IMG/VR virus record: IMGVR_UViG_3300030100_000755 | Span: 19,987 to 83,986 of that record | From: a virus | Taxonomy: Duplodnaviria > Caudoviricetes | Reading direction: 5' to 3' (one strand) | Length of the DNA stretch: 64,000 nt | Shown here: piece by piece, positions 1 through 64,000 of the stretch | Position numbering within the stretch: the first letter of the stretch is position 1 | Layout: every line of letters begins with the position of its first letter | Program-made: the position numbers and the translations under genes | The notes under the pieces: model-generated | Told to the model about the DNA's origin: nothing | Seen by the model: only the letters and a program-made list of their open reading frames with translations | Databases searched by the model: none

Positions 1-740
1 CTTCTGAAATATATTTGCCCCATCTTAGCAACAGAGTGTGTAGCCATAACAGGTTTATCGTAATAACCCACACCTTGTTCCTCCCTAGCTTTAGGTATAA
101 TGTATTTACCCACCAATTTGTCATAGGTAGCATAACAAGTACGCTTATACTTCATACCGAAACCAAAATCCCGGTTAAACCAAAATGTAGGATTGTCATC
201 ACGGAAATGAGCATATATGGTTTTATGTCCCATAGGTACAGCCATACCATATATCTTCCACATCTTGTCATAATCCCACGACAATGATTTTAAATGTTCA
301 GTTAATGCTCGAAATACACCACCTGTTGTGAATGTGTAATGTTTATTCTTAGCAAGTAGACCTTTGTGATTCAGTAATCCAATCTTAGGGTTCTGATGCT
401 TCAACATAAACGCCATTGTTGGTTTATGCTCAGGAGGCACTCTACGCCATACATCCTTGTCTATTAGCTTACGGTAATCCTCAATTTCGTCTATATCCCA
501 CTGACCTTCCCATCTTTCAAATGGGTCATGGTCAACATGAATATGTGGTATTAACTTACCTTCATGTTGAACATCGTACTCCCCTATAAGCTCACCCATT
601 TCATCACTCATGTATCTAAATTCATTTAGCCTATGTAAATGACCATTTTTATTTTTAAGCTCCAAATAATAAGCGCGGGGTTTTCGTTCCTCTGTCATTT
701 TGTGCCAGTATTCAGGATCGTGTTTAGTTAACTTTGTCAT
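1..740 (-). CDS. Hypothetical protein, partial (runs off window start); MTKLTKHDPEYWHK...
   Basis: Own translation: ATG at 740-738 overlaps the polymerase TGA (ATGA), and the frame stays open to base 1 (246 codons). Not in the supplied ORF track. Confidence 0.75.
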   Translation of the reverse strand, partial: MTKLTKHDPEYWHKMTEERKPRAYYLELKNKNGHLHRLNEFRYMSDEMGELIGEYDVQHEGKLIPHIHVDHDPFERWEGQWDIDEIEDYRKLIDKDVWRRVPPEHKPTMAFMLKHQNPKIGLLNHKGLLAKNKHYTFTTGGVFRALTEHLKSLSWDYDKMWKIYGMAVPMGHKTIYAHFRDDNPTFWFNRDFGFGMKYKRTCYATYDKLVGKYIIPKAREEQGVGYYDKPVMATHSVAKMGQIYFR

Positions 741-2947
741 GCACCTACACCCTCTACGAGTTTCTTAGCTTCACTAATATAGTAATCATAATTAATATCC
801 CAATCAAACTGCTTCATATTATTACACGTTTTAGCAAGCCATGATGCATCAATACCAAACTCCCTTTCTTTCTCAGGATCTTTAGGTACAGGGGGCATAA
901 TTTTAACTAGTTTACCACCATTATTAGCAATATAATAACGTGTGATGTTCTGTTGTAATTCTGTATTAATCAACTCACCGTCACTATCATAATAACGCAA
1001 TTCCAACCTACTACTACGAGGTACTTTTGTTCTAAGCATGAAATCAAATGGGTCTTTACATTTCTTAATTGTATGCTCAACAGGGATACCCTCAGTGATA
1101 CAACGAACAGCAGCCTCGCGAATAATTAGGGCAGACTTATTCTGATGCATATCTAAACCCTGACCACTAGGATGAGTGTGAGCATCACGATATTCATATC
1201 TACCATTCATTTTCAAATCACCACTATCATATTGAGCAATATAGTTGTTCACATCAGCAATAGCCATCATCTTATATGTGACTTTTTCCATTTCAAGACC
1301 ACACACTTTATCCCAATCACTAACAATCTTATCAACTAATTCAGCGTCACTTCTTTTAATGTAAACAGTAAGACCGTCAGTGTTACATTGAATCATTTCT
1401 AAGTCTTTAACTTGCGTTACTAATTTCTCGACCAAGTTTGTTAGCGTAAGTTGACCCAATACCGTACAGTTTATTGTACTTTGTGGATCATAGAACACAC
1501 TGTATTTGTTATTAGTATTACCATACACCGAGTTAAGTGCGAGTTTATATGCTAAGTTAAGATTACTACCTTTGGGATGCTTCTTACGCTCCAAATACAA
1601 GTCTTTATAAATATCACAAAATTCCTCACCCAAATGTTCAGGGTGAATTTTATTCGATATGAATATATTAGGGTACATTGACGCATAATCGTAATCCACA
1701 ATAATATACTCATCGTTAGAATAATATGTTTTATTTTCAACAGATGCGTGAATGCCACCCGTACCATAAACTAAAGTAAAACCATTAATAACAATGTTAA
1801 GGGTCTCAGTCATTCGCCAATTAAATGACCAAGTAGTCTTACCAGATTTAAGATAATTTCGCTTAACCCAACCCATAGGGTGTAACTTCATTAATTCATC
1901 AATATCCTTTTGATTTGGTTCACCATATAGTTCATTCTCAGTCTTAATTCGCTCATCATCAGATAAGTCAGTTTTAAGTTTATCAAGATAAGGTTTACGA
2001 ATTTCACGACCTTTTAATTCCTTAGTTTTTAACTTAACTGACTTGATTTCCATTTCACAATACTTAGCAAGTTCACCCAAGTTATGCTCTTCAATATCAG
2101 AGAACACGCCTTTGGTTTCAGTAATCTTTTGCTTACGTAACCAAGTCATTAGTGCTTTAAATTGCGGTAACTCAAAATCAATGTAATCTAATTTAAGATC
2201 ATTAAAATCAATGAACTTCCTTTTAGTCTGACGCATGACTTTTTTACCATCTGGTAAGGTCTTGTAACAGGAATCGGGATTCTCACTCTCTAATTGCATC
2301 TGGAAGAATTGATTACCTATTTTACTATCATTAAAATTAGTGAAGTCAATACCATATTTCTCAGTAAGCTCTTTACGTAAATTAATCGCCTCTTGCATCT
2401 TAGGTGAATTGTAAAACTTCAATGTTTCCATAACATCGTGCTTGTTGTATTCAATCAACTTATCAATTTGCTCACCAGTTAGAATACTACCAACATCATA
2501 AGGTAAGTCCTCGATGTTCTCAGAACGACTATTAAACTCAATCATTTTCAAACTAGTAGCTTTTGCCTTATTGTCGTAATGATTGATTTTGTATAAATCC
2601 AACTGTTTCAACCACTCCTTGTTTTTAGGTACTAAGTGTTTAAACTTATCACCATTGTTACCATCTTCAATAATTTCTTGCGCATACTCAAATATTTCAA
2701 GTGGTGTGGTAATTTCTTTACGTAACCACTTGTGTAGTATTGGACTATCAAAACCTACTGAATTGAAACCAACCATTACTGTTTTATTTTTATAAATATG
2801 ACCAAGATGCTTGCGCAAACGCTTTGAATCATCTTTCCTGTCTGATATTTCAAACACATAAATCTTGCGCTTGTTGGGGTCAATAAAGACCCCTGTAAAC
2901 GCGTTTGGGTACGTTTCCAAATCGTAAGCCACGATATCACTCATCAA
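737..2947 (-). CDS. Family B DNA polymerase with 3'-5' exonuclease domain
   Basis: ExoI YDLETY, motif A DYDYASMYP, motif B KLALNSVYG, motif C NTDG. Confidence 0.9.
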   Translation of the reverse strand: MMSDIVAYDLETYPNAFTGVFIDPNKRKIYVFEISDRKDDSKRLRKHLGHIYKNKTVMVGFNSVGFDSPILHKWLRKEITTPLEIFEYAQEIIEDGNNGDKFKHLVPKNKEWLKQLDLYKINHYDNKAKATSLKMIEFNSRSENIEDLPYDVGSILTGEQIDKLIEYNKHDVMETLKFYNSPKMQEAINLRKELTEKYGIDFTNFNDSKIGNQFFQMQLESENPDSCYKTLPDGKKVMRQTKRKFIDFNDLKLDYIDFELPQFKALMTWLRKQKITETKGVFSDIEEHNLGELAKYCEMEIKSVKLKTKELKGREIRKPYLDKLKTDLSDDERIKTENELYGEPNQKDIDELMKLHPMGWVKRNYLKSGKTTWSFNWRMTETLNIVINGFTLVYGTGGIHASVENKTYYSNDEYIIVDYDYASMYPNIFISNKIHPEHLGEEFCDIYKDLYLERKKHPKGSNLNLAYKLALNSVYGNTNNKYSVFYDPQSTINCTVLGQLTLTNLVEKLVTQVKDLEMIQCNTDGLTVYIKRSDAELVDKIVSDWDKVCGLEMEKVTYKMMAIADVNNYIAQYDSGDLKMNGRYEYRDAHTHPSGQGLDMHQNKSALIIREAAVRCITEGIPVEHTIKKCKDPFDFMLRTKVPRSSRLELRYYDSDGELINTELQQNITRYYIANNGGKLVKIMPPVPKDPEKEREFGIDASWLAKTCNNMKQFDWDINYDYYISEAKKLVEGVGA

Positions 2948-4829
2948 TTACCTCCCAATCGTGTTCTTCTTGTTTTACATCATAATCACTGTCATCAATA
3001 ATGTCATTACTTTCACCAAATAAGATTGGGTCTGGCTCATCATTCTCAATATAAGGATTATTAGTTGGGTAAAAATGCGTAGTGTCATTATCATAGCGAA
3101 CCCAACCAGCTTCACCAGTAAGACCTGTCCTACGACACTTAACCAATAACAGCCTAGTAGAGTTACGCTTGTTAGGATCATCACTAAGCTTATCACGACT
3201 AAATAAAACAGTGTTAAATGCAATCTGGTTAATACTACTGCTACCTAACAATGAATACTCACTGATGTTATGGGGGTCATCAGAATCAGGTTTACGCATG
3301 TGACTAACAAGAATAACAGCGGTATCAGTCTTTTTAGCAAATTTCAACACTCTATCCATGAAATCAATGATTGCGCTATTATCAGACGAGTTAACACCAG
3401 CTTGTAACGGGTCAAAAATTATTACATCCGCGCATTCAACCTCAGCAAGATAGTGAAACTTATCAAATATATCTTCTGTACTACACGCACCCTGATGGTC
3501 TACGAACGCAAACTGATCTTTACTTGCTAATGAGTTCATATAACGATTGCGTAATTGCGTCATGTTTAATTCAGACCTATCAGCAAGACGTAAGTTAACT
3601 CTCATATCAAGACTCATTAAATCACGAACAATTTCACGCTTAGTACCCTCTAAGTAGAACGCACCTACTTTAAATTTAGTGTTGTCAATTAAATGGTAAA
3701 CAATATTGTTGATAATACTTGTCTTACCAATTGATGTATATGCACCCAACACAGTGATTTCACCTTTTTCAATACCACCACCTAATTTATCATTCAATAA
3801 TGACATTGAAGCTGGAAAAGGTATTTTAGTGTTTAAGTCCTCTTTCTCAAAATCCTCCCACATTTCAGATAAATGTAGGACATCGACAGGGCTATAACGT
3901 TCAGCCTTGAAATATGCTGATTTAATTTGCTCCCACTCACCTCGCTTTGAATGCTCACAAGCATCTTTACGCTTATACTTCGCAATCTTTGCTTGCCCTG
4001 CTTTCATTATCTTAGCAATCTTTTCAGCACCTTCACGACCAGCATCGTCTTGGTCATACATAATGATTACACTTTCAAATGAACTCAACCATTCATAATT
4101 AGCACGAATTTGAGCAACAGCACTTTCACCACACTGTGTTGATACGACAGGGGTAATGAACTTGCTAACTTTCATCACCTTTTTACCAAGTTCTGAATTA
4201 AATACTTTCTCAGTATTAAGGGCAGTGAATACAGCACGAGCATCTGCTTGACCAGAACACAGAACAACAAACTTACCGCCTTTCTCAAACTTATTCTGAC
4301 CAAACAACTTCGTGGAAGCACGAACATCACCCACTGAATAGAATGGAGCACCTTGTACTTTCTTACCTTCATTTTTGGCTTTCTTTACTGCGTCATTACG
4401 AACATGATAACCTACTAATTGGTCTTTCTGATTATAAGCAGGGCAATATTCTTTAACTAGTTCTTTGTTAGCACCATCACCCTTAACGTCAGAACGAACA
4501 CCATAAAACTCATTAACTAGGGCTGGTATTTTACGCTCAGGCCAACCGTGAATCTTCTTATTACCAATAAATTCTAATTGCTCTTGAATTTCTTCTGTTA
4601 ACACGTAACCTTTTTTATTGCTAGAAGATGATACAGCCTCAACCAACACTTCATTAGCGCCATCAGTAACACCAAGCTCTTTCAATTCTTTAGGTTTCAT
4701 ATAACCACAATTTGACCAACAATTACCATCAACATGATTCTCTTTCTGATACAACGCCAAAGGATCTGAACCACCACATTTAGGACAAGCGAAATGACCA
4801 ATCAATTCACCTTGTTCTAGTTCTTCCAT
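2937..4829 (-). CDS. Primase-helicase (T7 gp4-like)
   Basis: N-terminal Zn finger CPKC...CWSNC, TOPRIM (YDQDDAG), DnaB-type helicase Walker A (GAYTSIGKT), IIFDPL, VSHMRK, KCRRTG. Confidence 0.93.
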   Translation of the reverse strand: MEELEQGELIGHFACPKCGGSDPLALYQKENHVDGNCWSNCGYMKPKELKELGVTDGANEVLVEAVSSSSNKKGYVLTEEIQEQLEFIGNKKIHGWPERKIPALVNEFYGVRSDVKGDGANKELVKEYCPAYNQKDQLVGYHVRNDAVKKAKNEGKKVQGAPFYSVGDVRASTKLFGQNKFEKGGKFVVLCSGQADARAVFTALNTEKVFNSELGKKVMKVSKFITPVVSTQCGESAVAQIRANYEWLSSFESVIIMYDQDDAGREGAEKIAKIMKAGQAKIAKYKRKDACEHSKRGEWEQIKSAYFKAERYSPVDVLHLSEMWEDFEKEDLNTKIPFPASMSLLNDKLGGGIEKGEITVLGAYTSIGKTSIINNIVYHLIDNTKFKVGAFYLEGTKREIVRDLMSLDMRVNLRLADRSELNMTQLRNRYMNSLASKDQFAFVDHQGACSTEDIFDKFHYLAEVECADVIIFDPLQAGVNSSDNSAIIDFMDRVLKFAKKTDTAVILVSHMRKPDSDDPHNISEYSLLGSSSINQIAFNTVLFSRDKLSDDPNKRNSTRLLLVKCRRTGLTGEAGWVRYDNDTTHFYPTNNPYIENDEPDPILFGESNDIIDDSDYDVKQEEHDWEVIDE

Positions 4830-4904
4830 ATATTACCTCCAAGTTTAGATGTGTGTCTAAAAACCTTATATTATACAGATTTCCAATATAGGTCAAGACA
4901 TTTT

Positions 4905-5417
4905 ATGAATACAAAAATCACCACGCGATTACCCACTCTGACTAAACCGAGGCAAGAAAAGTTCCTAGAGTTATTGTCTAAGACAGGTAATATGTCACGC
5001 TCTGCTGCTGAATTAGGACTAAGTTATAGCACAGTATCATCACTCATGTCAAAGGATGAGTATTTTAAAGAGATGGTACAAATTGCTAAGGCTAAGTATT
5101 TAGGTAAGCTTGAGGACACGGCTTATAAACGCGCTGTGGATGGCGTAGAGGAGAATGTGTATTTCCAAGGGCAGATTATCGACACTAAGACAAACTACTC
5201 TGATAAGCTGTTAGAGACACTATTAAAGGCTGCTTCACCAGATAAATATGGTGCTAAGAATAACAACCAAACAAACAACACATTAATCGTAACAGACAGT
5301 GATAGTACTGTTGCAGCACTAGAGAAATTCTTGAAGATTAAAGATGATGATAAATCTGAGGAATCTGAGGATGGTGGTGACGATGATGTGATTGACGGAG
5401 AATATAGTGAAGAATAA
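4905..5417 (+). CDS. terS: Terminase small subunit (putative)
   Basis: HTH-like QEKFLELLSKTGNMSRSAAELG, then KRAVDGVEE..YFQG..YSDKLLETLLKA..PDKY typical of TerS; acidic tail. ATG 4905 preferred over the GTG 4851 of the ORF track. Confidence 0.75.
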   Translation: MNTKITTRLPTLTKPRQEKFLELLSKTGNMSRSAAELGLSYSTVSSLMSKDEYFKEMVQIAKAKYLGKLEDTAYKRAVDGVEENVYFQGQIIDTKTNYSDKLLETLLKAASPDKYGAKNNNQTNNTLIVTDSDSTVAALEKFLKIKDDDKSEESEDGGDDDVIDGEYSEE

Positions 5418-5432
5418 GAAATGGTCTAATAA

Positions 5433-5660
5433 TCATTTCTTACACCCCATATCTTCATAAAGCTGGTCTTGTTCATCTATTCGTAATAACAAAGGAATAA
5501 GGTCAGCCTTGATAGCCTTGTCTATTTCAACATTAGTGGGTTTAATTTGCTCAGCAACTAAGCAGTAATCAGTGGTTGTTACGCTTACGCATCCGCTCAA
5601 TACGTTCAGCATCAGACAACTCACCACTATCTTGCCTAGACTCTTTAGCTTTAGATACAT
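5433..5660 (-). CDS. Outer-membrane spanin (Rz1-like lipoprotein)
   Basis: Signal peptide with lipobox VLSGC; overlaps the 3' end of the i-spanin gene. Confidence 0.75.
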   Translation of the reverse strand: MYLKLKSLGKIVVSCLMLNVLSGCVSVTTTDYCLVAEQIKPTNVEIDKAIKADLIPLLLRIDEQDQLYEDMGCKK

Positions 5661-5793
5661 TATCTATGACCCCCTCTTGTTGCTTAACACGCTCTTTATT
5701 CTTACCTGATTTAACAGCTTCATATAAGATAAAGCCAAACAATAAAAGCATTAATAGTACACCATATATCCATGACTTTATCTTATTTAACAT
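5569..5793 (-). CDS. Inner-membrane spanin (Rz-like)
   Basis: One N-terminal TM helix, then a charged helical tail; overlaps the lipoprotein gene. Confidence 0.7.
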   Translation of the reverse strand: MLNKIKSWIYGVLLMLLLFGFILYEAVKSGKNKERVKQQEGVIDNVSKAKESRQDSGELSDAERIERMRKRNNH

Positions 5794-5796
5794 ATT

Positions 5797-6003
5797 TTAT
5801 GCCTTATCTTTTGGCTTAGCATTACCAACGTTAATAGCAAATACGTTAGCTATTGATCTAATAAAATCTAATACTTTACCAACGGCGTTGTCATCTTTCT
5901 TAGTTGGAGTTAAAGCGGCAATAGCAGATGCAGCAGTAACCAACATAAAGATGGCGTTTAACCAAGCTGGTAAATCTTCAACAAACTTTAGTAACTCATT
6001 CAT
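5797..6003 (-). CDS. Holin (putative)
   Basis: 68 aa, hydrophobic segments around the TPTKKDD motif, located in the lysis cluster. Confidence 0.65.
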   Translation of the reverse strand: MNELLKFVEDLPAWLNAIFMLVTAASAIAALTPTKKDDNAVGKVLDFIRSIANVFAINVGNAKPKDKA

Positions 6004-6019
6004 AACTTATAACCTCATT

Positions 6020-6409
6020 TTAATGTGTAATTTTTAATACCCAACTTTCATCACCAAAATACTTCATTATTTTAAGTAATGCTTTCTTGCTGTCAACACC
6101 CATATACTCCTCACCACCAATTTGTTTTAACTTCATACATGGTGCAATACAACCAGCAAGTTGTTGTACATAATTAGCGGGGTGTAATTCTATTGCAAAT
6201 CTAGGCGCTACTTGTTCATCCCTAACTCTATAATATTGCCAACGCCCAGTAACATCCCTATCTATAATATAGACACCTTCAGGTATGCAAGAAACATTAG
6301 ATTCGTTATTTAACCACGGCCTTTCTAGTGTAAAGATTTCATCACCATTAGGTAATATAATAACACCAGTAGTACAACTCTCATGGTATTTACGCCTAAG
6401 TGTCAGCAT
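6020..6409 (-). CDS. DUF5675-family protein, candidate endolysin
   Basis: TLERPW...SCIPEGVY...IELHPAN...GCI pattern; occupies the endolysin slot upstream of holin and spanins. Confidence 0.7.
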   Translation of the reverse strand: MLTLRRKYHESCTTGVIILPNGDEIFTLERPWLNNESNVSCIPEGVYIIDRDVTGRWQYYRVRDEQVAPRFAIELHPANYVQQLAGCIAPCMKLKQIGGEEYMGVDSKKALLKIMKYFGDESWVLKITH

Positions 6410-6848
6410 TTACCCTCCGCTCATATTTATCACGTATTCTTTCAGCATCTCGTTTCATTGGTAAGAATGCATCTTTAATACTTTTAATAAAATCGTGTCG
6501 ATAAATAATATCAATCAGTTCAGACTTATCAATAGGCTTGCGAATATAATCAATAACACCAAGATGTAATGTAGCAATGACATTCTCAGGATCATCACTT
6601 GCCGTTAAGAACATGACAGGTATATCCCTCGTTAATGGATTTAGTTTCAAATCCTTACACAATGTAGTACCACTCTTATGAGGCATTTCATAATCGAGCA
6701 ACACAAAAGATGGCTGCTCTTTCTGAATGACCTCTAGGGCTAATTCTGGATTTGATATACCAATACAATTATAACCAGCGCTTTCTAATTGATTGGTAAA
6801 CATCTGTAAATCTATGTCATTGTCATCTACAATTATAATTGTACTCAT
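6396..6848 (-). CDS. Stand-alone CheY-like response-regulator receiver protein
   Basis: IIVDD acidic pocket, LLDYEMP phospho-Asp, FLTA Thr, YIRKP Lys. Confidence 0.92.
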   Translation of the reverse strand: MSTIIIVDDNDIDLQMFTNQLESAGYNCIGISNPELALEVIQKEQPSFVLLDYEMPHKSGTTLCKDLKLNPLTRDIPVMFLTASDDPENVIATLHLGVIDYIRKPIDKSELIDIIYRHDFIKSIKDAFLPMKRDAERIRDKYERRVNADT

Positions 6849-7138
6849 TTGTTCGTCCTGTTCATTAAGTGAAGCATTAATCCGTCCATTCTTTTCTCTA
6901 AACTATTAGCTGCTTGTAATGAACTATCAGCTAATGATCTAGTATCACCCTTAATCCCTTCTACATCTTTCTTGATTGGGGTTAATGCACCATTAATCAT
7001 CTTTTCTACTTCTTCACGACTAACAGACTCACTTGCTTTCTTGTTTAAGTTTTTGAGCGTATACCAAAACCACCCAAAAACCCCCGCCCCGATTAACGAC
7101 ACTATTGCCATTATCGCATCCTGTATCGTTAACTCCAT
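6845..7138 (-). CDS. Single-TM membrane protein with coiled-coil tail (holin/antiholin-like)
   Basis: N-terminal TM helix AIMAIVSLIGAGVFGWFW; first gene of the lysis cluster; ATGA-coupled to the receiver gene. Confidence 0.5.
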   Translation of the reverse strand: MELTIQDAIMAIVSLIGAGVFGWFWYTLKNLNKKASESVSREEVEKMINGALTPIKKDVEGIKGDTRSLADSSLQAANSLEKRMDGLMLHLMNRTNK

Positions 7139-7159
7139 AATCTCCCCTTAATTATAAAT

Positions 7160-7810
7160 TTATGACCAGTCTAAGTTAGCCATGTAATTATCAATCTCTT
7201 GTTGAGTTTCTAATGCATTAATATAATCTTTGTGTTGACGCGCTTTATATACATAATGCTTCTTGTGTGCAGCCACAGTTTGGCCTAGTTGTTGCAACTC
7301 AGATGACGTTAATTCAACTTCAATATTATCAACAGTGAGCCATGTAGTGTCCACACCAGACAATACTGCACCCATTAAATCACTAATAGATTGTTGATCT
7401 GTTTGATATGTGTGATTATTAAATTCAACCCCACCATGTATATAACCATCACGTAGTGAATTGATTGATGATTTAGCGTTATTACGAAGTAGGTCGATGC
7501 CAATAGGTGATACAGATACATCAGAATTAGAGTCATCATGCAGTTCCCATAACTTTTCCCACACATTAATCTCAACATCAACCATCTTAGGTTGTTCTTC
7601 CGTGATGTCATTACCCTCTTCATCTTGCCCTACAACAACTTCTTCTGTTCCTTGCTGTTCTTGGGTGTAACGTTTGAAGTCTTCACGTATTACCCCTGAG
7701 TGAGTAGGCAAACCTTCACCTTCATCCCATACCCAAGAAACAGCACCATCTTCATTTTCTTTGAATGTATCGACTTTTAAGAAGTCATTTTCGTCTATAA
7801 ATGTAAGCAT
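7160..7810 (-). CDS. DUF4376-like tail fibre-associated protein
   Basis: C-terminal GVEFNNHTYQTDQQS...WLTVDN..V.LT pattern; follows the tail fibre gene. Confidence 0.7.
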   Translation of the reverse strand: MLTFIDENDFLKVDTFKENEDGAVSWVWDEGEGLPTHSGVIREDFKRYTQEQQGTEEVVVGQDEEGNDITEEQPKMVDVEINVWEKLWELHDDSNSDVSVSPIGIDLLRNNAKSSINSLRDGYIHGGVEFNNHTYQTDQQSISDLMGAVLSGVDTTWLTVDNIEVELTSSELQQLGQTVAAHKKHYVYKARQHKDYINALETQQEIDNYMANLDWS

Positions 7811-7822
7811 TGTTATGATTCC

Positions 7823-8884
7823 TTAGAAGTTTACTTTTATTTTTGAAGAAGCGTCCCCTGTACGTAATTCTACATGATTACCCGTCCCCACTGAGCTGCT
7901 CAATGTAATGTTGATTACTGCTACCCTACTGGACGATTGTCCTTGCAAAGATAGCGTAACATTAGACTCAATTAGTACGTTGTTACTGAACACAGAGAAC
8001 TGACCTTCTGTAGTCAAGCTGGAAGGAAGAGTGTTACTCATTAAGGGGAGATAAACTCTTGCAACAGTAGATGTTAACATTACTCCTGTCGCCACCACGT
8101 CCTGAGCACTGTTACCCGAAAACTCGTTAAGGTTAGTGTTACCGCTGTGATAGAGCTCTGCCCACGGTGAAAAACCCGACGAAGACGGTTTTCCTCGAAA
8201 ATATGCTTCCCTCCCGTTTATATTTATTGAAAGTTGTGTGCATAGGGTGTTTGAGTACCCCGAAGTTAGTACTGTACTAAAACCATTAGACGCACGATTA
8301 ACAGTAGAAGTATTAGTTCTTGATAGTCCTGAAGGAGCTAAGTCAAGGTTGCCTGAGATCGGAACTGAGCTAAAATCCCCCGATTCTACACCTAAACCAT
8401 AATCTAAAGGATTAACAGAGTTACCGCTGTGGAATATTCCAGCGCTATTTAATGCCGCATCACTCTGAAAGTACGCCTTGGTAACAACATCATCACTAGC
8501 AACTGGCGCAGATGCCTTTAATCGCCCATTACTATCACGTTTAGCTATGCTATTAGCCGCAGCACTGACATTAACATCACCAGCAATGCCCTCGTATGTA
8601 ACTCGTAGTTGTCGTATTTCCTCGGCAGCAGCTTTAATCTCAGCAGCAGTGGGTGCAGATATAGCGGATTGCCCTGAACCACTTGCGCCATTCCAATTAT
8701 CGAATAGCTCAATAGTCTGAGGTGTGGCTGATGTGTTAACTGTCTTAACTTCTTGTATTCGCCCATTACCAATTTGAATCCATGAATTAGGCGAGATTAG
8801 AGAAACATCATCGCCTGTATTCACCCGTATAAATTTGTTACCGTTAGTAGCGGTAACATCTGTTGCTGTAAATAATTGTGACAT
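7823..8884 (-). CDS. Tail fibre / receptor-binding protein
   Basis: Gly/Ser-rich; contains AKRDSNGRLKASAPVASDDVVTK and WAELYHSGN fibre motifs; downstream of the tail tip gene. Confidence 0.7.
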   Translation of the reverse strand: MSQLFTATDVTATNGNKFIRVNTGDDVSLISPNSWIQIGNGRIQEVKTVNTSATPQTIELFDNWNGASGSGQSAISAPTAAEIKAAAEEIRQLRVTYEGIAGDVNVSAAANSIAKRDSNGRLKASAPVASDDVVTKAYFQSDAALNSAGIFHSGNSVNPLDYGLGVESGDFSSVPISGNLDLAPSGLSRTNTSTVNRASNGFSTVLTSGYSNTLCTQLSININGREAYFRGKPSSSGFSPWAELYHSGNTNLNEFSGNSAQDVVATGVMLTSTVARVYLPLMSNTLPSSLTTEGQFSVFSNNVLIESNVTLSLQGQSSSRVAVINITLSSSVGTGNHVELRTGDASSKIKVNF

Positions 8885-8962
8885 TATTTCATCCCGTTAT
8901 TAGGTTTAATCTAGTGTGGTATTTTTGACACGTATTGTTAGGCTAGTTTGTTTTCTTCGATT

Positions 8963-11900
8963 TTAATTTAGTATATTTTCAAAAGTACTTATGGAGCACT
9001 TTTGATTTCTTCCTGATAGATTTAATTGGTCTACTTCTATTGTATAAGTGTAAGTTGTGCTGCTAGTGTTAGAATCAATTAGATTTGTACCAAAGGAATA
9101 ATAATCCGTAGTAAGGTACTCACCCTGCTCATAACGTACATCACGAGTAACATTAATCTTACCTGACTCTAGGGTAGAGCTACCACGTTTCACAGTGTAG
9201 TCTATTAAGTACGTAGACGTTCCTACACCACCTGACGGAGCACTACTAGTGTTAGCAAAAGCACTACCTGACGAACCAACAGTAATTGATACATTCTTAC
9301 CTGCACTTTTATGGTTTACAGAAGCGGAGTATACGCCAGTAGCTGACTGACTTTCAACAACACCCCCTTCAAAGAAACTACCTTTAATATACCCCGTACC
9401 ATCTTTCTTAATCCAGAATGTACCATTAGCATCATTCTTAGCCCCCTTACCAATCCAGAACATATAAGTCCCGTCATCTTCCATTATGGCTCTTGATGCG
9501 CTTGCTGATTGAGTTGTTGCAACTCTACCGCCTGATACACTAGCACCAGAGATAGTGCCGCCTGTAATAGTGGATGCTGTAATAGTAGCACCGCTCACAT
9601 TACCACTGAATGTACCTGAGTCAGCGATAATCTCACCATCAAATACATAGCGACCATTCTCAACATCAAAATAAATCATTGGTGTGTTATCATCGTCAAC
9701 GAATACAACACTGTCTGATTTGAACTCTATTTGTTGTTGTGAATTACTACCGCTAACAAATATACCTGTCACTTGGTCGTTAACATTAACACCAAAGAAA
9801 GCCCTAGCTTCTAATTCACCAATAGACTGATTAAAGTTGGTATTCAATTGAACCTGAGCAGCGGCGAAATCCTCGTTATCCTCTACTCGGTTTGTTAACT
9901 GTGTAACACTACTAGCAGCGCCATCGGCAGTTGATTGAGCAGTCTGAACAAATCCATACAAAGCACTAGAGTTAGTTTGAGGGTTATCTAGCTTACCTTG
10001 AACGCCACTGATTGCAGTAGCTTGCTGACCATTAACAACTTCCACGCTATCTATGCGAGATAATGCGCCACTTAAACCGCTATCTAAATCGTTAACTTCT
10101 ATCTCAAGCGCATCAATGGCGGATGTTTGTTGCCCATTAACTGTTTCAACGTCATTTAACCTAGTTAACGCCCCACTAATATCACCATCATTATTGGTAA
10201 CTCTCAAATCTAGCTGGCTTATAGCCGTAGCCTGTTGCCCATTAATGGTTTCAACGCTGTCAAGCCTAGTTAGCGAGCTACTAATATCTGACTCTACATC
10301 AGTTACTCTTTGCTGTAATCCACTTATAACCGTTGCTTGCTGCCCATTAACAGTCTCTACACTGGATAACCTAGTTAAAGCACCACTCAACCCACTATCT
10401 AAATCATCAACCTCTATCTCTAATGCATCAATAGCACTAGTTTGTTGATTGTTAACTGTTTCAACGCTGCTTAATCTAGTTAACGCACCATTTATATCAC
10501 CATCGTTACTAGTGACTCGCAAGTCTAGTTGACTAATCGCTGATGCTTGTTGCCCATTAACAGTCTCTACACTATCAAGCCTACTTAAAGTGCCACCAAG
10601 CCCAGCGTCTAAGTCGTTAACCAACAACTGCAAACCACTTATAGCAGATGAGTTATTGTCAGCATCTATTTCTACTTGGTCAACTCTTTTAATCGTTGCT
10701 AATATGTCTGACTCTGTATCGCCCACTCGCAAAGAAAGGCCACTAATCGCTGATGTATTACCATCAACATCAGTTTGAACCCTGTCAACTCTGTCATTGG
10801 TAGCAGTGATTAGATTGCCGTTAATAACAGTAAACGCTTCAAGGCTCGTTAGCTGTTCAGCAAGCGCACCATCTGGACCAATATCAACGTTGATTTTATT
10901 GATAGCATCAGCAAAGTTTGTGTTAGTCGATAAATCACCCGCTCGTATTTTAGCGATATCTATCTCAGCAAATAAAGCGGCAATGTCAGACTCTTGGTTT
11001 CTCGACCGCTCTGTATAGATACCATACGCATTGTTAACAATCTCACCATTCTGTGCATCTATGCGCTCATTAGCTTCGATGAATTGCGCGGTGTTGTCAT
11101 CCTGATTTGACTGTACTGTTTGAGCAAGTGTTGTAACTGTTCCGCCTAACGCATCAATCTCAATACCAGCGGTATTCGCCTTAACAATCGTGTCGTTATC
11201 AATCAACTCCTGCCTAGTCGCTTGTAAGTCAATGATGCTATTCAAGCCATCAACAGTAGTCTCAACATTACTAAATGTAACGGTGTTGTTGTTATATTCG
11301 GTAACGGTTACACGCTGTGTTATTGCCGCCTCATTAGCATCAATATCTAATTCAGCCTGTGATACTCGCGCTTGTACGCTTTCAAGCTCAAGTAGTGAAG
11401 AGTCTGGTTTACCGATTATAATAGACGTAATCGTAAACTCATCAGCAACGCTGTTACCAAGCACCAACCTAACGCGATTAATAGTACCGTTATAAGATGA
11501 TATACCTCTAAAGTCAGCACTAACCGTTACAGCACCAACAGACGGCTCTGCAATGATTCCAGCGTAGGTTTCTGTGGTAGTGTCGTCACGCTCGATGATA
11601 ACGTCACCACGCCATCCTGAGCCGCTTGTGCGTTCGATACCAATACGAATTAATTGGTTTTCAGACGCATCGAAGTTAAGTGAATCATTTTCAATATCAC
11701 CAAACGCAACGTCTACTTCGTTAACACCATTTATGATTGTACCATTTACTGCAACCCATCCCTGAGCGCTGTCAAAGAAATTAAATGAGTGAGCAGGGGT
11801 TAGGGCACTAATTGACTCATTAACAATACTCGTTGCTGTTGCTGTTATCTGACCCGGTATTAATGATAATTCAGAAGATAGGTTTGTGACCTCACCCTCA

Positions 11901-14900
11901 ACTGTTTCAATGCGCTGTGTAGCAATATCAACTTCACCAGATACACCATCAATTAATAACTGAGCATTAGTGAATGATTCGTCTGTGTAGTTAAATGCTC
12001 GGTTAACTATTTGCCCGTTAGTTGGATCAACATAAACAACAGCATCAATAAGAGACTCACCAGCAGCTACTCTTCGCGCCAATTCCTCACGACTAGCAGC
12101 AGCTTGGATTTCAGATTGTAATAATTCAAGTTCAGATTGTTGTCTACGCTCAGATTCTGTTTTTAACCTAAATTCTATGTCACGATTAATACCAGATATT
12201 GCTGTGATCGAGTCAGTAATGTTTGATATATCTAGGTTAATATCATCAATATCAGAACCAATATCAGTAATGTCTAGGTTAATATCATCAATATCAGAAC
12301 CAATGTCGATAATATCTAGGTTAATATCATCAATACCAATCTCAATATTATCTAGTTCATCACGAATAGTATCGCTATTGAACACAACCTCTACTGATGT
12401 GGATGCATAATCAGACTCATTACCAGCAACATCAATAGTCTTAACAAAGAAATAATGAGTACCAACATCAGTTGTTGAGTATGTAGTGGTTAATGCATCT
12501 ACGCTACCGATTCCTATACTATCAGAAACATCTGTGAATGGTGGCTTACTAACTCTCACTTCATAATTATCAATAGCATAACCATTATTCGAGATAGACC
12601 ATCTCAGCCTAGATGTTAGACCCTCTTGTTCAGCAATGAAACTATTAGGGATAGGTGGTTGATTGACAAGTACATCAACGCTATCACCAATACCATATTC
12701 ACCAAACGTGTTGAATGATGATACATAATACATTTGTTGTGTTGTGAGTAATCCTAAGAAGAATGAATTATCCTTGGTTACACCAACAAAATTTTCATCT
12801 TCCACACCAAAGTTCAAATCAGTTCTGATCTCATAACCAGCTAACTCAGGGTCTTGAACAGGAGTGTATGTTAAGTACGTACCGTCTAAATTATGAACGT
12901 AGTTTAAGTTCTCAACTTCTGGTAAATCTTCACCTGCTCTTAGTTCAACAATAACGTTATTAGACCAACCAGAAACAGCACCGATTGGTGATCGAAATTG
13001 AGACCTAACCTCATATTTCAAACCACGATCTAGTGTTGTAACCTCAAAAGCAAACTGTGCTACATCACCTTGTGCAATATACTCCCAACCATCATCTTCA
13101 TCAAGAAAATACTCGTCTGGTGTGGTAGCAGTGAGTGGGAATGAACGCGCTTGAATATAAGCCCTATAATTCTTAGCTGGATATGATTGATCAGGACTAT
13201 TCACCAATATACTCATTACACCACGATTAGTGCTAACAGACATTACTGGACTAGGTGGTTGTGTAGTATCAGTTGGTATTGCAATGCTTGGATTATATGT
13301 GGGTACGGGATTACCATCGAAATCATACAACTCGTTTGCAGCATTCAACAGTGTTAATGTAGCACCTAAATCTTCATTATATTTTATGCTAGTGATAATA
13401 CAGTCGATGGCTTCTTTACCCACTTCACCATATATAACTAAATCACCAACTAAAACCTCAGCATCTAATGTATCACAATCAAATTGACCATCACCTAAAT
13501 ATGTGGCAGGACTAGTAGTAATAACACCTTTACTATCTCTAACCTGAACACCGAAGTTATTAGGTGGTAATTGGTCTGTGTTTATTTGTTCATCTAAAGT
13601 TATGACATTACCATTGATAGCTTTAATTCTACCAGCACCTAAGCCAACATTAATTATGTCATTGGTAACACGAACTAAATCACCACGCTTACTTGCTAAA
13701 ACCTCAGCATCTAAGTCTAAAGTATAAGCTTCTCGTCTTAGGAATTGCTCATAATAATCTAATCGAGTAAGACGATACGCTTGGTCAAAGTTGTCCACAC
13801 CCCATAAATCAACAGACGTGTATCTACCTTTAAGTAGTGTTTGGTCTAACGCTTTAGCAGGATCTAAGAATGTACCTTCATCTTGCTCATAATCAACATC
13901 TTTAGATTCAAACGTAAACTTAACACCATCTACTACTTCTGGATAAACTCTACGTGATTGGAAGTTAGCGCTGTTCTTAGGTGTAAATATTTGACGAGGT
14001 ACTACTTGCTTAATCTTTTCAATTACGCCAAACTTACCCTCATTAAATTGGAACTCAGCACGACCAACATAAGAAACATTTTTTAATTCTGTTAGTAATG
14101 TTGATTGGTAATCTATTAACGCAGAAATAGTCCAATTCTCATCAATACAACGCTGTCTCCAAGTCGATAAGCTATTATTATCGATCTTATCGTTAGGGAT
14201 AGGGCTGTAATTCATACCTCCCTGCATTAACCACTTATAAGCATCAGCAGGGTTATTAGAAGGTTCTAAGGTAAGGTTAGGCCAATCGCGCCAATCAGTA
14301 CTTTTATCAGAAGGGACAACCATTGTAGCATCACAATAAAGGTTATCTAAGTTACCATTTAACTGACCAGTGGCTCTCATTCTAACACCGATAACAGTAG
14401 GTCTAAAGTTACGAACAACATTACCATCATAACGAAGTCTTGGTCTGTTATAACCAATAGCCTCTTTAAACCCATCATCAGTCAACGGTCTAATTGTTTG
14501 CAAGTTTTCCCACTGAACATCAGCGGAACCCCTAGCCTCCTCAACTCGCTCTCTAGTAGGACCAACTTTTCTTGTTCTAATATTTATACTAGTTTGATTA
14601 CCCCATATTTGCGGAACACGAGGTATTCTAATTGATTTTAGCTTAGGTTTTCTAGTTGAATCGGTATATACTAGAGAGCCGATCTTATAGTTCTCTGGTA
14701 GGTTCTTGAAGAATAATAACCCATCTACATTAATGACTTCATAGTTACCTAATGATGATAGTCGCTCACCATTAGCGTTTACGAAACCCTCATCGAGTAG
14801 TCCATATATTTTATTCAGGATTGAACTGTCTTTCCATACTACAAAATCACCTTGATATGGAGATACAGCATAATCTCTAGGGTGTAAGACTGTACCACTA

Positions 14901-15769
14901 GTTGCCCTTTGAGGCTTAACTACTGTCCACCAATCACCATTCTCATCCTGTATGTCTTGTCTAACCTCAACAATTTGAGGTTCATTATTACCCTTCTTAT
15001 CCATTGAGAATACGCCAGAAGGGAATAGGAAATTACTCACAATGGTTTCTGGATTAGGAGCAGTTGTTCTGTTAGTCCAACCTTCCTCTTCACGCAATTC
15101 AATCTGTACTAATTCTTGATTAATATCTTGTTTCCAGAACTCACGGATAACAGATTCATCGGTATTTTCAAAATGATCTAATACGACAACTTCAACATCA
15201 TCAAAATCTTCTATTGATGTTTCACCAATACGGAAGTTTTCTAATTTAAGAGGGCCATAACCAGCAGAGAATAATGCGTGGAAATATTCCCTATCACCCT
15301 CTACTGTGGTGTAAGGGCGAGAAATATAAGAAGGAGCAATCTTACGCTTACCTAGTAAGGCTTGAAATGGTTCATAAAGTGGGGTTTTGTTTTTAAGTCC
15401 AGATATGCGGTCAAATTTATTTTCATCTGAACCTTCTGTGTTTTGATCACCAATACTGGGCATTAACGCAATAGATAACGCAACAGAGCCTACAACGATT
15501 AACGCTACTACCCACGGTGAAATAGGATCGGCAGGAACTAATGTAACATGAACAACATCATCTACTTTTGGTTTATAGTTACCATGTACCACTTCACCAT
15601 TAACTAATACTTGTGGGTTTGAGCCTGTATTGTTAGAGGCATTTTTCTTTATATCAGATACAGAAACGCCCACCCCTATATGATGAAGGGTAGGCTCATT
15701 AAACGGGTGTTCTTGTACTAAGAGAGAAAATACGGGTGTCGATAAAATGCCCTGATCTTTGCTTTCCAC
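8963..15769 (-). CDS. Tail tip / central fibre host-specificity protein (lambda J-like)
   Basis: 2268 aa; N-terminal ubiquitin-like I-type region, J-like core (PSNNPADAY), FN3-like domains, long coiled coil, DUF1983-like end; GTG start with AGGAG SD. Confidence 0.88.
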   Translation of the reverse strand: MESKDQGILSTPVFSLLVQEHPFNEPTLHHIGVGVSVSDIKKNASNNTGSNPQVLVNGEVVHGNYKPKVDDVVHVTLVPADPISPWVVALIVVGSVALSIALMPSIGDQNTEGSDENKFDRISGLKNKTPLYEPFQALLGKRKIAPSYISRPYTTVEGDREYFHALFSAGYGPLKLENFRIGETSIEDFDDVEVVVLDHFENTDESVIREFWKQDINQELVQIELREEEGWTNRTTAPNPETIVSNFLFPSGVFSMDKKGNNEPQIVEVRQDIQDENGDWWTVVKPQRATSGTVLHPRDYAVSPYQGDFVVWKDSSILNKIYGLLDEGFVNANGERLSSLGNYEVINVDGLLFFKNLPENYKIGSLVYTDSTRKPKLKSIRIPRVPQIWGNQTSINIRTRKVGPTRERVEEARGSADVQWENLQTIRPLTDDGFKEAIGYNRPRLRYDGNVVRNFRPTVIGVRMRATGQLNGNLDNLYCDATMVVPSDKSTDWRDWPNLTLEPSNNPADAYKWLMQGGMNYSPIPNDKIDNNSLSTWRQRCIDENWTISALIDYQSTLLTELKNVSYVGRAEFQFNEGKFGVIEKIKQVVPRQIFTPKNSANFQSRRVYPEVVDGVKFTFESKDVDYEQDEGTFLDPAKALDQTLLKGRYTSVDLWGVDNFDQAYRLTRLDYYEQFLRREAYTLDLDAEVLASKRGDLVRVTNDIINVGLGAGRIKAINGNVITLDEQINTDQLPPNNFGVQVRDSKGVITTSPATYLGDGQFDCDTLDAEVLVGDLVIYGEVGKEAIDCIITSIKYNEDLGATLTLLNAANELYDFDGNPVPTYNPSIAIPTDTTQPPSPVMSVSTNRGVMSILVNSPDQSYPAKNYRAYIQARSFPLTATTPDEYFLDEDDGWEYIAQGDVAQFAFEVTTLDRGLKYEVRSQFRSPIGAVSGWSNNVIVELRAGEDLPEVENLNYVHNLDGTYLTYTPVQDPELAGYEIRTDLNFGVEDENFVGVTKDNSFFLGLLTTQQMYYVSSFNTFGEYGIGDSVDVLVNQPPIPNSFIAEQEGLTSRLRWSISNNGYAIDNYEVRVSKPPFTDVSDSIGIGSVDALTTTYSTTDVGTHYFFVKTIDVAGNESDYASTSVEVVFNSDTIRDELDNIEIGIDDINLDIIDIGSDIDDINLDITDIGSDIDDINLDISNITDSITAISGINRDIEFRLKTESERRQQSELELLQSEIQAAASREELARRVAAGESLIDAVVYVDPTNGQIVNRAFNYTDESFTNAQLLIDGVSGEVDIATQRIETVEGEVTNLSSELSLIPGQITATATSIVNESISALTPAHSFNFFDSAQGWVAVNGTIINGVNEVDVAFGDIENDSLNFDASENQLIRIGIERTSGSGWRGDVIIERDDTTTETYAGIIAEPSVGAVTVSADFRGISSYNGTINRVRLVLGNSVADEFTITSIIIGKPDSSLLELESVQARVSQAELDIDANEAAITQRVTVTEYNNNTVTFSNVETTVDGLNSIIDLQATRQELIDNDTIVKANTAGIEIDALGGTVTTLAQTVQSNQDDNTAQFIEANERIDAQNGEIVNNAYGIYTERSRNQESDIAALFAEIDIAKIRAGDLSTNTNFADAINKINVDIGPDGALAEQLTSLEAFTVINGNLITATNDRVDRVQTDVDGNTSAISGLSLRVGDTESDILATIKRVDQVEIDADNNSSAISGLQLLVNDLDAGLGGTLSRLDSVETVNGQQASAISQLDLRVTSNDGDINGALTRLSSVETVNNQQTSAIDALEIEVDDLDSGLSGALTRLSSVETVNGQQATVISGLQQRVTDVESDISSSLTRLDSVETINGQQATAISQLDLRVTNNDGDISGALTRLNDVETVNGQQTSAIDALEIEVNDLDSGLSGALSRIDSVEVVNGQQATAISGVQGKLDNPQTNSSALYGFVQTAQSTADGAASSVTQLTNRVEDNEDFAAAQVQLNTNFNQSIGELEARAFFGVNVNDQVTGIFVSGSNSQQQIEFKSDSVVFVDDDNTPMIYFDVENGRYVFDGEIIADSGTFSGNVSGATITASTITGGTISGASVSGGRVATTQSASASRAIMEDDGTYMFWIGKGAKNDANGTFWIKKDGTGYIKGSFFEGGVVESQSATGVYSASVNHKSAGKNVSITVGSSGSAFANTSSAPSGGVGTSTYLIDYTVKRGSSTLESGKINVTRDVRYEQGEYLTTDYYSFGTNLIDSNTSSTTYTYTIEVDQLNLSGRNQKCSISTFENILN
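10005..10590 (-). repeat. Six 105-bp (35-aa) coiled-coil repeats inside the tail tip gene
   Basis: VETVNGQQ-type motif recurs at a 105-bp period (about 10026, 10131, 10236, 10341, 10446, 10551). Confidence 0.85.
12231..12335 (-). repeat. 42-bp tandem repeat (about 2.5 copies; DIDDINLDI-DIGS) in the tail tip gene
   Basis: tctaggttaatatcatcaata at 12231, 12273 and 12315. Confidence 0.9.
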
Positions 15770-16134
15770 TTATTGCTCCTAAATGATTCTATTACGCTAC
15801 CACCCTTATCAAATGCGTGAATCATGTAGTCTTTATCTACTACCATACCAATGTGAGTAGGTTGACCTGCATTGTCTATGAGGATTAAATCACCCTCTTG
15901 TGGCTGCTCTTCAATAGACAATTTTTGACACTCCTTATATAACCCCGTACCAGTTATAAAAGAAGATGTACCCTTACGACCTTCCTTGATAAAGTTACAT
16001 TCTTTATAGCGCGGTAACTCGACACCATACAAATCAGAATAAATAGTAACCACCAATCCCCAACAGTCTACTATTCCATTTTCCCTACCGTTATTACCGT
16101 AAGGCAAACCAATATAGGGTATGAATTTTTCCAT
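15718..16134 (-). CDS. NlpC/P60 tail assembly protein (lambda K-like)
   Basis: YIGLPY..GR...DCWGLV and HIGM...MIHA motifs; ATG 16134 is the likely start. Confidence 0.88.
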   Translation of the reverse strand: MEKFIPYIGLPYGNNGRENGIVDCWGLVVTIYSDLYGVELPRYKECNFIKEGRKGTSSFITGTGLYKECQKLSIEEQPQEGDLILIDNAGQPTHIGMVVDKDYMIHAFDKGGSVIESFRSNKWKAKIRAFYRHPYFLS

Positions 16135-16135
16135 A

Positions 16136-16639
16136 TTATTGACCCTGTACTGTAACGTTTTCCCATAACAAGGGGAATATATTAGGGGTAACAATGTCAC
16201 CAACAATAGGCTCACTCAACACAGGCTCAGACTCAAGTTGAATAGTTACGGCACTATCTTTAACAGTCCATTCTTTAGCTCTAAATTCAATCTCAGGTAA
16301 CTCAACAACGTCTGGTCTTTCAGCCACCACTACTGACAAATATACATCAGGGGCTTCATTAAATATGCGCAATTCATTTATGACTTGTCTGTCACCACTA
16401 TCAAATGTTAATGTAACATCAGGCATATTATCTGATTCATCAGATCCTAGTGACATTTTAAATGCAGCAGCTTGATACACTTGCCCATTACTTGTAATTG
16501 GTTGCCAATTATTTACGTAATATTTATTAACAACATTACCGTCATTATCGAATCCTTTATAACGCAATAATGGTAATAGTGTTGTAGGCATATATTGTGA
16601 AAACACATCTTGTAGTGTATCTGGGGTTAGGTCAGGCAT
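16136..16639 (-). CDS. DUF1833-like tail hub protein
   Basis: YYVNNWQPITSNGQVYQAAAF pattern; position between the distal tail gene and NlpC/P60. Confidence 0.7.
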   Translation of the reverse strand: MPDLTPDTLQDVFSQYMPTTLLPLLRYKGFDNDGNVVNKYYVNNWQPITSNGQVYQAAAFKMSLGSDESDNMPDVTLTFDSGDRQVINELRIFNEAPDVYLSVVVAERPDVVELPEIEFRAKEWTVKDSAVTIQLESEPVLSEPIVGDIVTPNIFPLLWENVTVQGQ

Positions 16640-16648
16640 TCTTTTCTC

Positions 16649-16996
16649 CTATGGTAATAGCTCTAATTCACAAGTAACACGATATAAATTACCAACTTTT
16701 TCATAACGAGGTGGTGATCTAAATCGGTACTCTTTGGTTAAACCTGTTTCTGGCTCTTTCTTAAAGAATGATATTGTACCTCGACCCGCATCATTTTTAA
16801 AGAAAGAATCTAATGTAGTATATAGACTATCTTCTATTACATATTGTTCCGTAATAGTTTCAGGCATAGCCGTAGAACGATTTCGCTCCTTGGCTCTACC
16901 TGTATCTGTTGGGAATTGTAATAGTGAACTTTGCGGTGTGCGACTATAACCACTCACCAAAGGGTATTGTGGTAAATCCACAGGCCATACATTCAT
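16649..16996 (-). CDS. Distal tail protein
   Basis: WPVDLPQ...G...R.R pattern; directly after the tape measure gene. Confidence 0.7.
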   Translation of the reverse strand: MNVWPVDLPQYPLVSGYSRTPQSSLLQFPTDTGRAKERNRSTAMPETITEQYVIEDSLYTTLDSFFKNDAGRGTISFFKKEPETGLTKEYRFRSPPRYEKVGNLYRVTCELELLP

Positions 16997-17001
16997 TATT
17001 A

Positions 17002-20000
17002 TTATCTCCTAGTTGGTTTACGTGTTAATCCGTAGTTATTATTCATTGTTCTATCGGTTCGACCAGCGTTGAACTCCTCTTGCATTACTTCACGAATGAA
17101 TATACGTAATTCAGCTTTACCGTTTTCAGCGTAACCTTGTTCAGTACGAGTTGCTTCAATCTGACCATTACCTTCATTGATAACTTGGACACTAATATCA
17201 CCCCAACTGTTACCACCTGATTCATTACGTATTGTTGGTACACGACCTACACTACCACCCATTTTAAGACCAACGGGTAATTTACCTTGGTTAAGCATAT
17301 CTAGCGTATCAACACCTAATAACCTTGTAGCAGCGGCATTAATAACGTATTCACCATCAGACAATCTAGCAGGAATACTATCACTAGTACCTGTACCAGC
17401 ACCGCTCACGTAACCACCTGTGGCAAAAGATTGTGACTTAATAGCCTTTATTTGTGCGCCAACTTGTGCGCCAGCCATTGCACTCAAACCAATCTTACCC
17501 CAAAACGGAACACTAGGGTCTGCCCATACTGAGTTAACTGCCATGGCTTGTTGAATAACCGCTTGACCAATAGCCATAGCCTGATAAGCCTTAGAATTTT
17601 CCTTACCCATAGTTTGCATAACGTTCATAGCTCCACCTAATACATCATTAGCGGCTTGTGCTTGGTTTGCAAACTCCATTTGAAAATTCTGCTGCTTGTA
17701 TTGATTCTCTAAATCAGCAAGGTGGTCTTTATACATTTGACTTTCTTCACCAAATATATCTTTTAGTGTTTGTTTACGTTGTTCAAAATCTTGTCGCAAT
17801 TGTTCAGTATTGGAGATAGGCCCAATCTGCGAAGCCTGTTGTCCTTGCATTCTAGCAGCAGCTAATGCCGCTTCTTTCTGCTTATCTAATTCCATCATTG
17901 AAGCAACGTATTGGTCTACCAGCTCCTTCTTTTTTTGAGGATCAGTAATACCACCCAAGGCAGCACCAACATCTTGACTTAACTGAGTACGTTGATTATC
18001 AAAGTTCTGGTTTATCCCCGCAATATTAGAGCTACTCGCGGTTATATTTTGCATCTGCTGCCTTGCATTAAATAATGACTGTGCCGCTTTCTGTGCATCT
18101 GTTGCTGCTGTAACTTGGTCTTTGTAAGCCTTAGCTAAATCTTTCTCAAATTGAACTCTATTCTTAATATTAGTAGTAACACCTAATGAATTAGCTAATC
18201 GTTGTTTATCGGCATCACTAAGTAATTTTAATGAGTTTAATTGCTTATTCATTGCTGTGGTATTTGCTAGAGCGGCTAACTTAGCATCAACTTGTGCTTG
18301 TGTACTACTGTTTGTATATATGGTAGTTTTAGCTTGAGCCTCATTAACAGCGGTAATAGCATCAGCATATAATTTCTGCTGATTCTTTAGGTCAGTAAGA
18401 CTCTTGTTAGCATCCTTAATATCTTGCTTATATTTGAACATAGTAGCAAGCATTTTAGTTTGTTCAGCGTCTAACTCGCTAACTGAATCCTTACCTAATT
18501 TATGAGCCTCAGCTAACATGAATGCTTCTTCAGTATTACCCTTAGCTTGTAATTGTAATACAGCGTAATTTTGTTGCAGTTTTTTAAGTGAACTAGATAG
18601 AGCCTCATTAGACTTAGCACTATCACTCATTTTTTCTAATGCTTCATTCAATCTAACCTGAGCCAAATAAGCATTTCTTAAATCTTCTGGTAATTCATCA
18701 AATGAATTAACACCTTTAGATAACGCAAATCGCAATTCATTTGCAGCTTTAGCATTACCCTCTAGTTCATACAGTAATGCTTGATTTTCTTTAATTACTT
18801 GCTGTGTACTAGATTCAAAAGCCATTGATTTCAATTCTTCTGATGTAGCACCAACAGCCTCTTTAAGAACTTTCATTACATCACTAGCATCTTTAGCTTT
18901 ATTAGTAAGAGATAGAATTTTACGAAGGAACTCCTCACCCTCTTTATTCAGATTACCATATTGATCTCTTAGTCCACCTATTGTACTAGTAAAGGTTGTG
19001 ATACCCTCCGCACTAGGGTCTTTCTCTAACTCCGAGTAAGCTTCGGCAACCGTCTTACCAAAATCCCTCGCTGGTGCGCCAGCTAAACCAAATTTCTCAC
19101 CAAACTCTTCAAATGCTATACTAGCTTGGTCTACGTTTGATACGATGTTTTTTCTAGCGGATGCAATTCTTTTAACTAGTTTAGCATCTGTGAAATCAGC
19201 CAATGCTCCTAGCTCATCAGATATAGCACCAACAGCTTTCTTAACACCTTTTTCAGCCTCAGTTAAATTGAGTCCAGCTTGCACTCTAGCTAAGTCTATA
19301 TTTATCTTAGCGAGATTCATTATCTCATCAGAAAGTGTGATTAAACTACCATCTGTTTTAATCGAAGATTCACGTAGATTATCTATCGCCTCAGCAAATT
19401 CCTCTACCGCATCCTTACCGTTAAACAATGTAGGTACTAGTGCGCTACCTAACGAGAATGCAATACCAGCAATAGCACCAGCAAGAGGTACACCTAACGC
19501 AAAACCTAAGTCAGCAGATTGTTGAGATAGTGCAATCATAGGATCAACACCACCTTGTACCTGACCAACGAATTGTTGAATCTGAATACCAGCTTGACCA
19601 GCACCACGACCAACACCTTTTAATTGACTACGTAAAGCTTGACTTGTGTTTTGAACCGCATTCCTAAACTGATTAATCTTATTAGCAGAATCAACCGTAG
19701 CCGCACCATTAGCTCTTACGGCAATAGTAGCAGTATCATAAGCTGACTTTAACTTTAATTCTTCTTCTCGTTGCGCAGACAAGGTTAGATTCGAGTTTCG
19801 TATAACTTGAACATATCTTTGATATTGTCTTTCTAATTCAGCAAGCTTGTTTACCTTAGAAACCTCTTGAGCTTCTGTGGTTTTAGTTACTTTGCTGTAT
19901 GACGCTAACCCTCTATTTATTTCACTTAATGATGAACTGTAATTAGCGTTAGCTTGTGATACTTTGGTTGTCTTACCAGCGGCACTTTCAATTTCACTAG

Positions 20001-20625
20001 TGTATTGAGAGAATGAAGAATTAAGTTTAGTAATTAATTGTTGTTTTTCTTGTTCACTTAAATTCGACTTATTAATTTTCTGTTCATAATTAGCCAGCTT
20101 ATCACTTGCTTTTTGAATAGCAACACTGTTTTTAGATAATACATCAGCACTCTTTTGTGCTTCTTTAGCTATTTGTGATTCAGCAGCAGCTTGAGCTTGC
20201 GTTAACTTAGTCTCAGCTTGTAGTGAGCGATTTACTTTACCAATAGCAGCATCAAGACTAACCTTTGCTGTCTGCAAATCAAGAGCATCACCCTCAGCAG
20301 CAACAACAGCACGAGAATACCTTTCAAATGCTGAACCTACTTGCTCTAATAATTGGTTTTGTTTCTGGCTACCACGAACGTTTAGGTCTATTTTAGCATT
20401 ATAATCTTGTACGGTTTTAGCGGCACGATTAATTAGATTAGCATTCCTCTGTACTAATCTACTTTGATCTTGTATTGGTTTATTAGCACTAGCCGCTGCT
20501 TTCTCAAATGCCTTTGTTGCTTGGTCGATAGTCCTCAGCTTCTTATTCAAAGCATTAATTCTATCAATAGCAATTTTAATCGAATCAGTGTTTACTTGAA
20601 CACTACCCTGAATAGAAGCTGTCAT
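17002..20625 (-). CDS. Tail tape measure protein
   Basis: 1207 aa, Ala/Gln-rich helical; QFVGQVQGG..SQQ region; C-terminal FATGGYVSGAGTGTSDSIPARLSDGEYV. Confidence 0.92.
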   Translation of the reverse strand: MTASIQGSVQVNTDSIKIAIDRINALNKKLRTIDQATKAFEKAAASANKPIQDQSRLVQRNANLINRAAKTVQDYNAKIDLNVRGSQKQNQLLEQVGSAFERYSRAVVAAEGDALDLQTAKVSLDAAIGKVNRSLQAETKLTQAQAAAESQIAKEAQKSADVLSKNSVAIQKASDKLANYEQKINKSNLSEQEKQQLITKLNSSFSQYTSEIESAAGKTTKVSQANANYSSSLSEINRGLASYSKVTKTTEAQEVSKVNKLAELERQYQRYVQVIRNSNLTLSAQREEELKLKSAYDTATIAVRANGAATVDSANKINQFRNAVQNTSQALRSQLKGVGRGAGQAGIQIQQFVGQVQGGVDPMIALSQQSADLGFALGVPLAGAIAGIAFSLGSALVPTLFNGKDAVEEFAEAIDNLRESSIKTDGSLITLSDEIMNLAKINIDLARVQAGLNLTEAEKGVKKAVGAISDELGALADFTDAKLVKRIASARKNIVSNVDQASIAFEEFGEKFGLAGAPARDFGKTVAEAYSELEKDPSAEGITTFTSTIGGLRDQYGNLNKEGEEFLRKILSLTNKAKDASDVMKVLKEAVGATSEELKSMAFESSTQQVIKENQALLYELEGNAKAANELRFALSKGVNSFDELPEDLRNAYLAQVRLNEALEKMSDSAKSNEALSSSLKKLQQNYAVLQLQAKGNTEEAFMLAEAHKLGKDSVSELDAEQTKMLATMFKYKQDIKDANKSLTDLKNQQKLYADAITAVNEAQAKTTIYTNSSTQAQVDAKLAALANTTAMNKQLNSLKLLSDADKQRLANSLGVTTNIKNRVQFEKDLAKAYKDQVTAATDAQKAAQSLFNARQQMQNITASSSNIAGINQNFDNQRTQLSQDVGAALGGITDPQKKKELVDQYVASMMELDKQKEAALAAARMQGQQASQIGPISNTEQLRQDFEQRKQTLKDIFGEESQMYKDHLADLENQYKQQNFQMEFANQAQAANDVLGGAMNVMQTMGKENSKAYQAMAIGQAVIQQAMAVNSVWADPSVPFWGKIGLSAMAGAQVGAQIKAIKSQSFATGGYVSGAGTGTSDSIPARLSDGEYVINAAATRLLGVDTLDMLNQGKLPVGLKMGGSVGRVPTIRNESGGNSWGDISVQVINEGNGQIEATRTEQGYAENGKAELRIFIREVMQEEFNAGRTDRTMNNNYGLTRKPTRR

Positions 20626-20643
20626 CTTATCCTCTCATAGAAA

Positions 20644-20673
20644 TAAAAAAGGGGACTCCTATTAGAAGCCCCC
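20644..20673 (-). terminator. Intrinsic terminator after the tail chaperone genes
   Basis: GGGGGCTTC-TAATA-GGAGTCCCC hairpin followed by a T tract on the minus strand. Confidence 0.7.
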
Positions 20674-20880
20674 TGAACGCTTACCCTTATTCTTATTCTT
20701 AGCTTTCTTAGCCTCCTTCTTAGACTCTTCTGCTTTCAACATTAAATACCCCATCCATAGTGAAAATTCACTTTCTGGCATATCTAATATTTCACCATGT
20801 GTCTTGTGAAGGTGTTCAGCTAATTGTAGTTCGTTATAAGTTTCAGGGTCATCTTTTAATAATTTAGATATTACTTTGGG
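20662..20880 (-). CDS. Tail assembly chaperone, -1 frameshift extension (lambda T-like)
   Basis: The -1 frame from the slippery CCCAAAG (20880-20874) reads PKVISKLLKDDPETYNELQLAEHLHKTHGEILDMPESEFSLWMGYL...GGF*. Confidence 0.8.
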   Translation of the reverse strand, partial: PKVISKLLKDDPETYNELQLAEHLHKTHGEILDMPESEFSLWMGYLMLKAEESKKEAKKAKNKNKGKRSGGF

Positions 20881-21215
20881 TCAGTTTCCGCTCCCAACAA
20901 GGCCATTAATGCTTCTGCACAAACCTCATCGAACTCACCACCTGTTTCTAATCCCTCAATAACATCAAAATCTTCATCAGTGAAAACTTTCTCACCAGTT
21001 TCAGCAATCTTAGTAAGTTGAATGGCTGTGTACACCTCTAACAGCGCATTATTAACTTGACCATTCTCAGTGGACTTAGCAATAATTTCACGCTTGTCAC
21101 GGCGAGTAGGGAAGCTGAAAAACAACTCCATACCATCTAGGGTGAACTTACGACCACCATTCTTCTTACCAGTTAAAAGTTTATCACGTACAGATTTACG
21201 AATGTCTTGGCTCAT
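20871..21215 (-). CDS. Tail assembly chaperone (lambda G-like)
   Basis: Lies between tail tube and tape measure genes; ends GAC CCA AAG TAA. Confidence 0.8.
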   Translation of the reverse strand: MSQDIRKSVRDKLLTGKKNGGRKFTLDGMELFFSFPTRRDKREIIAKSTENGQVNNALLEVYTAIQLTKIAETGEKVFTDEDFDVIEGLETGGEFDEVCAEALMALLGAETDPK

Positions 21216-21241
21216 TTAACACTCTCCATTTTAAATATTAA

Positions 21242-22279
21242 TTAAGGCGCTGGATTGATAGTGAAAGCACCAGTACCCTGACCAGATACACTTGCTTCTG
21301 CTAATGAATCAACAGCAGTTGAAATAGAACAATCGGTAATAACAGCCTCACCACTAAATGTTTGACCACTAGTACCTTCTGGTGAATAACGGAAGAATAA
21401 GTTAGTTTTATTTTCCCATGCTTCAATAGTCCAGATTAAACCTTGTGGCGCTTTACTGTTACTACCAAATCTCCATGAGAAAGGTTTGACACCCTCTGGT
21501 ACAAAAAGACTAAAGCTTACTGATTCAGTTTCATCGCCCCCCGGTCCACCTGAGTAACCATCACTACCGATGCGGAAGTAACCACGAGCAAGGTTTTCAC
21601 CGTCACCCTCTACATCAAATTCAATGATGAAACGATCACGATTTTGTAGTATCTGTGCAAAGTCAGAACTAGTTTGATAGAAACCCTCAGCGTCCACTGA
21701 TACATCGCGTAGAGTTGGTTTATAAAGTTGATAACCACCATTAGCACCAACAGTTTCAAAGCAACCTGTCTCAATAGTCTCAGATGACTGTGTTAGGTCA
21801 AAACTGTTAAAGCAACCAAATGTGGTGACAGGCATATATTCACCTGATAATGTAACAGCACCACTAACACTGTAACCGTCAACAAACTTAACGCGACCAT
21901 GTAGGAAATCAATCTCATCAATATTAGATGCTGCTACAACACCACTACCATCTTCTACGATTAAACCTGCTTCATAATCAAATACAGATTTAGCGCGGTC
22001 TGTAATTTCATACCAATCACCATTAACAGTAGTTGCTTCATTAGTGAATGCTGTTGCTGTACCAGTCTTGCGAATACGTGCATTGTAACCAGCCGTTTCA
22101 CGGAACATGGCGTTAGCACTAAATGAATGACTGATAATACCAGTAATACTTGAATTAAAATCAGAACCAAATACAGTTGTATCCAGATCTTCACCCTCTA
22201 AGTCAACAGATGCATCATTACCCGGCATTACAGCCCATGTGATACCATCTGGTGAGACTTCAAAAGTTTTAGCTGACAT
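21242..22279 (-). CDS. Major tail (tube) protein
   Basis: 345 aa with two tube-like repeats; ends SVSGQGTGA; position in the tail operon. Confidence 0.8.
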   Translation of the reverse strand: MSAKTFEVSPDGITWAVMPGNDASVDLEGEDLDTTVFGSDFNSSITGIISHSFSANAMFRETAGYNARIRKTGTATAFTNEATTVNGDWYEITDRAKSVFDYEAGLIVEDGSGVVAASNIDEIDFLHGRVKFVDGYSVSGAVTLSGEYMPVTTFGCFNSFDLTQSSETIETGCFETVGANGGYQLYKPTLRDVSVDAEGFYQTSSDFAQILQNRDRFIIEFDVEGDGENLARGYFRIGSDGYSGGPGGDETESVSFSLFVPEGVKPFSWRFGSNSKAPQGLIWTIEAWENKTNLFFRYSPEGTSGQTFSGEAVITDCSISTAVDSLAEASVSGQGTGAFTINPAP

Positions 22280-22299
22280 TTAATCTTACTCCTATAATA

Positions 22300-22737
22300 T
22301 TAAGAAATTATGTCTCGATTGCCTTCTTTATTTTGAGCCTCACGCACAAAACTTAATGTAGATGTGTACAGACTAGATTCACTATCTATACTTACAAGAT
22401 TAGGCATTTGCTGACTTGTAAATTGGAAATATGTATAACCATTTAATTCTATGTTATACGCGCCAAGTAACTTGTTATAGACACTCCAAGCGTAATCTCG
22501 TGCTTGGGTTATTTTATCTCGTTTGTAACACACCACTTGCATTACAATCGTTATATCATCGCGTAGGAATCTAGGGTTTGGTGTACCGTTGATCATTCTA
22601 ACAACAAGGATGTAATCAGGGTCATTCTGCAATTCAGACTGCAATGGTATGTTATCCACATACACTCGACCTAATGTGGCATCACCCTCATTGATAAGGT
22701 ATTGTGCGATTTCTTGTGATGGGTGTTTATACGCCAT
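22300..22737 (-). CDS. Tail terminator / minor capsid-associated protein
   Basis: Synteny and size. Confidence 0.6.
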   Translation of the reverse strand: MAYKHPSQEIAQYLINEGDATLGRVYVDNIPLQSELQNDPDYILVVRMINGTPNPRFLRDDITIVMQVVCYKRDKITQARDYAWSVYNKLLGAYNIELNGYTYFQFTSQQMPNLVSIDSESSLYTSTLSFVREAQNKEGNRDIIS

Positions 22738-23182
22738 TGAATATACCTTTTAATAATCTAGCTAATTCCGTTTCCCCTGTTTCACGGAAACCGCGTTCTA
22801 GGAAGTGAGATGATGGTGTGGGTTGATGATCGACTTTATAGCGTATGTTAGTACCCGCGATCTTTTTATTAGGGTAACTACTAGGCCATATACCCTCGTG
22901 CATCATCTTAGCGTAGTTAAAACCATTAACATCAACTAAGCGACCCTCTTTGTCATAACCAGCAATACCAGTTATCTTACCTCGCCGCTTACTCGTTATT
23001 ACTTCTACGTCTGTGAAAAAAGAATCTCGTAAATCACCTGAGTCGATAGGAACATAACTTTGTGATACGTCCTCAACTGATTTAAGATATTCCTCTACCG
23101 CGTGTATGGTATTCTCATGTACTTTTTCTAGGCTAGTAGTTAATTGCTTAATGAAATTATTTATATCTGATTCTTTAAACAT
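22727..23182 (-). CDS. HK97 gp10-like neck protein
   Basis: VPIDSGDLRDS, YAKMMHEG and FLERG motifs. Confidence 0.75.
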   Translation of the reverse strand: MFKESDINNFIKQLTTSLEKVHENTIHAVEEYLKSVEDVSQSYVPIDSGDLRDSFFTDVEVITSKRRGKITGIAGYDKEGRLVDVNGFNYAKMMHEGIWPSSYPNKKIAGTNIRYKVDHQPTPSSHFLERGFRETGETELARLLKGIFNGV

Positions 23183-23272
23183 AACCTTCGCCTAATTAAA
23201 GTGAGATGATTGCTGCTCCATTTTGAGCCTGACCTGAAGAGTGAAACAGAACAACAACCCCCTCAACAACTT

Positions 23273-23590
23273 TTAAACAAGCGCTCTGTACTCATATCTT
23301 GTACCAGATAGGTTAGATATAGAACGTTCATTTTTAATCTCATAAGCGTTTGAGGGAGGGTTAATATCAGGAATATCACCCAATACTACATAGTCACCAA
23401 TCTCAAATACTTTCTCAGGGAAATAAATAGTTGCTCGACCCATTGATTGCCTACCGTCATTATTAACAATCAACTCCGACCTATCTTCCCACCTAACATT
23501 AAATGTACCTACATTGTAATAACTAGGTACATTATTAAGGTCTACACCTTCATATCTCCATAGCGTAACCATTTGAGGATGCTTATTCAT
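23273..23590 (-). CDS. Head closure protein
   Basis: Synteny; VRWEDRSELIV..DG pattern. Confidence 0.6.
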   Translation of the reverse strand: MNKHPQMVTLWRYEGVDLNNVPSYYNVGTFNVRWEDRSELIVNNDGRQSMGRATIYFPEKVFEIGDYVVLGDIPDINPPSNAYEIKNERSISNLSGTRYEYRALV

Positions 23591-23591
23591 A

Positions 23592-24107
23592 TCACCCCCT
23601 AATTAGTTCTGCTTGCTTAAATGTATTACCACCATAACCAAGATGCTTTAGTTTACTAGCGATGCGATTGTAAGCAGCAACAAATGGTGTACTACCATCT
23701 TGATAACCACCTAAATACTCCTCACTAGAATCACCATAGCTTTGTTTAATTAATGTCTTAACGTTCTCTAAATCTTCTACTGAATGATTCTCTAACAAGA
23801 TAGCAAACTCAGATACAGCCTCAATAATAGCAAGAGGAATACCCTTAACTTCTCGATTCTCACTATCTACGAAAGTCTTACGTGGGAATAATAAACCCTG
23901 ATCTTTCTTGAGCATGTGACTACGCCATTTGAATTGACTATCCATAAATGACGATGCTTTCATTAATAACTTTTCTTTATCAGCGTCATCTAGTAATAAC
24001 CAATCAGAATAACCCCAAAACTCAGCAAAAGAATCAGACTGCGAAATAGAGGCATAACTTGTTGCCCCTACTACACCACTACCATCTTCTACTTGAAAGG
24101 TATACAT
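23592..24107 (-). CDS. Head-tail adaptor (DnaT-like family)
   Basis: VEDGSGVVGATSY...LLFPR motifs. Confidence 0.75.
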   Translation of the reverse strand: MYTFQVEDGSGVVGATSYASISQSDSFAEFWGYSDWLLLDDADKEKLLMKASSFMDSQFKWRSHMLKKDQGLLFPRKTFVDSENREVKGIPLAIIEAVSEFAILLENHSVEDLENVKTLIKQSYGDSSEEYLGGYQDGSTPFVAAYNRIASKLKHLGYGGNTFKQAELIRG

Positions 24108-24562
24108 TAATCAGCGTCCTTAATAGAGGCTAAGATTTCTAACGCCCGTTCTTTATTAACTTTTTCATCTGTAAACTTAGATGCTAATGAGCGCAACTTA
24201 GGCCATGATAATTCAGCATAGTCATCTGGAATTGTTACCGTTTCTTCTTGGTCTTCGTCTGAATCTTTTGATTCTTCTTCTTTAGATTCTTTAACCTCTT
24301 GTTCCACTTTAGACTCAATAGTCTTAGGTGCAGCTTTAACCTCACCACCAAGCTCTGGCTTAAATTCTTTAATCTCTTTATTCTGAATCTTATAAGTGGC
24401 ACGGATTTCATCAGAGGTTGTATAGAAATAATCATAACGACCTTCTGGTGATGCATTAACAAAGAATGTAGGATTAGAAAATGTCACACGAAAATCATCG
24501 AACTCTTTGCGATGTTTAATATTAGTTGTGTATGCAATTAGGGTTGGTCTTACGTTACTCAT
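24107..24562 (-). CDS. Hypothetical virion/assembly protein
   Basis: Follows the capsid gene; acidic linker, short C-terminal helical domain. Confidence 0.55.
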   Translation of the reverse strand: MSNVRPTLIAYTTNIKHRKEFDDFRVTFSNPTFFVNASPEGRYDYFYTTSDEIRATYKIQNKEIKEFKPELGGEVKAAPKTIESKVEQEVKESKEEESKDSDEDQEETVTIPDDYAELSWPKLRSLASKFTDEKVNKERALEILASIKDAD

Positions 24563-24638
24563 TATGTATCTCCATTCAGATCAGGATTCAAGGCTCTTAT
24601 GTAAATAGGGGTTACTTAGATAAAAGTCTTGTGATAAT

Positions 24639-24662
24639 AAAAGGAGGGGACAAGCCCCTCTC
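24639..24662 (-). terminator. Intrinsic terminator after the major capsid gene
   Basis: GAGGGG-CTTGT-CCCCTC hairpin followed by CTTTT on the minus strand. Confidence 0.7.
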
Positions 24663-24681
24663 AATTATTTATTTGATAGGA

Positions 24682-25716
24682 TTATGCTGATGGTTCGTCA
24701 TCAACGATAAGCATAACACCCGGTCCAGACTTAACTGACTGGTACTTGTAATCCCAGTTAGAAGCAGTAGCCAATTGGCCATCAGTAGGTGATTCAGAAC
24801 CGACCCAACTAAAGCCTTTAATAGCTACGCGATATGCACCTTCACCTTGGTAAGTAACCAATAGGTTTTGTTTACCAGTTTTACGCTCAACTTCTAGGTC
24901 GAAGTAAGGCTGTTGTGAAATAACAAGCGCTTGCTCAGTTAGACCAAGAATGCGATGGCGAGTGATTTCTTCACTACCGTCTTGTGCCGCTGATACGTCT
25001 TGTGTAAAGGTTAGCGCAGGGCTATCAGTTACATAAGCTGGTAGACCATAAGTACCGGGATTACCACCGTATACTACTGCACCAGATACCTCACCAAGTT
25101 TCTCAGTGATTTGGTTATCCACTAGTTCAGTGAAAGGTGCAGATGGCATTACCCACATGCGAGTGCGTGAACGCTTATCACCCATAAGACCTAGTACGCG
25201 GTTAAGGTTACGTAGGGTAACAGAAGTACCATTAGCTTTAGGGTTAACAGCATCAGCAGCACCACGAGTATCAAATACCATAGCCGCTTCGTTAGACATA
25301 GCAGCAACTAGCGCACCAAGACCACCGTTAAGGTATTTCTCAGCAAGTTGTTGACCAGCAGCTTCACCAAGTAGTACAGACATAAGATCTGGTGATTCAG
25401 AAATCTTACGGAAACCGTCAATAGTGTTAGAGTTAGGACCAACACGATAGTTACACAAAATGTCTTTAACTTGGTCTTGAGTAAGTTTAGTTTCTGGTGC
25501 ATCTGCTGTTGAAGTAGTATCACGATCAGATACTAGACCATCAACGTTTTGGAAGAATGCAGACTCAAGAAACTCACCACGAGTGGCTTCTGTAACTACG
25601 ATGATACCACGAGGGCCAGCATTAAGAACACTAACTTCTTGTTCCAAAGCTTCTAACATACCAGTTTGGAAACCGTCTTGATAGATTGTAAAATCTGTTT
25701 TATTACCGATAGGCAT
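24682..25716 (-). CDS. Major capsid protein
   Basis: 344 aa after the scaffold gene; strong SD (AAGGAG); highly biased codons; own terminator; AIKGFSW motif. Confidence 0.85.
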   Translation of the reverse strand: MPIGNKTDFTIYQDGFQTGMLEALEQEVSVLNAGPRGIIVVTEATRGEFLESAFFQNVDGLVSDRDTTSTADAPETKLTQDQVKDILCNYRVGPNSNTIDGFRKISESPDLMSVLLGEAAGQQLAEKYLNGGLGALVAAMSNEAAMVFDTRGAADAVNPKANGTSVTLRNLNRVLGLMGDKRSRTRMWVMPSAPFTELVDNQITEKLGEVSGAVVYGGNPGTYGLPAYVTDSPALTFTQDVSAAQDGSEEITRHRILGLTEQALVISQQPYFDLEVERKTGKQNLLVTYQGEGAYRVAIKGFSWVGSESPTDGQLATASNWDYKYQSVKSGPGVMLIVDDEPSA

Positions 25717-25789
25717 TTTAAATCTCTCCTTTAGAGTTTTCTATTTTTTAGAAACCCTCACGGCTTCCACTTCGTTTAATGTAATTATA

Positions 25790-26584
25790 TTAACTAGGTA
25801 ATGCGTTATACGCATCAACACCGTTCTCAGCGATAAACTTATGTTTAGCACTACGATCTTTTTGTAGCTGTGATTTAGTAACGTCAGACTTAGGTTTACG
25901 ATTACCTTGTTGCCCTTGCATACCAGCACCACGCTTAACTTCTTGCTCAAATGCGCGACCAAACACTTCGTGGTTTTTAAGCGCCTTAACGTGGTCTTGA
26001 ATAGTCATGTATTCACCACGATCATTAAATTCTGTTTCACCATTCTCATCAACAATCTGTACGTCATAACCACCACGGTCATTCTGAACTAGACGAGAAG
26101 ATGATGTTACTTTGTCTAAAAGAAACTCAGGGAAACCCTTTTCAGAACGAATAGCATCACGAGCAGCAGATTCAATTAACGTAGTTTCAAGACGCTTTTG
26201 CATCTCAGACTTCTCAGCTTCATACTGATCAATACGTTGTTGATATTTTTGCTCTAAACTCTTACGTTGCTTATCAAGTTCTTTACGGTCTACGCGAGAA
26301 TCATCTTGCTCTTGCTTAGTGTCACCACCTTTATCACGCAACTCAATTAACTGTTCAATTTCATCAGGCTCTAAACCATAACCTTTAAAACGCTCTAGTT
26401 CTTCACGGCGTTGTTTGGCTTCTTGGTTTGCTGATTTAAGTTGCTTCTTGATTTGAGCAAAATCTTTCTTGGGGATTTTAACTACGTCATCCTCAATTTG
26501 ATCATGTTCTCGTGTCTCAAGGTTCTCTTGATTTTCTTCTAATGCTTCTTCACGCTCTTCGTGTTGTTTGTCTTGTTCACTCAT
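25790..26584 (-). CDS. Capsid scaffolding protein
   Basis: Highly charged coiled coil between portal and capsid genes; GAGMQG near the C-terminus. Confidence 0.8.
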   Translation of the reverse strand: MSEQDKQHEEREEALEENQENLETREHDQIEDDVVKIPKKDFAQIKKQLKSANQEAKQRREELERFKGYGLEPDEIEQLIELRDKGGDTKQEQDDSRVDRKELDKQRKSLEQKYQQRIDQYEAEKSEMQKRLETTLIESAARDAIRSEKGFPEFLLDKVTSSSRLVQNDRGGYDVQIVDENGETEFNDRGEYMTIQDHVKALKNHEVFGRAFEQEVKRGAGMQGQQGNRKPKSDVTKSQLQKDRSAKHKFIAENGVDAYNALPS

Positions 26585-28071
26585 TAATTGTCCTCACGAC
26601 TTGTTTCAGGCTCAGGTTGGTTTGTGTCATCATCCGAAGAATCTGACGGTTGCTTAAATAGAGACTCTGTTTGTAGACCCTCCATCATTTCAATGTCTTT
26701 GACAGTGATGTGTGGCGCTAGTAGTCCTCTACGCTTGGCCTCAGCTAGTGCGACCTCTGGTTTTAGACCCATCCAATCACATAAGGTAACAAATCCTTGA
26801 ACTGGATTAGGATCATCAGCAAGGTTTAAGTCAGCACCAATACTTACTGTCGGTTCAAAATCTGTATCTAAATCTAACCAATCAGCAGCTACTTTATAGT
26901 TCTGTTCTAGCATTTGTTCAATTGATCGAATACTGATTTGAGCAACACTCAATGCTTCTGCTTGGTCAATCTTTCTTGCTTGCGCTGTTTGTCTTGATAC
27001 AGACTTACCAAATAGAATATCAGCACCACTACGATGCATCTGTTCTTCAATGTCTTTACCATGTTGTCTACCAGCGCTAATCGATGTACCCGTATGCTCC
27101 ACATACTTAATTGATGCATCTTTATTGTTAGTGACAACCATGTTGTTAGCGGCAATGGTTAGACTATCTGAATCTTCTTGTTCAAAACCAGCGCCTAGTA
27201 AGAATGGTACTCTAGCTACGTGTAGGATATTAGCTTGATCACTAGAACTCTGGAAGTGCTGTAAGTTAAGCCATGCTAAATCTTCCAATGTTGGATTAGC
27301 TAAGAATGTGCCGTACTTATTTGCATAACCAGATTGAATTGGTACATAACCCAATGAATTAGGAATGGTATCAATCAACTCAAAATCACCCTCACCAGTT
27401 TGAGGTAAAGTCATTCCAACTGGTCTAGGAATATAACCACTAACCTTAGAATAATCTCTAGCATATATTTCAATTACATCTGGCTTAATAACACGAACAA
27501 TTTCACGCTCTTGTTCTAAGAAATCTTCTGTTAGCGTAATGTCTGAATCTAGGATTCGAATATGCTCTACACTTTCAAACCCGTTATTATATGCTAAATC
27601 CCAACCAATTAAATTCAATGGTGATATACGAGCAAGGTAAGGACGTAACCCCAAGTTACGATATGTCACAGCGTCTACACTTTGAATTGGTGAATTAGGG
27701 AAATCAACATAGTTATGACATTTACCAAATAACAGTGCATCTTCAAATAACTCAGCAGCGTGTTCGGTAATACTTTGCCCTTGACCATTAGCGTTATACT
27801 CTAAATAACTCAATTCGTCAGGAATGCCAGATATTTTAATGTTATCACTAAATGCGTTACCTACCATAGAGGTAATCGTTCTACGATACACATTAAACAA
27901 AAAAGACCTATTAACACGGAGTTTATATAGGTCATCACTTTCATTAGGGTTTTGAGGCAACCATTTAGCCGCCTCTTTTCGCATACGTGGTGTACCACCC
28001 ATCAACGCGAGAGGTAGTTCCCATTTAGATGCCATCTCTCTATATGCGCGTAGAGGTGTATTCACTGCCAT
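26584..28071 (-). CDS. Portal protein (DUF4055-like)
   Basis: LMGGT..MR.EAAKWLP....ESDDLY..R...S.LFNVYRRTI; PTLEDLAWLNLQHFQSSSD. Confidence 0.88.
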   Translation of the reverse strand: MAVNTPLRAYREMASKWELPLALMGGTPRMRKEAAKWLPQNPNESDDLYKLRVNRSFLFNVYRRTITSMVGNAFSDNIKISGIPDELSYLEYNANGQGQSITEHAAELFEDALLFGKCHNYVDFPNSPIQSVDAVTYRNLGLRPYLARISPLNLIGWDLAYNNGFESVEHIRILDSDITLTEDFLEQEREIVRVIKPDVIEIYARDYSKVSGYIPRPVGMTLPQTGEGDFELIDTIPNSLGYVPIQSGYANKYGTFLANPTLEDLAWLNLQHFQSSSDQANILHVARVPFLLGAGFEQEDSDSLTIAANNMVVTNNKDASIKYVEHTGTSISAGRQHGKDIEEQMHRSGADILFGKSVSRQTAQARKIDQAEALSVAQISIRSIEQMLEQNYKVAADWLDLDTDFEPTVSIGADLNLADDPNPVQGFVTLCDWMGLKPEVALAEAKRRGLLAPHITVKDIEMMEGLQTESLFKQPSDSSDDDTNQPEPETSREDN

Positions 28072-28117
28072 TGTATGCTCCTATATTTCAATGGTAAAAA
28101 TTAGACACATTGGTATA

Positions 28118-28390
28118 TTAACAGTTGTCTATGACTCTTACTTGTGTTACATAACAATCACTACGAGTTGGTGTTGAATAATCAAAATGTATATCCGCTA
28201 TACCCGTTTCAACACCAACTAACAATACTGATATGATCCCATTTTCAAATGTAAATGTTGAAACTGAAACTTTATTATCAGGGTTAGTTATGACAACATT
28301 TGTTAATGATTCACCATTGAGCCAGCGACTAACCCCTAACTCAAATGCGTCAGTTTTCCCCACCTTTAATTTGCGTTTAAAGGTTTCCAT
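28118..28390 (-). CDS. Small Ig-like / beta-sandwich virion protein
   Basis: 90 aa, beta-rich pattern. Confidence 0.5.
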   Translation of the reverse strand: METFKRKLKVGKTDAFELGVSRWLNGESLTNVVITNPDNKVSVSTFTFENGIISVLLVGVETGIADIHFDYSTPTRSDCYVTQVRVIDNC

Positions 28391-28395
28391 AATAA

Positions 28396-28743
28396 TTACG
28401 CTGGTACTGTAATAACTAGGCTATTGACTGTACTAGTCTCACCAGAAATATAATTGGTGGTACTTAGCGTAATATCTGTACCAATAACTAGTGTGATTTC
28501 CTCACTACCACTAACAAGTTTAACTGTATCTGCTGTACCAGTTGTTGTGATTGTAGCTTCACCACCGTTAGCTGGTACTGCTGTAATGGTAGCGTTATCA
28601 CCACTATTTGCCGTACTCCAACTGGTAATAGTGTGTTCAGCTAGAGGTGTAGAACCTTCTAATACACGCAAGATCGAGCCAGCCCAATTTGTTGCGAAAT
28701 CATTTGCTTGCTCTAGTGTTGCCGCTGCGTTTAAAGTTGCCAT
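28396..28743 (-). CDS. Hypothetical virion protein
   Basis: Ala/Thr/Gly-rich 115 aa, upstream of portal. Confidence 0.55.
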   Translation of the reverse strand: MATLNAAATLEQANDFATNWAGSILRVLEGSTPLAEHTITSWSTANSGDNATITAVPANGGEATITTTGTADTVKLVSGSEEITLVIGTDITLSTTNYISGETSTVNSLVITVPA

Positions 28744-28758
28744 TAATTGTTTCCTCGT

Positions 28759-30951
28759 TTAAAGTGTTATTCTATTTGATTCGGGTGAAAGTGTTATTCT
28801 ATTTGATTCGGGTGAAAGTGTTATTCTTGCATCTCTTCCTGCTATTATGACAATACCAGACTGCCCTAGTAACCCACTAAAGCTTAATCTGTTTAATTCT
28901 ACATTAGCCATTATACTAGGCTGTGGCAACGTTATAGTGGCATCAGAACTAAATAACGGCTTAGATAAATTAAAACTAACGTCTATGTTGAATATAGGTC
29001 TAGTTGCTGAAACAATACATTCTGTTATTAAGTTATTTAAACTAAAAGATGATTCAATTTCAGGTTGTGGTAGTGTAGCGGTAATATTTGAAGTAAATAT
29101 AAATTTATCTAAATTAAAATTACCATTTATATTAAATGTGGGTTTACTTATTAAAATATCACCAGACACATTTAAGTTGTTTAAATTAAAACCACTTGTT
29201 ATTTTTGGTTGTGGTAATGTATTATATAAATTACCAGTGGTTATTTTTTTGTTTAAATTAAATGATCCGTTTATTGAATAATTTGGTAATTCATTATCAA
29301 CATTACCAATAACATCGTATTTGTTTAAATTAAATAATGCTGTAATATTTGGTTGTGGTAAATTGTTATCTATATTACCAATGATATTATATTGGTTTAA
29401 ATTGAAATTAGAATTAATAACAGGGTTTGGTAAGCTATTATTAATATCACCGATTATTTGGTTTTTATTAAGCGTGAAATTAGCGTCAGCAATTGGTGCA
29501 GCGGATGCGTATTGTATCCACTGGCTATCGTCAGTTGGGAAGTTTACGAGTGTTCCGTCGTTGCTACCAACTGTATCAGGTAGAATCTGCCCTGTTCCGC
29601 TTGATGCAGATGGGTCGTAATTATTAACAGCAACGCCAGATTCTTTTATAGTTGCGCCGTAAAAATCTATTTTTGAGTTAAAGCCGTCGGGACTTCCTCC
29701 AAAGATAGCCCTGTTGAGATTTGATAAAAAACCGGCCTGTGTGGGGGTGACAGAATAAACCAAGACACCGTTTACGCTCAAAGATGCATCTTCACCTGTT
29801 ACGGCAAGTTTTAATTTGTACCTCTCACCAAAAAACACCGTTCCTGCTTGACCTGGAGTGACACCATGCGAGTATATCTTCCATTGACCATCCCTAACAC
29901 CCACCCCTATGTATTCATTGTTTTGATTGGAGATTGAAAAAAACCTAGAGTCCAACCCCGTTCCACTATTAATCAAGATATCTATTTCGACACTAAAAGG
30001 CTGTGTCAATGTTGATATCGACGCCTCAACGTAATCATCAACCCCATCGAACTGTAAATAATACAAATTCCCACTAGGCGCACTCGCACTAGCCGATGCA
30101 TTAAACACTGGCGCGTTAAGGGTAAATGCTACATCTGCTATCGGTTGCGGTAAAGACGCGTTAGCGCTTGCACTGAATGAAGGCGAAGCGATGGAGAAAG
30201 CGCCATTGGCGATTGGTTGTGGTAATGTGTTTAATAAATTACTAGTTACTAATATTTTATTAAGATTAAACCCACCAATTAATTCTGGTTGTGGAACTGT
30301 CACCGAAACATTAGAACTAACTGATAAATTATTTAGACTAAATGTGGAGTCTAATATTACGCTATCTCTCGGTTCACTATAAAACACCCATTGGCTGTTA
30401 TCAGTTGGGAAGTTAACGAGCGTGCCATCATTACCGCCTGCTGTATCGGGGAATACTGTGTCGTTTGAGCCGTTAAGGGATTGTTTGTTGTATTTATTCT
30501 GCACCGCCCCAGAATAAAAAAACTCAACTCTTTTTATATCTACCGACCCTGTTATAGAGTCTGGTCTTATTGCGTCAAAACTTGCTCTGTAACCAGTTAC
30601 ATTTGTTATTCTATCTGTCTCTAACCCATCAACTTCTAACCACAAATCAATACCATCGTAAACAATCTCGTAAACATGAAAATCTGTGTAATCTACTCCA
30701 TGCGTGAGATTTAGAGTACCTTGACCAGAACCAATGAGAGTGGTGTATAAAACTGAATCTGTCAGCGTTGTCCAGTTAGCCTCAACAGTTACCTGTTCCC
30801 TGATTAGCTTTATTTCGTTCGAGCCTGTACTTGTATAGCGACACTCGAAAAGCAGCCTGAAAGGTTGCCCCGTTGAAAGGTCAGGGGTTGGGCTGCCAAG
30901 CAATATTTCTTGGTCTGTACCTCCATTGCCAACTGATAAATAATACGCCAT
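28759..30951 (-). CDS. Fibre/adhesin-like protein with two LamG (ConA-like) domains and 24-aa LPQP repeats
   Basis: YLQFDGVDDYV motif; duplicated PDT.G.NDGTLVNFPTD.SQW; repeated LPQP.I...F.LN units. Confidence 0.7.
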   Translation of the reverse strand: MAYYLSVGNGGTDQEILLGSPTPDLSTGQPFRLLFECRYTSTGSNEIKLIREQVTVEANWTTLTDSVLYTTLIGSGQGTLNLTHGVDYTDFHVYEIVYDGIDLWLEVDGLETDRITNVTGYRASFDAIRPDSITGSVDIKRVEFFYSGAVQNKYNKQSLNGSNDTVFPDTAGGNDGTLVNFPTDNSQWVFYSEPRDSVILDSTFSLNNLSVSSNVSVTVPQPELIGGFNLNKILVTSNLLNTLPQPIANGAFSIASPSFSASANASLPQPIADVAFTLNAPVFNASASASAPSGNLYYLQFDGVDDYVEASISTLTQPFSVEIDILINSGTGLDSRFFSISNQNNEYIGVGVRDGQWKIYSHGVTPGQAGTVFFGERYKLKLAVTGEDASLSVNGVLVYSVTPTQAGFLSNLNRAIFGGSPDGFNSKIDFYGATIKESGVAVNNYDPSASSGTGQILPDTVGSNDGTLVNFPTDDSQWIQYASAAPIADANFTLNKNQIIGDINNSLPNPVINSNFNLNQYNIIGNIDNNLPQPNITALFNLNKYDVIGNVDNELPNYSINGSFNLNKKITTGNLYNTLPQPKITSGFNLNNLNVSGDILISKPTFNINGNFNLDKFIFTSNITATLPQPEIESSFSLNNLITECIVSATRPIFNIDVSFNLSKPLFSSDATITLPQPSIMANVELNRLSFSGLLGQSGIVIIAGRDARITLSPESNRITLSPESNRITL
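28761..28827. repeat. 27-bp tandem repeat (about 2.5 copies) at the 3' end of the LamG gene
   Basis: aaagtgttattctatttgattcgggtg at 28761 and 28788, partial copy at 28815. Confidence 0.9.
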
Positions 30952-31550
30952 TACGCAATGGCTCCGTAAAAGTTATCAACTAACAACTCACTATACTGCC
31001 TTGGTACTTGCGCCAGATAATCACCAGATTTGCTCACTACACCAAACGTAGTTACATGAGTCTTAACGTCTTGTACCATTGCATAGGCTTGTGGTCTGTG
31101 CGCTTCTACGTCTTGCGTGAGTATGATTTTTAGATAGCCGTTAACAGGTGTAACAGTTTTGACAGGGCAGCTACCTTTAGCCTTTGCGAAGTCGTGAGCG
31201 GTTGCGTTAGCGTATGGATAGTAAACCTCGTTAGCTGCTGCGATAGCCTTATCTAGTACACCCTGTAAAGCAGGGTCGTTACCTTCTGCCGCTATTAGCG
31301 ATTGCATTAATTGAATGATATTCTGACCAGTTTCACTAGATTGAATCAGGTTATATTCATCTGAATCGAGGAATGCCGCAGCACCATCACCTAATGGATG
31401 AGAAGAATCCGATGCAATCTCTTTGAGTCGTCTATACTTACCAGCGGCAGCTAACCAAGCGTTCATGCTATTGCGATGAATCATTTTACCTTGCACTTCT
31501 ACATGATCACGAGCAGATTGTAATGTTTCAAATTCATGTAACTGTTTCAT
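30951..31550 (-). CDS. Hypothetical protein
   Basis: Open frame; likely start MKQLHEF at 31550. Confidence 0.6.
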   Translation of the reverse strand: MKQLHEFETLQSARDHVEVQGKMIHRNSMNAWLAAAGKYRRLKEIASDSSHPLGDGAAAFLDSDEYNLIQSSETGQNIIQLMQSLIAAEGNDPALQGVLDKAIAAANEVYYPYANATAHDFAKAKGSCPVKTVTPVNGYLKIILTQDVEAHRPQAYAMVQDVKTHVTTFGVVSKSGDYLAQVPRQYSELLVDNFYGAIA

Positions 31551-31551
31551 T

Positions 31552-31941
31552 TCAAAAATGCTCCTCGTCATGTTCAATAGCACTAACACAATGATTTTCT
31601 AAACCTGTTGCTAGTTCCCAAAAGAAGTCAATAACTGATGCCATTGCTATTGCTGTTTTACTACCGTTTAATTTAAGATAACCAACTTTACTACTGACTG
31701 TAACATCACAATTACCACCTAAGATTACATTCACGCCCTGATCAGTCCATAACCAGAAGTGCAACCCCCATCGACTCATAGTATCATTGGGTGCGAATCT
31801 AAGAATAGTAGCCAGCACGTACAAGTGCCAACCCCATAGTGTAAAATCAGTAAAAGGAATATCTGCATGAAGAAAGGCGCTACCACCCCATATTAATAAT
31901 ATTAAAAGTAATAACAACTTAGCTTTAATGTTACTCATCAT
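31552..31941 (-). CDS. Hypothetical membrane protein
   Basis: Likely start at 31941, just after the phoH stop; hydrophobic N-terminus. Confidence 0.55.
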   Translation of the reverse strand: MMSNIKAKLLLLLILLIWGGSAFLHADIPFTDFTLWGWHLYVLATILRFAPNDTMSRWGLHFWLWTDQGVNVILGGNCDVTVSSKVGYLKLNGSKTAIAMASVIDFFWELATGLENHCVSAIEHDEEHF

Positions 31942-32683
31942 TGTCGTATAAATCCGTAATAAATTTAGATAAATCACTACGCATGTTATGACTAGAATCC
32001 ATTTTAACATAACCAACAAAATCACTGTTGCTAAATCTTGCGCCATAGTTATCGTAGGTGACTTTTTCGATTAAATCAGCTAATCCATCATCACGTTTCT
32101 TAGCTGAATAACGTTGCTTACTATCACCCACTACTACGACTTTAGTGCCTTTACCAGCACGTTCCATACATAGCTTTAAGATATTAGGTGACATGGTTTG
32201 TGCTTCTTCAATCAGCACTAGAGAATCGTCAATTGTAGCACCAAGAAGATAGTTTGGAATATCCAACACAATGTTTCCATTAGACAAGTCATTTTCGAGT
32301 TTGTTGTTGGACATGAATTGTTGGAATAACTTTTTCATACTCTGCATGTGAGCAGTAAGTTTGTCTGATTTAGAGCCTGATAGATAACCTATTTGATCAT
32401 CAGCGGATTCGGAGGGGTTTTTAATGAGGACTATTTTACGGAATGTACCTCTGCGGTATTCTTGAATAGCTTTGTAAATTACTGTTGAACTTTTCCCGGT
32501 CCCTGATGGCGCATCAACAATAGTGAGGTCATGTCTATCTATGGAGTCAATTATATCACACTGTCTCCCATTGGGTTTATACCAATCTAAATTCCATCCT
32601 GTATCATGCTTACTTGTTCTAACTAAGTTTAATTCGGCCTTACGACTTTGTGTGTTTTTACGTTTAGCACCAGATCTCGACAT
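31931..32683 (-). CDS. phoH: PhoH-like ATPase
   Basis: APSGTGKS, LGATIDDSLVLIEEAQ, VVGDSKQ. Confidence 0.9.
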   Translation of the reverse strand: MSRSGAKRKNTQSRKAELNLVRTSKHDTGWNLDWYKPNGRQCDIIDSIDRHDLTIVDAPSGTGKSSTVIYKAIQEYRRGTFRKIVLIKNPSESADDQIGYLSGSKSDKLTAHMQSMKKLFQQFMSNNKLENDLSNGNIVLDIPNYLLGATIDDSLVLIEEAQTMSPNILKLCMERAGKGTKVVVVGDSKQRYSAKKRDDGLADLIEKVTYDNYGARFSNSDFVGYVKMDSSHNMRSDLSKFITDLYDNDE

Positions 32684-32704
32684 TAATAATATCCTTGGGG
32701 TTGG

Positions 32705-32974
32705 TTAAGTGTTGACTTTGTTAGGTTTTATACGTTTAAATTTTATCTGATTCGCTCCTATGCTTTTTAATGCTTCTTTTATTGAGGTCATAACTTCATG
32801 TGGGTTATATTGGTTGCTATGACTAGAACCTAATGATATGTAAGCAACGCCATCAACAATGGTGGCAGTGCAAGTAAAATCTCTTGGTTCTGGTTGACCC
32901 GGTGTTCTTATGTTTACAACAACAGGTTCTATCTCTACATGCCTACCACTTTTTTCTGAATAATAATGTATCAA
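32705..32974 (-). CDS. Hypothetical protein
   Basis: ORF track entry; fits the operon spacing. Confidence 0.55.
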   Translation of the reverse strand: MIHYYSEKSGRHVEIEPVVVNIRTPGQPEPRDFTCTATIVDGVAYISLGSSHSNQYNPHEVMTSIKEALKSIGANQIKFKRIKPNKVNT

Positions 32975-32977
32975 CGG

Positions 32978-33544
32978 TCAGTCCTCTGTTGGAGGTACTA
33001 CTTCATCCTCGAATAAATAATCTAACAACTCTGCTTTAGTTAATTTCTGTAATTCCTCTCTTGTTGGTTCAGAATCAGCTTCCTGCATAGTCATAGAAAC
33101 AATATCACCACCAGAGTAAACATCAAACTTAATAGCTATTTCCACGGCTTCTTCTGCACTCTTACCGCAAGCCATAGCAGCAACAGCGTATTTATCGCCA
33201 CTACCAATCGCCACAGGAGGTTTTGCAACAGTATATAGCCTACTACCCTCATATTCTAATACTTCGCCTTTAGGAGTGATTACGAGCGCATTAAAGCCCT
33301 CCATTTCTTCTATGAAAGCACCTTCAATAGGGATAAATGTTGAACGCTGTAATTCTTCACGTTCTAATGCGTCTTCTAATGCAGATATGAAAACCATTGC
33401 TTCTGAGTATCGACCAGCAATACCGACAATGTGATTTTTAACATTGAATATTTTAGTGAGGGGTTCTTGTACTCGTCTATCGCCAATTGTTCCTTGGCTA
33501 TCAGATGCCATAACGAGGTTAGAGTCTACTGCGATTGTAGTCAT
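32978..33544 (-). CDS. HslV/proteasome-beta-like Ntn hydrolase (copy 1)
   Basis: Start MTTIAV at 33544 with AAGGAG SD; Thr1, ASD, TKI, GIAG, IGSG, DVYSGG. Confidence 0.75.
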   Translation of the reverse strand: MTTIAVDSNLVMASDSQGTIGDRRVQEPLTKIFNVKNHIVGIAGRYSEAMVFISALEDALEREELQRSTFIPIEGAFIEEMEGFNALVITPKGEVLEYEGSRLYTVAKPPVAIGSGDKYAVAAMACGKSAEEAVEIAIKFDVYSGGDIVSMTMQEADSEPTREELQKLTKAELLDYLFEDEVVPPTED

Positions 33545-34292
33545 AAGGGTGAGATCTCCTTCATTCCAATGTTTAGACTTTGACACGCTACTTTTTGTTT
33601 AGTGATGTGGAACTTGTGTTATATTTTAATGTCTATTGTTGTTGAGATTGATTTAACAAGGCTTCGTTTTATAACTCACTTACGAAGAAGGTGTTCACTA
33701 GGCTAAGACTTACGCTGACTCCAAAGCAAAATACAAAAAGAGTATAACTGGAACATAATCAATCTACATTAATGTTCGCTCTTTGACCAGAGTTGCCTAT
33801 CAAGACGTTTTACAATTTATTTAAGCAAGATTGGCAATAAACAGTATAGTTAAGGTGGAAAGCAAGCTACGAGCAATAGTAAGTCATTAGAAATAATGCA
33901 AGAGAAGATTAAGGATAATCTGAGTAGCCTATATCCAGTGTTTCATCAGCACTACATGACACTTGACCTAATAAGTCTCAATGAATGATAAGAAGTGGTG
34001 TGTTAAATAGATAACTGATAAAGAACATTAATGAAATGAAGTAAGAGATAATGACATAATTAATTTTTGTTATTATAGGGAATAAAGATTAGGTGTTTAC
34101 TTTCTTTTCTCTCTCACTCTACTCTTACTTAATTGTCTTGGTATATGATTAGGTTAGATATTATATGGCGTATGTTCAAGTGTAATATCCACCTATGGGT
34201 CTAATGACCACTATTGCCTAAAATAAATTTGAACTATTCTTATAAGACATAGTCCTAAGTATAGTATCATTAAGAACAGGAAATTATATGTA

Positions 34293-34970
34293 ATGAGTTA
34301 TAGCGAAATGACAGCTAATGAGTTATGTCAAAAGTATAAAGAGGGAGATGAACAAGCATTTAACGCTTTATACGAAAGGTATAACCCTATTGTACTAGCA
34401 AGACTAAATAAGTTAGTTAAACACGAGAAAGATTTAATACCAGAAATAAGTCAAGAAATATGGTTAACAGCATCAAGATACATACGTAAGACATTTGAGT
34501 TTAAAGCATCATTCGCAACGTATCTTTATCTCATAGTAAAAACGCGGTACATAAATTATTTCAGATACCACAAACCTAACACCACAACAGAAGAAGAACA
34601 TTCAGAGTATTATAAATTATTTTATGGTGGTGGTGGTGATATAGACTTTAGTCTAAACACTTATGTTGCACAAAGGCTATCATCAGAGAACCATGAAATG
34701 TTTAATGACTTTGACCACATTAACATGGAAGAAGTAGCATGTATGTATGATGAGGTGGTTGCTGAGGTTATTGCTGGATTAGATGAACGTGAAAAACTAA
34801 TTTACCAATTCAATGAAGATAAAGATTACTCCCTAGCAGATGCAGCAAAAGAATTAGGACTTAGTTATTTTACTGTTAAATCCATATCATCTAAGTCAGG
34901 GCAAAAGATTAATAAGTTAATACAGGAGAAATTCAATGAGCAATTCAGAAATAATTATCAGAATTACTAG
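34293..34970 (+). CDS. Phage RNA polymerase sigma factor (ECF-like, regions 2 and 4 only)
   Basis: GDEQAFNALYERY, EISQEIW, SFATYLYLI (region 2); YSLADAAKELGLS (region 4 HTH). Confidence 0.85.
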   Translation: MSYSEMTANELCQKYKEGDEQAFNALYERYNPIVLARLNKLVKHEKDLIPEISQEIWLTASRYIRKTFEFKASFATYLYLIVKTRYINYFRYHKPNTTTEEEHSEYYKLFYGGGGDIDFSLNTYVAQRLSSENHEMFNDFDHINMEEVACMYDEVVAEVIAGLDEREKLIYQFNEDKDYSLADAAKELGLSYFTVKSISSKSGQKINKLIQEKFNEQFRNNYQNY

Positions 34971-35139
34971 AGATTCAGAAGAACAAGTAAAAACAACTAT
35001 CGAGAACAATGCTGGTGAAGATAAGGTGCTACACATCATGTCTGGTGCTATCAAACTATTTCTTAACGATGATGAAGCCATGATGATGTATGCTCAATTG
35101 GTTCGTAGTTATCTTGAGTCACAGGGTAAGGGTGAATAG
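34936..35139 (+). CDS. Hypothetical protein
   Basis: Coupled ORF after the sigma gene. Confidence 0.6.
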   Translation: MSNSEIIIRITRDSEEQVKTTIENNAGEDKVLHIMSGAIKLFLNDDEAMMMYAQLVRSYLESQGKGE

Positions 35140-35141
35140 TA

Positions 35142-35468
35142 ATGCAAATTAACGAACATACGCTATGTGATAGCCTTAAACTAGCATGGTCTGACTGTTA
35201 CCATTACTTAATACCAAAAGACGCTGCAAACGCCAATGAGGAGCTAGAAGTATATAAGGCATGGATTGAATGGTTTGATGCTGGAACGATTGACCAAAAC
35301 CCCATGTTTAATATTTGTCTTGGTTACACATTGGGTGATGGTGTTATTGATATGGACATAACAGAACTAGGAATGAATGAGGTGAGAGACATTTACCTAA
35401 AACAAGGGCGTAAAGCATTGGAATCATTAATTGCTGAATTAGAGACACAAGGAGAGGAAGATGAGTGA
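35142..35468 (+). CDS. Hypothetical protein
   Basis: ORF track entry; tight spacing. Confidence 0.6.
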   Translation: MQINEHTLCDSLKLAWSDCYHYLIPKDAANANEELEVYKAWIEWFDAGTIDQNPMFNICLGYTLGDGVIDMDITELGMNEVRDIYLKQGRKALESLIAELETQGEEDE

Positions 35469-35643
35469 TATTAAGATGAGTAAGGGTGACGAGGTTAAAG
35501 CTATTGTTTCTGTGGTAATGATTATTCTGTATATTATTACTGTATCTATTGGATCATTAGGTTGGTTCGCATTACTTAGCCTACCTTGTGTTGCGTATTT
35601 ATGGTATAACTTAATTGCTATTGCTGATAGGAGTGGAGTATGA
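35461..35643 (+). CDS. Small membrane protein
   Basis: Two hydrophobic segments. Confidence 0.55.
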   Translation: MSDIKMSKGDEVKAIVSVVMIILYIITVSIGSLGWFALLSLPCVAYLWYNLIAIADRSGV

Positions 35644-35864
35644 GTAGATCATCACTAGTAATTAAATCAGACGATGGTGAACATATCAGTGGTTTCGATT
35701 TCACATGGGATGAAATTAATACATTAAGTGCTGCTAATATGCTTCTACTTAGCATTCAGGAATTTCTACAAAGTCCTGATTTAGTTAAGAAGATGAGTGA
35801 AAGAGTTAATGCTAAGATTGAATTTAACATGAATAATGGTAATGATGGTAGTGGTTTTCATTAA
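35640..35864 (+). CDS. Hypothetical protein
   Basis: ATGA-coupled ORF. Confidence 0.55.
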   Translation: MSRSSLVIKSDDGEHISGFDFTWDEINTLSAANMLLLSIQEFLQSPDLVKKMSERVNAKIEFNMNNGNDGSGFH

Positions 35865-35889
35865 GGTGTGAGATCATGTCGTGAGTATT

Positions 35890-35916
35890 GGGCAGCTTTT
35901 TAGTTGCCCTTTTTTA
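35890..35916 (+). terminator. Intrinsic terminator
   Basis: GGGCAGC-TTTTTA-GTTGCCC followed by T7. Confidence 0.75.
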
Positions 35917-35934
35917 TTTCTGTGATATAGTGAT

Positions 35935-36651
35935 ATGGATTTTGTTAATTATTATAGGAGTAATGTTGATATGAAAAATGTTAAAGTACCTGATGATATG
36001 CAGGTTGGTACTGTGTATACAAGTGTAAATTGTGGTGATTTTGAAATACTTGAGTATGTTAACTCGGGTGATGTTAAAATTAAGTTTTTGAATACTGGTT
36101 ATGAGAGAAGTGCTACGGCAATAAATGTTCGCAATAAGACAGTTAGAGATCCATACCACCCTAGTTTTTATGGTAAAGGTTATACTGGGGTTGGTGAACA
36201 CTCTACTTCCGTAAACAATAAACACACTAAAATATATAGTCGGTGGAAAGGCATGCTTGAGAGATGTTATAGTCAAGCGCCAAAACGTAGAGAAATATTT
36301 AAAATGTATGATGATTGTGAGGTTTGTGACTACTTCTTAAATTTCCAAAACTTTGCGTCTTGGTGGATTGAAAATTACCCCAAAGATGGTAAGGAGTATC
36401 AACTTGATAAAGACAAGTTGGGTGATGGTAATAATAAAATATATTCACCAGAGACTTGCTGCTTTTTAACTGGTCAAGAAAATACTGAAATTGCAGTATC
36501 TAAACCTTATAGGTTCATATCACCAGATGGTGTTTTGCATGAAGGTGTAAATATGCATAAATTTGCTAAGGAACACAGGCTAGATTCTTCTAGCTTAGTT
36601 AAATTAAACAAAGGTAAATTAAAGAAACACAAAGGTTGGACGAAAGCCTAA
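35935..36651 (+). mobile_element. Free-standing HNH-type homing endonuclease gene
   Basis: WKGMLERCY, FLNFQNFASW, QLDKD...KIYSPETCCF; C-terminal NUMOD-like DNA-binding segment. Confidence 0.8.
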
Positions 36652-36714
36652 CTTAACGAGTTTCTTTTTAATGTGTCTAAACACCTCATTAGATTAACTT
36701 TAAGAGGTGTTTAG

Positions 36715-38961
36715 ATGCAAAAGCTTAGTGACCTGACCCCTGAGCAGAGACTAGAGATGGGCGACAAACTTCGCGCTATGAATAATGAGGATAAGAAGGC
36801 TTTCATAGATGGTCTTAGTAAAGAACAGCGTGAGGAGCTTTTATACGACCCAATTATATTTTTAAGACAAGAGCAGTTTGTACCAACAGACACCGACAAC
36901 AACATCGCGTTGTTACTATGTGGACGAGCGTGGGGAAAAAGTTTGACTAACACCACACCGATGTTAACAGCCAATAAAGGTTGGATCACTATGGGTGAAC
37001 TAGAAGTTGGTGATTACGTATATGACGAAAAAGGTCTACCTGTAAAAATTCTAGGCGTTTATCCACAACCACCTAAAGAGAAAATCTATAAGTTCACATT
37101 CAATGACAAAACTACTATTACCTCATGTTCTGAACACGATTGGATGACGCTAAACACAGACGAGAAACGTGTATTCTATGATAACCACTATGACGGGTCT
37201 CGTGATTATCGTTACGATGTTAATTGGGCAACAACAGGCGTGGCTACTAAGCGTACAACACAAGAGATTGTAGACACATTCGATGATAATCACGCCATAC
37301 CTAGTGCATTCCCATTACAATTTGACAATGATCAACACCACGACATTACACCGTATGAATTTGGCAACACATTTAGTGGTGGTGTAATCCCTGACGAATA
37401 TATTTATTGCTCAATAGAACAGCGTCAAGATTTTGTGCGTGGGTTTATGGACAAATATGGTGTTGTTCAAAATCACAACAATCCTAAATTTATTACCGAG
37501 GACAAAGACCTACAACATAGTTTTGCATTCTTACTTAGGACATTAGGTGAACAACCACATTGTAAAATTAAGATAGATAAAGAGGGCAATGAATTATACA
37601 CAGTTAGATGGAGACCATGTAAATTTATCCCATTTACACTAAAGTATAAGGCTAAACGCACGTTCGTTGACAAGAAACTACCCTTTAGTAATCAGGGTAG
37701 ATTAATTATGTCCTATGAAGAAGTACCTTATGAGCCGACAACGTGTATTGAGGTAGATAATGATAGTCATCTATTCCTTGCTGGTGAAGGTCTAATACCT
37801 ACGCACAATACACATACAATATCACGAATGTTAAAGTGGTATATTGAGGAACAAGGTGTTAAGGATTTCACTATTGCTGCACCATCTAATAATGACCTAG
37901 TTCAAACTATCATTAATGGTGAGAGTGGCATTATACGTTCTTATGCTGATGGTGATCCTCGTACACCGACCTATATGCCTCATTATGGCGTTCTTAAATA
38001 TCCTAATGGTGCAGTGGGTAGGTTAGTATCAAGTGAGTCACCAGAACGTGCTAGGGGTGGTAACAACGAATTAATCATTGCCGATGAATTAGGTTCATTT
38101 ACAGGGGATGCGTTAGACTTCTGGCAACAATTGGAATATTCATTGCGTAAGGGTGTATCTCAAGCAATTATCTGTACTACACCTCGTGCTACACCATTAA
38201 TGATTGACTTGGTTAAACGCGCTAAAGATCCTAATGATAACGTTAGACTGATCACTGGTTCTACACTAGCTAATGCCGATAACCTTACACCACAGATGAT
38301 TGCTCGTGCTAAGAAAACAATGAATACTCGTGTTGGTCGTCAGGAAGTATTGGGTGAATTAATCCTTACTAATGATAAGGCATTATTTACACCAGACCTA
38401 ATTGAAAAGACCACTGTTGAAATGGTGGGTGAGTTTCATCGTAGTAAATGGGTTAAGTTTGCTATTGGACTAGATCCAAACTCAGGTACTGGTCGTAAAG
38501 ATGCTGATGAATTTGGTATTGTCGTTGCGATATTAACAGAGAGTAATAAAGCGGTTATTGTTGAGAATAAAACAGGGCATCATACTGGTGATGAAGCTAT
38601 GCGTATTGTTGGTGCGTTGTTTGACAAGTACAGTAAAATATGCAGTGGTAAAGTTAGAGTAGAGAAGAATGGTGCTGGTGCTTATGTAAAGTCTATGCTT
38701 AAACGCGATTTCCCATTCATGCCAACAGAAGAGTTCCCGTCTACATCTAAGAAATATTCTCGTATAATGGCTATGGCACATTTATATGAAACAGATATTG
38801 CATATTTCGATAAAGATGCTATGCTTACTGGACTAACTGATGAAGCAATCACTTGGGACGGTAGTGGTAAATCACCTAACCATTTGGATGCTGCTTGCTT
38901 TGCACTAGACGGGTTAGTTAAGACAGGTAATTATGTTAAGAAAACTAAGTTTATTATTTGA
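36715..38961 (+). CDS. terL: Terminase large subunit, intein-containing
   Basis: Walker A GRAWGK|T interrupted; ADELG Walker B; IGLDP...D and SPNHLDA nuclease motifs. Confidence 0.92.
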   Translation: MQKLSDLTPEQRLEMGDKLRAMNNEDKKAFIDGLSKEQREELLYDPIIFLRQEQFVPTDTDNNIALLLCGRAWGKSLTNTTPMLTANKGWITMGELEVGDYVYDEKGLPVKILGVYPQPPKEKIYKFTFNDKTTITSCSEHDWMTLNTDEKRVFYDNHYDGSRDYRYDVNWATTGVATKRTTQEIVDTFDDNHAIPSAFPLQFDNDQHHDITPYEFGNTFSGGVIPDEYIYCSIEQRQDFVRGFMDKYGVVQNHNNPKFITEDKDLQHSFAFLLRTLGEQPHCKIKIDKEGNELYTVRWRPCKFIPFTLKYKAKRTFVDKKLPFSNQGRLIMSYEEVPYEPTTCIEVDNDSHLFLAGEGLIPTHNTHTISRMLKWYIEEQGVKDFTIAAPSNNDLVQTIINGESGIIRSYADGDPRTPTYMPHYGVLKYPNGAVGRLVSSESPERARGGNNELIIADELGSFTGDALDFWQQLEYSLRKGVSQAIICTTPRATPLMIDLVKRAKDPNDNVRLITGSTLANADNLTPQMIARAKKTMNTRVGRQEVLGELILTNDKALFTPDLIEKTTVEMVGEFHRSKWVKFAIGLDPNSGTGRKDADEFGIVVAILTESNKAVIVENKTGHHTGDEAMRIVGALFDKYSKICSGKVRVEKNGAGAYVKSMLKRDFPFMPTEEFPSTSKKYSRIMAMAHLYETDIAYFDKDAMLTGLTDEAITWDGSGKSPNHLDAACFALDGLVKTGNYVKKTKFII
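36940..37809 (+). mobile_element. Intein (290 aa) in the TerL P-loop, degenerate LAGLIDADG core
   Basis: Begins SLTNTTP after GK; block B CSEHDW; ends IPTHN followed by T(+1); one LAGLIDADG-like remnant FVRGFMDKYG. Confidence 0.9.
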
Positions 38962-39326
38962 TTAAAGGGGTGGTTATGGATTTATATAAAATATTAGTAA
39001 GATATTATTCTCAAAAAGATTATCACGAATCAATCGAGGGTTTCATAGTAGCAGATAGTGATGAAGCAGTTTATGATTATGTAGACCGTAAGCAATACGG
39101 TTATTATAGCGATATGAATGAGGATAGTGGTGGTACATTTAAAGAAAGGATGATTAAGGTTGGTGGTGAGTATTTCGATGAGGATTATGATCCCCATGAT
39201 TTATACTATGGTGCTACTGCTTATGGTTGGGAAAAAGTAAGCGAATTTGATTTGGAGAAGGGTATTATGATATTAAAAGAATTGGATATTCTTATGAACG
39301 AAGAAGATTGGGGTGATTTAGGTTAA
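38958..39326 (+). CDS. Hypothetical protein
   Basis: Acidic 122-aa ORF after terL. Confidence 0.6.
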   Translation: MIKGVVMDLYKILVRYYSQKDYHESIEGFIVADSDEAVYDYVDRKQYGYYSDMNEDSGGTFKERMIKVGGEYFDEDYDPHDLYYGATAYGWEKVSEFDLEKGIMILKELDILMNEEDWGDLG

Positions 39327-39335
39327 AATAATTTT

Positions 39336-39363
39336 GAACTTTATTTTATCATCAGTTGTCGAA
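39336..39363 (+). promoter_or_regulatory. ECF-type promoter GAACTT-N16-GTCGAA
   Basis: Matches the sigmaE-like consensus; lies upstream of a non-coding structured region. Confidence 0.5.
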
Positions 39364-39452
39364 TAGGCGTAAACAGGTTTCATATAGGGTTAGTCATCCT
39401 TGTTTTCCTCCTCCTAAATTGACTCGCCTAGCCTCCGTTAAGGGCTGATAAT

Positions 39453-39553
39453 GTTTTGGGAAGGTGGTTACGGGTCTGAACAGGCTTAGCTAAAAACGTA
39501 GGCTACGATAGCACACCAAACTGTTACCGCTGCTTAACCATTTTCACCAAAGC
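39453..39553 (+). ncRNA. Structured RNA 1 with tRNA-like closing stem and 3' ACCA
   Basis: GAAGGTGGTTA pairs with TAACCATTTTC, followed by ACCA; outer flanks shared with the elements at 54425 and 56050. Confidence 0.55.
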
Positions 39554-39632
39554 GTTATACGGGTTGCACATTTGTAGCTGCGCTTTCGATTTACCCACGT
39601 TATGGGTATACATAATATTACTTCCTTATTTT

Positions 39633-39655
39633 GCCCACCTCGCGTGGGCTTTTTT
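39633..39655 (+). terminator. Intrinsic terminator closing the non-coding locus
   Basis: GCCCAC-CTCGC-GTGGGC followed by T6. Confidence 0.8.
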
Positions 39656-39714
39656 ATATGCGTTCAATAATTATAAAAGTTCATTATAATTGTACATAAA
39701 ATATAAATGAACAG

Positions 39715-39743
39715 TTGACGTAGTTAGTTAGTGGGTGTATTGT
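39715..39743 (+). promoter_or_regulatory. Sigma70-type promoter TTGACG-N17-TATTGT
   Basis: Consensus spacing, with TG upstream of the -10 box. Confidence 0.65.
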
Positions 39744-39774
39744 TGTTGGGCTTACTTAACAGAGGAGAAAAATT

Positions 39775-40047
39775 ATGAGCAATCTTATTGATATGATAAT
39801 TTCAGACCTATTTAAGAATAGGTGGTCTGGTAATTTAGCAGAAGGTAATCTTGATGAACAAAAGAGACAATTGTTTAAGACATTAAAAGATCAAACAATG
39901 GGTTATTGGTCTGGTCATACGGCATACCATATCGCAGTAGATGGTGGTTTTCTAATAGATGGTAAAAGATGTACATATAAAAAAGTTACTCGTCTTGGCG
40001 CTATTTTTATTGAGCAATATTTAAAGGAGAATGATTATGTTTGTTAA
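39775..40047 (+). CDS. Hypothetical protein
   Basis: AGAGGAG SD; first gene after the promoter. Confidence 0.65.
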   Translation: MSNLIDMIISDLFKNRWSGNLAEGNLDEQKRQLFKTLKDQTMGYWSGHTAYHIAVDGGFLIDGKRCTYKKVTRLGAIFIEQYLKENDYVC

Positions 40048-40996
40048 ATTTGGAAAGATAGAGCAGTTCAGAAATGTAGTAAAACAAGTTAGGGATTATT
40101 GTTCTTATCATAATAAGCCCTTACCAACAATAGATTTTAATGGCACTGTTAAATTACACGGCACTAATGCCGCAGTCGGTGTTGATGAGTACGGAAATCT
40201 ATTTTGTCAATCTCGTTCTCGCGTTATAACACCTGATGACGATAACTTTGGGTTTGCAAACTTCGTTATGGATAATAAACATTACTTTGAATCACTTTTA
40301 GGATTCTTGTGTTATAGAGAAGATGTTGATTCATGTATTTTATATGGGGAATGGTGTGGAAGTAATATTCAAAAAGGTGTAGCTCTATCAGAACTTGATA
40401 AAATGTTTGTTGTGTTTGACGGTAAAGGTTTTCGTGGTGGTGATGAGTTTAAATTGAATGTTAACTTGATTGACCTAGACAATCAGTATAACGTATATAA
40501 CATCAATGAGTTCCCCACTTATAACGTGACGGTGGATTTCAACAACCCCGAAGATATTGTTAATACCTTAACCTCTATTACAGAACGTGTAGAAAAAGAA
40601 TGTCCAGTTGGTAAACATTTTAATGTATCTGGTGTAGGAGAAGGTGTGGTATGGACTTCTGATTTTAAAGGTAATGATTTGCGCTTTAAAGTAAAAGGGG
40701 AAAAGCATTCTGTATCTAAAGTTAAGAAATTGGTATCTGTCGATCCAGAAGTTGTAGAATCTGTTAAAAACTTTGTTGATTATGCGGTGACAGAAAATAG
40801 ACTAGAACAAGGATTACAAGAAGTTGGATTAGATCAAAATAAAATAGGAATGTTCATTGGTTGGGTTAATAAAGATATTAACAAAGAGGAAAAAGATGTT
40901 CTTGATAAAAATGGATTGACCATGAAGCAAGTTGGTGGTAAGGTTTCGGATAAAGCAAGGAATTTTTACCTAAACAAGCTTAATAATTTTAAATAA
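40031..40996 (+). CDS. RNA ligase 2-like (Rnl2 family)
   Basis: Motif I VKLHGTN, LYGEWCG, GEGVVW, FKVK. Confidence 0.82.
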   Translation: MIMFVKFGKIEQFRNVVKQVRDYCSYHNKPLPTIDFNGTVKLHGTNAAVGVDEYGNLFCQSRSRVITPDDDNFGFANFVMDNKHYFESLLGFLCYREDVDSCILYGEWCGSNIQKGVALSELDKMFVVFDGKGFRGGDEFKLNVNLIDLDNQYNVYNINEFPTYNVTVDFNNPEDIVNTLTSITERVEKECPVGKHFNVSGVGEGVVWTSDFKGNDLRFKVKGEKHSVSKVKKLVSVDPEVVESVKNFVDYAVTENRLEQGLQEVGLDQNKIGMFIGWVNKDINKEEKDVLDKNGLTMKQVGGKVSDKARNFYLNKLNNFK

Positions 40997-41013
40997 AACA
41001 AAGGGGAATAATT

Positions 41014-41571
41014 ATGACTAAACAACCATACCTAATCGTGGATTTAGAGACACTTGGTACTAAATCTAATTCAGTGATCATGTCTATTGGCGCTGTACTA
41101 TTCACAGAGAAAGGTATTGCTAAAGATAAGTTCTATACTAATATAGACATTAAATCATGCATTGATAAAGGTCTCAACGTTGATGGTGATACATTGATGT
41201 GGTGGATGGAGCAGAGTGATACAGCGCGTAATTCTTTAAATGGTAATCGACTACCACTAGATAAAGCATTGCAGAAACTAAAGAATTATGTCTTTAAAAA
41301 TGCTAAGACTTATGATGTTCATCCTGTCGGTAACAGTGCAAGATTCGATATGGGTCTGCTAGAAAATGCTTATAATGCTTGTGGGCAGGAAGTATTCTGG
41401 AAATTCTGGATGGAGCGCGATTACAGAACGTGGAAATCATTAAATGGTGCATTACCTATCTCAAGACATAATGGTTGCGATTCTGCTACACACAATGCAT
41501 TGCAGGACGCTATTGAGCAAGCTGAACATGCTATTGAGCTTAATAAACAATTCGGTGGTATATTGTTATGA
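41014..41571 (+). CDS. DEDD 3'-5' exo(ribo)nuclease
   Basis: DLETLG, GNSARFD, HNALQDA. Confidence 0.85.
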   Translation: MTKQPYLIVDLETLGTKSNSVIMSIGAVLFTEKGIAKDKFYTNIDIKSCIDKGLNVDGDTLMWWMEQSDTARNSLNGNRLPLDKALQKLKNYVFKNAKTYDVHPVGNSARFDMGLLENAYNACGQEVFWKFWMERDYRTWKSLNGALPISRHNGCDSATHNALQDAIEQAEHAIELNKQFGGILL

Positions 41572-41720
41572 GTGGGCGAGGTTATAAATTACTAGTGGCG
41601 TTATTGCTATTATGTAATGTGTGTACGCTGGTTTATATTGGTTATCAAAATAATAATTCACAAGTTGTTGACCAAGAGAAAACTACATGCTATCTTCCAT
41701 CTGTAAACTATAAATTTTAA
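41568..41720 (+). CDS. Small membrane protein (50 aa)
   Basis: Own translation MSGRGYKLLVALLLLCNVCTLVYIG...; ATGA-coupled. Confidence 0.5.
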   Translation: MSGRGYKLLVALLLLCNVCTLVYIGYQNNNSQVVDQEKTTCYLPSVNYKF

Positions 41721-41737
41721 CGAGGAGTGATGTTATT

Positions 41738-42388
41738 ATGAGTGATATTAAGCTTATATTATTAAATGGGGGAAAGGGTTGCGGTAAAAGTGTATTAACA
41801 CAACACTTGACTCCTAGATTATGTGGAAATGAAGCACGTTGTAAAGACAAGTTATTTGAATTAACAATGAGTTTATTTGATGTAAAAGCTGGTGATTTCT
41901 GGTCAATCTATAATGACAGGGAGCGCAAAGAAAAGCCTGATGATTTATTCACTGTTAAAAGACCACAAGCTATTATGTTATATAATATGATTGGTGGTGA
42001 AGATTTATATAATCGTTGTGCTTTATCGAAACACGATGTTCCATTATCAGTTCGTGAGGCAATGATTTATGTATCTGAACTGGTAGTTAAACCTACTTTT
42101 GGTAGTGATTATTTTGGTGTTAGTCGCGCTAAGAATCTATTGTCTGGTGTTTATGTTGACGACAGTGCTGCGTTCGTGGATGAAATTAAGCCAGCTATTG
42201 ATAAGATTGGCATGAATAACATATTACTTGTTAGAATTTATGGTCGTGGTGATTTTGAAGGTGATAGTCGTAATTATTTACCAGATCATATTGTTACTAA
42301 TGTTGTTGATGTGTATAATAACAAAAGTGAATCTGAGTTCTTAATTGAAACAACAGATAAAATTGAAGCGTTTTTAAGAGGAGAGTAA
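41738..42388 (+). CDS. Deoxynucleoside monophosphate kinase-like
   Basis: N-terminal P-loop LNGGKGCGKS; REAMIYVSE..VKP.FG; DSR. Confidence 0.7.
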   Translation: MSDIKLILLNGGKGCGKSVLTQHLTPRLCGNEARCKDKLFELTMSLFDVKAGDFWSIYNDRERKEKPDDLFTVKRPQAIMLYNMIGGEDLYNRCALSKHDVPLSVREAMIYVSELVVKPTFGSDYFGVSRAKNLLSGVYVDDSAAFVDEIKPAIDKIGMNNILLVRIYGRGDFEGDSRNYLPDHIVTNVVDVYNNKSESEFLIETTDKIEAFLRGE

Positions 42389-42390
42389 TA

Positions 42391-42786
42391 ATGACACCAG
42401 AACAGAAAATTAAGCATATTATTATACACCAAACAGCGTTGTGGAAAGAGGTATTACCACCAACTGTTACCGATGTTAATGTTGACGATTTGTACGATGA
42501 ATTAGTAGAACATGATGAACATTGGGATGCTTTGTATGACGTGAGAGAGGGTGAAGTTGAAACAAACCTACCTTGTCCAAGTTCACGTCACTATGAGAGT
42601 AAATCAGTAGCTAGTAGCACACCATCTGGTGAATGGGTTGGTTGGACTTATTGGTACGGTGGTGGTAAATATTCTGAACCAGAGGATATTGATTGGATGA
42701 GCGAGGCTTATGATTTAGACTGTGTTGAAACAGAAAGGCTCGTGACAGTTAGAGAATTTAGTAAGAGGGAGAGTAATTATGACTAA
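42391..42786 (+). CDS. Hypothetical protein
   Basis: ORF with SD. Confidence 0.6.
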   Translation: MTPEQKIKHIIIHQTALWKEVLPPTVTDVNVDDLYDELVEHDEHWDALYDVREGEVETNLPCPSSRHYESKSVASSTPSGEWVGWTYWYGGGKYSEPEDIDWMSEAYDLDCVETERLVTVREFSKRESNYD

Positions 42787-43357
42787 ACCATTATTAGCAC
42801 TAGATTGCGATCAAGTAATCACCGACTATGTATCAGGGTTTACAGCATTTGTTATTAATCATGGGTATGGGTTAAATCTGGATAATGATTTCAGCAGCTA
42901 CGACATTAGCACCTACTTTAACGGGTTGTCGCGAAATAAATGTCGTGATTTAATTGTTAAATATAATGATACGGAATCACCACCTGTTTATGGTTATCTG
43001 AAAAATGTTATACCATCATTGTTGCAAAAATACGACATTGTAATCGTTACAAGTCACGGTGGTGGTGACTATGCAAGAAAACAACGTCTTGATATGTTAT
43101 TAAGTTTAGGTTTTACGGATGTATTTATTTTAGGTTTAGGTGAAAACAAGCAAGGTATTCTTGAGGAATTAAAGCCTGATATTTTCATTGATGATAGCCC
43201 TGAGCAATTATTAGCAGGGATTAATGCTGGTGTTGAGCAAGTAATTGCATTAGAATACCCATACAATCGCGATTGGGTTGATGATTATAACCGTAATCGT
43301 AGCATTGGTGATAAGAAACGAATTAAGAGTATTAAAAGTTTAAAGGAGATTATTTAA
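42779..43357 (+). CDS. HAD-family 5'(3')-deoxyribonucleotidase-like
   Basis: LDCDQV, VTS, K, FIDDS, YPYNR. Confidence 0.75.
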   Translation: MTKPLLALDCDQVITDYVSGFTAFVINHGYGLNLDNDFSSYDISTYFNGLSRNKCRDLIVKYNDTESPPVYGYLKNVIPSLLQKYDIVIVTSHGGGDYARKQRLDMLLSLGFTDVFILGLGENKQGILEELKPDIFIDDSPEQLLAGINAGVEQVIALEYPYNRDWVDDYNRNRSIGDKKRIKSIKSLKEII

Positions 43358-44268
43358 TGAGTAGACCTAGTGCTAAAGTTATTGCACACAGTGAAGCGCC
43401 TAATGGTGAGCAGTTGATTACATTGGAAATTGAGTTGCATAGGTTTGTATTACCTGAGAATAACACACACAGATCTTTTAGTAGAAACTATGCTAGTTCT
43501 AGGGCTTGTCCAGTAACTAGTCAATTAGAACAAGTTGCTAATGATCCAGCAATGCCTGTCCATTGGGGTAAAAACCAATCTGGTATGGTTGCTGATAAAG
43601 AATTGTCAGGGATGGAGAGAAAACTAGCCGAGATGATCATATTAGGAATGCGAGATGCTTGCCTAAATGGGGTTAAACAGCTTGCTGAATTAGGTCTTCA
43701 TAAGCAAGTATCTAATCGCTACATTGAGCCTTGGCTTTGGACAAAGGGGGTTATAACAACAACCAAAGATGAATTTGACGCATTCTTTAGATTACGCTGC
43801 CATAAAGATGCACAACCTGAGATTAAGTTATTAGCAGAAAGAATGCGCGATGCTATTAATTCGAGTGTTTCTGTTAAGTTGAAAGTAGGTGATTACCATT
43901 TACCATATATTGAGTGTTATAAACCATTAGGATCAGGTAAGCAAGTGTTCCCTGTTGGTAATGGTACAAGTGAGGTGTATTCGTTAGAAAATGCCGTGAA
44001 GATTAGTACATCATGTTCAGCACAAGTGAGTTATCGTAGATTAGATACGTCATTAGAAAAGGCATTGAAAATTTACGATATGCTTAATTTGCCGAGTAAT
44101 GGTGAGTTTTCAGATGAGCCCGGTCATTTCTCTCCCACAGAACACCAAGCTAAAGTTGTGGATGTAACAGATGGTTATATGAGTAGTGGGAATTTCCATA
44201 GTAAAGTATTCTGGCAATATCGCAAGGCACTAGAATCAGGTACTGAAAATAAATTCTTGACAAATTAG
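43357..44268 (+). CDS. thyX: Flavin-dependent thymidylate synthase
   Basis: THRSFSRNYASSR motif; FFRLR..KDAQPEI. Confidence 0.8.
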   Translation: MSRPSAKVIAHSEAPNGEQLITLEIELHRFVLPENNTHRSFSRNYASSRACPVTSQLEQVANDPAMPVHWGKNQSGMVADKELSGMERKLAEMIILGMRDACLNGVKQLAELGLHKQVSNRYIEPWLWTKGVITTTKDEFDAFFRLRCHKDAQPEIKLLAERMRDAINSSVSVKLKVGDYHLPYIECYKPLGSGKQVFPVGNGTSEVYSLENAVKISTSCSAQVSYRRLDTSLEKALKIYDMLNLPSNGEFSDEPGHFSPTEHQAKVVDVTDGYMSSGNFHSKVFWQYRKALESGTENKFLTN

Positions 44269-44285
44269 ACATACTTATTTAATCT
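44257..44285 (+). promoter_or_regulatory. Sigma70-type promoter TTGACA-N17-TAATCT
   Basis: Near-consensus; upstream of the RNA ligase 1 / PNKP operon. Confidence 0.65.
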
Positions 44286-44288
44286 TAG

Positions 44289-44317
44289 AGGCGTTGGCGT
44301 TGTTCAGCGCCTTTTTA
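44289..44317 (+). terminator. Intrinsic terminator after thyX
   Basis: AGGCG...CGCCT followed by TTTT. Confidence 0.55.
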
Positions 44318-44334
44318 TTATGAGGAGATAAATT

Positions 44335-44916
44335 ATGGAAACTATTAAATACCTAAATGAATTTGGTCTTGATAAACTACAACAAGAATTGGGTATTAAG
44401 GTTAGTCAAAACGAAAATTATCCTGATTTATACGTACTTAATTATGACCAAATAAAAAGTCCTAAATATCATCCAATAGTGATTGAGTGTCGCAGTCTTG
44501 TTGTAAGACTTGAGGGTGATGAATATTTCGTAGAAAGTCGTAGTTTTGATAGATTCTTTAACTATGGTGAGATTGAAGGTCAACCAGACGATGTTGAAAA
44601 TATGGTTGCTTACCAGAAGATTGATGGCAGTTTAGTATCAGTATGGAAAAATGAAAAATATGGCTGGCTATATCGCACACGTTCTATGATTATGCCTTCT
44701 GTTGAGGTATGTATTAATGGTTATAAATTATCTTGGAAAGAGTTAATTGAGAGTGTTATCAATTTTGATAAGTTAGAGGAAATTCCTATAATTGACCACA
44801 CTTATATTTTCGAGGTAGTTAGTCCAGAAAATAGAGTAGTAACCCCTTACTCTCAGAGAGAAGCTTTTTTATTATCCATAAGGAGTAATATTGATGGAAA
44901 CTACAGAAAAAGATAA
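44335..44916 (+). CDS. RNA ligase 1 (T4 Rnl1-like), N-terminal part
   Basis: ECRSLV, SFDRFFNYGE, motif I QKIDGS, YIFEVVSPENRVV; stops before motifs IV and V. Confidence 0.85.
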   Translation: METIKYLNEFGLDKLQQELGIKVSQNENYPDLYVLNYDQIKSPKYHPIVIECRSLVVRLEGDEYFVESRSFDRFFNYGEIEGQPDDVENMVAYQKIDGSLVSVWKNEKYGWLYRTRSMIMPSVEVCINGYKLSWKELIESVINFDKLEEIPIIDHTYIFEVVSPENRVVTPYSQREAFLLSIRSNIDGNYRKR

Positions 44917-45581
44917 AATTTGCTATGTGTACCATATATGCAGAGGTTCTGACATATTTAACTATAGTTGTGGGTATATTGGTGTATCATTCTACCCACA
45001 AAAAAGATTAAACTTCCATAAAAATAGAAGCGAAAATCCACATTTAAAAAATGCATTCTCGACTTATAATGATATTATAATGTACTGCATAATGTGTTCA
45101 AAAGAATCCGACTTTTGTTATACATTTGAGATGTTACTCAGGCCATACAAAAATATGGGGTGGAATATAAATGTTGGGGGCATACAACCACCAAACCCGA
45201 AAGGTACTAAAAATTGTATATCTAATTTACCAGCACACAAGAGACGTAAAAATTTTAAACATTCTGAAGATACGAAAGAATATTTAAAATTTTTATAAAA
45301 ATAACAAGGAGTATTTTTCGGACATAAAATTGGGAGAAGCTAACCCAATGTGCAGGAAGTTTGGGCAATCAAATCCAAATTTTGTTTGGTGGTACTGTAC
45401 CAATGATGGTATATTTGATAGCTCCACAACAATGGGTTTATACTATAAGGTTGATCGTAATACGATATTACACAGATACAAAAATTTAGATATTCCTATA
45501 AAGAGGAGTAGGTGGCACCCAAAACAAATTTGGGGTAAGACTTGGAGAGAGCTTGGTTGGATTAGATATAGGAGTGAAAAT
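44891..45581 (+). mobile_element. GIY-YIG homing endonuclease inserted in Rnl1, frameshifted near 45288
   Basis: VYHI...GYIGVS...RLNFH in 44891-45298; the +1 frame is open from 45288 and holds GEANPM..KFG.SNPNF and GKTWRELGW. Confidence 0.75.
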
Positions 45582-46100
45582 ATGAATTATGAAGAAATAT
45601 GTGAAAAATTAGGATGTCAACCCCCTAGAATTATTAGATTTACTAACAAGGAGGATATATTAGAACAGGTGCAAAACTTGCCAGAGTTACAGGAAGGTTT
45701 TGTCCTATTTGACAGAGAGGGTAAGCCTACGCTTAAAATAAAATCGCAGCAATACGTTAGATTTCATAGAATGCGCGGAGAAACTAGACCAACACCTAAG
45801 CGAATTATGGATATATTGTTTATTAATGAGCAGGACGAGTATTTATCCATATTCCCAGAGGATAAACCTTTATTTCAACCTTATGAAAATGCGTTTCAAT
45901 CAACATCTTATGATTTTGACCATTTGTGGAGTAAATTTGGAGATATTGCAGACCAAAAAGAGTTCGCCATGAATGTTAAACAATATTCTGTATGTGGATT
46001 ATTGTTTAAGAAGAAACAGCAGCCAGAGTTAACGTTTTTGGATTGCTTTAATATGCTGCTGACTGCTACTAAATATAAATTATTGGAGAAATATGTATGA
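45582..46100 (+). CDS. RNA ligase 1, C-terminal part
   Basis: AGGAG SD then ATG 45582; motif IV QEGFVL, motif V LKIKS..YVRFH. Confidence 0.8.
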   Translation: MNYEEICEKLGCQPPRIIRFTNKEDILEQVQNLPELQEGFVLFDREGKPTLKIKSQQYVRFHRMRGETRPTPKRIMDILFINEQDEYLSIFPEDKPLFQPYENAFQSTSYDFDHLWSKFGDIADQKEFAMNVKQYSVCGLLFKKKQQPELTFLDCFNMLLTATKYKLLEKYV

Positions 46101-47029
46101 AAAATAAAATCATATTAACAATAGGTGCTAGTTGTTCAGGTAAAACAACATGGGCACAAGAATATATTGATGATCACGCGTTAGGTAGTGTAATTAGTCT
46201 GAATAGGGATGACATTAGATTCATGTTGTTCACAAACGGCACTAGGGACTGGACAAAGTATAAATTTAATAATAAAAATGAACAAGCGGTAACAGAATAT
46301 ATTGATAGTAGGGCTTTAGAATGCATTGCTCGTGGTTCTGACATTATAATCAGCGATACAAACCTAAACCAAAAAATACGTAATAAGTGGAAACAATTCG
46401 CTGACGAACACGATTACGAATACGTTGAGCAAATATTCCCTTGTGATTGGAAAGAATTGGTTAAACGAAACGCACAAAGACATGGTGGTCTATCAGAATC
46501 ACTGTTATGGTCGCAATATAAGCGTTTCATGCAGCAATATGGTTATATTGGTGATAACAAAGTTGAAGTATATCAAGAACAGCGTAAATTAGAACATTGT
46601 ATCATAGTTGATATTGATGGTACTGTGGCTGACATGCGAGGAGTTCGTAAGCCTTTTGAGTGGGATAAAGTACATTTTGATAAACCGCGCAGTGAGATTA
46701 TTGCTATGGTTGAGGGGTTAGCTATTAGGAATGGTCATGTTATTTTCATGTCTGGTAGGGATGGTTCTTGTTATGATTATACGTTAGAATGGATTGAAAA
46801 GCATATCACAGCAGGATGGGATGATTACTTTAAGTATGACCTAATAATGCGTGAAGAAGGTGATATGCGCAAAGATGATATTGTTAAATATGAGCTATAC
46901 AACCAGTTCGTTAAAGATACATATAATGTTGCTGCTGTAATTGATGACAGAAAAAGTGTTATTCGATTGTGGTCTGTGTTAGAATTACCAAACATTATTG
47001 ATGTTGGTGGATATCAAAATGAGTTTTAA
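46097..47029 (+). CDS. pseT: Polynucleotide 5'-kinase / 3'-phosphatase
   Basis: GASCSGKT, LNRDDIR, IISDTNL, HAD motif DIDGT, SGRD, DDR. Confidence 0.92.
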   Translation: MKNKIILTIGASCSGKTTWAQEYIDDHALGSVISLNRDDIRFMLFTNGTRDWTKYKFNNKNEQAVTEYIDSRALECIARGSDIIISDTNLNQKIRNKWKQFADEHDYEYVEQIFPCDWKELVKRNAQRHGGLSESLLWSQYKRFMQQYGYIGDNKVEVYQEQRKLEHCIIVDIDGTVADMRGVRKPFEWDKVHFDKPRSEIIAMVEGLAIRNGHVIFMSGRDGSCYDYTLEWIEKHITAGWDDYFKYDLIMREEGDMRKDDIVKYELYNQFVKDTYNVAAVIDDRKSVIRLWSVLELPNIIDVGGYQNEF

Positions 47030-47046
47030 ATTTGAGGAGATGAATT

Positions 47047-47382
47047 ATGAATTATACACCAGATAAATTTGTAGTAATAAAAATATCACACAATAACGAA
47101 ACGATTTATAAAGTATTCGGTATGTGGAGTGGTGGTTATTTGGGTGGTGATAGTTGGCGAATGAATAGTGGTATTGAATCCATTAAAATAATCGGTGACA
47201 AAGTATTATTTATGGGTTATAGCGGTAGTGTTTATGAAGTATATAAACAATCAGAATCTGTTACTGCTTATGGTGGTGCTGTACTTTCTAATATTATAGA
47301 TAAGTCTAATGGTGTTGCCGAGGTGATAGATTTAGACGAGTTAATTAGCAGTGGTGATGTGGAGGTGATTCATGAAGGGTAA
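47047..47382 (+). CDS. Conserved phage hypothetical protein
   Basis: YTPDKFVV...WSGGYLGGDSWRMNSGI pattern. Confidence 0.65.
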   Translation: MNYTPDKFVVIKISHNNETIYKVFGMWSGGYLGGDSWRMNSGIESIKIIGDKVLFMGYSGSVYEVYKQSESVTAYGGAVLSNIIDKSNGVAEVIDLDELISSGDVEVIHEG

Positions 47383-47599
47383 TTTAAGTAAATATATTGA
47401 GGGTGAGCTAGTGACAATTGAAATTGAAGAATCAACATTAAGTGAATTTATTGCTGTGAGTAAGGCGTTCTTCGCTAGAGAAAATAAATGTGATTCGGAA
47501 TTACGTAGTGGTGATTACACGGTTGACCCAAAATTGAATAATGCGCCAAATGCTACACCATTTTACTATGGTGATATTTACAACACAAACAAAGGATAG
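47372..47599 (+). CDS. Hypothetical protein
   Basis: Coupled ORF. Confidence 0.55.
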   Translation: MKGNLSKYIEGELVTIEIEESTLSEFIAVSKAFFARENKCDSELRSGDYTVDPKLNNAPNATPFYYGDIYNTNKG

Positions 47600-47605
47600 T
47601 AATTT

Positions 47606-47884
47606 ATGACAAATGCAACTACGACAACAATTCCAGCGCATATCTTGAACGATAAAACATTCATTCAATATCTACGTGATTGGGAGCGAGAGCAATTGAT
47701 CATTGACAGTGCTAAGGATGAACAGAAAGCGATTGCTGAGAATTGTAAGGATAGATTTGATGTTAAGCCAGCAGACTTCACTAAACTAGCTAAATGTTTC
47801 TATGAGGATGGATTGGCACAAAAGAAATTAAATGAAGCTGAGGATTTGTTTCATGCTGCTGAAATTGTGAGGGCTAAGAAATAG
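47606..47884 (+). CDS. Small dsDNA-binding protein (T4 DsbA/GapR-like, tentative)
   Basis: 92 aa helical; ...KDEQKAIAE..KDRF.VKP..F.KLAK pattern. Confidence 0.5.
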   Translation: MTNATTTTIPAHILNDKTFIQYLRDWEREQLIIDSAKDEQKAIAENCKDRFDVKPADFTKLAKCFYEDGLAQKKLNEAEDLFHAAEIVRAKK

Positions 47885-47910
47885 CCGTAATGTAATTTTA
47901 AATAATTTAA

Positions 47911-47949
47911 GCCCTGTCTCTTGACGGGGTTTATTTTTATGGGTATATT
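47911..47949 (+). promoter_or_regulatory. Overlapping terminator (GCCCTGTC/GACGGGGT) and sigma70 promoter TTGACG-N17-TATATT
   Basis: Hairpin with T tract; the -35 box lies inside the hairpin. Confidence 0.6.
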
Positions 47950-47986
47950 AATACTTATAGTGTTAAAAATTACAGAGGAGTGAACT

Positions 47987-48232
47987 ATGAAAACAATCAT
48001 ACACATTAACCAACATAAAATTCGTTCTAATATCAAAGCATCCGCTGAGGATAGAGAACCAGTTATTACTGTTAAAACTTATAAGACTAATACTTACGCG
48101 AATGATGTTGCAATTAAAGATAATGATGGTAATATTATTGCGAGAGTTGTTTACAGTCCTGATAAACCTTTGTCATGTGGCGCGAGAGTGTATCTAATTA
48201 CAGACAGTGATAATGTTGAAATTGAAGATTAA
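47987..48232 (+). CDS. Conserved phage hypothetical protein
   Basis: IHINQHKIRSN...KPLSCGARV pattern. Confidence 0.65.
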   Translation: MKTIIHINQHKIRSNIKASAEDREPVITVKTYKTNTYANDVAIKDNDGNIIARVVYSPDKPLSCGARVYLITDSDNVEIED

Positions 48233-48248
48233 GTAGGAGGAAATAATT

Positions 48249-48692
48249 ATGAAAGTAAATAAAAATAGTTGGCACTATAAAGCACTAACAGGGAAATTCT
48301 TAGGAATTGAAGGGTTATATGAACTTCACGTCAGTAATAGCTTGTGTATTTATTTTTGGCAGGTATTTCTTATGATTTCATGGCGTGGTTTTTTCTGGTT
48401 ACTTCTGTTTCCAATCTTAATTAGTTTTTTATTTGTGATCCCCTTAACATCGTTATTTGCGTGGATTAATACGGGAGTGTTCCTACAAAATGCTATGGGT
48501 TTGGAAATTTTAGCAGCATGGTTGGTTTCTGGTGTATTGACTGGGTTAGGTTACTCCATATATAAAGTGCGGAAGTGGTGGTCAAAAGTTGAATACACCA
48601 AATCTAATAAAGATCCTAACTTGATTATGGAGTACATCAAAGCCAAGAAGCATAAGTTATGCCCTATAATTGAATTTACTGAGGATAAATAA
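48249..48692 (+). CDS. Membrane protein
   Basis: Two TM segments; ends KAKKHKLCPIIEF. Confidence 0.65.
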   Translation: MKVNKNSWHYKALTGKFLGIEGLYELHVSNSLCIYFWQVFLMISWRGFFWLLLFPILISFLFVIPLTSLFAWINTGVFLQNAMGLEILAAWLVSGVLTGLGYSIYKVRKWWSKVEYTKSNKDPNLIMEYIKAKKHKLCPIIEFTEDK

Positions 48693-48693
48693 C

Positions 48694-49083
48694 ATGCTGT
48701 ACAAACTCAAAACATTCATACGTAATGTATGGTTATTCCGTAAAGAACTTGCTGAATTTCAGCCTTGGGATAGTTCATTTAATTACGCCTTGTTAGGTAG
48801 GTCATTTGAATTGTCCGGCTACTGTCACAAGAATCATGGTCATTTAGTTAGGTCAGAATTAACAGCACAAGAATTACATATAGCAGCTACATTGTGTAAA
48901 CGTATTGTTGAGGATGAGTATTATGATATGTACTTTGACTTTGATCTCACTAAACCCTTTGGTCAAATGTCGAGTGTTGAATCTAATATACCAAAACGTG
49001 TTGAGTTCACAAATAAAAGGCAACAGGACGTAGATTATCTATGTCATTTAATAAAACGTAAGTCATTACATTGGTGGGATTAG
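48694..49083 (+). CDS. Hypothetical protein
   Basis: Likely start MLYKLK; ends HWWD. Confidence 0.6.
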   Translation: MLYKLKTFIRNVWLFRKELAEFQPWDSSFNYALLGRSFELSGYCHKNHGHLVRSELTAQELHIAATLCKRIVEDEYYDMYFDFDLTKPFGQMSSVESNIPKRVEFTNKRQQDVDYLCHLIKRKSLHWWD

Positions 49084-49084
49084 T

Positions 49085-49216
49085 ATGGAATTAGAAAGAT
49101 ATTCACATAAACAGTTGCAAGTATTGGTTAAAGATCTATATAATGAAATTGATAACTTGAAAGTGTACGTCAAAGAGTTGGAAGATGAACTAGAACAAAT
49201 TGATAATGGGGAGTGA
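49085..49216 (+). CDS. Small coiled-coil protein (43 aa)
   Basis: Own translation MELERYSHKQLQVLVKDLYNEIDNLK... Confidence 0.5.
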   Translation: MELERYSHKQLQVLVKDLYNEIDNLKVYVKELEDELEQIDNGE

Positions 49217-49222
49217 TGAGAT

Positions 49223-50065
49223 ATGATTACATTAATAGCCGATAATAAAGAAATGCCCGTAGAATGGGTAGAGTTTAGTGATGGTGCGTTGACTTGTAAG
49301 GTAGATGTTGGTGTTGTAGAAACGAAACATAATCTACATTTCAATGTTTGTCCCACTACACCAGTCAAACAGGTTTCAGAAGAGTTGATAGCTGTTATGG
49401 CTGCCTTGTGGGAGTTTGAATTAATTTTAACAGATATTAAATGTGTGCTGCATCTTCCTTACTTACCTTACGGTAGAGCAGATCGAGTATTCGAGGAAGG
49501 TAATCCTAATATGTTACGTTGGTTCTTAAACACAGTAGATGGATTCCTGTTTGACGAAGTGGTTTTAACCGATGTGCATAATCCAGCATCATTAACTAAA
49601 TTACAAACACCTTATCGTGAAATTAACCAAGTATCTTGTTTCCAGTACACTTGTAAACGACACAATGGTTATGTACAAAAATGGGATTATGTGATTGCTC
49701 CCGATAAAGGTGCTAAAGATAAAGCTAAGTCCATTGCAGATATGTTAGGTGTTCCTATAATACAAGCATCGAAAGAGAGAGATATTTCTACAGGTCGTAT
49801 TATTAAGACAGAATTAGATACAACATTGTCTGTAGGAAGTCGTGTAATCATCTGTGACGATATTTTAGATGGTGGTGGTACATTCATCCCTCTTGCAGAA
49901 GAACTACGCTCACAAGGCTGTACAGTTGATTTATATGTAACTCATTTAATTGCTGCAAAAGGGCTTGACATTTTTAAAGGTTTGTTTGATAATATCTACT
50001 GTTACCAGACAGTAGCTAAATATGTTAACAAACAAGACGTAATGAATTTTAATTTAGGAAAGTAA
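49223..50065 (+). CDS. Ribose-phosphate pyrophosphokinase-like protein (candidate Adps of NARP1)
   Basis: PYLPYGRADR, DVH, IAPDKGA, CDDILDGGGTF. Confidence 0.88.
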   Translation: MITLIADNKEMPVEWVEFSDGALTCKVDVGVVETKHNLHFNVCPTTPVKQVSEELIAVMAALWEFELILTDIKCVLHLPYLPYGRADRVFEEGNPNMLRWFLNTVDGFLFDEVVLTDVHNPASLTKLQTPYREINQVSCFQYTCKRHNGYVQKWDYVIAPDKGAKDKAKSIADMLGVPIIQASKERDISTGRIIKTELDTTLSVGSRVIICDDILDGGGTFIPLAEELRSQGCTVDLYVTHLIAAKGLDIFKGLFDNIYCYQTVAKYVNKQDVMNFNLGK

Positions 50066-50075
50066 GGAGAACATT

Positions 50076-51842
50076 ATGACAATTACATTCGGGCCACTAA
50101 ACACAGACGGTTATAAGACGTTCCATAAAGATGCTTATGCTGAAGGTATTACACAAGTTTACTCAAACTTTACCTCGCGTAATGGTCGTCTTAGTAACAT
50201 CCCTACTGAACAATCAGACGGTAAAGTAGTATTCGTTGGGCTACAATATTTCATTAAAGATGAACTACAAAGTAACTGGAATGATTCTTTCTTTAATATC
50301 CCGAAAGAATTTGCGATTAAATATATACAACGCCACCTTACCGCTTATCTTGGTAAAGAATATAATGTAAGTAACTTTGAAGCTTTACACGACTTAGGGT
50401 ATCTCCCTATTGAGATTAAAGCACTACCAGAAGGAGTATCTGTACCATACGGTGTTCCCCCTGTAACGTTCCGTAATACCCACCCTGATTTTGCTTGGTT
50501 GACTAATTACCTAGAGACTATTTTCTCTACACAGAATTGGCCTATCCAAACGTCAGCGACTACAGCTAAACAGTATCTACGTAACATCACTAATAGTTTT
50601 AAACGTACTGGTGGTGATATGAACATGATACCGTTTATGTGTCACGATTTCAGTTTTCGTGGGATGTTTGGTAAAGAAGCCGCTATGATGAGTGGTTTTG
50701 GTCACTTAGCTGCTGGCAACTGCGGTACTGATACTATCCCTGCTATTATCTTTGCAGAAGAATACTACAACGCGAATGTAGAAAAAGAACTAGTAGGTGT
50801 ATCAGTTCCAGCTACAGAGCATTCTACTACAACTAGTTATATTATGGGTATGGTAGAACGAGAAGGTATTAGTAAACTAGAGGCAGAAGTTAAGTATGTA
50901 GAATACTTATTTGATAAAGTCCCTACTGGTATTCTATCTCATGTATCAGATAGTTTTGATTTCTTCAAGTTTGTAACTGAAGGTCTACCTCTTTTAAAAG
51001 ATAAGATTCTAGCACGAGACGGTACATTTGTTATTCGCCCTGATAGTGGAGATCCTGTAGATATTCTTTGTGGTATTAATAGTAATTTTAAAGAAGTCGA
51101 TCCTGATTATTATTTTGGCTCTAGTTTCGATGATTGGAAAAAAGCTGTTGCAGAGGAGATGGATGAAATTTTCAGACGCAACCTAGAAGCGACAAATCCA
51201 CATAGTAGAGAGACACATGTTTGGAAAGGTGAATATGGTGTATACGAAGTTACTTATGAGCCAGAACTTAATCGACACGATAAGACTTACTACTACGTAG
51301 ATAACTGGGATTCAACAGTATCTTACTGTGAGTTCAAACAAATAGAAGAAACACCAGAATCTAAAGGTCTTATCGAATTACTATGGAATATGTTCGGTGG
51401 TGTAGAGACAGAACAAGGTTATAAATTACTAGACTCTCATGTTGGTGCTATCTACGGAGACTCTATCACTCTAGAACGTCAAGCTGAAATTATTAAGCGT
51501 CTAGAAGCTAAAGGTTTTGTTCCTAACGTAGTGCTTGGTGTAGGCTCATATTCTTACCAATATGTAACTCGTGATACACATGGTAGTGCAGTGAAGGCAA
51601 CATCAGTGGTGTGGGATGGAGACCAAGTAGATGTGTGTAAAGACCCTGCTACAGACTCTAAAAAGAAGTCAGCGAAAGGTCTGTTACGTGTAGAACTTGA
51701 AGATGGTGAATACGTGCTTTATGACCGACAAACACCTGAGCAAGAAGAACAAGGTGAGTTACAAACAGTATTCAAAGATGGTGAATTACTTATAGAACAT
51801 TCTTTAGAGGATATTCGTCAGCGAGTTAAGGCTTCAATTTAA
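50076..51842 (+). CDS. Nicotinamide phosphoribosyltransferase-like protein (candidate Namat of NARP1)
   Basis: TDGYK..H, HDFSFRG, VPATEHS, VIRPDSGDP, IYGDSIT, KDPATD. Confidence 0.92.
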   Translation: MTITFGPLNTDGYKTFHKDAYAEGITQVYSNFTSRNGRLSNIPTEQSDGKVVFVGLQYFIKDELQSNWNDSFFNIPKEFAIKYIQRHLTAYLGKEYNVSNFEALHDLGYLPIEIKALPEGVSVPYGVPPVTFRNTHPDFAWLTNYLETIFSTQNWPIQTSATTAKQYLRNITNSFKRTGGDMNMIPFMCHDFSFRGMFGKEAAMMSGFGHLAAGNCGTDTIPAIIFAEEYYNANVEKELVGVSVPATEHSTTTSYIMGMVEREGISKLEAEVKYVEYLFDKVPTGILSHVSDSFDFFKFVTEGLPLLKDKILARDGTFVIRPDSGDPVDILCGINSNFKEVDPDYYFGSSFDDWKKAVAEEMDEIFRRNLEATNPHSRETHVWKGEYGVYEVTYEPELNRHDKTYYYVDNWDSTVSYCEFKQIEETPESKGLIELLWNMFGGVETEQGYKLLDSHVGAIYGDSITLERQAEIIKRLEAKGFVPNVVLGVGSYSYQYVTRDTHGSAVKATSVVWDGDQVDVCKDPATDSKKKSAKGLLRVELEDGEYVLYDRQTPEQEEQGELQTVFKDGELLIEHSLEDIRQRVKASI

Positions 51843-51854
51843 TTTAACTATCAG

Positions 51855-51885
51855 AAACCCGACCTTATCAATCGGGTTTATTTTT
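51855..51885 (+). terminator. Intrinsic terminator
   Basis: AACCCGA...TCGGGTT followed by TATTTTT. Confidence 0.65.
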
Positions 51886-52030
51886 ATGAGGAGTGATATG
51901 AACACTATGAACTACAAACACATTGCATTAGGTACATTAATCATAGCTACAATATTAGGAATATGCGTTGTTGGTATATTAATCGCCATAATTATGTTAT
52001 TTATGTGATGATAATTGGTCACATATTAAA

Positions 52031-52585
52031 ATGTTACAGTATTTTGATAGGAGGGATTTGATGTACCTTGAACGAGTCATAAGGTTTGCTTGTGATGCAC
52101 ATATAGGGCAAAAACGTAAATATACAAATGAGCCTTATGTGATACACCCAATGAATGTGTGCAAATTATTACGCCAACATTATCCAGATGCAACTAGAGC
52201 AATGGTCTATGCTGCTATCTTACATGACACAGTAGAAGATACACACGTTACGCTAGGCGATATTGCTGATGAATTTGGCTACGATGTTATGGAATTAGTT
52301 GAATGGCTCACAGACATATCAGTGAAATCTGATGGTAATCGAGCAAAACGTAAAGCCATTGATAGACAGCATATTAGTGAAGCACCATTTGAAGCGCAAT
52401 TAATTAAAGTTGCAGATATTATGGATAATACAAAAGATATTGTTGACAATGATGAGAACTTTGCTAAAGTGTATTTAAACGAGGTTAGACAGACACTAGA
52501 TGTAATGAAACCTGATGTTAAAGAACAGGAATTGTGGTGTTTAACCAGTCAACAAATTGATGATGGAATGAGGAGATTGGTATGA
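52031..52585 (+). CDS. HD-domain hydrolase, SpoT/Mesh1-like (small alarmone hydrolase-like)
   Basis: AH.GQKRK...EPYVIHP, AILHDTVED, LIKVADIMDN. Confidence 0.85.
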   Translation: MLQYFDRRDLMYLERVIRFACDAHIGQKRKYTNEPYVIHPMNVCKLLRQHYPDATRAMVYAAILHDTVEDTHVTLGDIADEFGYDVMELVEWLTDISVKSDGNRAKRKAIDRQHISEAPFEAQLIKVADIMDNTKDIVDNDENFAKVYLNEVRQTLDVMKPDVKEQELWCLTSQQIDDGMRRLV

Positions 52586-52773
52586 AAGAAATACAACTCG
52601 GTGACAGAGTAGCACTCCCTAATCACCCGTTCTTATCTAATGGTTATGTTAAGCGAATTTATAATGACTTAAATATGTACGTAATTAAACTTGACGATAT
52701 GTCTGATCCAAGATACGCTTACAATACAGATGAAGTAATTATGAACAGAAATGATTTGGAGGTAATATTATGA
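52582..52773 (+). CDS. Hypothetical protein
   Basis: ATGA-coupled. Confidence 0.55.
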   Translation: MKEIQLGDRVALPNHPFLSNGYVKRIYNDLNMYVIKLDDMSDPRYAYNTDEVIMNRNDLEVIL

Positions 52774-53108
52774 CAATTAACAGTAACGCACAAAAATGGG
52801 TGGATGCTTTACGTAGTGGTGAATATAAGCAAGGTGTTGGTCAGTTGTATAATCAAGACCTAGATAAATACTGCTGCCTTGGTGTTGCTTGTAAAGTTTA
52901 TGAGAAAGAGACGGGTTATAACTTAGGTGTTGATAGTGGTGGTACGCTAATTCGTTATCTTCAAGTAAAAGATTGGCTCTCTTTGAGAACAATTTGTGGG
53001 GATTATATTAATAATTCATTGGTAAATTTAAATGATGGTGACGAGTTATCCTTCAGTGAAATTGCTGATGTTATTGAATCAAATCCAGAGGGTTTATTTT
53101 ATGACTAA
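52770..53108 (+). CDS. Conserved phage hypothetical protein
   Basis: KWVDALRSGEYKQG...YCCLGVAC...LND...SF.EIAD pattern. Confidence 0.7.
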   Translation: MTINSNAQKWVDALRSGEYKQGVGQLYNQDLDKYCCLGVACKVYEKETGYNLGVDSGGTLIRYLQVKDWLSLRTICGDYINNSLVNLNDGDELSFSEIADVIESNPEGLFYD

Positions 53109-53280
53109 TACCACTAAGAAATTACTACAACCATTACAGGCAAAGAAAGCACATCTGAGTGACTACATTAAAGATTTACAAGCAGAATTAAAGAGTGCTA
53201 AGATTGAGCTAGATGAAGTTAACACTACCATCAACAAATTAAATGATAGTGATCAAATGATATTAGATTTAGGAGAATAG
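53101..53280 (+). CDS. Small coiled-coil protein
   Basis: Likely start ATG 53101. Confidence 0.55.
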   Translation: MTNTTKKLLQPLQAKKAHLSDYIKDLQAELKSAKIELDEVNTTINKLNDSDQMILDLGE

Positions 53281-53282
53281 CT

Positions 53283-53660
53283 ATGAATAATCAAGAATTT
53301 AAGCAATCTGTTAGTGGTGCTATTGATAAGCTGGAAAAACAAGGTAAGGTTAGCGTTCGATTTACCGAAAACGGTAATGACGGTTGCTTTTATTATGATG
53401 AGAAAAATAACACGTGTTGTATTGTTGGTATGATGATGCCGAATAATGATGTTCGTAAAGAAGCCGATGATAATGAATTTGGTTCTGGTATTATATACAT
53501 GTATAAGTATGGTTCTATTGAATGGGCTCAGCAATTTACATTACAGCAAGTGAATTTCCTCGCTAAACTACAACGATTACATGATGCTTTTGAGCTAGGT
53601 GACTCATTTTCTGATCTAATTAGTAGTATGAGAAAAGAGTTGGAAACTTATGACCAGTAA
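53283..53660 (+). CDS. Hypothetical protein
   Basis: GCFY...CCIVG...LQRLHD pattern. Confidence 0.6.
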   Translation: MNNQEFKQSVSGAIDKLEKQGKVSVRFTENGNDGCFYYDEKNNTCCIVGMMMPNNDVRKEADDNEFGSGIIYMYKYGSIEWAQQFTLQQVNFLAKLQRLHDAFELGDSFSDLISSMRKELETYDQ

Positions 53661-53780
53661 TTATTGGCGTGGTTATCGCAAAGGGTATTATGTCGGTATG
53701 ATTTGGGGTGCTTTATCTACTATTGTGCTATACACGCTATTATTACTGTATTATTCTGGTGTTATTTATACGTTTTAATG

Positions 53781-53809
53781 TTGACACAGTGAATATTATC
53801 GTCTAAGAT
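53781..53809 (+). promoter_or_regulatory. Sigma70-type promoter TTGACA-N17-TAAGAT
   Basis: Near-consensus. Confidence 0.65.
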
Positions 53810-53841
53810 ATAATGACATTAACAAATGAGGAAGAAATATT

Positions 53842-54363
53842 ATGAAAATTGAAAAAGGTAATTACATTCGCGCAGCAGAGTTTAGCAATGAAGAAATTGA
53901 CGTATTTATTGGTCTCACTGGTATTGATGTAAATGATTCAGATAATGATAGCGAGGCGTTTGAAGGTTGGGAAAGTTATGGTCTTGATACTGATGGTGAT
54001 TTAGCTAATTGGAATAATCCCGAATACTTTGGTAATTGTTGCACTCATCACAAAGACATTACGCAAGAATTTCGTTATTATATTGACACGTTGAGTGTTG
54101 AAAAGAAAGATGATGATGAGTGGACACATACTTATAGCGATTGTGGGGTGAGGAAGGATTGTATTTTAATTCATTATAAACCTGATATAAATGGTCAGGT
54201 ATTAGTCCTGAATAGATACGGTGAATATGTATTGACTGGTACTGTTAAATTAAAACCCATCAAGCAGACGATAAAACCAAGTGCAGCATGGTCGCTAGTA
54301 TCTGGGCAAGTATTGTCTATACACGAATTTAATGAGAAATATGACGTAGTTGGAAAAGACTAA
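53842..54363 (+). CDS. Hypothetical protein
   Basis: GAGGAAG SD; acidic ORF. Confidence 0.65.
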   Translation: MKIEKGNYIRAAEFSNEEIDVFIGLTGIDVNDSDNDSEAFEGWESYGLDTDGDLANWNNPEYFGNCCTHHKDITQEFRYYIDTLSVEKKDDDEWTHTYSDCGVRKDCILIHYKPDINGQVLVLNRYGEYVLTGTVKLKPIKQTIKPSAAWSLVSGQVLSIHEFNEKYDVVGKD

Positions 54364-54424
54364 CTGGTCAGAGTTGTTAAGTGATTGGTTAGGGTGTAAG
54401 GTTTAAACGTCCCTAGCAATAGGG

Positions 54425-54516
54425 CGTTTTGGGAATGACTCTATAAGTGGAGTGGATGGGTTAACTAACTAGTCAATGGTTGCCCGGCGGACATACCGTG
54501 AGTCATTCCCAAAGCG
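54425..54516 (+). ncRNA. Structured RNA 2 (17-bp closing stem, cloverleaf-like interior)
   Basis: CGTTTTGGGAATGACTC pairs with GAGTCATTCCCAAAGCG; internal GGGTTAAC/GTTGCCC and GCGG/CCGT hairpins. Confidence 0.55.
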
Positions 54517-54534
54517 AACAAAGGAGATTGAAAA

Positions 54535-54936
54535 GTGAGTAAAAGTTTAAAACAAATGGCATACGATACGATAGAGGCGCATCAAGAAACCATAGCTGAT
54601 CTACGCAATCAATTAGCAAAGGCTAATGAGCGTGTGAGGGAGTGCCATAAAGAGCTTGTTAACAGGCATGATCAAATACAAGAACTGAGACAAGAAAATG
54701 GAGAATACGCAATTCTTATTGCGAATTTAGTTAGACGTGCCGACGTTAAAACCGATTTACTGCAAAACCCTAAATTTGAAAAAGCTAGCGTACAGTTAAA
54801 CAAATTCGCCATAGAAAAGAGTATTGAGGGCGTTCAGAGAGTTTTAGATTGTGGAGAATTAAACCTTTCTCAAGGAGACATTGACACGATTAGGCTAATT
54901 CGAGAACAACTACGCAAGGAGCAATCCAATGACTAA
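54535..54936 (+). CDS. Mosaic coiled-coil hypothetical protein
   Basis: Contains LAKANERV, NKFAIEK and EQLRKEQ blocks shared with neighbouring genes. Confidence 0.65.
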   Translation: MSKSLKQMAYDTIEAHQETIADLRNQLAKANERVRECHKELVNRHDQIQELRQENGEYAILIANLVRRADVKTDLLQNPKFEKASVQLNKFAIEKSIEGVQRVLDCGELNLSQGDIDTIRLIREQLRKEQSND

Positions 54937-55204
54937 AAAACACACAGGCTATTACGCATACATGCCGGACTCGCATGAAGAGGATGCTAGTTTAGAGATG
55001 GTTGATTTTGAGGAATTCGCAAAAACTACGGTTAGCCAAGAAAGCCAGCAAGAAACAAAAGAGTCACTGGAAGATGTAATGAAAGCGCTGGAGGTAGTAC
55101 AAGCGTTTGCAATTCGTCATTGGAAGCCTTGCCTTAGAGACTGCTGCGGAGATGCTATTGATGATGTTGAGGAAATGTTAGAACAACTACGCAAGGAGCA
55201 ATAG
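54929..55204 (+). CDS. Hypothetical protein
   Basis: Ends EQLRKEQ. Confidence 0.6.
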   Translation: MTKKHTGYYAYMPDSHEEDASLEMVDFEEFAKTTVSQESQQETKESLEDVMKALEVVQAFAIRHWKPCLRDCCGDAIDDVEEMLEQLRKEQ

Positions 55205-55370
55205 TAAGAATGACCAACGTCACGCCGCATTCAAATGTGGTGACGAATATAATTACATTGTTGAAGCCATGGATACTGAGATAACCGACCGTGCGTTTCA
55301 GCAATACGTTTACGAGCAACGCTACCTAACAAAAACCGTTGCAACAAAATGGAGCATTGAAGAACAATGA
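55201..55370 (+). pseudogene. 56-codon ORF missing its start codon (AT-AGT instead of ATG AGT)
   Basis: Restoring one G gives an ATGA-coupled MSKNDQRHAAFKCG...EEQ* that abuts the next ATG. Confidence 0.5.
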
Positions 55371-55828
55371 ACAAACAACAGTTACTAGAACTCGTGGTTA
55401 GACCGACACTTGCAGAAATCCCGAACGGTCCATCTGGTGAAACGGCGATTATGATGATTATAGCGCATGAGTCACGACGTGGTGAATTCCTTAAACAATG
55501 GCCAAAAGGTCCAGCGTGGGGATTGATTCAAATGGAAGTAGCGACACACGACGACACGTGGTTACACGGCGACTCTATATGGAAGAATGCGGTTAAGTTG
55601 GGGATTATTGATATTAAATCTAACTCTAACAGAGTACACCCACACCACTGTCGTCTAGCGTGGGATTTACGTTACAACGTATTTATGGCACGTCAACGAC
55701 TGTTCATGAAACCTGGCGCTTTACCCACCGACTTAGCACGACTGTCACGCTACCTTAAAAAGCACTGGAACAGTGTCGGTGGCGCAGCGTCTGAAACGTC
55801 GTATATGGACGATTACCTCAAATGGTAG
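55367..55828 (+). CDS. Lysozyme-like / lytic transglycosylase-like protein
   Basis: IIAHES (candidate catalytic Glu), GPAWGLIQME..THDD, YLKKHWN. Confidence 0.6.
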   Translation: MNKQQLLELVVRPTLAEIPNGPSGETAIMMIIAHESRRGEFLKQWPKGPAWGLIQMEVATHDDTWLHGDSIWKNAVKLGIIDIKSNSNRVHPHHCRLAWDLRYNVFMARQRLFMKPGALPTDLARLSRYLKKHWNSVGGAASETSYMDDYLKW

Positions 55829-56040
55829 GGTTAACGTTAAGCGAGTATTTCGCCAACAAACCCACGCTGTCACTGAAACAACGACGCGTTAAAGTTTGTT
55901 GGGTGTTGAATAACGCTAAACTTTACCCGTCCAATAAGACCGTAGCACACCGCACAGGTCTAACAGTAAACCAAGTTGAATATGTGTTCCGCACTTTCCC
56001 CGAAGTGCGAGAAATGAGAAGGAGACTGAAACGTTCCTAG
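55822..56040 (+). CDS. Small basic HTH-like protein
   Basis: SNKTVAHRTGLTVNQVEYV. Confidence 0.5.
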   Translation: MVGLTLSEYFANKPTLSLKQRRVKVCWVLNNAKLYPSNKTVAHRTGLTVNQVEYVFRTFPEVREMRRRLKRS

Positions 56041-56056
56041 TAATAGGGCGTTTTGG

Positions 56057-56173
56057 GAATGGCTGTAGCTCAGTGTGGATGTTCTGCATATCAGCAGGGC
56101 TAGCGCAACCACTAGGAAGGAGCGCATGTTGCGGCATGAGGTCGCAGGTTCAAATCCTGCCAGCCATTCACCA
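56057..56173 (+). ncRNA. tRNA-derived RNA 3 with expanded D arm, defective anticodon loop and 3' ACCA
   Basis: TAGCTCAG A-box, GAGC, AGGTC, T arm GCAGG-TTCAAAT-CCTGC, 9-bp acceptor stem, ACCA. Confidence 0.75.
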
Positions 56174-56196
56174 AAGCGAACAAAGGAGATTAAGAA

Positions 56197-56430
56197 ATGT
56201 GTGAATTAGAAAGAGATATAAGCGAATTGGATAGCCTACGCACACAACTAGCAAAGGCTAATGAGCGTGCAAGGGAGTTGGAAAATTCTAATGCAAGAAT
56301 GCTGCATGAGGTCGCCAACCAGTATGATGGAAATGATTCAACAGAGTGGTCTATTGGTGCAAATCATGTTTTCAGGCTATTTGCTAAATGGATTAGCAAG
56401 AACGAACAACTACGAAAGGAGCAAGAGTGA
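56197..56430 (+). CDS. Mosaic hypothetical protein
   Basis: LAKANER and EQLRKEQE blocks. Confidence 0.6.
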   Translation: MCELERDISELDSLRTQLAKANERARELENSNARMLHEVANQYDGNDSTEWSIGANHVFRLFAKWISKNEQLRKEQE

Positions 56431-57008
56431 TGTTAAAACCAGAGTCGCTTAAAGCCAAACCGGCAGATAACTACGAAGATTTAAAGCGTCAATTTTTTGC
56501 ACTTAAAAAACTCTGCAAATTAAAGTTTAATCAATGCTCTGCTTACTCACGCAAGCTGGCAGAATACGACCGTGAATCTTTGATTGCGAGAAACGAGGCT
56601 CTAGACAGTGAGCGAGAAATGAATGCACAGTTAACTGCTGAGTTGGAAAAGGCTAATGAGCGTGTGAAGGAGTTGGAGAAAGATCTTAAAGAGAGCGAAG
56701 ATGACCTAGATGCTGCGGAACAGCAATTATCAAGCTACGAAAATGCACTAGAAGAAGTTCAAGCTGTTTTTGTTGATAGTGATGCTTGCCCACTTTTTGA
56801 ACCGTTCAATCCAAGAAACTTATCTGCTTGGCTAAACAAATTCGCCATAGAGAAGAAGATTGAATCCATAGATGAATTAAAAGGTAGCTGCAACATTTAT
56901 AAGGCGTTCCCTACCAACAAACATATTGCCAGAGAGTGCGTAACAGTGGAAGAAATAGACGCTTATCACTGGTCGCTCAAAGAACAACTACGAAAGGAGC
57001 AAGAGTGA
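56427..57008 (+). CDS. Mosaic coiled-coil hypothetical protein
   Basis: KANERV, LNKFAIEK and EQLRKEQE blocks. Confidence 0.65.
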   Translation: MMLKPESLKAKPADNYEDLKRQFFALKKLCKLKFNQCSAYSRKLAEYDRESLIARNEALDSEREMNAQLTAELEKANERVKELEKDLKESEDDLDAAEQQLSSYENALEEVQAVFVDSDACPLFEPFNPRNLSAWLNKFAIEKKIESIDELKGSCNIYKAFPTNKHIARECVTVEEIDAYHWSLKEQLRKEQE

Positions 57009-57250
57009 TGAACGGATTGCATTTTCAATTCAATAGCATATTTGGCAAAAGTTTATTCAAAGTTAGCGAATTCCGTTTCGGTGACGAGCAATACATAAAA
57101 GGTCACGACAAAGCACCACCTGAAGGAAAGGTTTTTGTATTGAAGTGCCGTTGTGGCTCGAATGAGTGGACTGATAATGGACGTACCATTAATGAGTATG
57201 AGTGCGACGGGTGTGGGCAATTTGTAACTGTGCTGGAGAGAAAGGAGTAA
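57008..57250 (+). CDS. Zn-ribbon protein
   Basis: Start ATG 57008; CRC...CDGC. Confidence 0.6.
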   Translation: MNGLHFQFNSIFGKSLFKVSEFRFGDEQYIKGHDKAPPEGKVFVLKCRCGSNEWTDNGRTINEYECDGCGQFVTVLERKE

Positions 57251-57255
57251 ACCCA

Positions 57256-57408
57256 ATGCTAACATTCAAATATTCCGAATTTGAGCACCTAATCCAATCT
57301 GACCCGCTTTATATGATTGCGGTTGGCTTGGCTATGGCTGTTTTGTGTTGTGGTACTACGTTGGCAGTAGCTGAGATTTTGAAACCGTTGATTAGGAGAA
57401 GAAAGTGA
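57256..57408 (+). CDS. Small membrane protein
   Basis: AAGGAG SD; MLTFKYSEF... with a TM segment. Confidence 0.5.
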   Translation: MLTFKYSEFEHLIQSDPLYMIAVGLAMAVLCCGTTLAVAEILKPLIRRRK

Positions 57409-57820
57409 GAGAAATTAAGTTTAGAGATTGTAAGGAGTAATAATGGATATGGCAGGTTTTCTTTTATTTATGTTTGGTTTTGGGGTTGGGATTATAGTTT
57501 TTTTTCTGCTCCTATTTTTGGCTATGGACTATTTTGATTAAGGGTATTAGTAATGATCAGACCAACAATGTCACACGCAATAGATAAAAAATCAATTAAT
57601 TGAGTTAATGAATAAGTATATCGACTACTTAGAGCAAGAGCTAGATAAAGCAATAGAGGTTATAGAGCAATCTGGTGTTGATTACGATGAATTTGAATGA
57701 TACACTAAGCCCCGTAACGCTCTCTAAGGGCATTTAAGCTATTCCTAGTCTGATTATATGGGTAATGCGATTAAATACTCTCAGGATTGATTACAGGGCT
57801 TATTATGAGGAGGATATTAT

Positions 57821-58324
57821 ATGACAACAGTGATTATAGATTTCAAAGATAAGAAAGTATTAGCAGATAAACAAACCACACAAATGTTCTACAAAGGCTC
57901 ATCTAAACATCTTAATGATAAATCTTTTGCTATTGATACTAATGATAAAATTCACAGACATGATGATATATTACTAACTGGTTCTGGTGATAGGGATGAG
58001 ATATTAAGACTAATTAGAATTTATAAAAACAGGGGTCATATTGTTGAACCTAACTTACCCGATGTTACCATAGCAGTGGTAAGAGCTAAAGGTGATGGGT
58101 TATTTATAGAGTTATATAATTCAGTAAAAGGTAAACATTTCTGGAACTCACCAACATGGGACTTGAAATTAATACAGGGTGATGATAATGTTATTACGTT
58201 TGGTTCTGGTGGTGACTATGCTATGGGTGCTATTAAAGCAGGGGTGTCATCAGAAGAAGCAATGATTGCAGCAAGTAAGTGTGATAAGTATACATCGTTT
58301 GAGTATGATGTGGTAAGGTTATAA
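57821..58324 (+). CDS. HslV/proteasome-beta-like Ntn hydrolase (copy 2)
   Basis: MTTV start, LAD, DKI, TGSG, FGSGG..A.GA, DKYTS. Confidence 0.7.
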   Translation: MTTVIIDFKDKKVLADKQTTQMFYKGSSKHLNDKSFAIDTNDKIHRHDDILLTGSGDRDEILRLIRIYKNRGHIVEPNLPDVTIAVVRAKGDGLFIELYNSVKGKHFWNSPTWDLKLIQGDDNVITFGSGGDYAMGAIKAGVSSEEAMIAASKCDKYTSFEYDVVRL

Positions 58325-58334
58325 GGAATGATTA

Positions 58335-58535
58335 ATGAAAGGTCTATTTAGTTATTCGTATGACTATTATCAGTGGGAATATTTAATTTGCGTATCTGAT
58401 AGTGAAAGTAAACTAAAAGATAAGTACAATGAGATTAAAGATGATGAAGAACTAGCTACTTGTGAGGGTAGACATAAGGAATTAGCAAGTAAAGAGATTC
58501 AACATTACATGATTAAAGAGGTGGAGGTGTTATGA
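58335..58535 (+). CDS. Hypothetical protein
   Basis: SD plus ORF. Confidence 0.55.
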   Translation: MKGLFSYSYDYYQWEYLICVSDSESKLKDKYNEIKDDEELATCEGRHKELASKEIQHYMIKEVEVL

Positions 58536-58629
58536 TAATCAGTGAAATAGACAAATCTTTATTTAAAGTATTCGCACAACAGAAATGTGGTGATGTATTT
58601 TACTGGTAATGTTTGGGGAGGATTGAAGA

Positions 58630-58857
58630 GTGAGTAACTGGTTAAAAGATTTGTTTACATTAAAACACAGACACAAATGGCAGGTTACACGTACAAACAG
58701 GTGGTACATTCCTACGCAGTATAAATGTGGGTGTGGTTGTATCAAGAGTATGGAAAAGGATGAGTCGTGCTGTACATTTGATTTTGTATGGGTTATTAAG
58801 GATTCAAGTGGGGAAATTATCGAGATAAGTAAACCTTTTGGGATGTTTGACCGGTGA
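58630..58857 (+). CDS. Hypothetical protein (Cys/His-rich)
   Basis: HRHKW...CGCGC. Confidence 0.55.
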   Translation: MSNWLKDLFTLKHRHKWQVTRTNRWYIPTQYKCGCGCIKSMEKDESCCTFDFVWVIKDSSGEIIEISKPFGMFDR

Positions 58858-59129
58858 AAATATATGAATACACAGATGATAGTTGGGTAGATGGTAGTGA
58901 AGATTGTCCTTGTTGTAGTGGAATGACATTTGAATGTTACAATGCAGTGGGTTGGTCGCAGAATGGTTCAGCAACAAGTATACACGATTTATATTCGCAA
59001 ATCATATTGTGTGATATTGTAGATGGGGATATTGAGCAGATTCCTTGTTATAATCCTTATGAGAGTTTTACGTTACAAGAATTGATGGATGTGATGAAGC
59101 GCAGGGAATTGGTGGCGGTGGAATTGTGA
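58854..59129 (+). CDS. Hypothetical protein
   Basis: GTGA-coupled. Confidence 0.55.
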   Translation: MKIYEYTDDSWVDGSEDCPCCSGMTFECYNAVGWSQNGSATSIHDLYSQIILCDIVDGDIEQIPCYNPYESFTLQELMDVMKRRELVAVEL

Positions 59130-59704
59130 TATTTAGAGGAGGATTTATCATGAACGAGATTAACTGGAAAGAAGGTGATATATTCCATTGGAGTTGGAAT
59201 GACGAGATGTTAGATACAGAACATTGTAAACTACAATCACAATCAGGAACATTATACTGGTGTTGTAGTAGGATAGGTGTTGTTAAAGGAGATAGGTTGG
59301 TAGATACTTATTGGTATTCGGATTCTAGTAGTAATAAAACATTCAGTAAAGATTACATCCAAGAAAACATGGAATTAGTTTTTATTGCAAATCAAGATGA
59401 CCTTGTTAAAGCAGACCCTTCTGAGAGGATGTATTACTTAGACGAGGACTGTGTGGATTTAAACCACCCTAATAATACGTCAGGTAATTTCTATATCCGT
59501 AAGGGCGCTAAAAAGAACCTAGATAAAATGAAACGTATAGTTCAACGCGATATTACACGTATGAGAAAGGAAATAGAGTATGAGTTACGTCAAATAGAAA
59601 GGCAAGAGTTGTTGTTACAAGAAGGGTTAACAGAAGAAGATGTGTTGTATGTAGACAGACGTAAAACAGACTTATGGGATAATAGTTATTATGATGAACG
59701 CTAA
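59126..59704 (+). CDS. Hypothetical protein
   Basis: Last gene of the plus-strand arm; the start may be ATG 59150. Confidence 0.65.
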   Translation: MIFRGGFIMNEINWKEGDIFHWSWNDEMLDTEHCKLQSQSGTLYWCCSRIGVVKGDRLVDTYWYSDSSSNKTFSKDYIQENMELVFIANQDDLVKADPSERMYYLDEDCVDLNHPNNTSGNFYIRKGAKKNLDKMKRIVQRDITRMRKEIEYELRQIERQELLLQEGLTEEDVLYVDRRKTDLWDNSYYDER

Positions 59705-60009
59705 ATAGGGGTGTGTAGTTGTGATATGGGGGGGGGTGGGTAATTGGGAATGATTAATTGGGAATGGGTGATGGTTGTGAGGTTTAAGTCATTAAAATTT
59801 TCAATGTGTGTGGGAAGTGGGTAAAAGGTACTGGTCAACCAGTACATAGGGGGATCATAGGGCTACCGCCTTGTCAACCCCAATACGATGAACGGCATAT
59901 AACAATATGACCTATACATAGCATATAAAAATAATTTTAAAATATTTATTGACATGATCCTATGTCGTAGTGTAGTGGCACATATTATACCAACAATATA
60001 ACAGGCACA

Positions 60010-60034
60010 AAAAAGCCCTAATAAACTAGGGCTT
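60010..60034 (-). terminator. Intrinsic terminator ending the early module
   Basis: AAGCCCTAG/TAGGGC followed by T6GTGCC. Confidence 0.75.
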
Positions 60035-60048
60035 GAATAGTTGATTAA

Positions 60049-60237
60049 TTAATATATGCCTCCCCATTCAGCTAACCACCATTGGCAACATTCCAGACTG
60101 TAAACGTGCTCACCCGTCATTAGTTCAAAGTATTCTATATATGACTTTACAGCACGATCATATTGTTCCGTTGGTAATGGCTTAGTTAGTAGGTCAAGCC
60201 TCATTATTGCTAATTCATTAATAATTGCAGTATTCAT
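60049..60237 (-). CDS. Early hypothetical protein
   Basis: AGAGGA SD plus ORF. Confidence 0.6.
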   Translation of the reverse strand: MNTAIINELAIMRLDLLTKPLPTEQYDRAVKSYIEYFELMTGEHVYSLECCQWWLAEWGGIY

Positions 60238-60311
60238 ACTCTATCCTCTTATTTAATCAATGTCACATCAAACGGCGTGCGATCTACTACTGTATACATA
60301 TTCTTTCTCCC

Positions 60312-60695
60312 TTATTTAATTAGTTCTATATAAAAAATACCGTCATATTTAACAGTGTATAATTGCTTCATAGCGAACAAATAAATACCATGTAATGCCC
60401 ACGCCGCCGCTACTGCTACCGATGATACCAATATGCCAACCATAACAAATAAAATCATATAGAACGGACCTATAAACGAGCATAGCGCGATAGCTAATAA
60501 CGTGATAATGAATACAGCAAGTAACCAAGCGCCACCGAAGTCATAGTCTTTTTTAATTTTAACAATTTTTGGCGCAATAGTAGGCTTATTTAAGTCACGT
60601 AGTGCAATGGTAAAGGCAACTTGATAATCGCCTACAATGTGACGAGTAAGGCGTGCTACGCGGTGAGCTTCTAAGAACTTGGCTTGGTTGTTCAT
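60312..60695 (-). CDS. Early membrane protein
   Basis: FLEAHRVAR...GDYQVAF N-terminus plus TM segments. Confidence 0.6.
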   Translation of the reverse strand: MNNQAKFLEAHRVARLTRHIVGDYQVAFTIALRDLNKPTIAPKIVKIKKDYDFGGAWLLAVFIITLLAIALCSFIGPFYMILFVMVGILVSSVAVAAAWALHGIYLFAMKQLYTVKYDGIFYIELIK

Positions 60696-60835
60696 GTTGT
60701 TTACCTTGGTTATTGATTAATTAACTTACATAGCTAAGTATACAGTTATATTCAGTTATTGCCAGTAAATACCTAATTATTTTTATATCGAAAAATGATA
60801 GTTGTATAACAATATGGAATATAGAATTATAGGCA

Positions 60836-60863
60836 CAAAAAAGGCGCATATTATAGCGCCCTT
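60836..60863 (-). terminator. Intrinsic terminator
   Basis: GGGCGC/GCGCC followed by T6GTGCC, the same tail as at 60010. Confidence 0.7.
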
Positions 60864-60875
60864 GGTTTAGTTCAA

Positions 60876-61091
60876 TTAATGCCAGTATTCAATAATGCGC
60901 TTCGTTTCATTAGTCACAATAATCGATCCATAACTTAATTTATATAGTCTATATTGTGTCTTTGGTATTTCACCTACAAAGTGAAAACAATCACTAGTTA
61001 AATAAGCATGGCTGTTTAAATACTTGGTTAACGCATCATAACTTTTATATTTTTCCATTAATTCTTGCGCTTCGGTTTTAACTTGAATCAT
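60876..61091 (-). CDS. Early hypothetical protein
   Basis: ORF track entry. Confidence 0.55.
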   Translation of the reverse strand: MIQVKTEAQELMEKYKSYDALTKYLNSHAYLTSDCFHFVGEIPKTQYRLYKLSYGSIIVTNETKRIIEYWH

Positions 61092-61097
61092 TGTTAT

Positions 61098-61445
61098 TTA
61101 CGCCTCACTTAGTAATTTATTTTTATTAATAATCACACCCGTTTCACATTGAATTATAAAATTAATATCAATAACTTTTTTAAGCAATGTATTTAAATGA
61201 TCATCGCTATAATTAGCGTAACCACCGACCCACTGATCTTGTGGGATACTGGCTTCAATAATCCGATCCTTTTGTTGTTGGCTTAAACTATGCCACAAGT
61301 TAAAACGAAAAGCGGTCTTATAACATTTAATGTTTTTATTCTGTTTTAAGCCTAACAAGTGAACCGTTAACTTATTTCTAATTTGTGGAGTTAGTAACGA
61401 TTCAATCGTATTTTTAAGCGGGTTAATACTTTTATAAAGTTTCAT
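61098..61445 (-). CDS. Early hypothetical protein
   Basis: FRFNLW...Y.DDHL.T.LKK pattern. Confidence 0.6.
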   Translation of the reverse strand: MKLYKSINPLKNTIESLLTPQIRNKLTVHLLGLKQNKNIKCYKTAFRFNLWHSLSQQQKDRIIEASIPQDQWVGGYANYSDDHLNTLLKKVIDINFIIQCETGVIINKNKLLSEA

Positions 61446-61541
61446 ATTTTCACCATTGTTATATTGTGACGTTTAAAAGAATTTTAATTATAGACTATAA
61501 ACAATTTAATTTGTGAATAGCCTATTGTTAAAAGCCTTTAT

Positions 61542-61658
61542 TTACTCGTAACGATTAAATTTGGATTGCCGTTGCTTTCTCGCTTGCTTAATCTGTTTAC
61601 GTTCTGATTTTGTTGGTTTACTTTGATTGTCGCGATCATAGCTTTTCGAGTTATACAT
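61542..61658 (-). CDS. Small Arg/Lys-rich peptide (38 aa)
   Basis: Own translation MYNSKSYDRDNQSKPTKSERKQIKQARKQRQSKFNRYE; GGAG SD. Confidence 0.5.
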   Translation of the reverse strand: MYNSKSYDRDNQSKPTKSERKQIKQARKQRQSKFNRYE

Positions 61659-61661
61659 TTT

Positions 61662-62060
61662 TTATACTCCACCTTCTTCTAATTGCTCCAGTTGTTCGTT
61701 AATTGCATTTTCTAAGTAATCGCAAACATCAGCATAAAAAGCCCAAAAAGCAAGCGCCATGTGTAAACCCGATAAACCATTGTTTTTCAATTCATGCTCT
61801 AAACAATCCGCGCCCATATTATCAATCATATAATCGTCATTAGAACTGATTTGTAAAATCGGCAAATGATACGCGTTGTATATTACATACTGATGCGAAT
61901 CAATGCTTTCATGTAAAACATGATCATATATTTTATCATTAATATTATCCGCGTTTACTTCTTCATTGTCACATTGTAGCGATTCAATTGCCTGTTCAAC
62001 AATTAGTGAAGCCATGTTTTCACATTCTTGATAATATTGCGCTGATGTAAGATTGTTCAT
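61662..62060 (-). CDS. Ocr-like acidic DNA-mimic protein (putative anti-restriction)
   Basis: About 25 Asp/Glu against 2 Lys and no Arg; helix pattern resembles T7 gp0.3; early location. Confidence 0.55.
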   Translation of the reverse strand: MNNLTSAQYYQECENMASLIVEQAIESLQCDNEEVNADNINDKIYDHVLHESIDSHQYVIYNAYHLPILQISSNDDYMIDNMGADCLEHELKNNGLSGLHMALAFWAFYADVCDYLENAINEQLEQLEEGGV

Positions 62061-62074
62061 AACTTTTTTTACCT

Positions 62075-62167
62075 TTATAAATTAACCAAAAATAAATGAA
62101 TCGTCATTACCATACAGCAAATGAAAACAATGTAAAGCAATACGTTTAATAATCTACTAAGTTTCAT
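62075..62167 (-). CDS. 30-aa hydrophobic peptide
   Basis: Own translation MKLSRLLNVLLYIVFICCMVMTIHLFLVNL, downstream of the conserved leader. Confidence 0.35.
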   Translation of the reverse strand: MKLSRLLNVLLYIVFICCMVMTIHLFLVNL

Positions 62168-62175
62168 TTATTTTA

Positions 62176-62242
62176 TATTCCAGTTGTTTAGTTGTGTCGT
62201 GTTGACGGTGAAAAGTATTAATTAGTTATTTTAATTTGTCAA
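62176..62242 (-). promoter_or_regulatory. Early promoter (TTGACA) plus conserved leader, copy 1
   Basis: CCGTCAA.AC.GACACAACTAAACAAC.GGAAT leader, duplicated at 62611-62650. Confidence 0.55.
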
Positions 62243-62609
62243 TAATTTTATTTAAATATATATAACATTGTTCGCCCTGATCACTGTTTGTATTATTCAA
62301 TATTAAACGCTTGGCTATATGTAACGCCGTTATCTCATCGCTACTTAATTCAACAAACAATTTGCGCGGATACTTATCTAATATTTCACTATTAGAAAAG
62401 CCTAATGATCTGGCGTAGTCGTAAGCCCTGGTAACATAATCTGTTTTATTTTCGTAAATGTTACCAACGGTATTGAAATCATTTAGTGATAGCAGATCAT
62501 TAACAACATAACGCCAATGCTTACCATATCTAACCAAGTATAAAGCATAACCACAAGTTTGTTTCGCTACTAATATAGTAGAATCGAATTCATTTAATTT
62601 CATTTTCAT
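62226..62609 (-). CDS. Early hypothetical protein
   Basis: First gene of the early module; directly follows the conserved leader. Confidence 0.65.
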   Translation of the reverse strand: MKMKLNEFDSTILVAKQTCGYALYLVRYGKHWRYVVNDLLSLNDFNTVGNIYENKTDYVTRAYDYARSLGFSNSEILDKYPRKLFVELSSDEITALHIAKRLILNNTNSDQGEQCYIYLNKIIDKLK

Positions 62610-62610
62610 A

Positions 62611-62680
62611 CATTCCGGTTGTTTAGTTGTGTCTGTATTGACGGTGTAAAGCCTAGCAAAATAAAAATGATATTGTGAAA
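62611..62680 (-). promoter_or_regulatory. Early promoter (TTCACA...TAGGCT) plus conserved leader, copy 2
   Basis: Same leader as at 62176. Confidence 0.5.
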
Positions 62681-62826
62681 TAACTTTTAGTTATATGGTT
62701 ATGTATTTTAGCAATATAATAGGTCTATATAAATATATAGCTATTTTAGCAGGTGGATTACACCAGGTTAACTTGGATCAAATGTCCCACTTTTTGACGT
62801 ATTCCAGCAAAATAATTTTAGTAGGT

Positions 62827-63835
62827 GAATAAGGTCACTTATGATTACGCAAGAAATAAGGTTACTTATGATTTATGTCGTCACTTATGAGCATGAAATA
62901 TATGTCCTTATGATTACGCAAGAAAGAATCGTTATAACTTATAAGCATAAAGTTATGTCCTTATGATCAGTCCTTATGATTTATGAATATGATTCATGTC
63001 ATTGTGTTTCGTTATGAATATTTTTCATGTGTTTAGTCGGTGTTGGTACATTTTAGTGTATGTACACGCCTTATGATTATGTCCCTTATGTATATGCCTT
63101 ATGATTACGTCCTATTCCCATGTTAATACTTATGAGCATAGAATAAGGTCACTTATGATTACGCAAGGAATTATTACAATTATGATTTATGTATACACAT
63201 ACGCCATATTTCCATGTCATTAATGATGATCATATAATAAGGTAACTTATGATATACGCCATTACTTATGATTACGCAAGGAATTATAACATTTATGAGC
63301 AAGTAGAACACGTCACTTATGTATACCAAAGAATACTATTCCAAAGTATACTGTCTCCAATAACAGACAGAAAAACCAAGTATACAAATATAACAACACT
63401 CCAATATAAGGCTCTCCGAAAAATTTTTAATTTACATAATATCACATACTCAAATCATGCCATAATAGCCTCTGTATGGCTCTGTAACGTCATTTATGAC
63501 CTATTCCCATACCAATGTATTATGTCATTACTTATGATTACGCAAGGAATTATAACATTTATGAGCATGGAATGAGGTCACTTATGATTTATGTCGTCAC
63601 TTATTTATAAGGCTATTTATGAGCATGGAATAAGGTCACTTATGATTACGCAAGTAAGTATAATATTTATGATTACGTAAGTAATATATGTCCCTTATGA
63701 GCACGACCAAATAATAATAAGATCAGGAGGGTTCGAGAAACAAAGTGTAGATGACATATTCTTACTATGCCTTATGATTACGCAAGTAATTATTGCGGGC
63801 ATACAATGCCTTATGATCATGCTAAAGCCTTATGA
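62827..63835 (+). repeat. Non-coding array of same-strand CTTATGA / CTTATGATTACGCAAG repeats
   Basis: 19 CTTATGA cores, 7 CTTATGATTACGCAAG copies, and one 42-bp perfect direct repeat (63260 and 63526). Confidence 0.9.
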
Positions 63836-64000
63836 TAATGAATTATATGACATATAATTTTTGCCTGATAGTTATAGCAATCGACATAGGCATATACAAT
63901 CTTTTCCCTTCCACCCCCCCCCTTTTTTTTTTATTATTATGTCGTGAAGTATATGTCAACTTGCTTAGGCTGTCGCCATATTTATATGACATAATAGGAA

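Follow-up and report, generated by a model that had tools for sequence, protein, structure and literature searches.

An undescribed modular family of structured RNAs with a common closing helix and exchangeable interiors in phages of Alteromonas and related bacteria

Why do three intergenic regions of one phage begin and end with the same short sequences, which can pair with each other, and enclose unrelated interiors? The question is raised by a 64,000-nt stretch of a Caudoviricetes genome in IMG/VR (hereafter the window), for which a first-pass annotation had proposed that a conserved closing, acceptor-like scaffold carries different cargo RNAs. Our analysis shows that the three elements, E1, E2 and E3, are members of an undescribed modular structured-RNA family of phages of Alteromonas and related bacteria. 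Each unit has three parts: a short hairpin of free sequence (P0), a helix with a near-fixed base and a bulge (P1), and an exchangeable cargo domain held by P1.

Results

All three elements lie on the + strand, E1 at 39453-39554, E2 at 54425-54516 and E3 at 56050-56178, and the first-pass annotation had placed them correctly to within one base. The common flanks, GUUUUGGGAA...UUC(A)CCAAAGCG, pair with each other as it had described, giving in each fold a closing helix of 16-19 bp around the unrelated interior, and the inner stems likewise differ and stay complementary (GGTGGTTA/TAACCATT, TGACTC/GAGTCA and TGGCTG/CAGCCA). E1, E2 and E3 gave fold z-scores of -2.5, -5.4 and -3.9, respectively. The exact sequence GTTTTGGGAA has three copies in the window, all on the + strand, at 39453, 54426 and 56050 (eight with at most one mismatch, versus a shuffle mean of 4.8). 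Exact CCAAAGCG also has three copies, all on the + strand, against a shuffle mean of 0.74, and each is found 70-120 nt downstream of one GTTTTGGGAA copy; the remainder of the 84-kb phage genome holds no further flank copies. The ACCA that had been placed right after the stem is present in E1 and E3, but its CCA pairs with UGG of the 5' flank and its A is a bulge. The closing helix of E2 has no bulge.

Relatives of the elements, which were retrieved via the conserved flanking sequence and not via the stem, allowed the P1 helix to be tested on 27 distinct elements with 500 shuffles and a partner-slide control. Paired cells amounted to 96.1% (79.3% in shuffles), double-sided changes to 78 (25.8) and the covariation score to 0.466 (0.151), values that none of the 500 shuffles matched, and pairing fell to 32-53% when the partner was slid. 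The covariation sought in homologous loci is thus present in the 27 homologues far above both controls, and the fold of the closing-stem family is well supported.

P1 is 15-26 bp long across the family, and its lowest 10 bp are near-fixed, G-U-U-U-U-G-R-G-A-A with U-U-C-(A)-Y-C-A-A-A-G-C. Little or no variation is seen at pairs 1-6 and 8-10, pair 2 being an invariant U.G, while pair 7 switches from G-C to A-U (11 to 16), a compensatory change by which the "CCA" becomes UCA in 16 of the 27 relatives; pairs 11-16 take three to six pair types each. A bulged A follows pair 7 in 22 of 28 traces (~80%) and precedes C/U-C-A, and four elements lack the bulge (E2, L256b, L257 and L273). The positions resembling C75 and A76 are invariant and that resembling 74 is C or U, with an unpaired G instead in L220. 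In every element this YCA pairs with the 5' flank, and between 8 and 19 bp separate the bulge from the upper end of P1. Because 64 of the 529 pairs in P1 (12%) are G.U and would turn into A.C mismatches on the opposite strand, and because the covariance model R1 scores the reverse strand 17-20 bits below the + strand, we assign the structured RNA to the + strand. Compensatory changes preserve the pairing not only of P1 but also of P0 and the cargo hairpins.

Clustering of 47 cargo instances at 70% identity gave at least 16 types, 40-135 nt in size within P1. Each type is ~90% conserved over unrelated flanks and an inner cargo hairpin covaries, which together indicate that the cargo is functional sequence. 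The same cargo is found with different P0 hairpins and downstream sequences, and the converse is also true: one type is common to relatives in which the element lies in a 5' UTR (L080, L090) and those in which it is part of a non-coding RNA (P24, L256, L277), and another is common to L249 and L256/L257. The proposed scaffold with different cargos is therefore borne out by the covarying stem, the conserved types and their reassortment among flanks; the interiors are conserved between loci, unlike those of the mere DNA repeat that the annotation had named as the contrary case. Its impression that the family is not a described one also holds, since Rfam gave no match apart from that of E3 to tRNA. 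A tRNA-like cargo was seen in E3, and L251 has a GGUUCGAAUCC arm; 14 of the 16 types are not tRNA-like and most cargos have no T-loop. Complementarity between a cargo and its own flanks was no better than with foreign ones (mean rank 13.4 of 24 downstream and 13.0 upstream; longest exact complements 6-9 nt for cognate and 6-10 nt for non-cognate pairs), so that no cognate antisense target was found for the cargos. The L220/L172 cargo has CCUCCUUU, complementary to the Shine-Dalgarno sequence (SD) 15 nt downstream.

The relatives are present in IMG/VR and metagenome contigs and, at operon junctions, in the cultured Alteromonas phages P24 (between a cro-like gene and replication genes), PB15 and XX1924 (both after nin-like genes and before late genes). 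Among 151 sampled genomes of the host family, one carries the element, in an Alteromonas prophage. The orientation always follows that of the genes. Every relative has a hairpin of variable sequence that ends 0-6 nt before GUUUUG; this P0 is always GC-rich, with GUUUUG directly after it, and its loop is often GNRA. Two settings can be distinguished: a 5' UTR, 4-5 nt before the SD (E2, E3), and a non-coding RNA that ends in a terminator and has the element as its front half (E1).

In E1 the upstream P0 hairpin (AGCCU/GGGCU; 39429-39447, +) stands 6 nt 5' of the closing helix, and the element itself (53.5 bits with R1) has a P1 of 18 bp, a bulged A39546 and an 81-nt cargo of unique type. The 3' domain that follows (39555-39608, +) is common to E1-type relatives and consists of hairpin H2 (39561-39579), the invariant GCGCUUUCG (39580-39588) and hairpin B (39592-39608), in which two double-sided changes relative to L103 preserve the pairing. 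GCGCUUUCG can form a helix with AAAGCGUU (39549-39556) that competes with the P1 base; in E1-type RNAs generally, an invariant GGCGCUUU further downstream offers the 3' strand of the P1 base an alternative partner. An intrinsic terminator, GCCCAC..GUGGGC followed by U6 (39633-39655, +), closes the E1 RNA, and the relatives have an equivalent one, CCCCGC..GCGGGGUUU. Neither E1 nor E2 shows tRNA features. The link to phage RNA-repair genes that had been suggested did not hold, since in relatives the E1-type element lies upstream of replication genes, not of an RNA ligase.

The leader of E2 (54364-54407, +) begins immediately 3' of the preceding ORF's stop codon and is kept at the DNA level in L248, L249, L251, L090, PB15 and XX1924. 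It holds TTGTTA-17 nt-TAAGGT, a weak sigma-70-like pair, which may be a promoter, a reading that stays conditional because the promoter scan gave no call there. P0 (54408-54426, +) is a 7-bp hairpin with a GCAA loop that abuts P1, and it is formed with other sequences in XX1924 (CGCCUUG-GCAG-CAGGGCG) and L080 (ACCCUA-GAAA-UAGGGU). The element scores 47.7 bits with R1 on the + strand and 30 bits on the - strand, and its P1 of 16-17 bp holds a 70-nt cargo of unique type. The 3' tail, GAACAAAGGAGAUU (54517-54537, +), contains the SD AAGGAG (54521-54526) and the GTG start (54535) of a 133-aa ORF; the same tail stands before unrelated ORFs in L080, L090, L248, L249 and PB15.

E3 lies 1.6 kb from E2, and the two have an identical P0, P1 base and SD and unrelated cargos. 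The P0 hairpin of E3, with a GUAA loop (56032-56050, +), encloses the stop codon of ORF 55822-56040, and P1 has a bulged A56170. The tRNA hallmarks noted earlier in this third copy were upheld by the Rfam tRNA model (RF00005), with which E3 scores 45.5 bits (gathering score 29), next to 50.5 bits with R1. Its cargo (56059-56168) comprises an acceptor stem, U8A9, a D stem, a variable loop and a canonical T arm (56144-56160) that is identical to host tRNA-Pro over 20 nt. Unlike a tRNA, it has a 44-nt D-loop insert with a hairpin (56081-56100, +), a short arm (56125-56138, +) with an "anticodon" loop of 4-6 nt, and an acceptor helix lengthened by the flanks to ~17 bp, and ARAGORN in normal mode did not call it. 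The 3' tail of E3 (56179-56199, +) has an SD (56183-56188) and the ATG (56197) of a 77-aa ORF, and its sequence recurs in those of the ORFs that follow E2 and of ORF 56427-57008. The DNA around E2 and E3 is built from recurring blocks.

Discussion

What such a scaffold does can be proposed from its sequence features. We tentatively favour, at a little under an even chance, a modular RNA scaffold with an RNase P- or RNase III-type recognition or processing site as its base, through which early transcripts would release cargo RNAs. The weak AU-rich fixed base, the bulged purine and the YCA would form a platform recognised by a host RNA-processing enzyme. The cleavage we favour is a tRNA-type RNase P cut at the bulge junction followed by 3' trimming, with an RNase III cut across the P1 helix as a close second; with either cut, early polycistronic transcripts would yield the cargo hairpin as a small stable RNA, and the neighbouring messages would be uncoupled. 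Once freed, the cargos would act on targets in trans, the tRNA-like body that lacks an anticodon among them. RNase P substrates are known to include non-tRNA phage regulatory RNAs, such as the C4 antisense RNA that it frees, as well as 4.5S RNA, tmRNA and operon mRNAs (PMC4919922). Against this, the "CCA" reads UCA in 16 of the 27 elements, and four elements are without the bulge. The action of RNase P would need the "CCA" pairing to be opened, because it is always paired to the 5' flank, and the usual measuring cues are absent, because the bulge stands at no fixed distance from the P1 top and a T-loop is missing from most cargos. RNase III would be served just as well by a helix of 15-26 bp with a single bulge. 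The RNase III sites of phage early mRNAs, such as the T7 R1.1-type sites and the lambda N-leader hairpin, which lies between nutL and the N start and is preceded by a small GNRA-like hairpin (boxB), are likewise long helices between cistrons, interrupted by a small bulge or internal loop, just 5' of an RBS in early transcripts. However, these simple hairpins enclose no large conserved inner domain and have no fixed 10-bp sequence common to unrelated phages, and in the elements here cleavage is only predicted. In addition, the positions of the elements, at gene-block junctions and before an SD or terminator, could indicate cis control of transcription or translation, and in E1-type RNAs the competing GGCGCUUU pairing resembles a switch more than it does a processing site.

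A purely cis-acting operon-junction element, in which P0 and P1 form a transcript punctuation or insulation module, is accordingly the main alternative, although we consider it somewhat unlikely. It might terminate weakly, as a hairpin with a U-tract, stabilise the 5' end or insulate the RBS, or act as a switch on the downstream terminator, and the cargo would be tolerated filler or a site bound by a phage-specific regulator, as boxB is for N. The gene-block junctions in P24, PB15 and XX1924, the E2-type units ending just before a conserved SD of unrelated ORFs, the terminator and competing helix (AAAGCGUU/GGCGCUUU) of E1-type units, and the GC-rich P0 always directly before GUUUUG, often with a boxB-like GNRA loop, all fit such a role. 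Filler, however, would not be ~90% conserved over unrelated contexts with its own covarying hairpins; the cargos also reshuffle independently of both flanks and differ between E2 and E3 on the same base. Neither E2 nor E3 has a P0 that the terminator scan calls, no boxA-like sequence is present upstream of P0, and the competing helix is wholly invariant and therefore lacks covariation support. Mimicry of tRNA or a decoy role was among the functions that the first-pass annotation had suggested. If the stem and its N-YCA end were instead bait, as tRNA or acceptor-stem mimics decoying host defence or toxin enzymes that attack tRNA, with the cargo tuning specificity, one would understand the genuine tRNA elbow features of E3 and L251, the bulged purine before YCA, the diversity of cargos among phages of one host genus, which suggests an arms race, and the RNA ligases, Pnkp and 3'-5' exoribonuclease encoded by the window's phage. 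But no element has a 7-nt anticodon loop and hence a target for anticodon nucleases, the great majority of cargo types are not tRNA-like, and no RNA-repair genes were seen near the scaffold in the siphophages carrying it, so decoys seem unlikely. Stable tRNA-like RNAs do arise in phages, the T4 species 1 and 2 RNAs from phage tRNA clusters being examples.

Known modular RNAs offer further comparisons. C4 of phages P1/P7 (Rfam RF01695) and the CI RNA of satellite P4 are small RNAs of operon leaders with paired ends and phage-specific inner hairpins; they are immunity RNAs that RNase P cuts from the leader, and pairing of their loops with sites on that transcript terminates it prematurely, ahead of the downstream genes. 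The topology is similar here, with a leader upstream of a terminator and replication genes, variable interiors could act as specificity determinants, and the CCUCCUUU complement in L220/L172 would suit an antisense function. We nevertheless find this quite improbable: the Rfam C4 model had no match even at E <= 10, no cognate complementary targets adjoin the elements, and whole interiors, not only loops, are replaced and combine freely with flanks, the opposite of co-varying antisense/target pairs. Bacterial Y RNAs (YrlA/Yrn1) follow the same modular logic, with a long bulged stem made from the two ends, which binds Ro60/Rsr, and a variable effector module that recruits other factors and can mimic tRNA without a working anticodon arm, such as the 6-nt "anticodon" loop of D. 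radiodurans Yrn1 (PMC4201824). A Y-RNA-like identity is scarcely probable, since the 84-kb phage genome has no Ro/TROVE/Rsr gene, the stem lacks the GGUCCGA-like Ro-binding motif (PMC4201824), Rfam returned no Y RNA match, most cargos are not tRNA-like and many units are 5' UTRs immediately before an SD.

Could the elements be a feature of the DNA, such as inverted-repeat recombination linkers, an attC-like hairpin site or a MITE, without an RNA role? Recombination does occur at the conserved 10-bp arms, since these are the exact points where cargos are swapped, and recurring blocks make up the E2/E3 region. Even so, we regard this as very unlikely: the G.U pairs, including the invariant one at pair 2, would be mismatched in duplex DNA, compensatory changes maintain the pairing, the orientation is always that of the genes, the arms do not match the attC consensus RYYYAAC...GTTRRRY, and MITE interiors are kept while those here differ. 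PeSL-type cassettes of T4-type phages and Correia/ERIC-type hairpins, some of which fold in mRNA and are cut by RNase III, similarly recur as short regulatory sequences between the small genes of plastic regions and mark points of modular exchange. In these, however, the whole element is repeated, whereas in the family described here the arms and tails are constant and the interior is a set of distinct conserved RNAs.

Three elements closed by a common helix

The virus record comprises 83,986 bp, of which the window is the final 64 kb, and short DNA matches together with common genes point to an Alteromonas phage. The first-pass annotation placed three intergenic elements on the + strand, E1 (39453-39554), E2 (54425-54516) and E3 (56050-56178), and its coordinates proved right to within one base. 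The 5' arm GTTTTGGGAA has three exact copies in the window, on the + strand only, and CCAAAGCG likewise has three on that strand only, each lying 70-120 nt 3' of one GTTTTGGGAA (shuffle mean, 0.74). Additional copies were found in the window neither by looser patterns nor by a covariance model of the family, and the looser patterns yielded no further copy in the remaining 20 kb of the genome. On folding, the flanks formed a closing helix of 16-19 bp (hereafter P1) in all three elements, bearing out the pairing proposed for them from the sequence; the fold z-scores were -2.5 for E1, -5.4 for E2 and -3.9 for E3.

E2 and E3 have in common a 7-bp hairpin with a GCAA or GUAA loop that abuts the helix on its 5' side (P0), and a 3' tail, GAACAAAGGAGAUU, carrying the Shine-Dalgarno (SD) sequence of the next ORF; P0 and the tail correspond to repeat families D5 and D8. 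The ORFs after E2 and E3 contain sequence repeats common to each other and to the ORF at 56427-57008. Repeated DNA blocks lie within 54535-57010 (for example 54601-54643, 56236-56278 and 56631-56673), and the block at 54903, 55180, 56403 and 56981 closes one gene and gives the SD to the next. Homologues are present in the cultured Alteromonas phage P24 and in the retrieved loci L080 and L248. The leader of E2, 44 nt from the upstream stop codon onward, is conserved in other phages and includes a weak TTGTTA-17-TAAGGT pair, which a promoter scan did not call, so that reading the leader as a promoter is a guess. Pfam and PHROG searches on neighbouring ORFs gave no informative function. An ORF of 68 aa at 57202-57408, for which a single membrane helix is predicted and whose tail is basic, matched no Pfam or PHROG family; its homologues (40-84% identity) lie a few hundred nt 3' of E2-type units in L248 and in two further cultured Alteromonas phages, PB15 and XX1924.

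E1 is situated within a 450-nt gap without ORFs; some 55 nt of conserved structure come after it, and then a strong intrinsic terminator (39633-39655). E1 therefore looks like a piece of a terminator-ended non-coding RNA. An intrinsic terminator consists of a GC-rich hairpin and a U-rich run after it; a terminator scan called the P0 of E1 and did not call those of E2 and E3, each with only 4 U.

Relatives found through conserved context

Scanning viral contigs with a pattern of both arms gave more than 230 loci, nearly all of them chance matches; the helix extended in only five (L080, L090, L103, L172 and L220), whose interiors were all different. The later queries consisted of the conserved context of the elements with the stem left out, and the variation of the stem in the loci found in this way is informative because the stem was absent from the queries. 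The tail and leader of E2 retrieved L248, L249 and L251, the 3' domain of E1 retrieved L256, L257, L260 and L262 and 17 metagenome loci, and BLAST retrieved the phages P24, PB15 and XX1924. A genome scan added copies in two MAGs and in a contig of Alteromonas sp. IB21, where two copies 300 nt apart look prophage-borne; in a survey of the host family, this prophage carrier was the only one of 151 sampled genomes to have the element. Scanning genome contigs with the E1 3' tail gave chance matches only (a Sphingobacterium rplF-like coding sequence and one MAG), and the protein of the ORF upstream of E2 retrieved one distant locus, of no use.

The closing helix covaries as a + strand RNA

P1 was examined in an alignment of 27 distinct elements with 16 specified pairs and 500 shuffles. 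Standard pairs occupied 96.1% of the cells (79.3% after shuffling), 78 cells were changed on both sides (25.8 after shuffling), and the covariation score was 0.466 (0.151 after shuffling); none of the 500 shuffles attained any of the three values. Pairing fell to 32-53% when the 3' partner was shifted by 1-3 columns. Pair 7 is G-C in 11 elements and A-U in 16, pairs 11-16 each show 3-6 pair types, and an anchored trace gave 15-26 contiguous pairs per element. G.U pairs account for 64 of the 529 pairs in P1, where the opposite strand would have A.C mismatches, reverse-strand scores of the covariance model are lower by 17-20 bits, and the units are always oriented along the genes, which together argue for a + strand RNA structure and not a DNA repeat. 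The P0 hairpin is also kept through complete replacement of its sequence, in at least six versions. At L256:2925-3150 the P0 region can pair with the 3' domain, lengthening P1 to a rod-like helix of about 45 bp (-102.8 kcal/mol, z = -9.6). The other P0 types that occur next to this 3' domain do not permit such pairing, and the long extension of P1, not conserved with them, was dropped as a feature of the family.

The base of P1 is fixed in sequence. Little or no variation is seen in pairs 1-6 and 8-10; with pair 7 (R-Y) included, the order is G-C, U.G, U-A, U-A, U-A, G-C, R-Y, bulged A, G-C, A-U, A-U, and the 5' strand reads GUUUUGRGAA in all 27 elements. In 22 of 28 traces the bulged A immediately follows pair 7 on the 3' strand; in L220 its place is taken by an unpaired G, and in four elements, including E2, a C is paired and the bulge is absent. 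The ACCA that the first-pass annotation had noted after the stem consists of the bulged A and the 3' strand of pairs 7-5. E1-type siphophage copies, the relatives with the 3' domain of E1, have A-UCA there, so the conserved feature is not CCA as such but an unpaired purine followed by Y-C-A. In the host tRNA-Pro(UGG) (L362), GTTTTGGGTA of the anticodon arm is a 9/10 match to the 5' arm at 39453-39462, 54426-54435 and 56050-56059 of the window, but the match is probably chance because the 5' arm is GTTTTGAGAA in most relatives.

Interiors are conserved by type and exchanged

We sorted the interiors enclosed by P1 (the cargos) at a 70% identity cut-off, and 47 instances fell into 16 types, to which the type of L220 and L172 is added. 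E1, E2 and E3 are each the sole known member of their own type. One type was found in 13 loci, directly before an SD in L080 and L090 (the UTR setting) and before a terminator in P24, L256, L260, L272 and L277 (the ncRNA setting), and another was found in 9 loci, again in both settings. Identical P0 and downstream sequences occur with differing cargos, and in many phages two units with unlike cargos lie at a spacing of about 300 nt. Sequence conservation within a type is about 90%, and one of the inner hairpins shows covariation (CACAUUC/GAGUGUG vs UGCAUUC/GAGUGCA). From this conservation, the covarying hairpin and the reshuffling, we conclude that the interiors are distinct selected RNA domains rather than drifting filler, and they are exchanged precisely at the conserved arms. 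The proposal of a constant scaffold carrying different cargo RNAs is thus upheld, and the opposite case, a mere DNA repeat with unconserved interiors, does not agree with the conservation within types.

The cargos of E1 and E2 had no match above chance in an Alteromonas genome. In the 13-locus type, 18 nt (GATGTAACGCAAGAAGCG, L256:2671-2688) are identical in sense to L375:988-1005 of Alteromonas sp. IB21, on the coding strand of a host ORF resembling the ECF sigma factor RpoE (E-value 0.024, in one of four such searches). The identity may be accidental, may stem from captured host sequence or may mimic part of an mRNA.

Comparison with known RNA families

E3 was the only element to reach the gathering score of the Rfam tRNA model (RF00005; 45.5 bits against 29), which agrees with the tRNA hallmarks seen in it from the sequence, but its anticodon and D loops are abnormal. 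In a tRNA the anticodon loop has 7 nt and is carried by a 5-bp stem, and the D loop is of normal size; the alignment of E3 shows 4 nt in place of the 7-nt loop and 44 nt inserted in the D loop. ARAGORN in normal mode reported 0 genes. Its intron mode named E3 (56059-56169) a tRNA-Ser(act) with a 32-nt intron, a call that we rejected as an artefact in which the D-loop insert was forced into an intron. The D-loop insert, the short anticodon loop and the absence of a normal-mode call indicate that E3 is a tRNA-shaped body without decoding capacity. Its T arm is identical over 20 nt to that of host tRNA-Pro and is otherwise generic. Mimicry of host tRNA flanks was discarded, as the host tRNA genes are without such leader-trailer pairing.

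E1 and E2 matched no Rfam family even at E <= 10, and we found no described family that fits, in agreement with the initial impression. In its logic the family comes closest to the modular Y RNAs and to the C4/CI RNAs that RNase P processes, and defining features of each kind were looked for and found lacking. In bacterial Y RNAs the 5' strand of the stem carries a Ro-binding motif resembling GGUCCGA (PMC4201824), whereas P1 has GUUUUGRGAA there; a search for Ro60/Rsr (TROVE, PF05731) gave no match in the whole 83,986-bp record and detected the control genomes. Y RNA identity was rejected on these two grounds. With the Rfam C4 model, neither the window nor the relatives nor P24 gave a match at E <= 10 or E <= 5. 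An antisense RNA of the C4/CI type was also rejected: long duplex energies, exact complements and windowed duplexes gave no cognate signal, and the cargos were no more complementary to their own flanks than to foreign ones. Two strong duplexes (-36 and -41.6 kcal/mol) between cargo f and the P0 of the next unit were not reproduced in other contexts of this cargo. At the DNA level, the arms are GTTTTGR ... YCAAAGC on the + strand and GCTTTGR ... YCAAAAC on the - strand, different from the attC R-box consensus RYYYAAC ... GTTRRRY. We assign only small odds to the decoy, antisense, DNA-level and Y-RNA readings. Within phage-encoded structured or processed small RNAs, the unusual trait of this family is a constant scaffold combined with a shuffled library of interiors.

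Genomic setting and a predicted competing helix

In the temperate, lambda-like phage P24, the unit is found in 800 nt of non-coding sequence, with a cro-like gene on one side and the replication genes on the other. This stretch (L286:640-1480; about 45470-46300 of MK241539.2, - strand) appears to lack coding sequence and to be highly structured: besides its one scaffold unit it has two terminators, one of them strong, and additional conserved hairpins. QIV64695.1, a hypothetical CDS whose annotation overlaps this RNA element, may be spurious. In PB15 and XX1924 the unit comes after nin-like genes and before small genes leading to the terminase, and the metagenomic E1-type copies are upstream of DnaD-like/HTH_36 and DnaB genes. 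Downstream of E1 itself are genes for an RNA ligase, a 3'-5' exoribonuclease and Pnkp, but the link to RNA repair suggested earlier was not sustained, since E1 adjoins repair genes in this phage only and its relatives precede DnaD-like and DnaB genes.

For E1-type RNAs (39549-39588 of the window and the homologous sequence of 10 relatives, alignment A4), RNAalifold predicted a helix AAAGCGUU/GGCGCUUU in competition with the P1 base. AAAGCGUU is the 3' strand of the scaffold base, and GGCGCUUU is invariant and lies 25-30 nt downstream, the two enclosing a covarying hairpin. Every position of the competing helix is invariant, without covariation, and it is therefore neither supported nor refuted; because it and the P1 base are mutually exclusive, a switch upstream of the terminator is possible. 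A riboswitch would have a conserved ligand core in P1 whose 3' strand is shared with an expression platform, and what we found is at least 16 unrelated interior types and a competing helix in the E1-type RNAs only.

Possible mechanism

As an RNA module of the + strand, the unit consists of P0, a helix base of fixed sequence in which YCA comes after a bulged purine, and a conserved cargo that can be exchanged. With a likelihood that we place a little short of even, it is a processing scaffold in which the P1 base is recognised and the cargo excised. The fixed base would be the recognition site for a factor common to the infections of all these phages. When all ORFs of the window's genome were compared by tblastn with P24, PB15 and the other carriers, no RNA-binding candidate was common to all, and matches were limited to small ORFs of the E2/E3 region and tail-fibre genes; with no phage protein common to all carriers, the factor would most simply be a host enzyme. 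The weak AU-rich lower seven pairs, the junction purine and Y-C-A may be likened to a discriminator-CCA end masked by leader-trailer pairing. RNase P cuts non-tRNA phage regulatory RNAs and operon mRNAs (PMC4919922), and from these known substrates and the likeness to a discriminator-CCA end we favour RNase P-type cutting. The cargo hairpin would then be excised by RNase P-type 5' cutting and 3' trimming. A near-equal alternative would be RNase III cleavage of the helix; this enzyme calls for about two turns of dsRNA, and P1 measures 15-26 bp with one bulge. With either cut, the cargo would be freed as a stable RNA and the messages on its two sides would be parted; at E2 and E3 the downstream fragment would begin just 5' of its SD.

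A more elaborate scheme, which we regard as doubtful, is a plug-and-play launch pad of Alteromonas phages. Its acceptor-like stem, with bulged purine and YCA, would be read by the host tRNA-processing machinery, and at least 17 small structured RNAs (tRNA-body mimics and other protein-binding modules) would be slotted into it, cut out early and active in trans as decoys or regulators; they would be traded among unrelated phages, 84-kb lytic, lambda-like temperate and others, via recombination in the 10-bp arms. The siphophage units mark gene-block junctions. That the units are purely cis-acting junction elements seems to us unlikely, yet more probable than the decoy, antisense, DNA-level or Y-RNA readings.

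This structured-RNA family of marine phages is absent from Rfam and well supported, and we have made a covariance model of it. Its evolution is unusual, a constant scaffold with shuffled conserved domains being common to quite different phages of one host genus. If the cargos are set free as small RNAs, they would form a phage repertoire of trans-acting RNAs, possibly a class for counter-defence or host take-over, and the unit would be a natural analogue of the synthetic tRNA- or ribozyme-flanked cassettes for RNA release. If the units act in cis, they would constitute the control element at operon junctions in the lambda-like phages of Alteromonas, for which a nut- or Q-type system has not been described. 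With three carriers in culture (P24, PB15 and XX1924), the family is testable now.

A 2268-aa protein and its neighbours in the window (7823-15769 and 30951-31589, - strand) are 32-44% identical to the tail/host-recognition region of P24 (about 13.3-18.3 kb). Host-recognition modules are reported to be common to unrelated Alteromonas phages (PMC10579305), and the similarity fits this.

Follow-up and report, generated by a model that had tools for sequence, protein, structure and literature searches.

Aeromonas phage Aeh1 encodes the 'genes in pieces' ribonucleotide reductase nrdA-a/mobE/nrdA-b, in which a free-standing homing endonuclease gene – with neither an intron nor an intein – divides an enzyme gene at a point between secondary-structure elements of the catalytic fold, leaving active-site residues on two separately translated chains that reassemble and carry short terminal tails derived from the insertion (Crona et al. 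2011, PMC3045599; reviewed in PMC2988022). In the 'fractured genes' of metagenomic phage-like loci the host gene is also in two parts with a free-standing endonuclease gene between them, and the N- and C-halves of a split intein trans-splice the product (Dassa et al. 2009, PMC2677866). Other phage enzyme genes are carried as a pair of cistrons separated by a free-standing endonuclease gene: gene 39/60 of phage T4, with mobA, and the split gene 43 of Aeromonas phage 25, with a seg-like gene (PMC2988022). For gene 43, it is unclear that the endonuclease caused the split. RNA ligase 1 of phage T4 (RnlA, gp63) acts with polynucleotide kinase-phosphatase (Pnkp) in tRNA restriction-repair, and a literature search found no published description of a split rnlA (Rnl1) gene.

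Here, we describe a marine phage in which a T4-type RNA-repair ligase appears to be made from two separately translated genes with a selfish endonuclease gene inside and no intron or intein, an explanation to which, taken as a whole, we assign a probability of about 0.7. The window is a 64,000-nucleotide stretch of IMG/VR record IMGVR_UViG_3300030100_000755, and its features are given below on the + strand. In the proposed explanation, a free-standing GIY-YIG homing endonuclease cassette would have inserted into an Rnl1-family gene beside pnkp, in a surface loop of the nucleotidyltransferase domain past the R-x-N-x-x-G-x-Y strand and turn and ahead of the next helix. The cassette would give the proximal half a stop, leaving a 3-residue tail, bring its own start by way of an AGGAG within ligase codons, and restart translation of the distal half from a second AGGAG-N7-ATG. 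The two halves – RnlN, with the adenylylated lysine K95 and motif III, and RnlC, with motifs IV and V and the C-terminal domain – would be translated separately and associate non-covalently to form a ligase whose active site is a composite of both; with the adjacent Pnkp, this ligase would repair cleaved tRNA. The endonuclease would spread by homing into uninterrupted rnl alleles, and its intact form, lacking a stop of its own, would be translated on into RnlC to give a fusion protein; in the window genome a 2-nt deletion has already inactivated it, with both ligase pieces intact.

RnlN (44335-44916, frame 1, 193 aa) is the N-terminal piece of an Rnl1-family RNA ligase, and is preceded by an AGGAG Shine-Dalgarno sequence at 44323-44327, 7 nt 5′ of ATG 44335. 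It contains motif I (K95-x-D97-G98) and motif III (E160), with conserved R53, F71, R73, F74 and N76 upstream of motif I, and terminates in IRSNIDGNY followed by the tail RKR, which comes from the opening codons of the endonuclease cassette. RnlC (45582-46100, frame 0, 172 aa) contains motif IV (E38-G39), motif V (K52-x-K54) and the helical C-terminal domain. The residues of these four motifs are invariant among 61 aligned N homologues and 49 aligned C homologues. RnlN matches Pfam RNA_lig_T4_1 (PF09511) above the cutoff (profile positions 1-151 of 227, E 1.6e-10), and RnlC by itself falls under the Pfam threshold for this family; on the 377 positions of PHROG 562 (T4-type RNA ligase), RnlN occupies 20-192 and RnlC 213-343, and the C part of the relative P0052 covers the profile from 194 on. 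By its sequence profile over the nucleotidyltransferase domain and by motifs I (KxDG), III, IV (EG) and V (KxK), the window ligase is of the T4 RnlA (Rnl1) type, with predicted ATP-dependent adenylylation and sealing of 3'-OH/5'-PO4 RNA ends.

The start of RnlC (ATG 45582) is preceded by AGGAG at 45570-45574, again at a distance of 7 nt. This AGGAG-N7-ATG (45570-45584) is of the same class as the window's 29 gene starts: each of the 29 AGGAG-N6-9-ATG motifs of the window is followed by an ORF of 50 aa or more and marks a gene start. The fused relatives P0052 and P0072 keep the RnlC methionine, which in other phages is residue 1 of stand-alone C-fragments. The ORFs, frames, and Pfam and PHROG matches thus agree with an earlier note, made from the letters of the window, which had described an Rnl1 split in its catalytic domain by a homing endonuclease, with the early motifs in an N-part of 193 aa and motifs IV and V in a separate ORF with its own Shine-Dalgarno sequence and ATG. 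That note had also put RnlC in a different frame; this holds relative to RnlN, but RnlC shares the frame of the second piece of the endonuclease, and ATG 45582 is an internal start with the frame open for 98 codons upstream.

The 677 nt between the ligase halves are filled by coding sequence of a GIY-YIG homing endonuclease. Its start, ATG 44894 in frame 2, gives a 23-nt overlap with the end of RnlN, and its Shine-Dalgarno sequence (AGGAG, 44881-44885) lies inside the RnlN codons for I-R-S. Piece 1 (44894-45298, frame 2, 134 aa), which ends at TAA 45296 in the window copy, comprises the catalytic domain, a linker and the first NUMOD3-like repeat, and is 63% identical to the corresponding part of P0052. 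Piece 2 (45288-45581, frame 0) is the C-terminal DNA-binding part, with the segments ...NPNF..W/Y..DG.F.S... and ...WGKTWR(D/E)(I/L)GW..., and continues without a stop codon directly into RnlC. The catalytic domain reads ..YVYHIC..GYIGVS..KR..H..FE..GWN.., includes the conserved Tyr/Tyr, Arg, His, Glu and Asn, and can be aligned with phage proteins annotated as homing endonucleases; the inserted ORF matches annotated Vibrio phage homing endonucleases by tblastn (3e-20), P0052 matches PHROG 314 'homing endonuclease' (1.7e-7), and the Pfam GIY-YIG match is weak (20.6 bits, cutoff 22.6). The insert does not stand out in GC content (0.29-0.33, compared with 0.32-0.38 in the flanks).

The endonuclease frame is broken in the window copy by a 2-nt deletion at 45286-45290, with neighbouring substitutions, at which contigs X4 and X5, from two other metagenome runs or studies, have an additional CG or GC; these two independent metagenomes hold the intact form. 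Because the DNA-binding part is in another frame after the stop at 45296, and is joined to the catalytic domain in the X4 and X5 variants, P0052 and P0072, the window endonuclease is a broken member of the GIY-YIG homing endonucleases (I-TevI / Seg type). The ligase-endonuclease-ligase arrangement is real, as X4 and X5 bridge both junctions. Of the previous claim that GIY-YIG coding sequence fills the gap, the coding of all 677 nt stands, although in the window copy this takes the form of two pieces in two frames and not one ORF.

The cassette is inserted precisely into a gene that is uninterrupted in relatives, of which at least 95 were seen. RnlN ends G-N-Y and RnlC begins M-N-Y-E-E, such that alignment with uninterrupted homologues – P0055 (72% identity in the N domain), P0053, D69, GD1 and J2-1 – reveals a 2-residue overlap and no residues missing, this alignment being among the checks named in the earlier note. 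The N-Y overlap is the only solid duplication at the junction. A candidate target-site duplication flanking the insert (QREAFLLSIRSNIDGNY versus WRELGWIRYRSENMNY) was rejected, its DNA alignment score being at chance level (p ~0.1).

A terminator-like hairpin between thyX and rnl (44287-44314; an 11-pair stem and then a T run), identified by consensus match only, would form the upstream edge of an rnl-pnkp unit. At the other edge of the ligase the start of Pnkp (46097-47029; HAD_PNKP 1e-36, AAA_33 2.4e-19), the end-healing partner, overlaps the RnlC stop. An Rnl2-like RNA ligase (40031-40996; PF09414, E 2.5e-12) is encoded 3.3 kb upstream, and is a possible back-up ligase. Sigma-70-like promoter matches in the region are not in excess (20, compared with 19.1 in shuffled sequence), and the RNA around either internal start site folds no more stably than shuffles; we make no claim of an internal promoter or a sequestered ribosome-binding site.

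The same break appears to be present in about 20 other uncultured phages. Eighteen other metagenomic N-fragments (189-207 aa, 37-59% identity to RnlN), many of them on contigs of 10-200 kb, stop 0-5 residues past the same G-x-Y, the split state of most being read only from the position of the ORF end. Four stand-alone C-fragments beginning at the same break (P0076, P0101, P0105 and P0144) were found in an exhaustive representative search, and a word-based search for such fragments returned the window's own protein only. At IMG/VR locus L064 the same break holds another, antisense GIY-YIG gene, and there is no intron match. An IMG/VR scan with the fusion alignment recovered uninterrupted genes only (L090-L092), and scanning metagenomes with the fusion alignment and, separately, with P0009 gave no matches. 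Every split copy retains all of the family's invariant columns (16/16 in the N part and 12/12 in the C part).

On a tree of 103 rows, the split state requires at least 12 changes, of which well-supported branches force at least eight; clades made up of split copies only persist across branch lengths of 0.1-0.3, and the nearest relative of the window ligase is uninterrupted. This scatter ties the split to a mobile cassette. The patchy distribution, with its minimum of 8-12 state changes, is consistent with cleavage and homing. The split site is a recurrent hot spot, which goes beyond the earlier note, as do the endonuclease frameshift and the in-frame fusion of the intact form to the C half.

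The AF2 model of P0055, the nearest uninterrupted relative, has a pLDDT of 96.2 and shows the Rnl1-specific fold including the helical C-terminal domain; its top Foldseek matches are T4 Rnl1 (2c5u, 5tt6 and 9do4), followed by fungal Trl1. The break falls between strand 181-189 plus its turn and helix 198-204 of this model. RnlN and RnlC are predicted to rebuild the Rnl1 fold: in the two-chain structure prediction that had been proposed for the locus, the assembly scores 0.88 compared with 0.00 for the best control, a result that may only reflect likeness to, or memory of, the solved single-chain T4 Rnl1. That mark is reached by 58 of 80 solved complexes and by two of 110 mismatched pairs. At least 97% of the contacts are shared between runs, the partner pLDDT is at least 89, and in the modelled assembly motif I of RnlN packs on motif IV of RnlC, with the cut ends (N 189-193, C 1-3) in the interface.

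The insertion may instead have killed the ligase, the ORFs being undecayed remnants of an Rnl1 pseudogene and RNA repair falling to the Rnl2-like ligase. It does lie inside the catalytic domain, between motifs IIIa and IV, a second ligase could make Rnl1 dispensable such that loss of function would be tolerated, and the decay of the endonuclease in the window copy shows that lesions do accumulate at the locus. However, the window lesion struck the endonuclease and not the ligase pieces, both of which are full length and keep all family-invariant residues, with a canonical gene-start signal on the distal half. Moreover, the break is accompanied by intact catalytic motifs in the 18 N-fragments, four stand-alone C-fragments and two fusions, at 37-59% identity, and diverged split copies include split-only clades; we therefore regard a pseudogene as improbable. 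Of the two alternatives that had been posed, a natural two-chain Rnl1 or a dead one, the former is supported by the intact ORFs, the conserved residues, the recurrence of the break and the predicted reassembly, and it would be active as a ligase.

The reconstructed intact endonuclease of the X4 variant has no stop of its own and is in frame with RnlC, giving a 402-aa fusion, and P0052 and P0072 have the same read-through (399 aa each). Pairwise identity among P0052, P0072 and the window sequence is 49-51%, and conservation at the protein level extends across the junction, the conserved C-terminus of the endonuclease ending about eight residues before the RnlC methionine. This in-frame architecture was not found described in a literature search. 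The chief working form of the distal half might be the endonuclease-RnlC fusion rather than free RnlC, with the internal start secondary; in the window copy, where the endonuclease is frameshifted, the ligase would then be impaired or dependent on a truncated product of the DNA-binding domain and RnlC. The three read-through proteins and the conserved junction argue for this, but the methionine is kept, the Shine-Dalgarno sequence in the window is at full strength, and C-fragments start at this same methionine in other lineages, including L064, where a fusion is impossible. There is also an ascertainment bias, as stop-bearing lineages of this endonuclease would score as C-only, and a predominant role for the fusion seems quite improbable.

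A joint reading, possible but unlikely, is that the bifunctional fusion is the natural product in this endonuclease lineage, and that both the fusion and free RnlC dock onto RnlN. The selfish gene, which lacks a stop of its own, would then have the distal half of its host gene for a C-terminus, an arrangement maintained in three lineages at about 50% identity. If true, a homing endonuclease would be physically coupled to an RNA-repair ligase, and expression of the element tied to restored host function. It would also provide a mobile endonuclease with a new route to neutralise its own insertion, unlike introns, inteins or the tails of Aeh1.

An Rfam search of 44000-46500 returned no family at E <= 10, and the positive control, the nrdA group I intron of the same genome, was recovered at 60.1 bits (RF00028); a Pfam search of the locus found no Hint/intein domain. 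Because endonuclease coding sequence extends over all 677 nt and overlaps RnlN, there is no free sequence for a ribozyme core of about 200 nt. The endonuclease gene is thus surrounded by no recognisable self-splicing intron, as had been claimed, and by no intein. Contigs X8 and X9 from RNA libraries cover 44571-44861, 45013-45165 and 45308-45544 at 100% identity, possibly as DNA carry-over; they bridge neither junction and hold no joined form, and this partial cover neither proves transcription nor excludes splicing. Removal of the interruption at the RNA or translation level to give one polypeptide – by an unrecognised self-splicing intron overlapping the endonuclease ORF, or by bypassing or frameshifting of the ribosome – is very improbable, for although the same genome has an intron in nrdA, the insertion is at a conserved site as with introns, and RnlN and the endonuclease overlap in a +1 relation (apparently also in P0002/P0052, judged from protein ends), the lack of an Rfam match, the conservation of the insert as protein across three lineages, the antisense orientation of the inserted gene in L064, local RNA folds at both junctions no stabler than shuffled sequence and, weakly, the RNA-library contigs all argue against it.

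The favoured two-chain ligase shares motifs I, III, IV and V with T4 RNA ligase 1 (PDB 2C5U, 5TT6, 9DO4), and adjoins pnkp. The likeness is seen both in sequence, through the uninterrupted relative J2-1 (E 3.6e-16), and in fold, through the top Foldseek matches of the P0055 model; T4 Rnl1 is one 374-aa chain, however, in which the position of the window cut aligns between LLNVRENETGEY and ISY. In the window, unlike in the fractured genes, RnlN extends only three residues past the conserved Tyr and RnlC opens directly at the break, leaving no room for intein halves. T4 39/60 and gene 43 are other host genes, and no translational bypass element is present at rnl; in contrast to gene 43, the scatter on the tree connects the rnl split to a mobile cassette.

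Aeh1 nrdA has the same plan of a free-standing endonuclease gene between secondary-structure elements of a catalytic fold, and separate translation and reassembly of the chains would be a further likeness. The host gene here is Rnl1 and not NrdA, the endonuclease is GIY-YIG and not HNH, and the RnlN tail is only three residues. Furthermore, the Rnl1 split is not a single case but is seen in some 20 diverged lineages and involves two or more different cassettes. The reading frame of the intact endonuclease continues into the distal ligase half, unlike that of mobE, which does no more than overlap nrdA-b.

That the split keeps returning suggests that this loop of the nucleotidyltransferase fold is structurally permissive, in which case the life cycle of a homing endonuclease gene within coding sequence – invasion, fusion, decay and loss – could be read from metagenomes. 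Split-ligase tools might also be modelled on a natural two-piece Rnl1 whose active site is composite. The locus would place Rnl1 on a very short list, that of enzymes known to work, or proposed to do so, despite being cut in two by a free-standing homing endonuclease gene (nrdA, topoisomerase gene 39/60 and possibly gene 43). Unlike those single cases, it would offer many independent natural replicates of one cut, with cassettes in both orientations and the endonuclease either intact or decayed.

The T4-type RNA ligase (Rnl1) of this phage is divided within its catalytic domain by a homing endonuclease gene, as the earlier note had proposed: both ligase pieces match PHROG 562, and the insert is of the GIY-YIG type. 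The N-terminal piece (RnlN; 44335-44916, + strand, frame 1, 193 aa) matches Pfam RNA_lig_T4_1 at profile positions 1-151 of 227 (E 1.6e-10) and covers positions 20-192 of the 377 in PHROG 562; the C-terminal piece (RnlC; ATG 45582 to 46100, + strand) covers 213-343. Of the nucleotidyltransferase motifs, I (K95-x-D97-G98, with the catalytic lysine) and III (E160) fall on RnlN, and IV (E38-G39) and V (K52-x-K54) on RnlC, the division already recognized in that note, so the active site would be composite.

The usual state of the gene is uninterrupted (355-375 aa), as in Vibrio phage D69, Paraglaciecola GD virus 1, Pseudoalteromonas phage J2-1, 78 of 80 IMG/VR loci, 140 of the 150 best cluster representatives, and the closest relative, the metagenomic protein P0055 (72% identity in the N domain). 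Alignment with these homologues, proposed earlier as a check for missing residues, shows RnlN ending in ...IRSNIDGNY plus three additional residues (RKR), and RnlC beginning M-N-Y-E-E-I-C-E-K-L-G, such that the pieces have two residues in common and together retain the complete ligase sequence. On T4 Rnl1 the aligned cut falls between ...LLNVRENETGEY and ISY..., and in an AlphaFold model of P0055 (pLDDT 96.2; top structural matches three T4 Rnl1 entries, then fungal Trl1) it lies in the loop between strand 181-189 with its turn and helix 198-204. The intact 358-aa Rnl1 of J2-1 (L003:2501-3577, MF370964.1) is unannotated in GenBank and its neighbouring pnkp is annotated. Two J2-1-related IMG/VR loci (L027:4001-6600 and L028) show another kind of disruption of the same gene, a J2-1-like Rnl1 truncated past about residue 172 and followed by unrelated sequence and then by a 585-aa HsdM-like type I restriction-modification methyltransferase.

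The 677 nt between the ligase halves are wholly endonuclease-coding, as claimed, and are filled by two pieces in two frames. The first (ATG 44894 to TAA 45296, + strand, frame 2, 134 aa) overlaps RnlN by 23 nt, carries the GIY-YIG signature and matches annotated homing endonucleases of Vibrio phages (tblastn E 3e-20), each encoded by one ORF of 193-236 aa. The second forms the first 98 codons of an open frame 0 (45288 to 46100, + strand), aligning to the C-terminal DNA-binding part of the same endonucleases, and RnlC is the final 172 codons; all three + strand frames are thus in use. No intron was recognized, in line with the earlier note: an Rfam search of 44000-46500 gave no match at E <= 10 while recovering the ORF-less group I intron of the phage's own nrdA region (60.1 bits, E 2e-14; RF00028, full model 1-253; L089:623-888, - strand, corresponding to about 12422-12687 of G000:C1 in its own genome). 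One genome therefore hosts both an nrdA group I intron and an intron-less endonuclease insertion in rnl. No intein domain was found at the locus, nor is there space for one.

RnlC has its own translation signals in a different frame from RnlN (0 vs 1), as had been noted, with AGGAG 7 nt upstream of its ATG. Across its two strands the window has 29 AGGAG-N6-9-ATG motifs; each is followed by an ORF of at least 50 aa, and only that of RnlC has a long open frame upstream. Free-standing C-fragments in other phages (P0076, P0101, P0105 and P0144) start at exactly the RnlC Met position. Near-consensus sigma-70-like matches lie upstream of the endonuclease start (TTGATA-16-TATAAT, 11/12; 44765-44792) and of RnlC (TTGATA-18-TATACT; 45415-45444); across the region their number does not exceed the shuffled expectation. 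The ThyX gene lies upstream of the ligase locus, and polynucleotide kinase-phosphatase (Pnkp; 46097-47029) downstream of RnlC. A 3'-5' exoribonuclease of the Rv2179c-like family (41014-41571; Pfam E 2.5e-46) sits between the Rnl2-like ligase (40031-40996) and the rnl1-pnkp unit, extending the RNA-processing cluster.

We compared the locus with Logan contigs from four public runs. The window copy is present in three runs from what is probably the source study. Two further, independent DNA metagenomes, one from a coral reef (X4) and one marine (X5), show the same arrangement on contigs spanning both junctions. X4 and X5 have two additional bases at 45286 or 45288, plus substitutions nearby, so that frame 2 runs on into frame 0; in X4 a single 402-aa ORF of endonuclease and RnlC results, with its first stop at 46100 and the window sequence used at 45782-45802, where X4 contigs lack coverage. 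Because the extra bases join the frames into an intact ORF, the window copy, by sequence comparison, carries a natural frameshift mutation in its endonuclease. Read-through into RnlC is evidently not peculiar to this phage, since P0052 and P0072 (399 aa each) have the same endonuclease joined in frame to RnlC, at 49-51% identity to one another and to the window. P0052 and the split N-fragment P0002 both come from 8,918-nt contigs, and probably from one contig. At the protein level the fusion junction is conserved (...W-G-K-T-W-R-D/E-I/L-G-W and, after about 7 residues, M-N/S-Y-x-E-L/I-C...), and the RnlC start Met is kept in the fused relatives. In X4 the contigs over 44131-44561 and 46128-46400 are 20-30 times deeper than those of the rnl/endonuclease interior, and loose ends diverge at 44577 (within RnlN) and exactly at 46097 (RnlC stop/pnkp start), indicating a commoner relative with the same flanks and different sequence across most of rnl; these boundaries look like a recombination or gene-conversion border surrounding the endonuclease (cf. 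PMC10055350).

With RnlN as query, 5.8 billion proteins yielded 18 further N-fragments (189-207 aa, 37-59% identity), many on contigs of 10-218 kb, and all 18 stop 0-5 residues past the same conserved G-x-Y. One IMG/VR contig inspected directly (L064) encodes RnlN (195 aa), an antisense 268-aa GIY-YIG/NUMOD3 endonuclease, RnlC and Pnkp, and has no intron match. A maximum-likelihood tree built from 103 N domains requires at least 12 changes of the split state, of which at least 8 are forced by well-supported branches, and there are split-only clades (e.g. P0031/34/35/38, and the greater part of the P0004-P0011 group). The break, as read from these fragments and the tree, is a recurrent hot spot. 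The tree pattern, the split-only clades and the family-invariant columns (16 N, 12 C), which are invariant in every split copy too, fit a mobile cassette with repeated entry into, and occasional loss from, one tolerated site, with the split ligase still under selection.

The earlier note had offered either a two-chain enzyme or a dead gene, and proposed predicting the two-chain structure. With both window chains supplied with their own alignments, RnlN and RnlC are predicted to bind with a score of 0.88 (best control 0.00; the score mark is reached by 58/80 solved complexes and 2/110 mismatched pairs), although the pair resembles solved single-chain T4 Rnl1, so that the pass shows likeness rather than proof of binding. 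At least 97% of contacts are consistent between runs, partner pLDDT is at least 89, and in the modelled complex the RnlN motif I strand lies against RnlC motif IV with the cut ends adjoining. From sequence and modelling together, we consider it likely (about 0.7) that RnlN and RnlC function as a two-chain enzyme.

A literature search found no paper on a split Rnl1. The closest precedent is, as previously suggested, Aeh1 nrdA-a/mobE/nrdA-b, in which a free-standing endonuclease likewise divides the active site between two chains, and NrdA assembly needs short tails derived from the insertion (PMC3045599; review PMC2988022); the review also names gene 39/60, with mobA, and gene 43, with a seg-like gene. 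Split inteins set the 'fractured genes' (PMC2677866) apart. What appears new in the window is a sense-strand cassette whose intact form would be translated as a fusion with the distal half of the ligase, and direct population evidence, at the level of contigs, of endonuclease decay with the ligase pieces intact. The split Rnl1 adds a new host gene, and a variant architecture, to the known phenomenon of 'genes in pieces'.

What the first reader, a model, noticed from the sequence alone, without database searches (positions are those of the whole stretch)
56057..56173. tRNA with a 9-bp acceptor stem, a hugely expanded D arm and a broken anticodon loop
Seen: T8A9-GCTC-AG, GAGC, variable loop AGGTC and a perfect T arm (GCAGG-TTCAAAT-CCTGC). 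The acceptor stem GAATGGCTG/CAGCCATTC is followed by ACCA. The D loop carries about 40 extra nt that form their own helices (GTTCTGC/GCAGGGC and GTGG/CCAC). The anticodon arm is CATG-TTGCGG-CATG, a 6-nt loop instead of the canonical arm. Inference: it probably cannot decode but keeps the elbow and CCA end, as tRNA-mimic RNAs do. An anticodon-defective decoy resistant to anticodon nucleases is one possibility.
Basis: partly seen in the sequence, partly recalled or inferred. Interest (0 to 1): 0.75.

Follow-up and report, generated by a model that had tools for sequence, protein, structure and literature searches.

The report
Anticodon-less tRNA in swappable RNA slot
A marine phage carries a real but non-decoding tRNA look-alike whose "acceptor stem" is the constant clamp of a small RNA cassette, and sister phages fill the same clamp with at least six unrelated RNA inserts, so this is one cargo of a modular, undescribed phage RNA slot rather than a broken tRNA gene.

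Summary
Window 56057-56173 (+) matches the Rfam tRNA model at 45.5 bits (cut-off 29). It has a perfect T arm, a D stem, variable loop AGGTC, a 48-nt D loop and a 14-nt anticodon stub (5 bp plus a UGCG loop). Default ARAGORN does not call it.

The context changes the reading. The 9-bp "acceptor stem" and the ACCA belong to a conserved frame. This frame consists of a GNRA-capped hairpin with U4, a 10-12 bp clamp, a cargo, and an AAAGCGAAC-AAAGGAG leader followed by a start codon. It recurs twice more in this phage and in related marine phage contigs.

At the orthologous slot, relatives carry unrelated cargos (types C, D, E, G) or no cassette. None carries a normal tRNA. The clamp covaries, and some pairs are G.U, which are valid only in + strand RNA. 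ACCA is not conserved across the family.

The tRNA-like copy is identical in the five contigs I read, out of 13 listed from several assemblies. It also occurs in metatranscriptome contigs joined to the downstream ORF.

Best reading: a tRNA-derived, non-decoding cargo in a recombination-shuffled leader RNA slot, probably a handle for tRNA-processing enzymes (RNase P) or a scaffold. An anticodon-nuclease decoy is unlikely. This scan has noted similar constant-stem, variable-cargo cassettes in other phages.

The parts
56029..56054 (+). Hairpin with GNRA loop (GTAA, 56040-43) followed by UUUU. It holds the stop codon of the upstream 72-aa gene (TAG, 56038-40). It is terminator-like and forms the first part of the conserved frame.
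   Evidence: Sequence. It repeats at 54405-54430 (family D4). The loop is GTAA, GCAA, GAAA or GCGA in relatives, and the stem shows a compensatory change in L015. The simple terminator scan does not list it because it has only 4 U.
56055..56065 (+). 5' strand of the clamp (GGGAATGGCTG). Bases 56057-65 also serve as the 5' strand of the 9-bp 'acceptor stem'.
   Evidence: The clamp covaries across the family.
56066..56123 (+). U8-A9, the D stem (56068-71 with 56120-23) and a 48-nt D loop. The loop contains hairpin 56081-56100 and helix 56075-78 with 56109-12.
   Evidence: Rfam alignment with a 44-nt insertion; MFE fold.
56124..56138 (+). G26 and the anticodon-arm stub: CAUGU-UGCG-GCAUG, 5 bp with a 4-nt loop and no anticodon.
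   Evidence: Rfam alignment shows 4 nt in place of the 7-nt loop; folds.
56139..56160 (+). Variable loop AGGTC and a canonical T arm, GCAGG-TTCAAAT-CCTGC.
   Evidence: The same T-arm sequence occurs in many ordinary phage tRNAs.
56161..56173 (+). 3' strand of the clamp (CAGCCATTC) plus ACCA.
   Evidence: ACCA is replaced by other letters in L147, L149, L152 and type B.
56174..56199 (+). Conserved leader AAGCGAACAAAGGAGATT with the Shine-Dalgarno sequence, then the ATG (56197) of a 77-aa gene.
   Evidence: family D5. RNA-library contigs run from 56056/56060 through this leader to 56275.
54405..54537 (+). Second cassette of the same frame (type B cargo): hairpin plus U4, clamp GGGAATGACTC (54431-41) with GAGTCATTCCC (54500-10), the same leader, then GTG at 54535.
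   Evidence: Two clamp pairs differ from type A by compensatory changes. No Rfam family matches.
39458..39549 (+). Third cassette (type F cargo): clamp bases GAAGGTGGTTA (39460-70, preceded by GG at 39458-59) pair with TAACCATTTTC (39535-45), 11 bp with two G.U pairs, then ACCAAAGCG. It lies in an ORF-free gap.
Evidence: Sequence read. No Rfam family matches.

Best explanation
The element is a tRNA-derived RNA module that cannot act in translation. It is one of at least seven interchangeable cargos (A to G) that sit inside a constant 10-12 bp clamp helix. The clamp lies in the leader of small early-type genes, between a GNRA-capped hairpin with U4 and a conserved AAAGCGAAC-AAAGGAG ribosome-binding leader. 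In this copy the clamp doubles as the acceptor stem.

Shown:
- The tRNA core and T arm are intact, the anticodon loop is replaced by a 4-nt UGCG loop, and about 40 nt are inserted in the D loop.
- The frame is conserved with RNA-type covariation.
- Cargos are exchanged independently of both neighbouring genes, by recombination in a region full of short junction repeats.
- The element is found in RNA-library contigs that continue into the downstream ORF.

Inferred mechanism: the module is transcribed as part of the message and folds into a tRNA-like L shape. The host's tRNA-processing machinery, most probably RNase P, recognises it and cuts at the 5' edge of the clamp. That cut would leave the upstream message ending in its hairpin. 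The downstream message would begin with a compact structured cap, or a stable small RNA would be released that displays the D-loop insert on a tRNA scaffold. The other cargos would serve the same slot function by other structures.
For: tRNA likeness:
- RF00005 scores 45.5 bits against a cut-off of 29.
- Canonical tertiary positions can be read directly from the sequence.

Frame:
- Exact repeats of both flanks occur at 54405-54543.
- A third clamp lies at 39458-39549.
- The same frame occurs in relatives L015, L034, L035, L052, L057/L114, L066, L147-L152 and L180-L187.

Cargo swapping at the orthologous slot after the 72-aa gene:
- Type A is in the window.
- Type E is in L052 and L148, C in L147, D in L149/L150/L152, and G in L180-L187.
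- There is no cassette in L153-L157.
- Cargos are not alignable to each other.
- The same cargo occurs with different neighbours (C in L015, L034, L147; E in L052, L057, L148).

RNA-level selection:
- Clamp pairs change in a compensatory way (G-C to A-U, A-U to G-C).
- Some clamp pairs are G.U, valid only on the + strand.
- A hairpin inside type D covaries (C-G to U-A).
- The hairpin loops are always GNRA.
- Cargo GC is 46-55% against 36.5% for the genome.

Presence in RNA: metatranscriptome contigs of runs X5 and X7 start at 56056 and 56060 and run to 56275, while the preceding contig ends at 56014.

Reality of the sequence: it is identical in the five independent contigs I read, out of 13 listed.

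Precedents for tRNA-like processing handles:
- Plant mitochondrial t-elements (PMC1920247).
- RNase P cleavage of the tRNA-like YrlA (PMC4201824).
Against: - No cleavage site, 5' end chemistry or small RNA has been observed.
- The RNA evidence comes from assembled contigs of one sample, from libraries that may contain DNA. Contig ends are only a weak hint.
- A 9-bp stem plus a 5-bp T stem gives 14 stacked pairs, not the 12 that RNase P normally measures (general knowledge).
- ACCA is not conserved in the family, and its CC may be paired with the leading GG.
- Cargos B to G show no T arm, so a common RNase P mechanism for the slot is not evident.
- Most cargos are no more stable than shuffled sequence.
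- Only one sequence variant of type A exists, so neither the D-loop insert nor the stub can be tested by covariation.
- G18 and G19 may be sequestered in the GTGG/CCAC helix.
Confidence: 0.45

Rival explanations
1. Trans-acting tRNA mimic. The RNA is released with a free CCA end and titrates or blocks a host factor that binds tRNA, for example an anticodon nuclease or another tRNA-targeting defence, while being immune to cleavage itself.
For: - The tRNA core, T arm and an ACCA after the stem are intact.
- The anticodon loop looks deliberately closed by a stable-looking UGCG loop rather than randomly decayed.
- The phage encodes a T4 Rnl1-type RNA ligase, the enzyme class used to repair nuclease-cut tRNA (role from general knowledge).
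- The phage has no tRNA gene of its own.
Against: - Anticodon nucleases recognise the anticodon loop (general knowledge), which is absent.
- ACCA belongs to the frame, is not conserved, and is followed directly by the mRNA leader, with which it is contiguous in RNA contigs.
- Sister phages put non-tRNA cargos or nothing in the same slot.
- No CCA-adding enzyme or Ro60 partner is encoded.
Confidence: 0.15
2. Neutral relic. A tRNA gene or gene fragment was captured in a recombination hot spot, lost its anticodon and gained an insertion. It persists only because the flanking frame is useful, and the cargo itself does nothing.
For: - The region is a mosaic of short junction repeats, with many alternative joints in metagenome contigs.
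- The cassette is dispensable in relatives, and a variant lacking the type B cassette exists (joint 54399 to 54509).
- Cargos are mostly not unusually stable.
- Only one population carries type A.
Against: - Every tertiary-contact position of the tRNA core is still canonical, and both changes are tidy. One is an insertion at the solvent-exposed part of the D loop, and the other is a loop closed to 4 nt.
- The cargo abuts the clamp exactly as a tRNA body abuts its acceptor stem.
- A second variant in run X6 keeps the T arm and the 3' clamp with a different 5' part (loose end at 56142).
- Type D cargo shows compensatory changes, so at least some cargos are under selection.
Confidence: 0.2
3. DNA-level shuffling cassette of the PeSL kind. 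What is selected is the conserved terminator/promoter-like flank as a site of homologous exchange and transcription control, and the clamp and cargo are by-products.
For: - Flanks are 94-100% identical between phages whose neighbouring genes are 84-88% identical.
- Cargo, upstream gene and downstream gene assort independently.
- A 76-nt block upstream of some cassettes contains TTGTTA-17-TAAGGT (read). The tool's consensus scan did not list it.
- PeSLs are composite terminator/promoter motifs that mediate such swapping in T4-like phages (PMC4122927, PMC2839356).
Against: - Clamp covariation includes G.U pairs valid on one strand only, and the GNRA loops point to selection on the RNA.
- No promoter is predicted next to the type A copy.
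- PeSLs as described do not enclose a variable structured insert.
Confidence: 0.1

Closest known systems
tRNA (Rfam RF00005), especially phage-encoded tRNA genes
   Same: It has an acceptor-type stem, U8-A9, a D stem, G26, a 5-nt variable loop and a canonical T arm. It scores above the family's gathering cut-off.
   Different: - There is no 7-nt anticodon loop and no anticodon.
- The D loop is 48 nt.
- The closing stem is 9 bp and is shared with non-tRNA cassettes.
- There is no separate gene: it lies in an mRNA leader.
- Default ARAGORN rejects it.
t-elements of plant mitochondrial transcripts, and similar tRNA-like processing signals such as mascRNA of MALAT1
   Same: It is a tRNA-like structure without decoding capacity, embedded next to a protein-coding message. 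In t-elements, RNase P and RNase Z use such structures to make mRNA ends (PMC1920247).
   Different: This is a bacteriophage, not an organelle or nucleus. Cleavage has not been shown here. In relatives the element sits in a constant clamp that also accepts non-tRNA cargos.
YrlA / bacterial and phage Y RNAs
   Same: These are non-coding RNAs with a tRNA-like D arm, T arm and acceptor-type stem and no normal anticodon loop. Some are RNase P substrates, and they are found in phages (PMC4201824).
   Different: - In YrlA the 5' and 3' ends form the Ro60-binding stem, not the acceptor stem.
- YrlA is encoded next to Ro60, and no TROVE protein is encoded here.
- No Rfam Y RNA match was found.
PeSL promoter/terminator cassettes of T4-like phages
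   Same: They are short conserved intergenic sequences with a terminator hairpin that flank small variable genes and act as exchange points (PMC4122927). The frame here behaves the same way.
   Different: PeSLs are not described as enclosing a variable structured RNA within a covarying clamp. No promoter has been established here.
Constant-stem, variable-cargo RNA cassettes noted earlier in this scan in other phages (unpublished AI notes)
   Same: They share a constant closing helix, unrelated swapped interiors, a phage origin and a link to tRNA. One note describes phage small RNAs that copy the top half of a tRNA around a variable insert.
   Different: - Those have 17-20 bp stems and lie inside tRNA gene arrays.
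- This one has a 10-12 bp clamp.
- This phage has no tRNA genes.
- This cassette sits in the leaders of protein genes.
- The notes are unchecked, and no sequence similarity to them was found.

Membership tests
tRNA (functional adaptor) | Anticodon arm with a 5-bp stem and a 7-nt loop carrying U33 and an anticodon | tested here: not met
   The arm is 14 nt, with 4 nt where the model expects 7. It can be drawn as 5 bp/4 nt or 4 bp/6 nt.
tRNA (functional adaptor) | Acceptor stem, D stem, T arm with the GTTCRA loop, and conserved tertiary positions | tested here: met
   RF00005 scores 45.5 bits. U8, A9, A14, G15-C48, G26-A44, C13-G22-G46, G53-C61 and T54-A58 can be read.
tRNA (functional adaptor) | D loop of about 7-11 nt; called by a standard tRNA finder | tested here: not met
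   The D loop is 48 nt. ARAGORN in default mode finds 0 genes and gives only a poor intron model.
tRNA (functional adaptor) | Relatives carry a homologous tRNA gene at the same place | tested here: not met
   Orthologous slots hold cargos C, D, E or G, or nothing. No tRNA was found in the loci of relatives.
tRNA-like processing signal (t-element type) | tRNA-like acceptor/T-arm structure adjacent to an mRNA, on the transcribed strand | tested here: met
   It lies 24 nt upstream of the ATG, on the + strand like all neighbouring genes. RNA-library contigs join it to the ORF.
tRNA-like processing signal (t-element type) | Mapped RNA ends at the edges of the structure, made by RNase P or RNase Z | tested here: inconclusive
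   RNA contigs start at 56056 (X5) and 56060 (X7), and the preceding contig ends at 56014. This comes from one sample, from contigs rather than reads.
YrlA / Y RNA | Encoded next to a Ro60 (TROVE) gene; matches the Rfam Y RNA models | tested here: not met
   PF05731 is absent from the 84-kb record while the control genomes score. There is no Y RNA hit in the Rfam scans.
tmRNA | tRNA-like domain without a D stem, plus a tag reading frame | tested here: not met
   ARAGORN's tmRNA search finds nothing, and a D stem is present.
PeSL-type shuffling cassette | Conserved intergenic terminator hairpin at the borders of swapped small genes | tested here: met
   plus the alternative joints.
PeSL-type shuffling cassette | Early promoter joined to the stem-loop | tested here: inconclusive
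   The consensus scan finds no promoter at either cassette. A weak TTGTTA-17-TAAGGT lies upstream of the type B copy only.
Known self-cleaving ribozymes or riboswitches (for the sister cargos) | Match to an Rfam covariance model | tested here: not met
   Permissive scans of cargos B, C, D, E and F gave only chance-level hits.

The most novel reading that the evidence does not exclude
These phages maintain a dedicated 'RNA cargo slot': a GNRA hairpin, a constant clamp and a leader. Unrelated small structured RNAs are exchanged between genomes like gene cassettes in this slot. The anticodon-less tRNA is a natural tRNA scaffold or RNase P handle that lets the host tRNA-processing machinery excise and stabilise a phage small RNA, whose working part is the 40-nt D-loop insert. 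Together with the similar cassettes seen elsewhere in this scan, this would define a widespread, undescribed class of modular phage small RNAs.
Probability: 0.3. Interest if true: 0.8.

Novelty: new variant of a known kind. Interest (0 to 1): 0.65.

Why it matters
If the reading holds, a phage with no tRNA genes keeps a purpose-built tRNA body without an anticodon, purely for its shape. That would be a bacterial-virus counterpart of organellar t-elements, and of the laboratory 'tRNA scaffold' used to stabilise recombinant RNAs.

More broadly, the constant clamp with freely exchanged cargos shows that structured RNAs, like protein genes, are shuffled as modules in phage hyperplastic regions. 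It also supplies a concrete set of seven cargos and a defined slot. That makes the function directly testable by swapping cargos, mapping RNA ends and probing RNase P dependence.

Tried and rejected
- **Class II tRNA with an intron.** ARAGORN's intron mode gives tRNA-Ser(act) with a 21-nt intron, but its D and anticodon stems are poor. Rejected.
- **More type A copies for covariation.** Two viral-contig pattern scans found none. A T-arm pattern returned only ordinary phage tRNAs. blastn against 50,697 phage records matched only the T arm of unrelated tRNA-Pro and tRNA-Gly genes. The isotype of origin therefore cannot be named.
- **Megablast of the neighbourhood against isolated phages.** It gave only a 37-nt hit in an Alteromonas phage.
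- **Known RNA families for the sister cargos.** None matched.
- **Homology between cargos.** None was found beyond the shared TGTAG next to the clamp in A, D and E.
- **Antisense targets of the element in the phage genome.** Only four 10-mers were found, which is the chance level.
- **Small ORF inside the element.** There is GGAAGGAG plus ATG at 56126, giving 28 codons. The spacing is only 3 nt and there is no conservation. Rejected as coding.
- **Stability of the cargos against shuffles.** It was not significant except for type E, so thermodynamics alone does not show structure.
- **RNA cover.** RNA runs gave no cover over the type B cassette (54372-54947) or over 56015-56055. These holes prove nothing.
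- **Metagenome scan with the 18-nt leader pattern.** It returned mostly chance matches, and only L052, L057, L066 and L075 were true members.

Full report
**1. The observation**

The window is the right-hand 64 kb of an 84-kb IMG/VR virus record with 36.5% GC.

- A 9-bp stem GAATGGCTG/CAGCCATTC is followed by ACCA.
- Then come U8-A9, D stem GCTC/GAGC, a 48-nt D loop with two internal helices, a 14-nt anticodon stub, variable loop AGGTC and a perfect T arm.

Rfam's tRNA model matches 56059-56168 at 45.5 bits (cut-off 29; E = 1.7e-6 in the whole window). The alignment has a 44-nt insertion in the D loop and 4 nt in place of the anticodon loop. ARAGORN finds no tRNA or tmRNA in the whole 84-kb record in default mode, and its intron mode gives only a weak tRNA-Ser model.

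Reading the canonical numbering onto the sequence, the positions that build the tRNA core are all standard:

- U8, A9, A14
- G15 with C48
- G26 with A44
- C13-G22 with G46
- G53-C61
- T54, T55, C56, A58

The two departures are tidy rather than ragged. The extra 40 nt lie after G18-G19, in the part of the D loop that varies in length in normal tRNAs. The anticodon arm is closed to CAUGU-UGCG-GCAUG. So the RNA cannot decode but could still fold as an L.

**2. The stem and ACCA belong to a repeated frame**

A search of the phage's own record with the element returned two extra short matches. These led to a second cassette at 54405-54537. Both flanks recur there exactly:

- AAACGT.CCTAG.AATAGGGCGTTTTGGGAATG on the left
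- CCAAAGCGAACAAAGGAGATT plus a start codon on the right

The stem there is GGGAATGACTC/GAGTCATTCCC. It differs from the tRNA-like copy by two compensatory pair changes. The 58-nt interior is unrelated and is not tRNA-like.

I read it at 39458-39549. Its clamp bases GAAGGTGGTTA (39460-70, after GG at 39458-59) pair with TAACCATTTTC over 11 bp, including two G.U pairs, and are followed again by ACCAAAGCG.

**3. Relatives**

I anchored searches on neighbouring proteins, on the flank patterns and on exact-protein look-ups. These recovered the same frame in related uncultured marine phage contigs.

The slot directly after the homologue of the 72-aa gene (window 55822-56040) is the orthologous place. 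It holds:

| Cargo | Where |
|---|---|
| A (tRNA-like) | this phage only |
| C | L147 |
| D | L149, L150, L152 |
| E | L052, L148 |
| G | L180-L187 |
| no cassette (the next gene overlaps the 70-aa gene) | L153-L157, the more distant relatives |

The same cargo also occurs with other neighbours (C in L015 and L034, D in L035, E in L057). The same downstream gene occurs with different cargos. The cargos cannot be aligned with each other and match no Rfam family. No relative has an ordinary tRNA here.

**4. Selection acts on RNA**

Four lines of evidence point to selection at the RNA level.

- Across the family the clamp keeps pairing through changes on both sides. Examples are GAATGG/CCATTC becoming AGATGG/CCATCT in L149, a further G-C to A-U change in L152, and positions 6, 7 and 9 in types B, C and E. 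Some pairs are G.U, possible only in + strand RNA (L057, L034, type F).
- One hairpin inside cargo D changes C-G to U-A.
- The hairpin before every cassette has a GNRA loop (GTAA, GCAA, GAAA, GCGA), and one stem pair changes in a compensatory way in L015.
- Cargo GC is 46-55% in a 36.5% GC genome.

Against this, most cargos are not more stable than shuffled sequence.

The ACCA is not a family constant. It reads ACTA in L147, CCCAAA in type B (where the stem simply extends to 11 bp) and CTACAA in L149 and L152. The C-to-T change in L147 would keep a G.U pair with the leading GG. This suggests the CC is paired rather than a free CCA end.

**5. The region is a recombination mosaic**

The genes downstream of the cassettes are paralogues. 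They share a LAKANERVRELE block and the C-terminal EQLRKEQE, whose DNA also supplies the next gene's ribosome-binding site.

Metagenome contigs laid on 54300-56450 show many alternative joints between these short repeats. One form replaces the whole type B cassette with 5 letters. Other contigs share only 56142-56191 (T arm, 3' clamp, leader), preceded by unrelated sequence.

Flanks are 94-100% identical between phages whose adjacent genes are 84-88% identical. This is the behaviour described for PeSL cassettes of T4-like phages (PMC4122927, PMC2839356), with an added clamp and cargo.

**6. Is it real and expressed?**

The tRNA-like cassette is identical in the five contigs I read from separate assemblies, out of 13 contigs listed as carrying the adjacent gene. 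They include Tara Oceans samples and other runs.

Two metatranscriptome runs from one sample, in a study other than the probable source, contain contigs that begin at 56056 and 56060 and run through the element and leader into the ORF to 56275. The preceding contig ends at 56014. These libraries may contain DNA, and contig ends are weak evidence. I count this as presence in RNA libraries and a faint hint of a 5' end at the clamp.

**7. Mechanism**

What is shown: this is a non-decoding, tRNA-derived cargo in a conserved, covarying, recombination-shuffled leader RNA slot.

What is inferred: the intact top half of the tRNA makes it a substrate for host tRNA-processing enzymes, RNase P first. Cleavage at the 5' edge of the clamp would leave the upstream message with its GNRA hairpin as a 3' end. 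The downstream message would start with a compact structure, or a stable scaffolded small RNA would be released.

Precedents are plant mitochondrial t-elements (PMC1920247) and RNase P cleavage of the tRNA-like YrlA (PMC4201824).

Weak points of this reading:

- The helix stack is 14 bp.
- ACCA is not conserved.
- The other cargos have no T arm.

**8. Rivals**

- **Trans-acting mimic or decoy.** This remains possible, since the phage has an Rnl1-type ligase. But anticodon nucleases need the anticodon loop, no Ro60 or CCA-adding enzyme is encoded, and the slot takes non-tRNA cargos.
- **Neutral relic.** This fits the dispensability and the single population. It fits poorly with the fully preserved core and the exact abutment of cargo and clamp.
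- **Purely DNA-level shuffling cassette.** This does not explain the strand-specific G.U pairs or the GNRA loops.

**9. Novelty**

tRNA-like RNAs and tRNA-like processing signals are known. What I did not find described is an anticodon-less tRNA whose acceptor stem is the constant clamp of a cassette family with exchangeable unrelated cargos, in a phage without tRNA genes (paper searches).

This scan has noted comparable constant-stem, variable-cargo cassettes in other phages. Those have longer stems and lie inside tRNA arrays. The notes are unchecked and share no sequence with this family.

Noticed in passing
window 54405-54537 and 39458-39549: Two further cassettes use the same frame (hairpin with U4, clamp, ACCAAAGCG). 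Their cargos (types B and F) are unrelated and match no Rfam family. Type F lies in a 450-bp ORF-free gap that ends in a strong terminator near 39633-39656.
   Followed up: partly
window 54535-57008: A family of small paralogous proteins (133, 91, 77 and 193 aa) shares a LAKANERVRELE block and the C-terminus EQLRKEQE. The DNA of that C-terminus recurs four times and supplies the Shine-Dalgarno sequence and start of the next gene. Metagenome contigs show many alternative joints between these repeats.
   Followed up: partly
L149, L150, L152 (about 1735-1845 in L149): Cargo D folds as a four-way junction: the clamp plus three hairpins, cloverleaf-like, with a long central arm. It has a compensatory change in the first hairpin. 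It is an unclassified structured RNA in its own right.
   Followed up: partly
window 55990-56009: A 7-bp hairpin (CGCACTT/AAGTGCG) lies inside the 72-aa ORF. The upstream RNA-library contigs of both runs end 5 nt after it (56014).
   Followed up: no
window about 44485-44916 (G000:C1:64471-64902): There is a T4 Rnl1-type RNA ligase match (PF09511, 41.8 bits) covering only profile positions 1-156, with a TAA inside.
   Followed up: partly
L164 (NCBI GCA_002723335.1, PBNU01000003.1, 128.5 kb): The same phage region lies inside a 128.5-kb contig of a deposited MAG, longer than the 84-kb virus record. Either the phage genome is larger than the record or the contig was binned with a bacterium. Homologues of the small proteins carry Alteromonas names, which hints at the host.
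   Followed up: no
L128 and L140 (about 4190-4320 on the - strand of L128): Unrelated phage contigs hold a tRNA-like gene with the same T arm but a long extra arm between the anticodon arm and the T arm. It may be a long-variable-arm or otherwise unusual tRNA.
   Followed up: no
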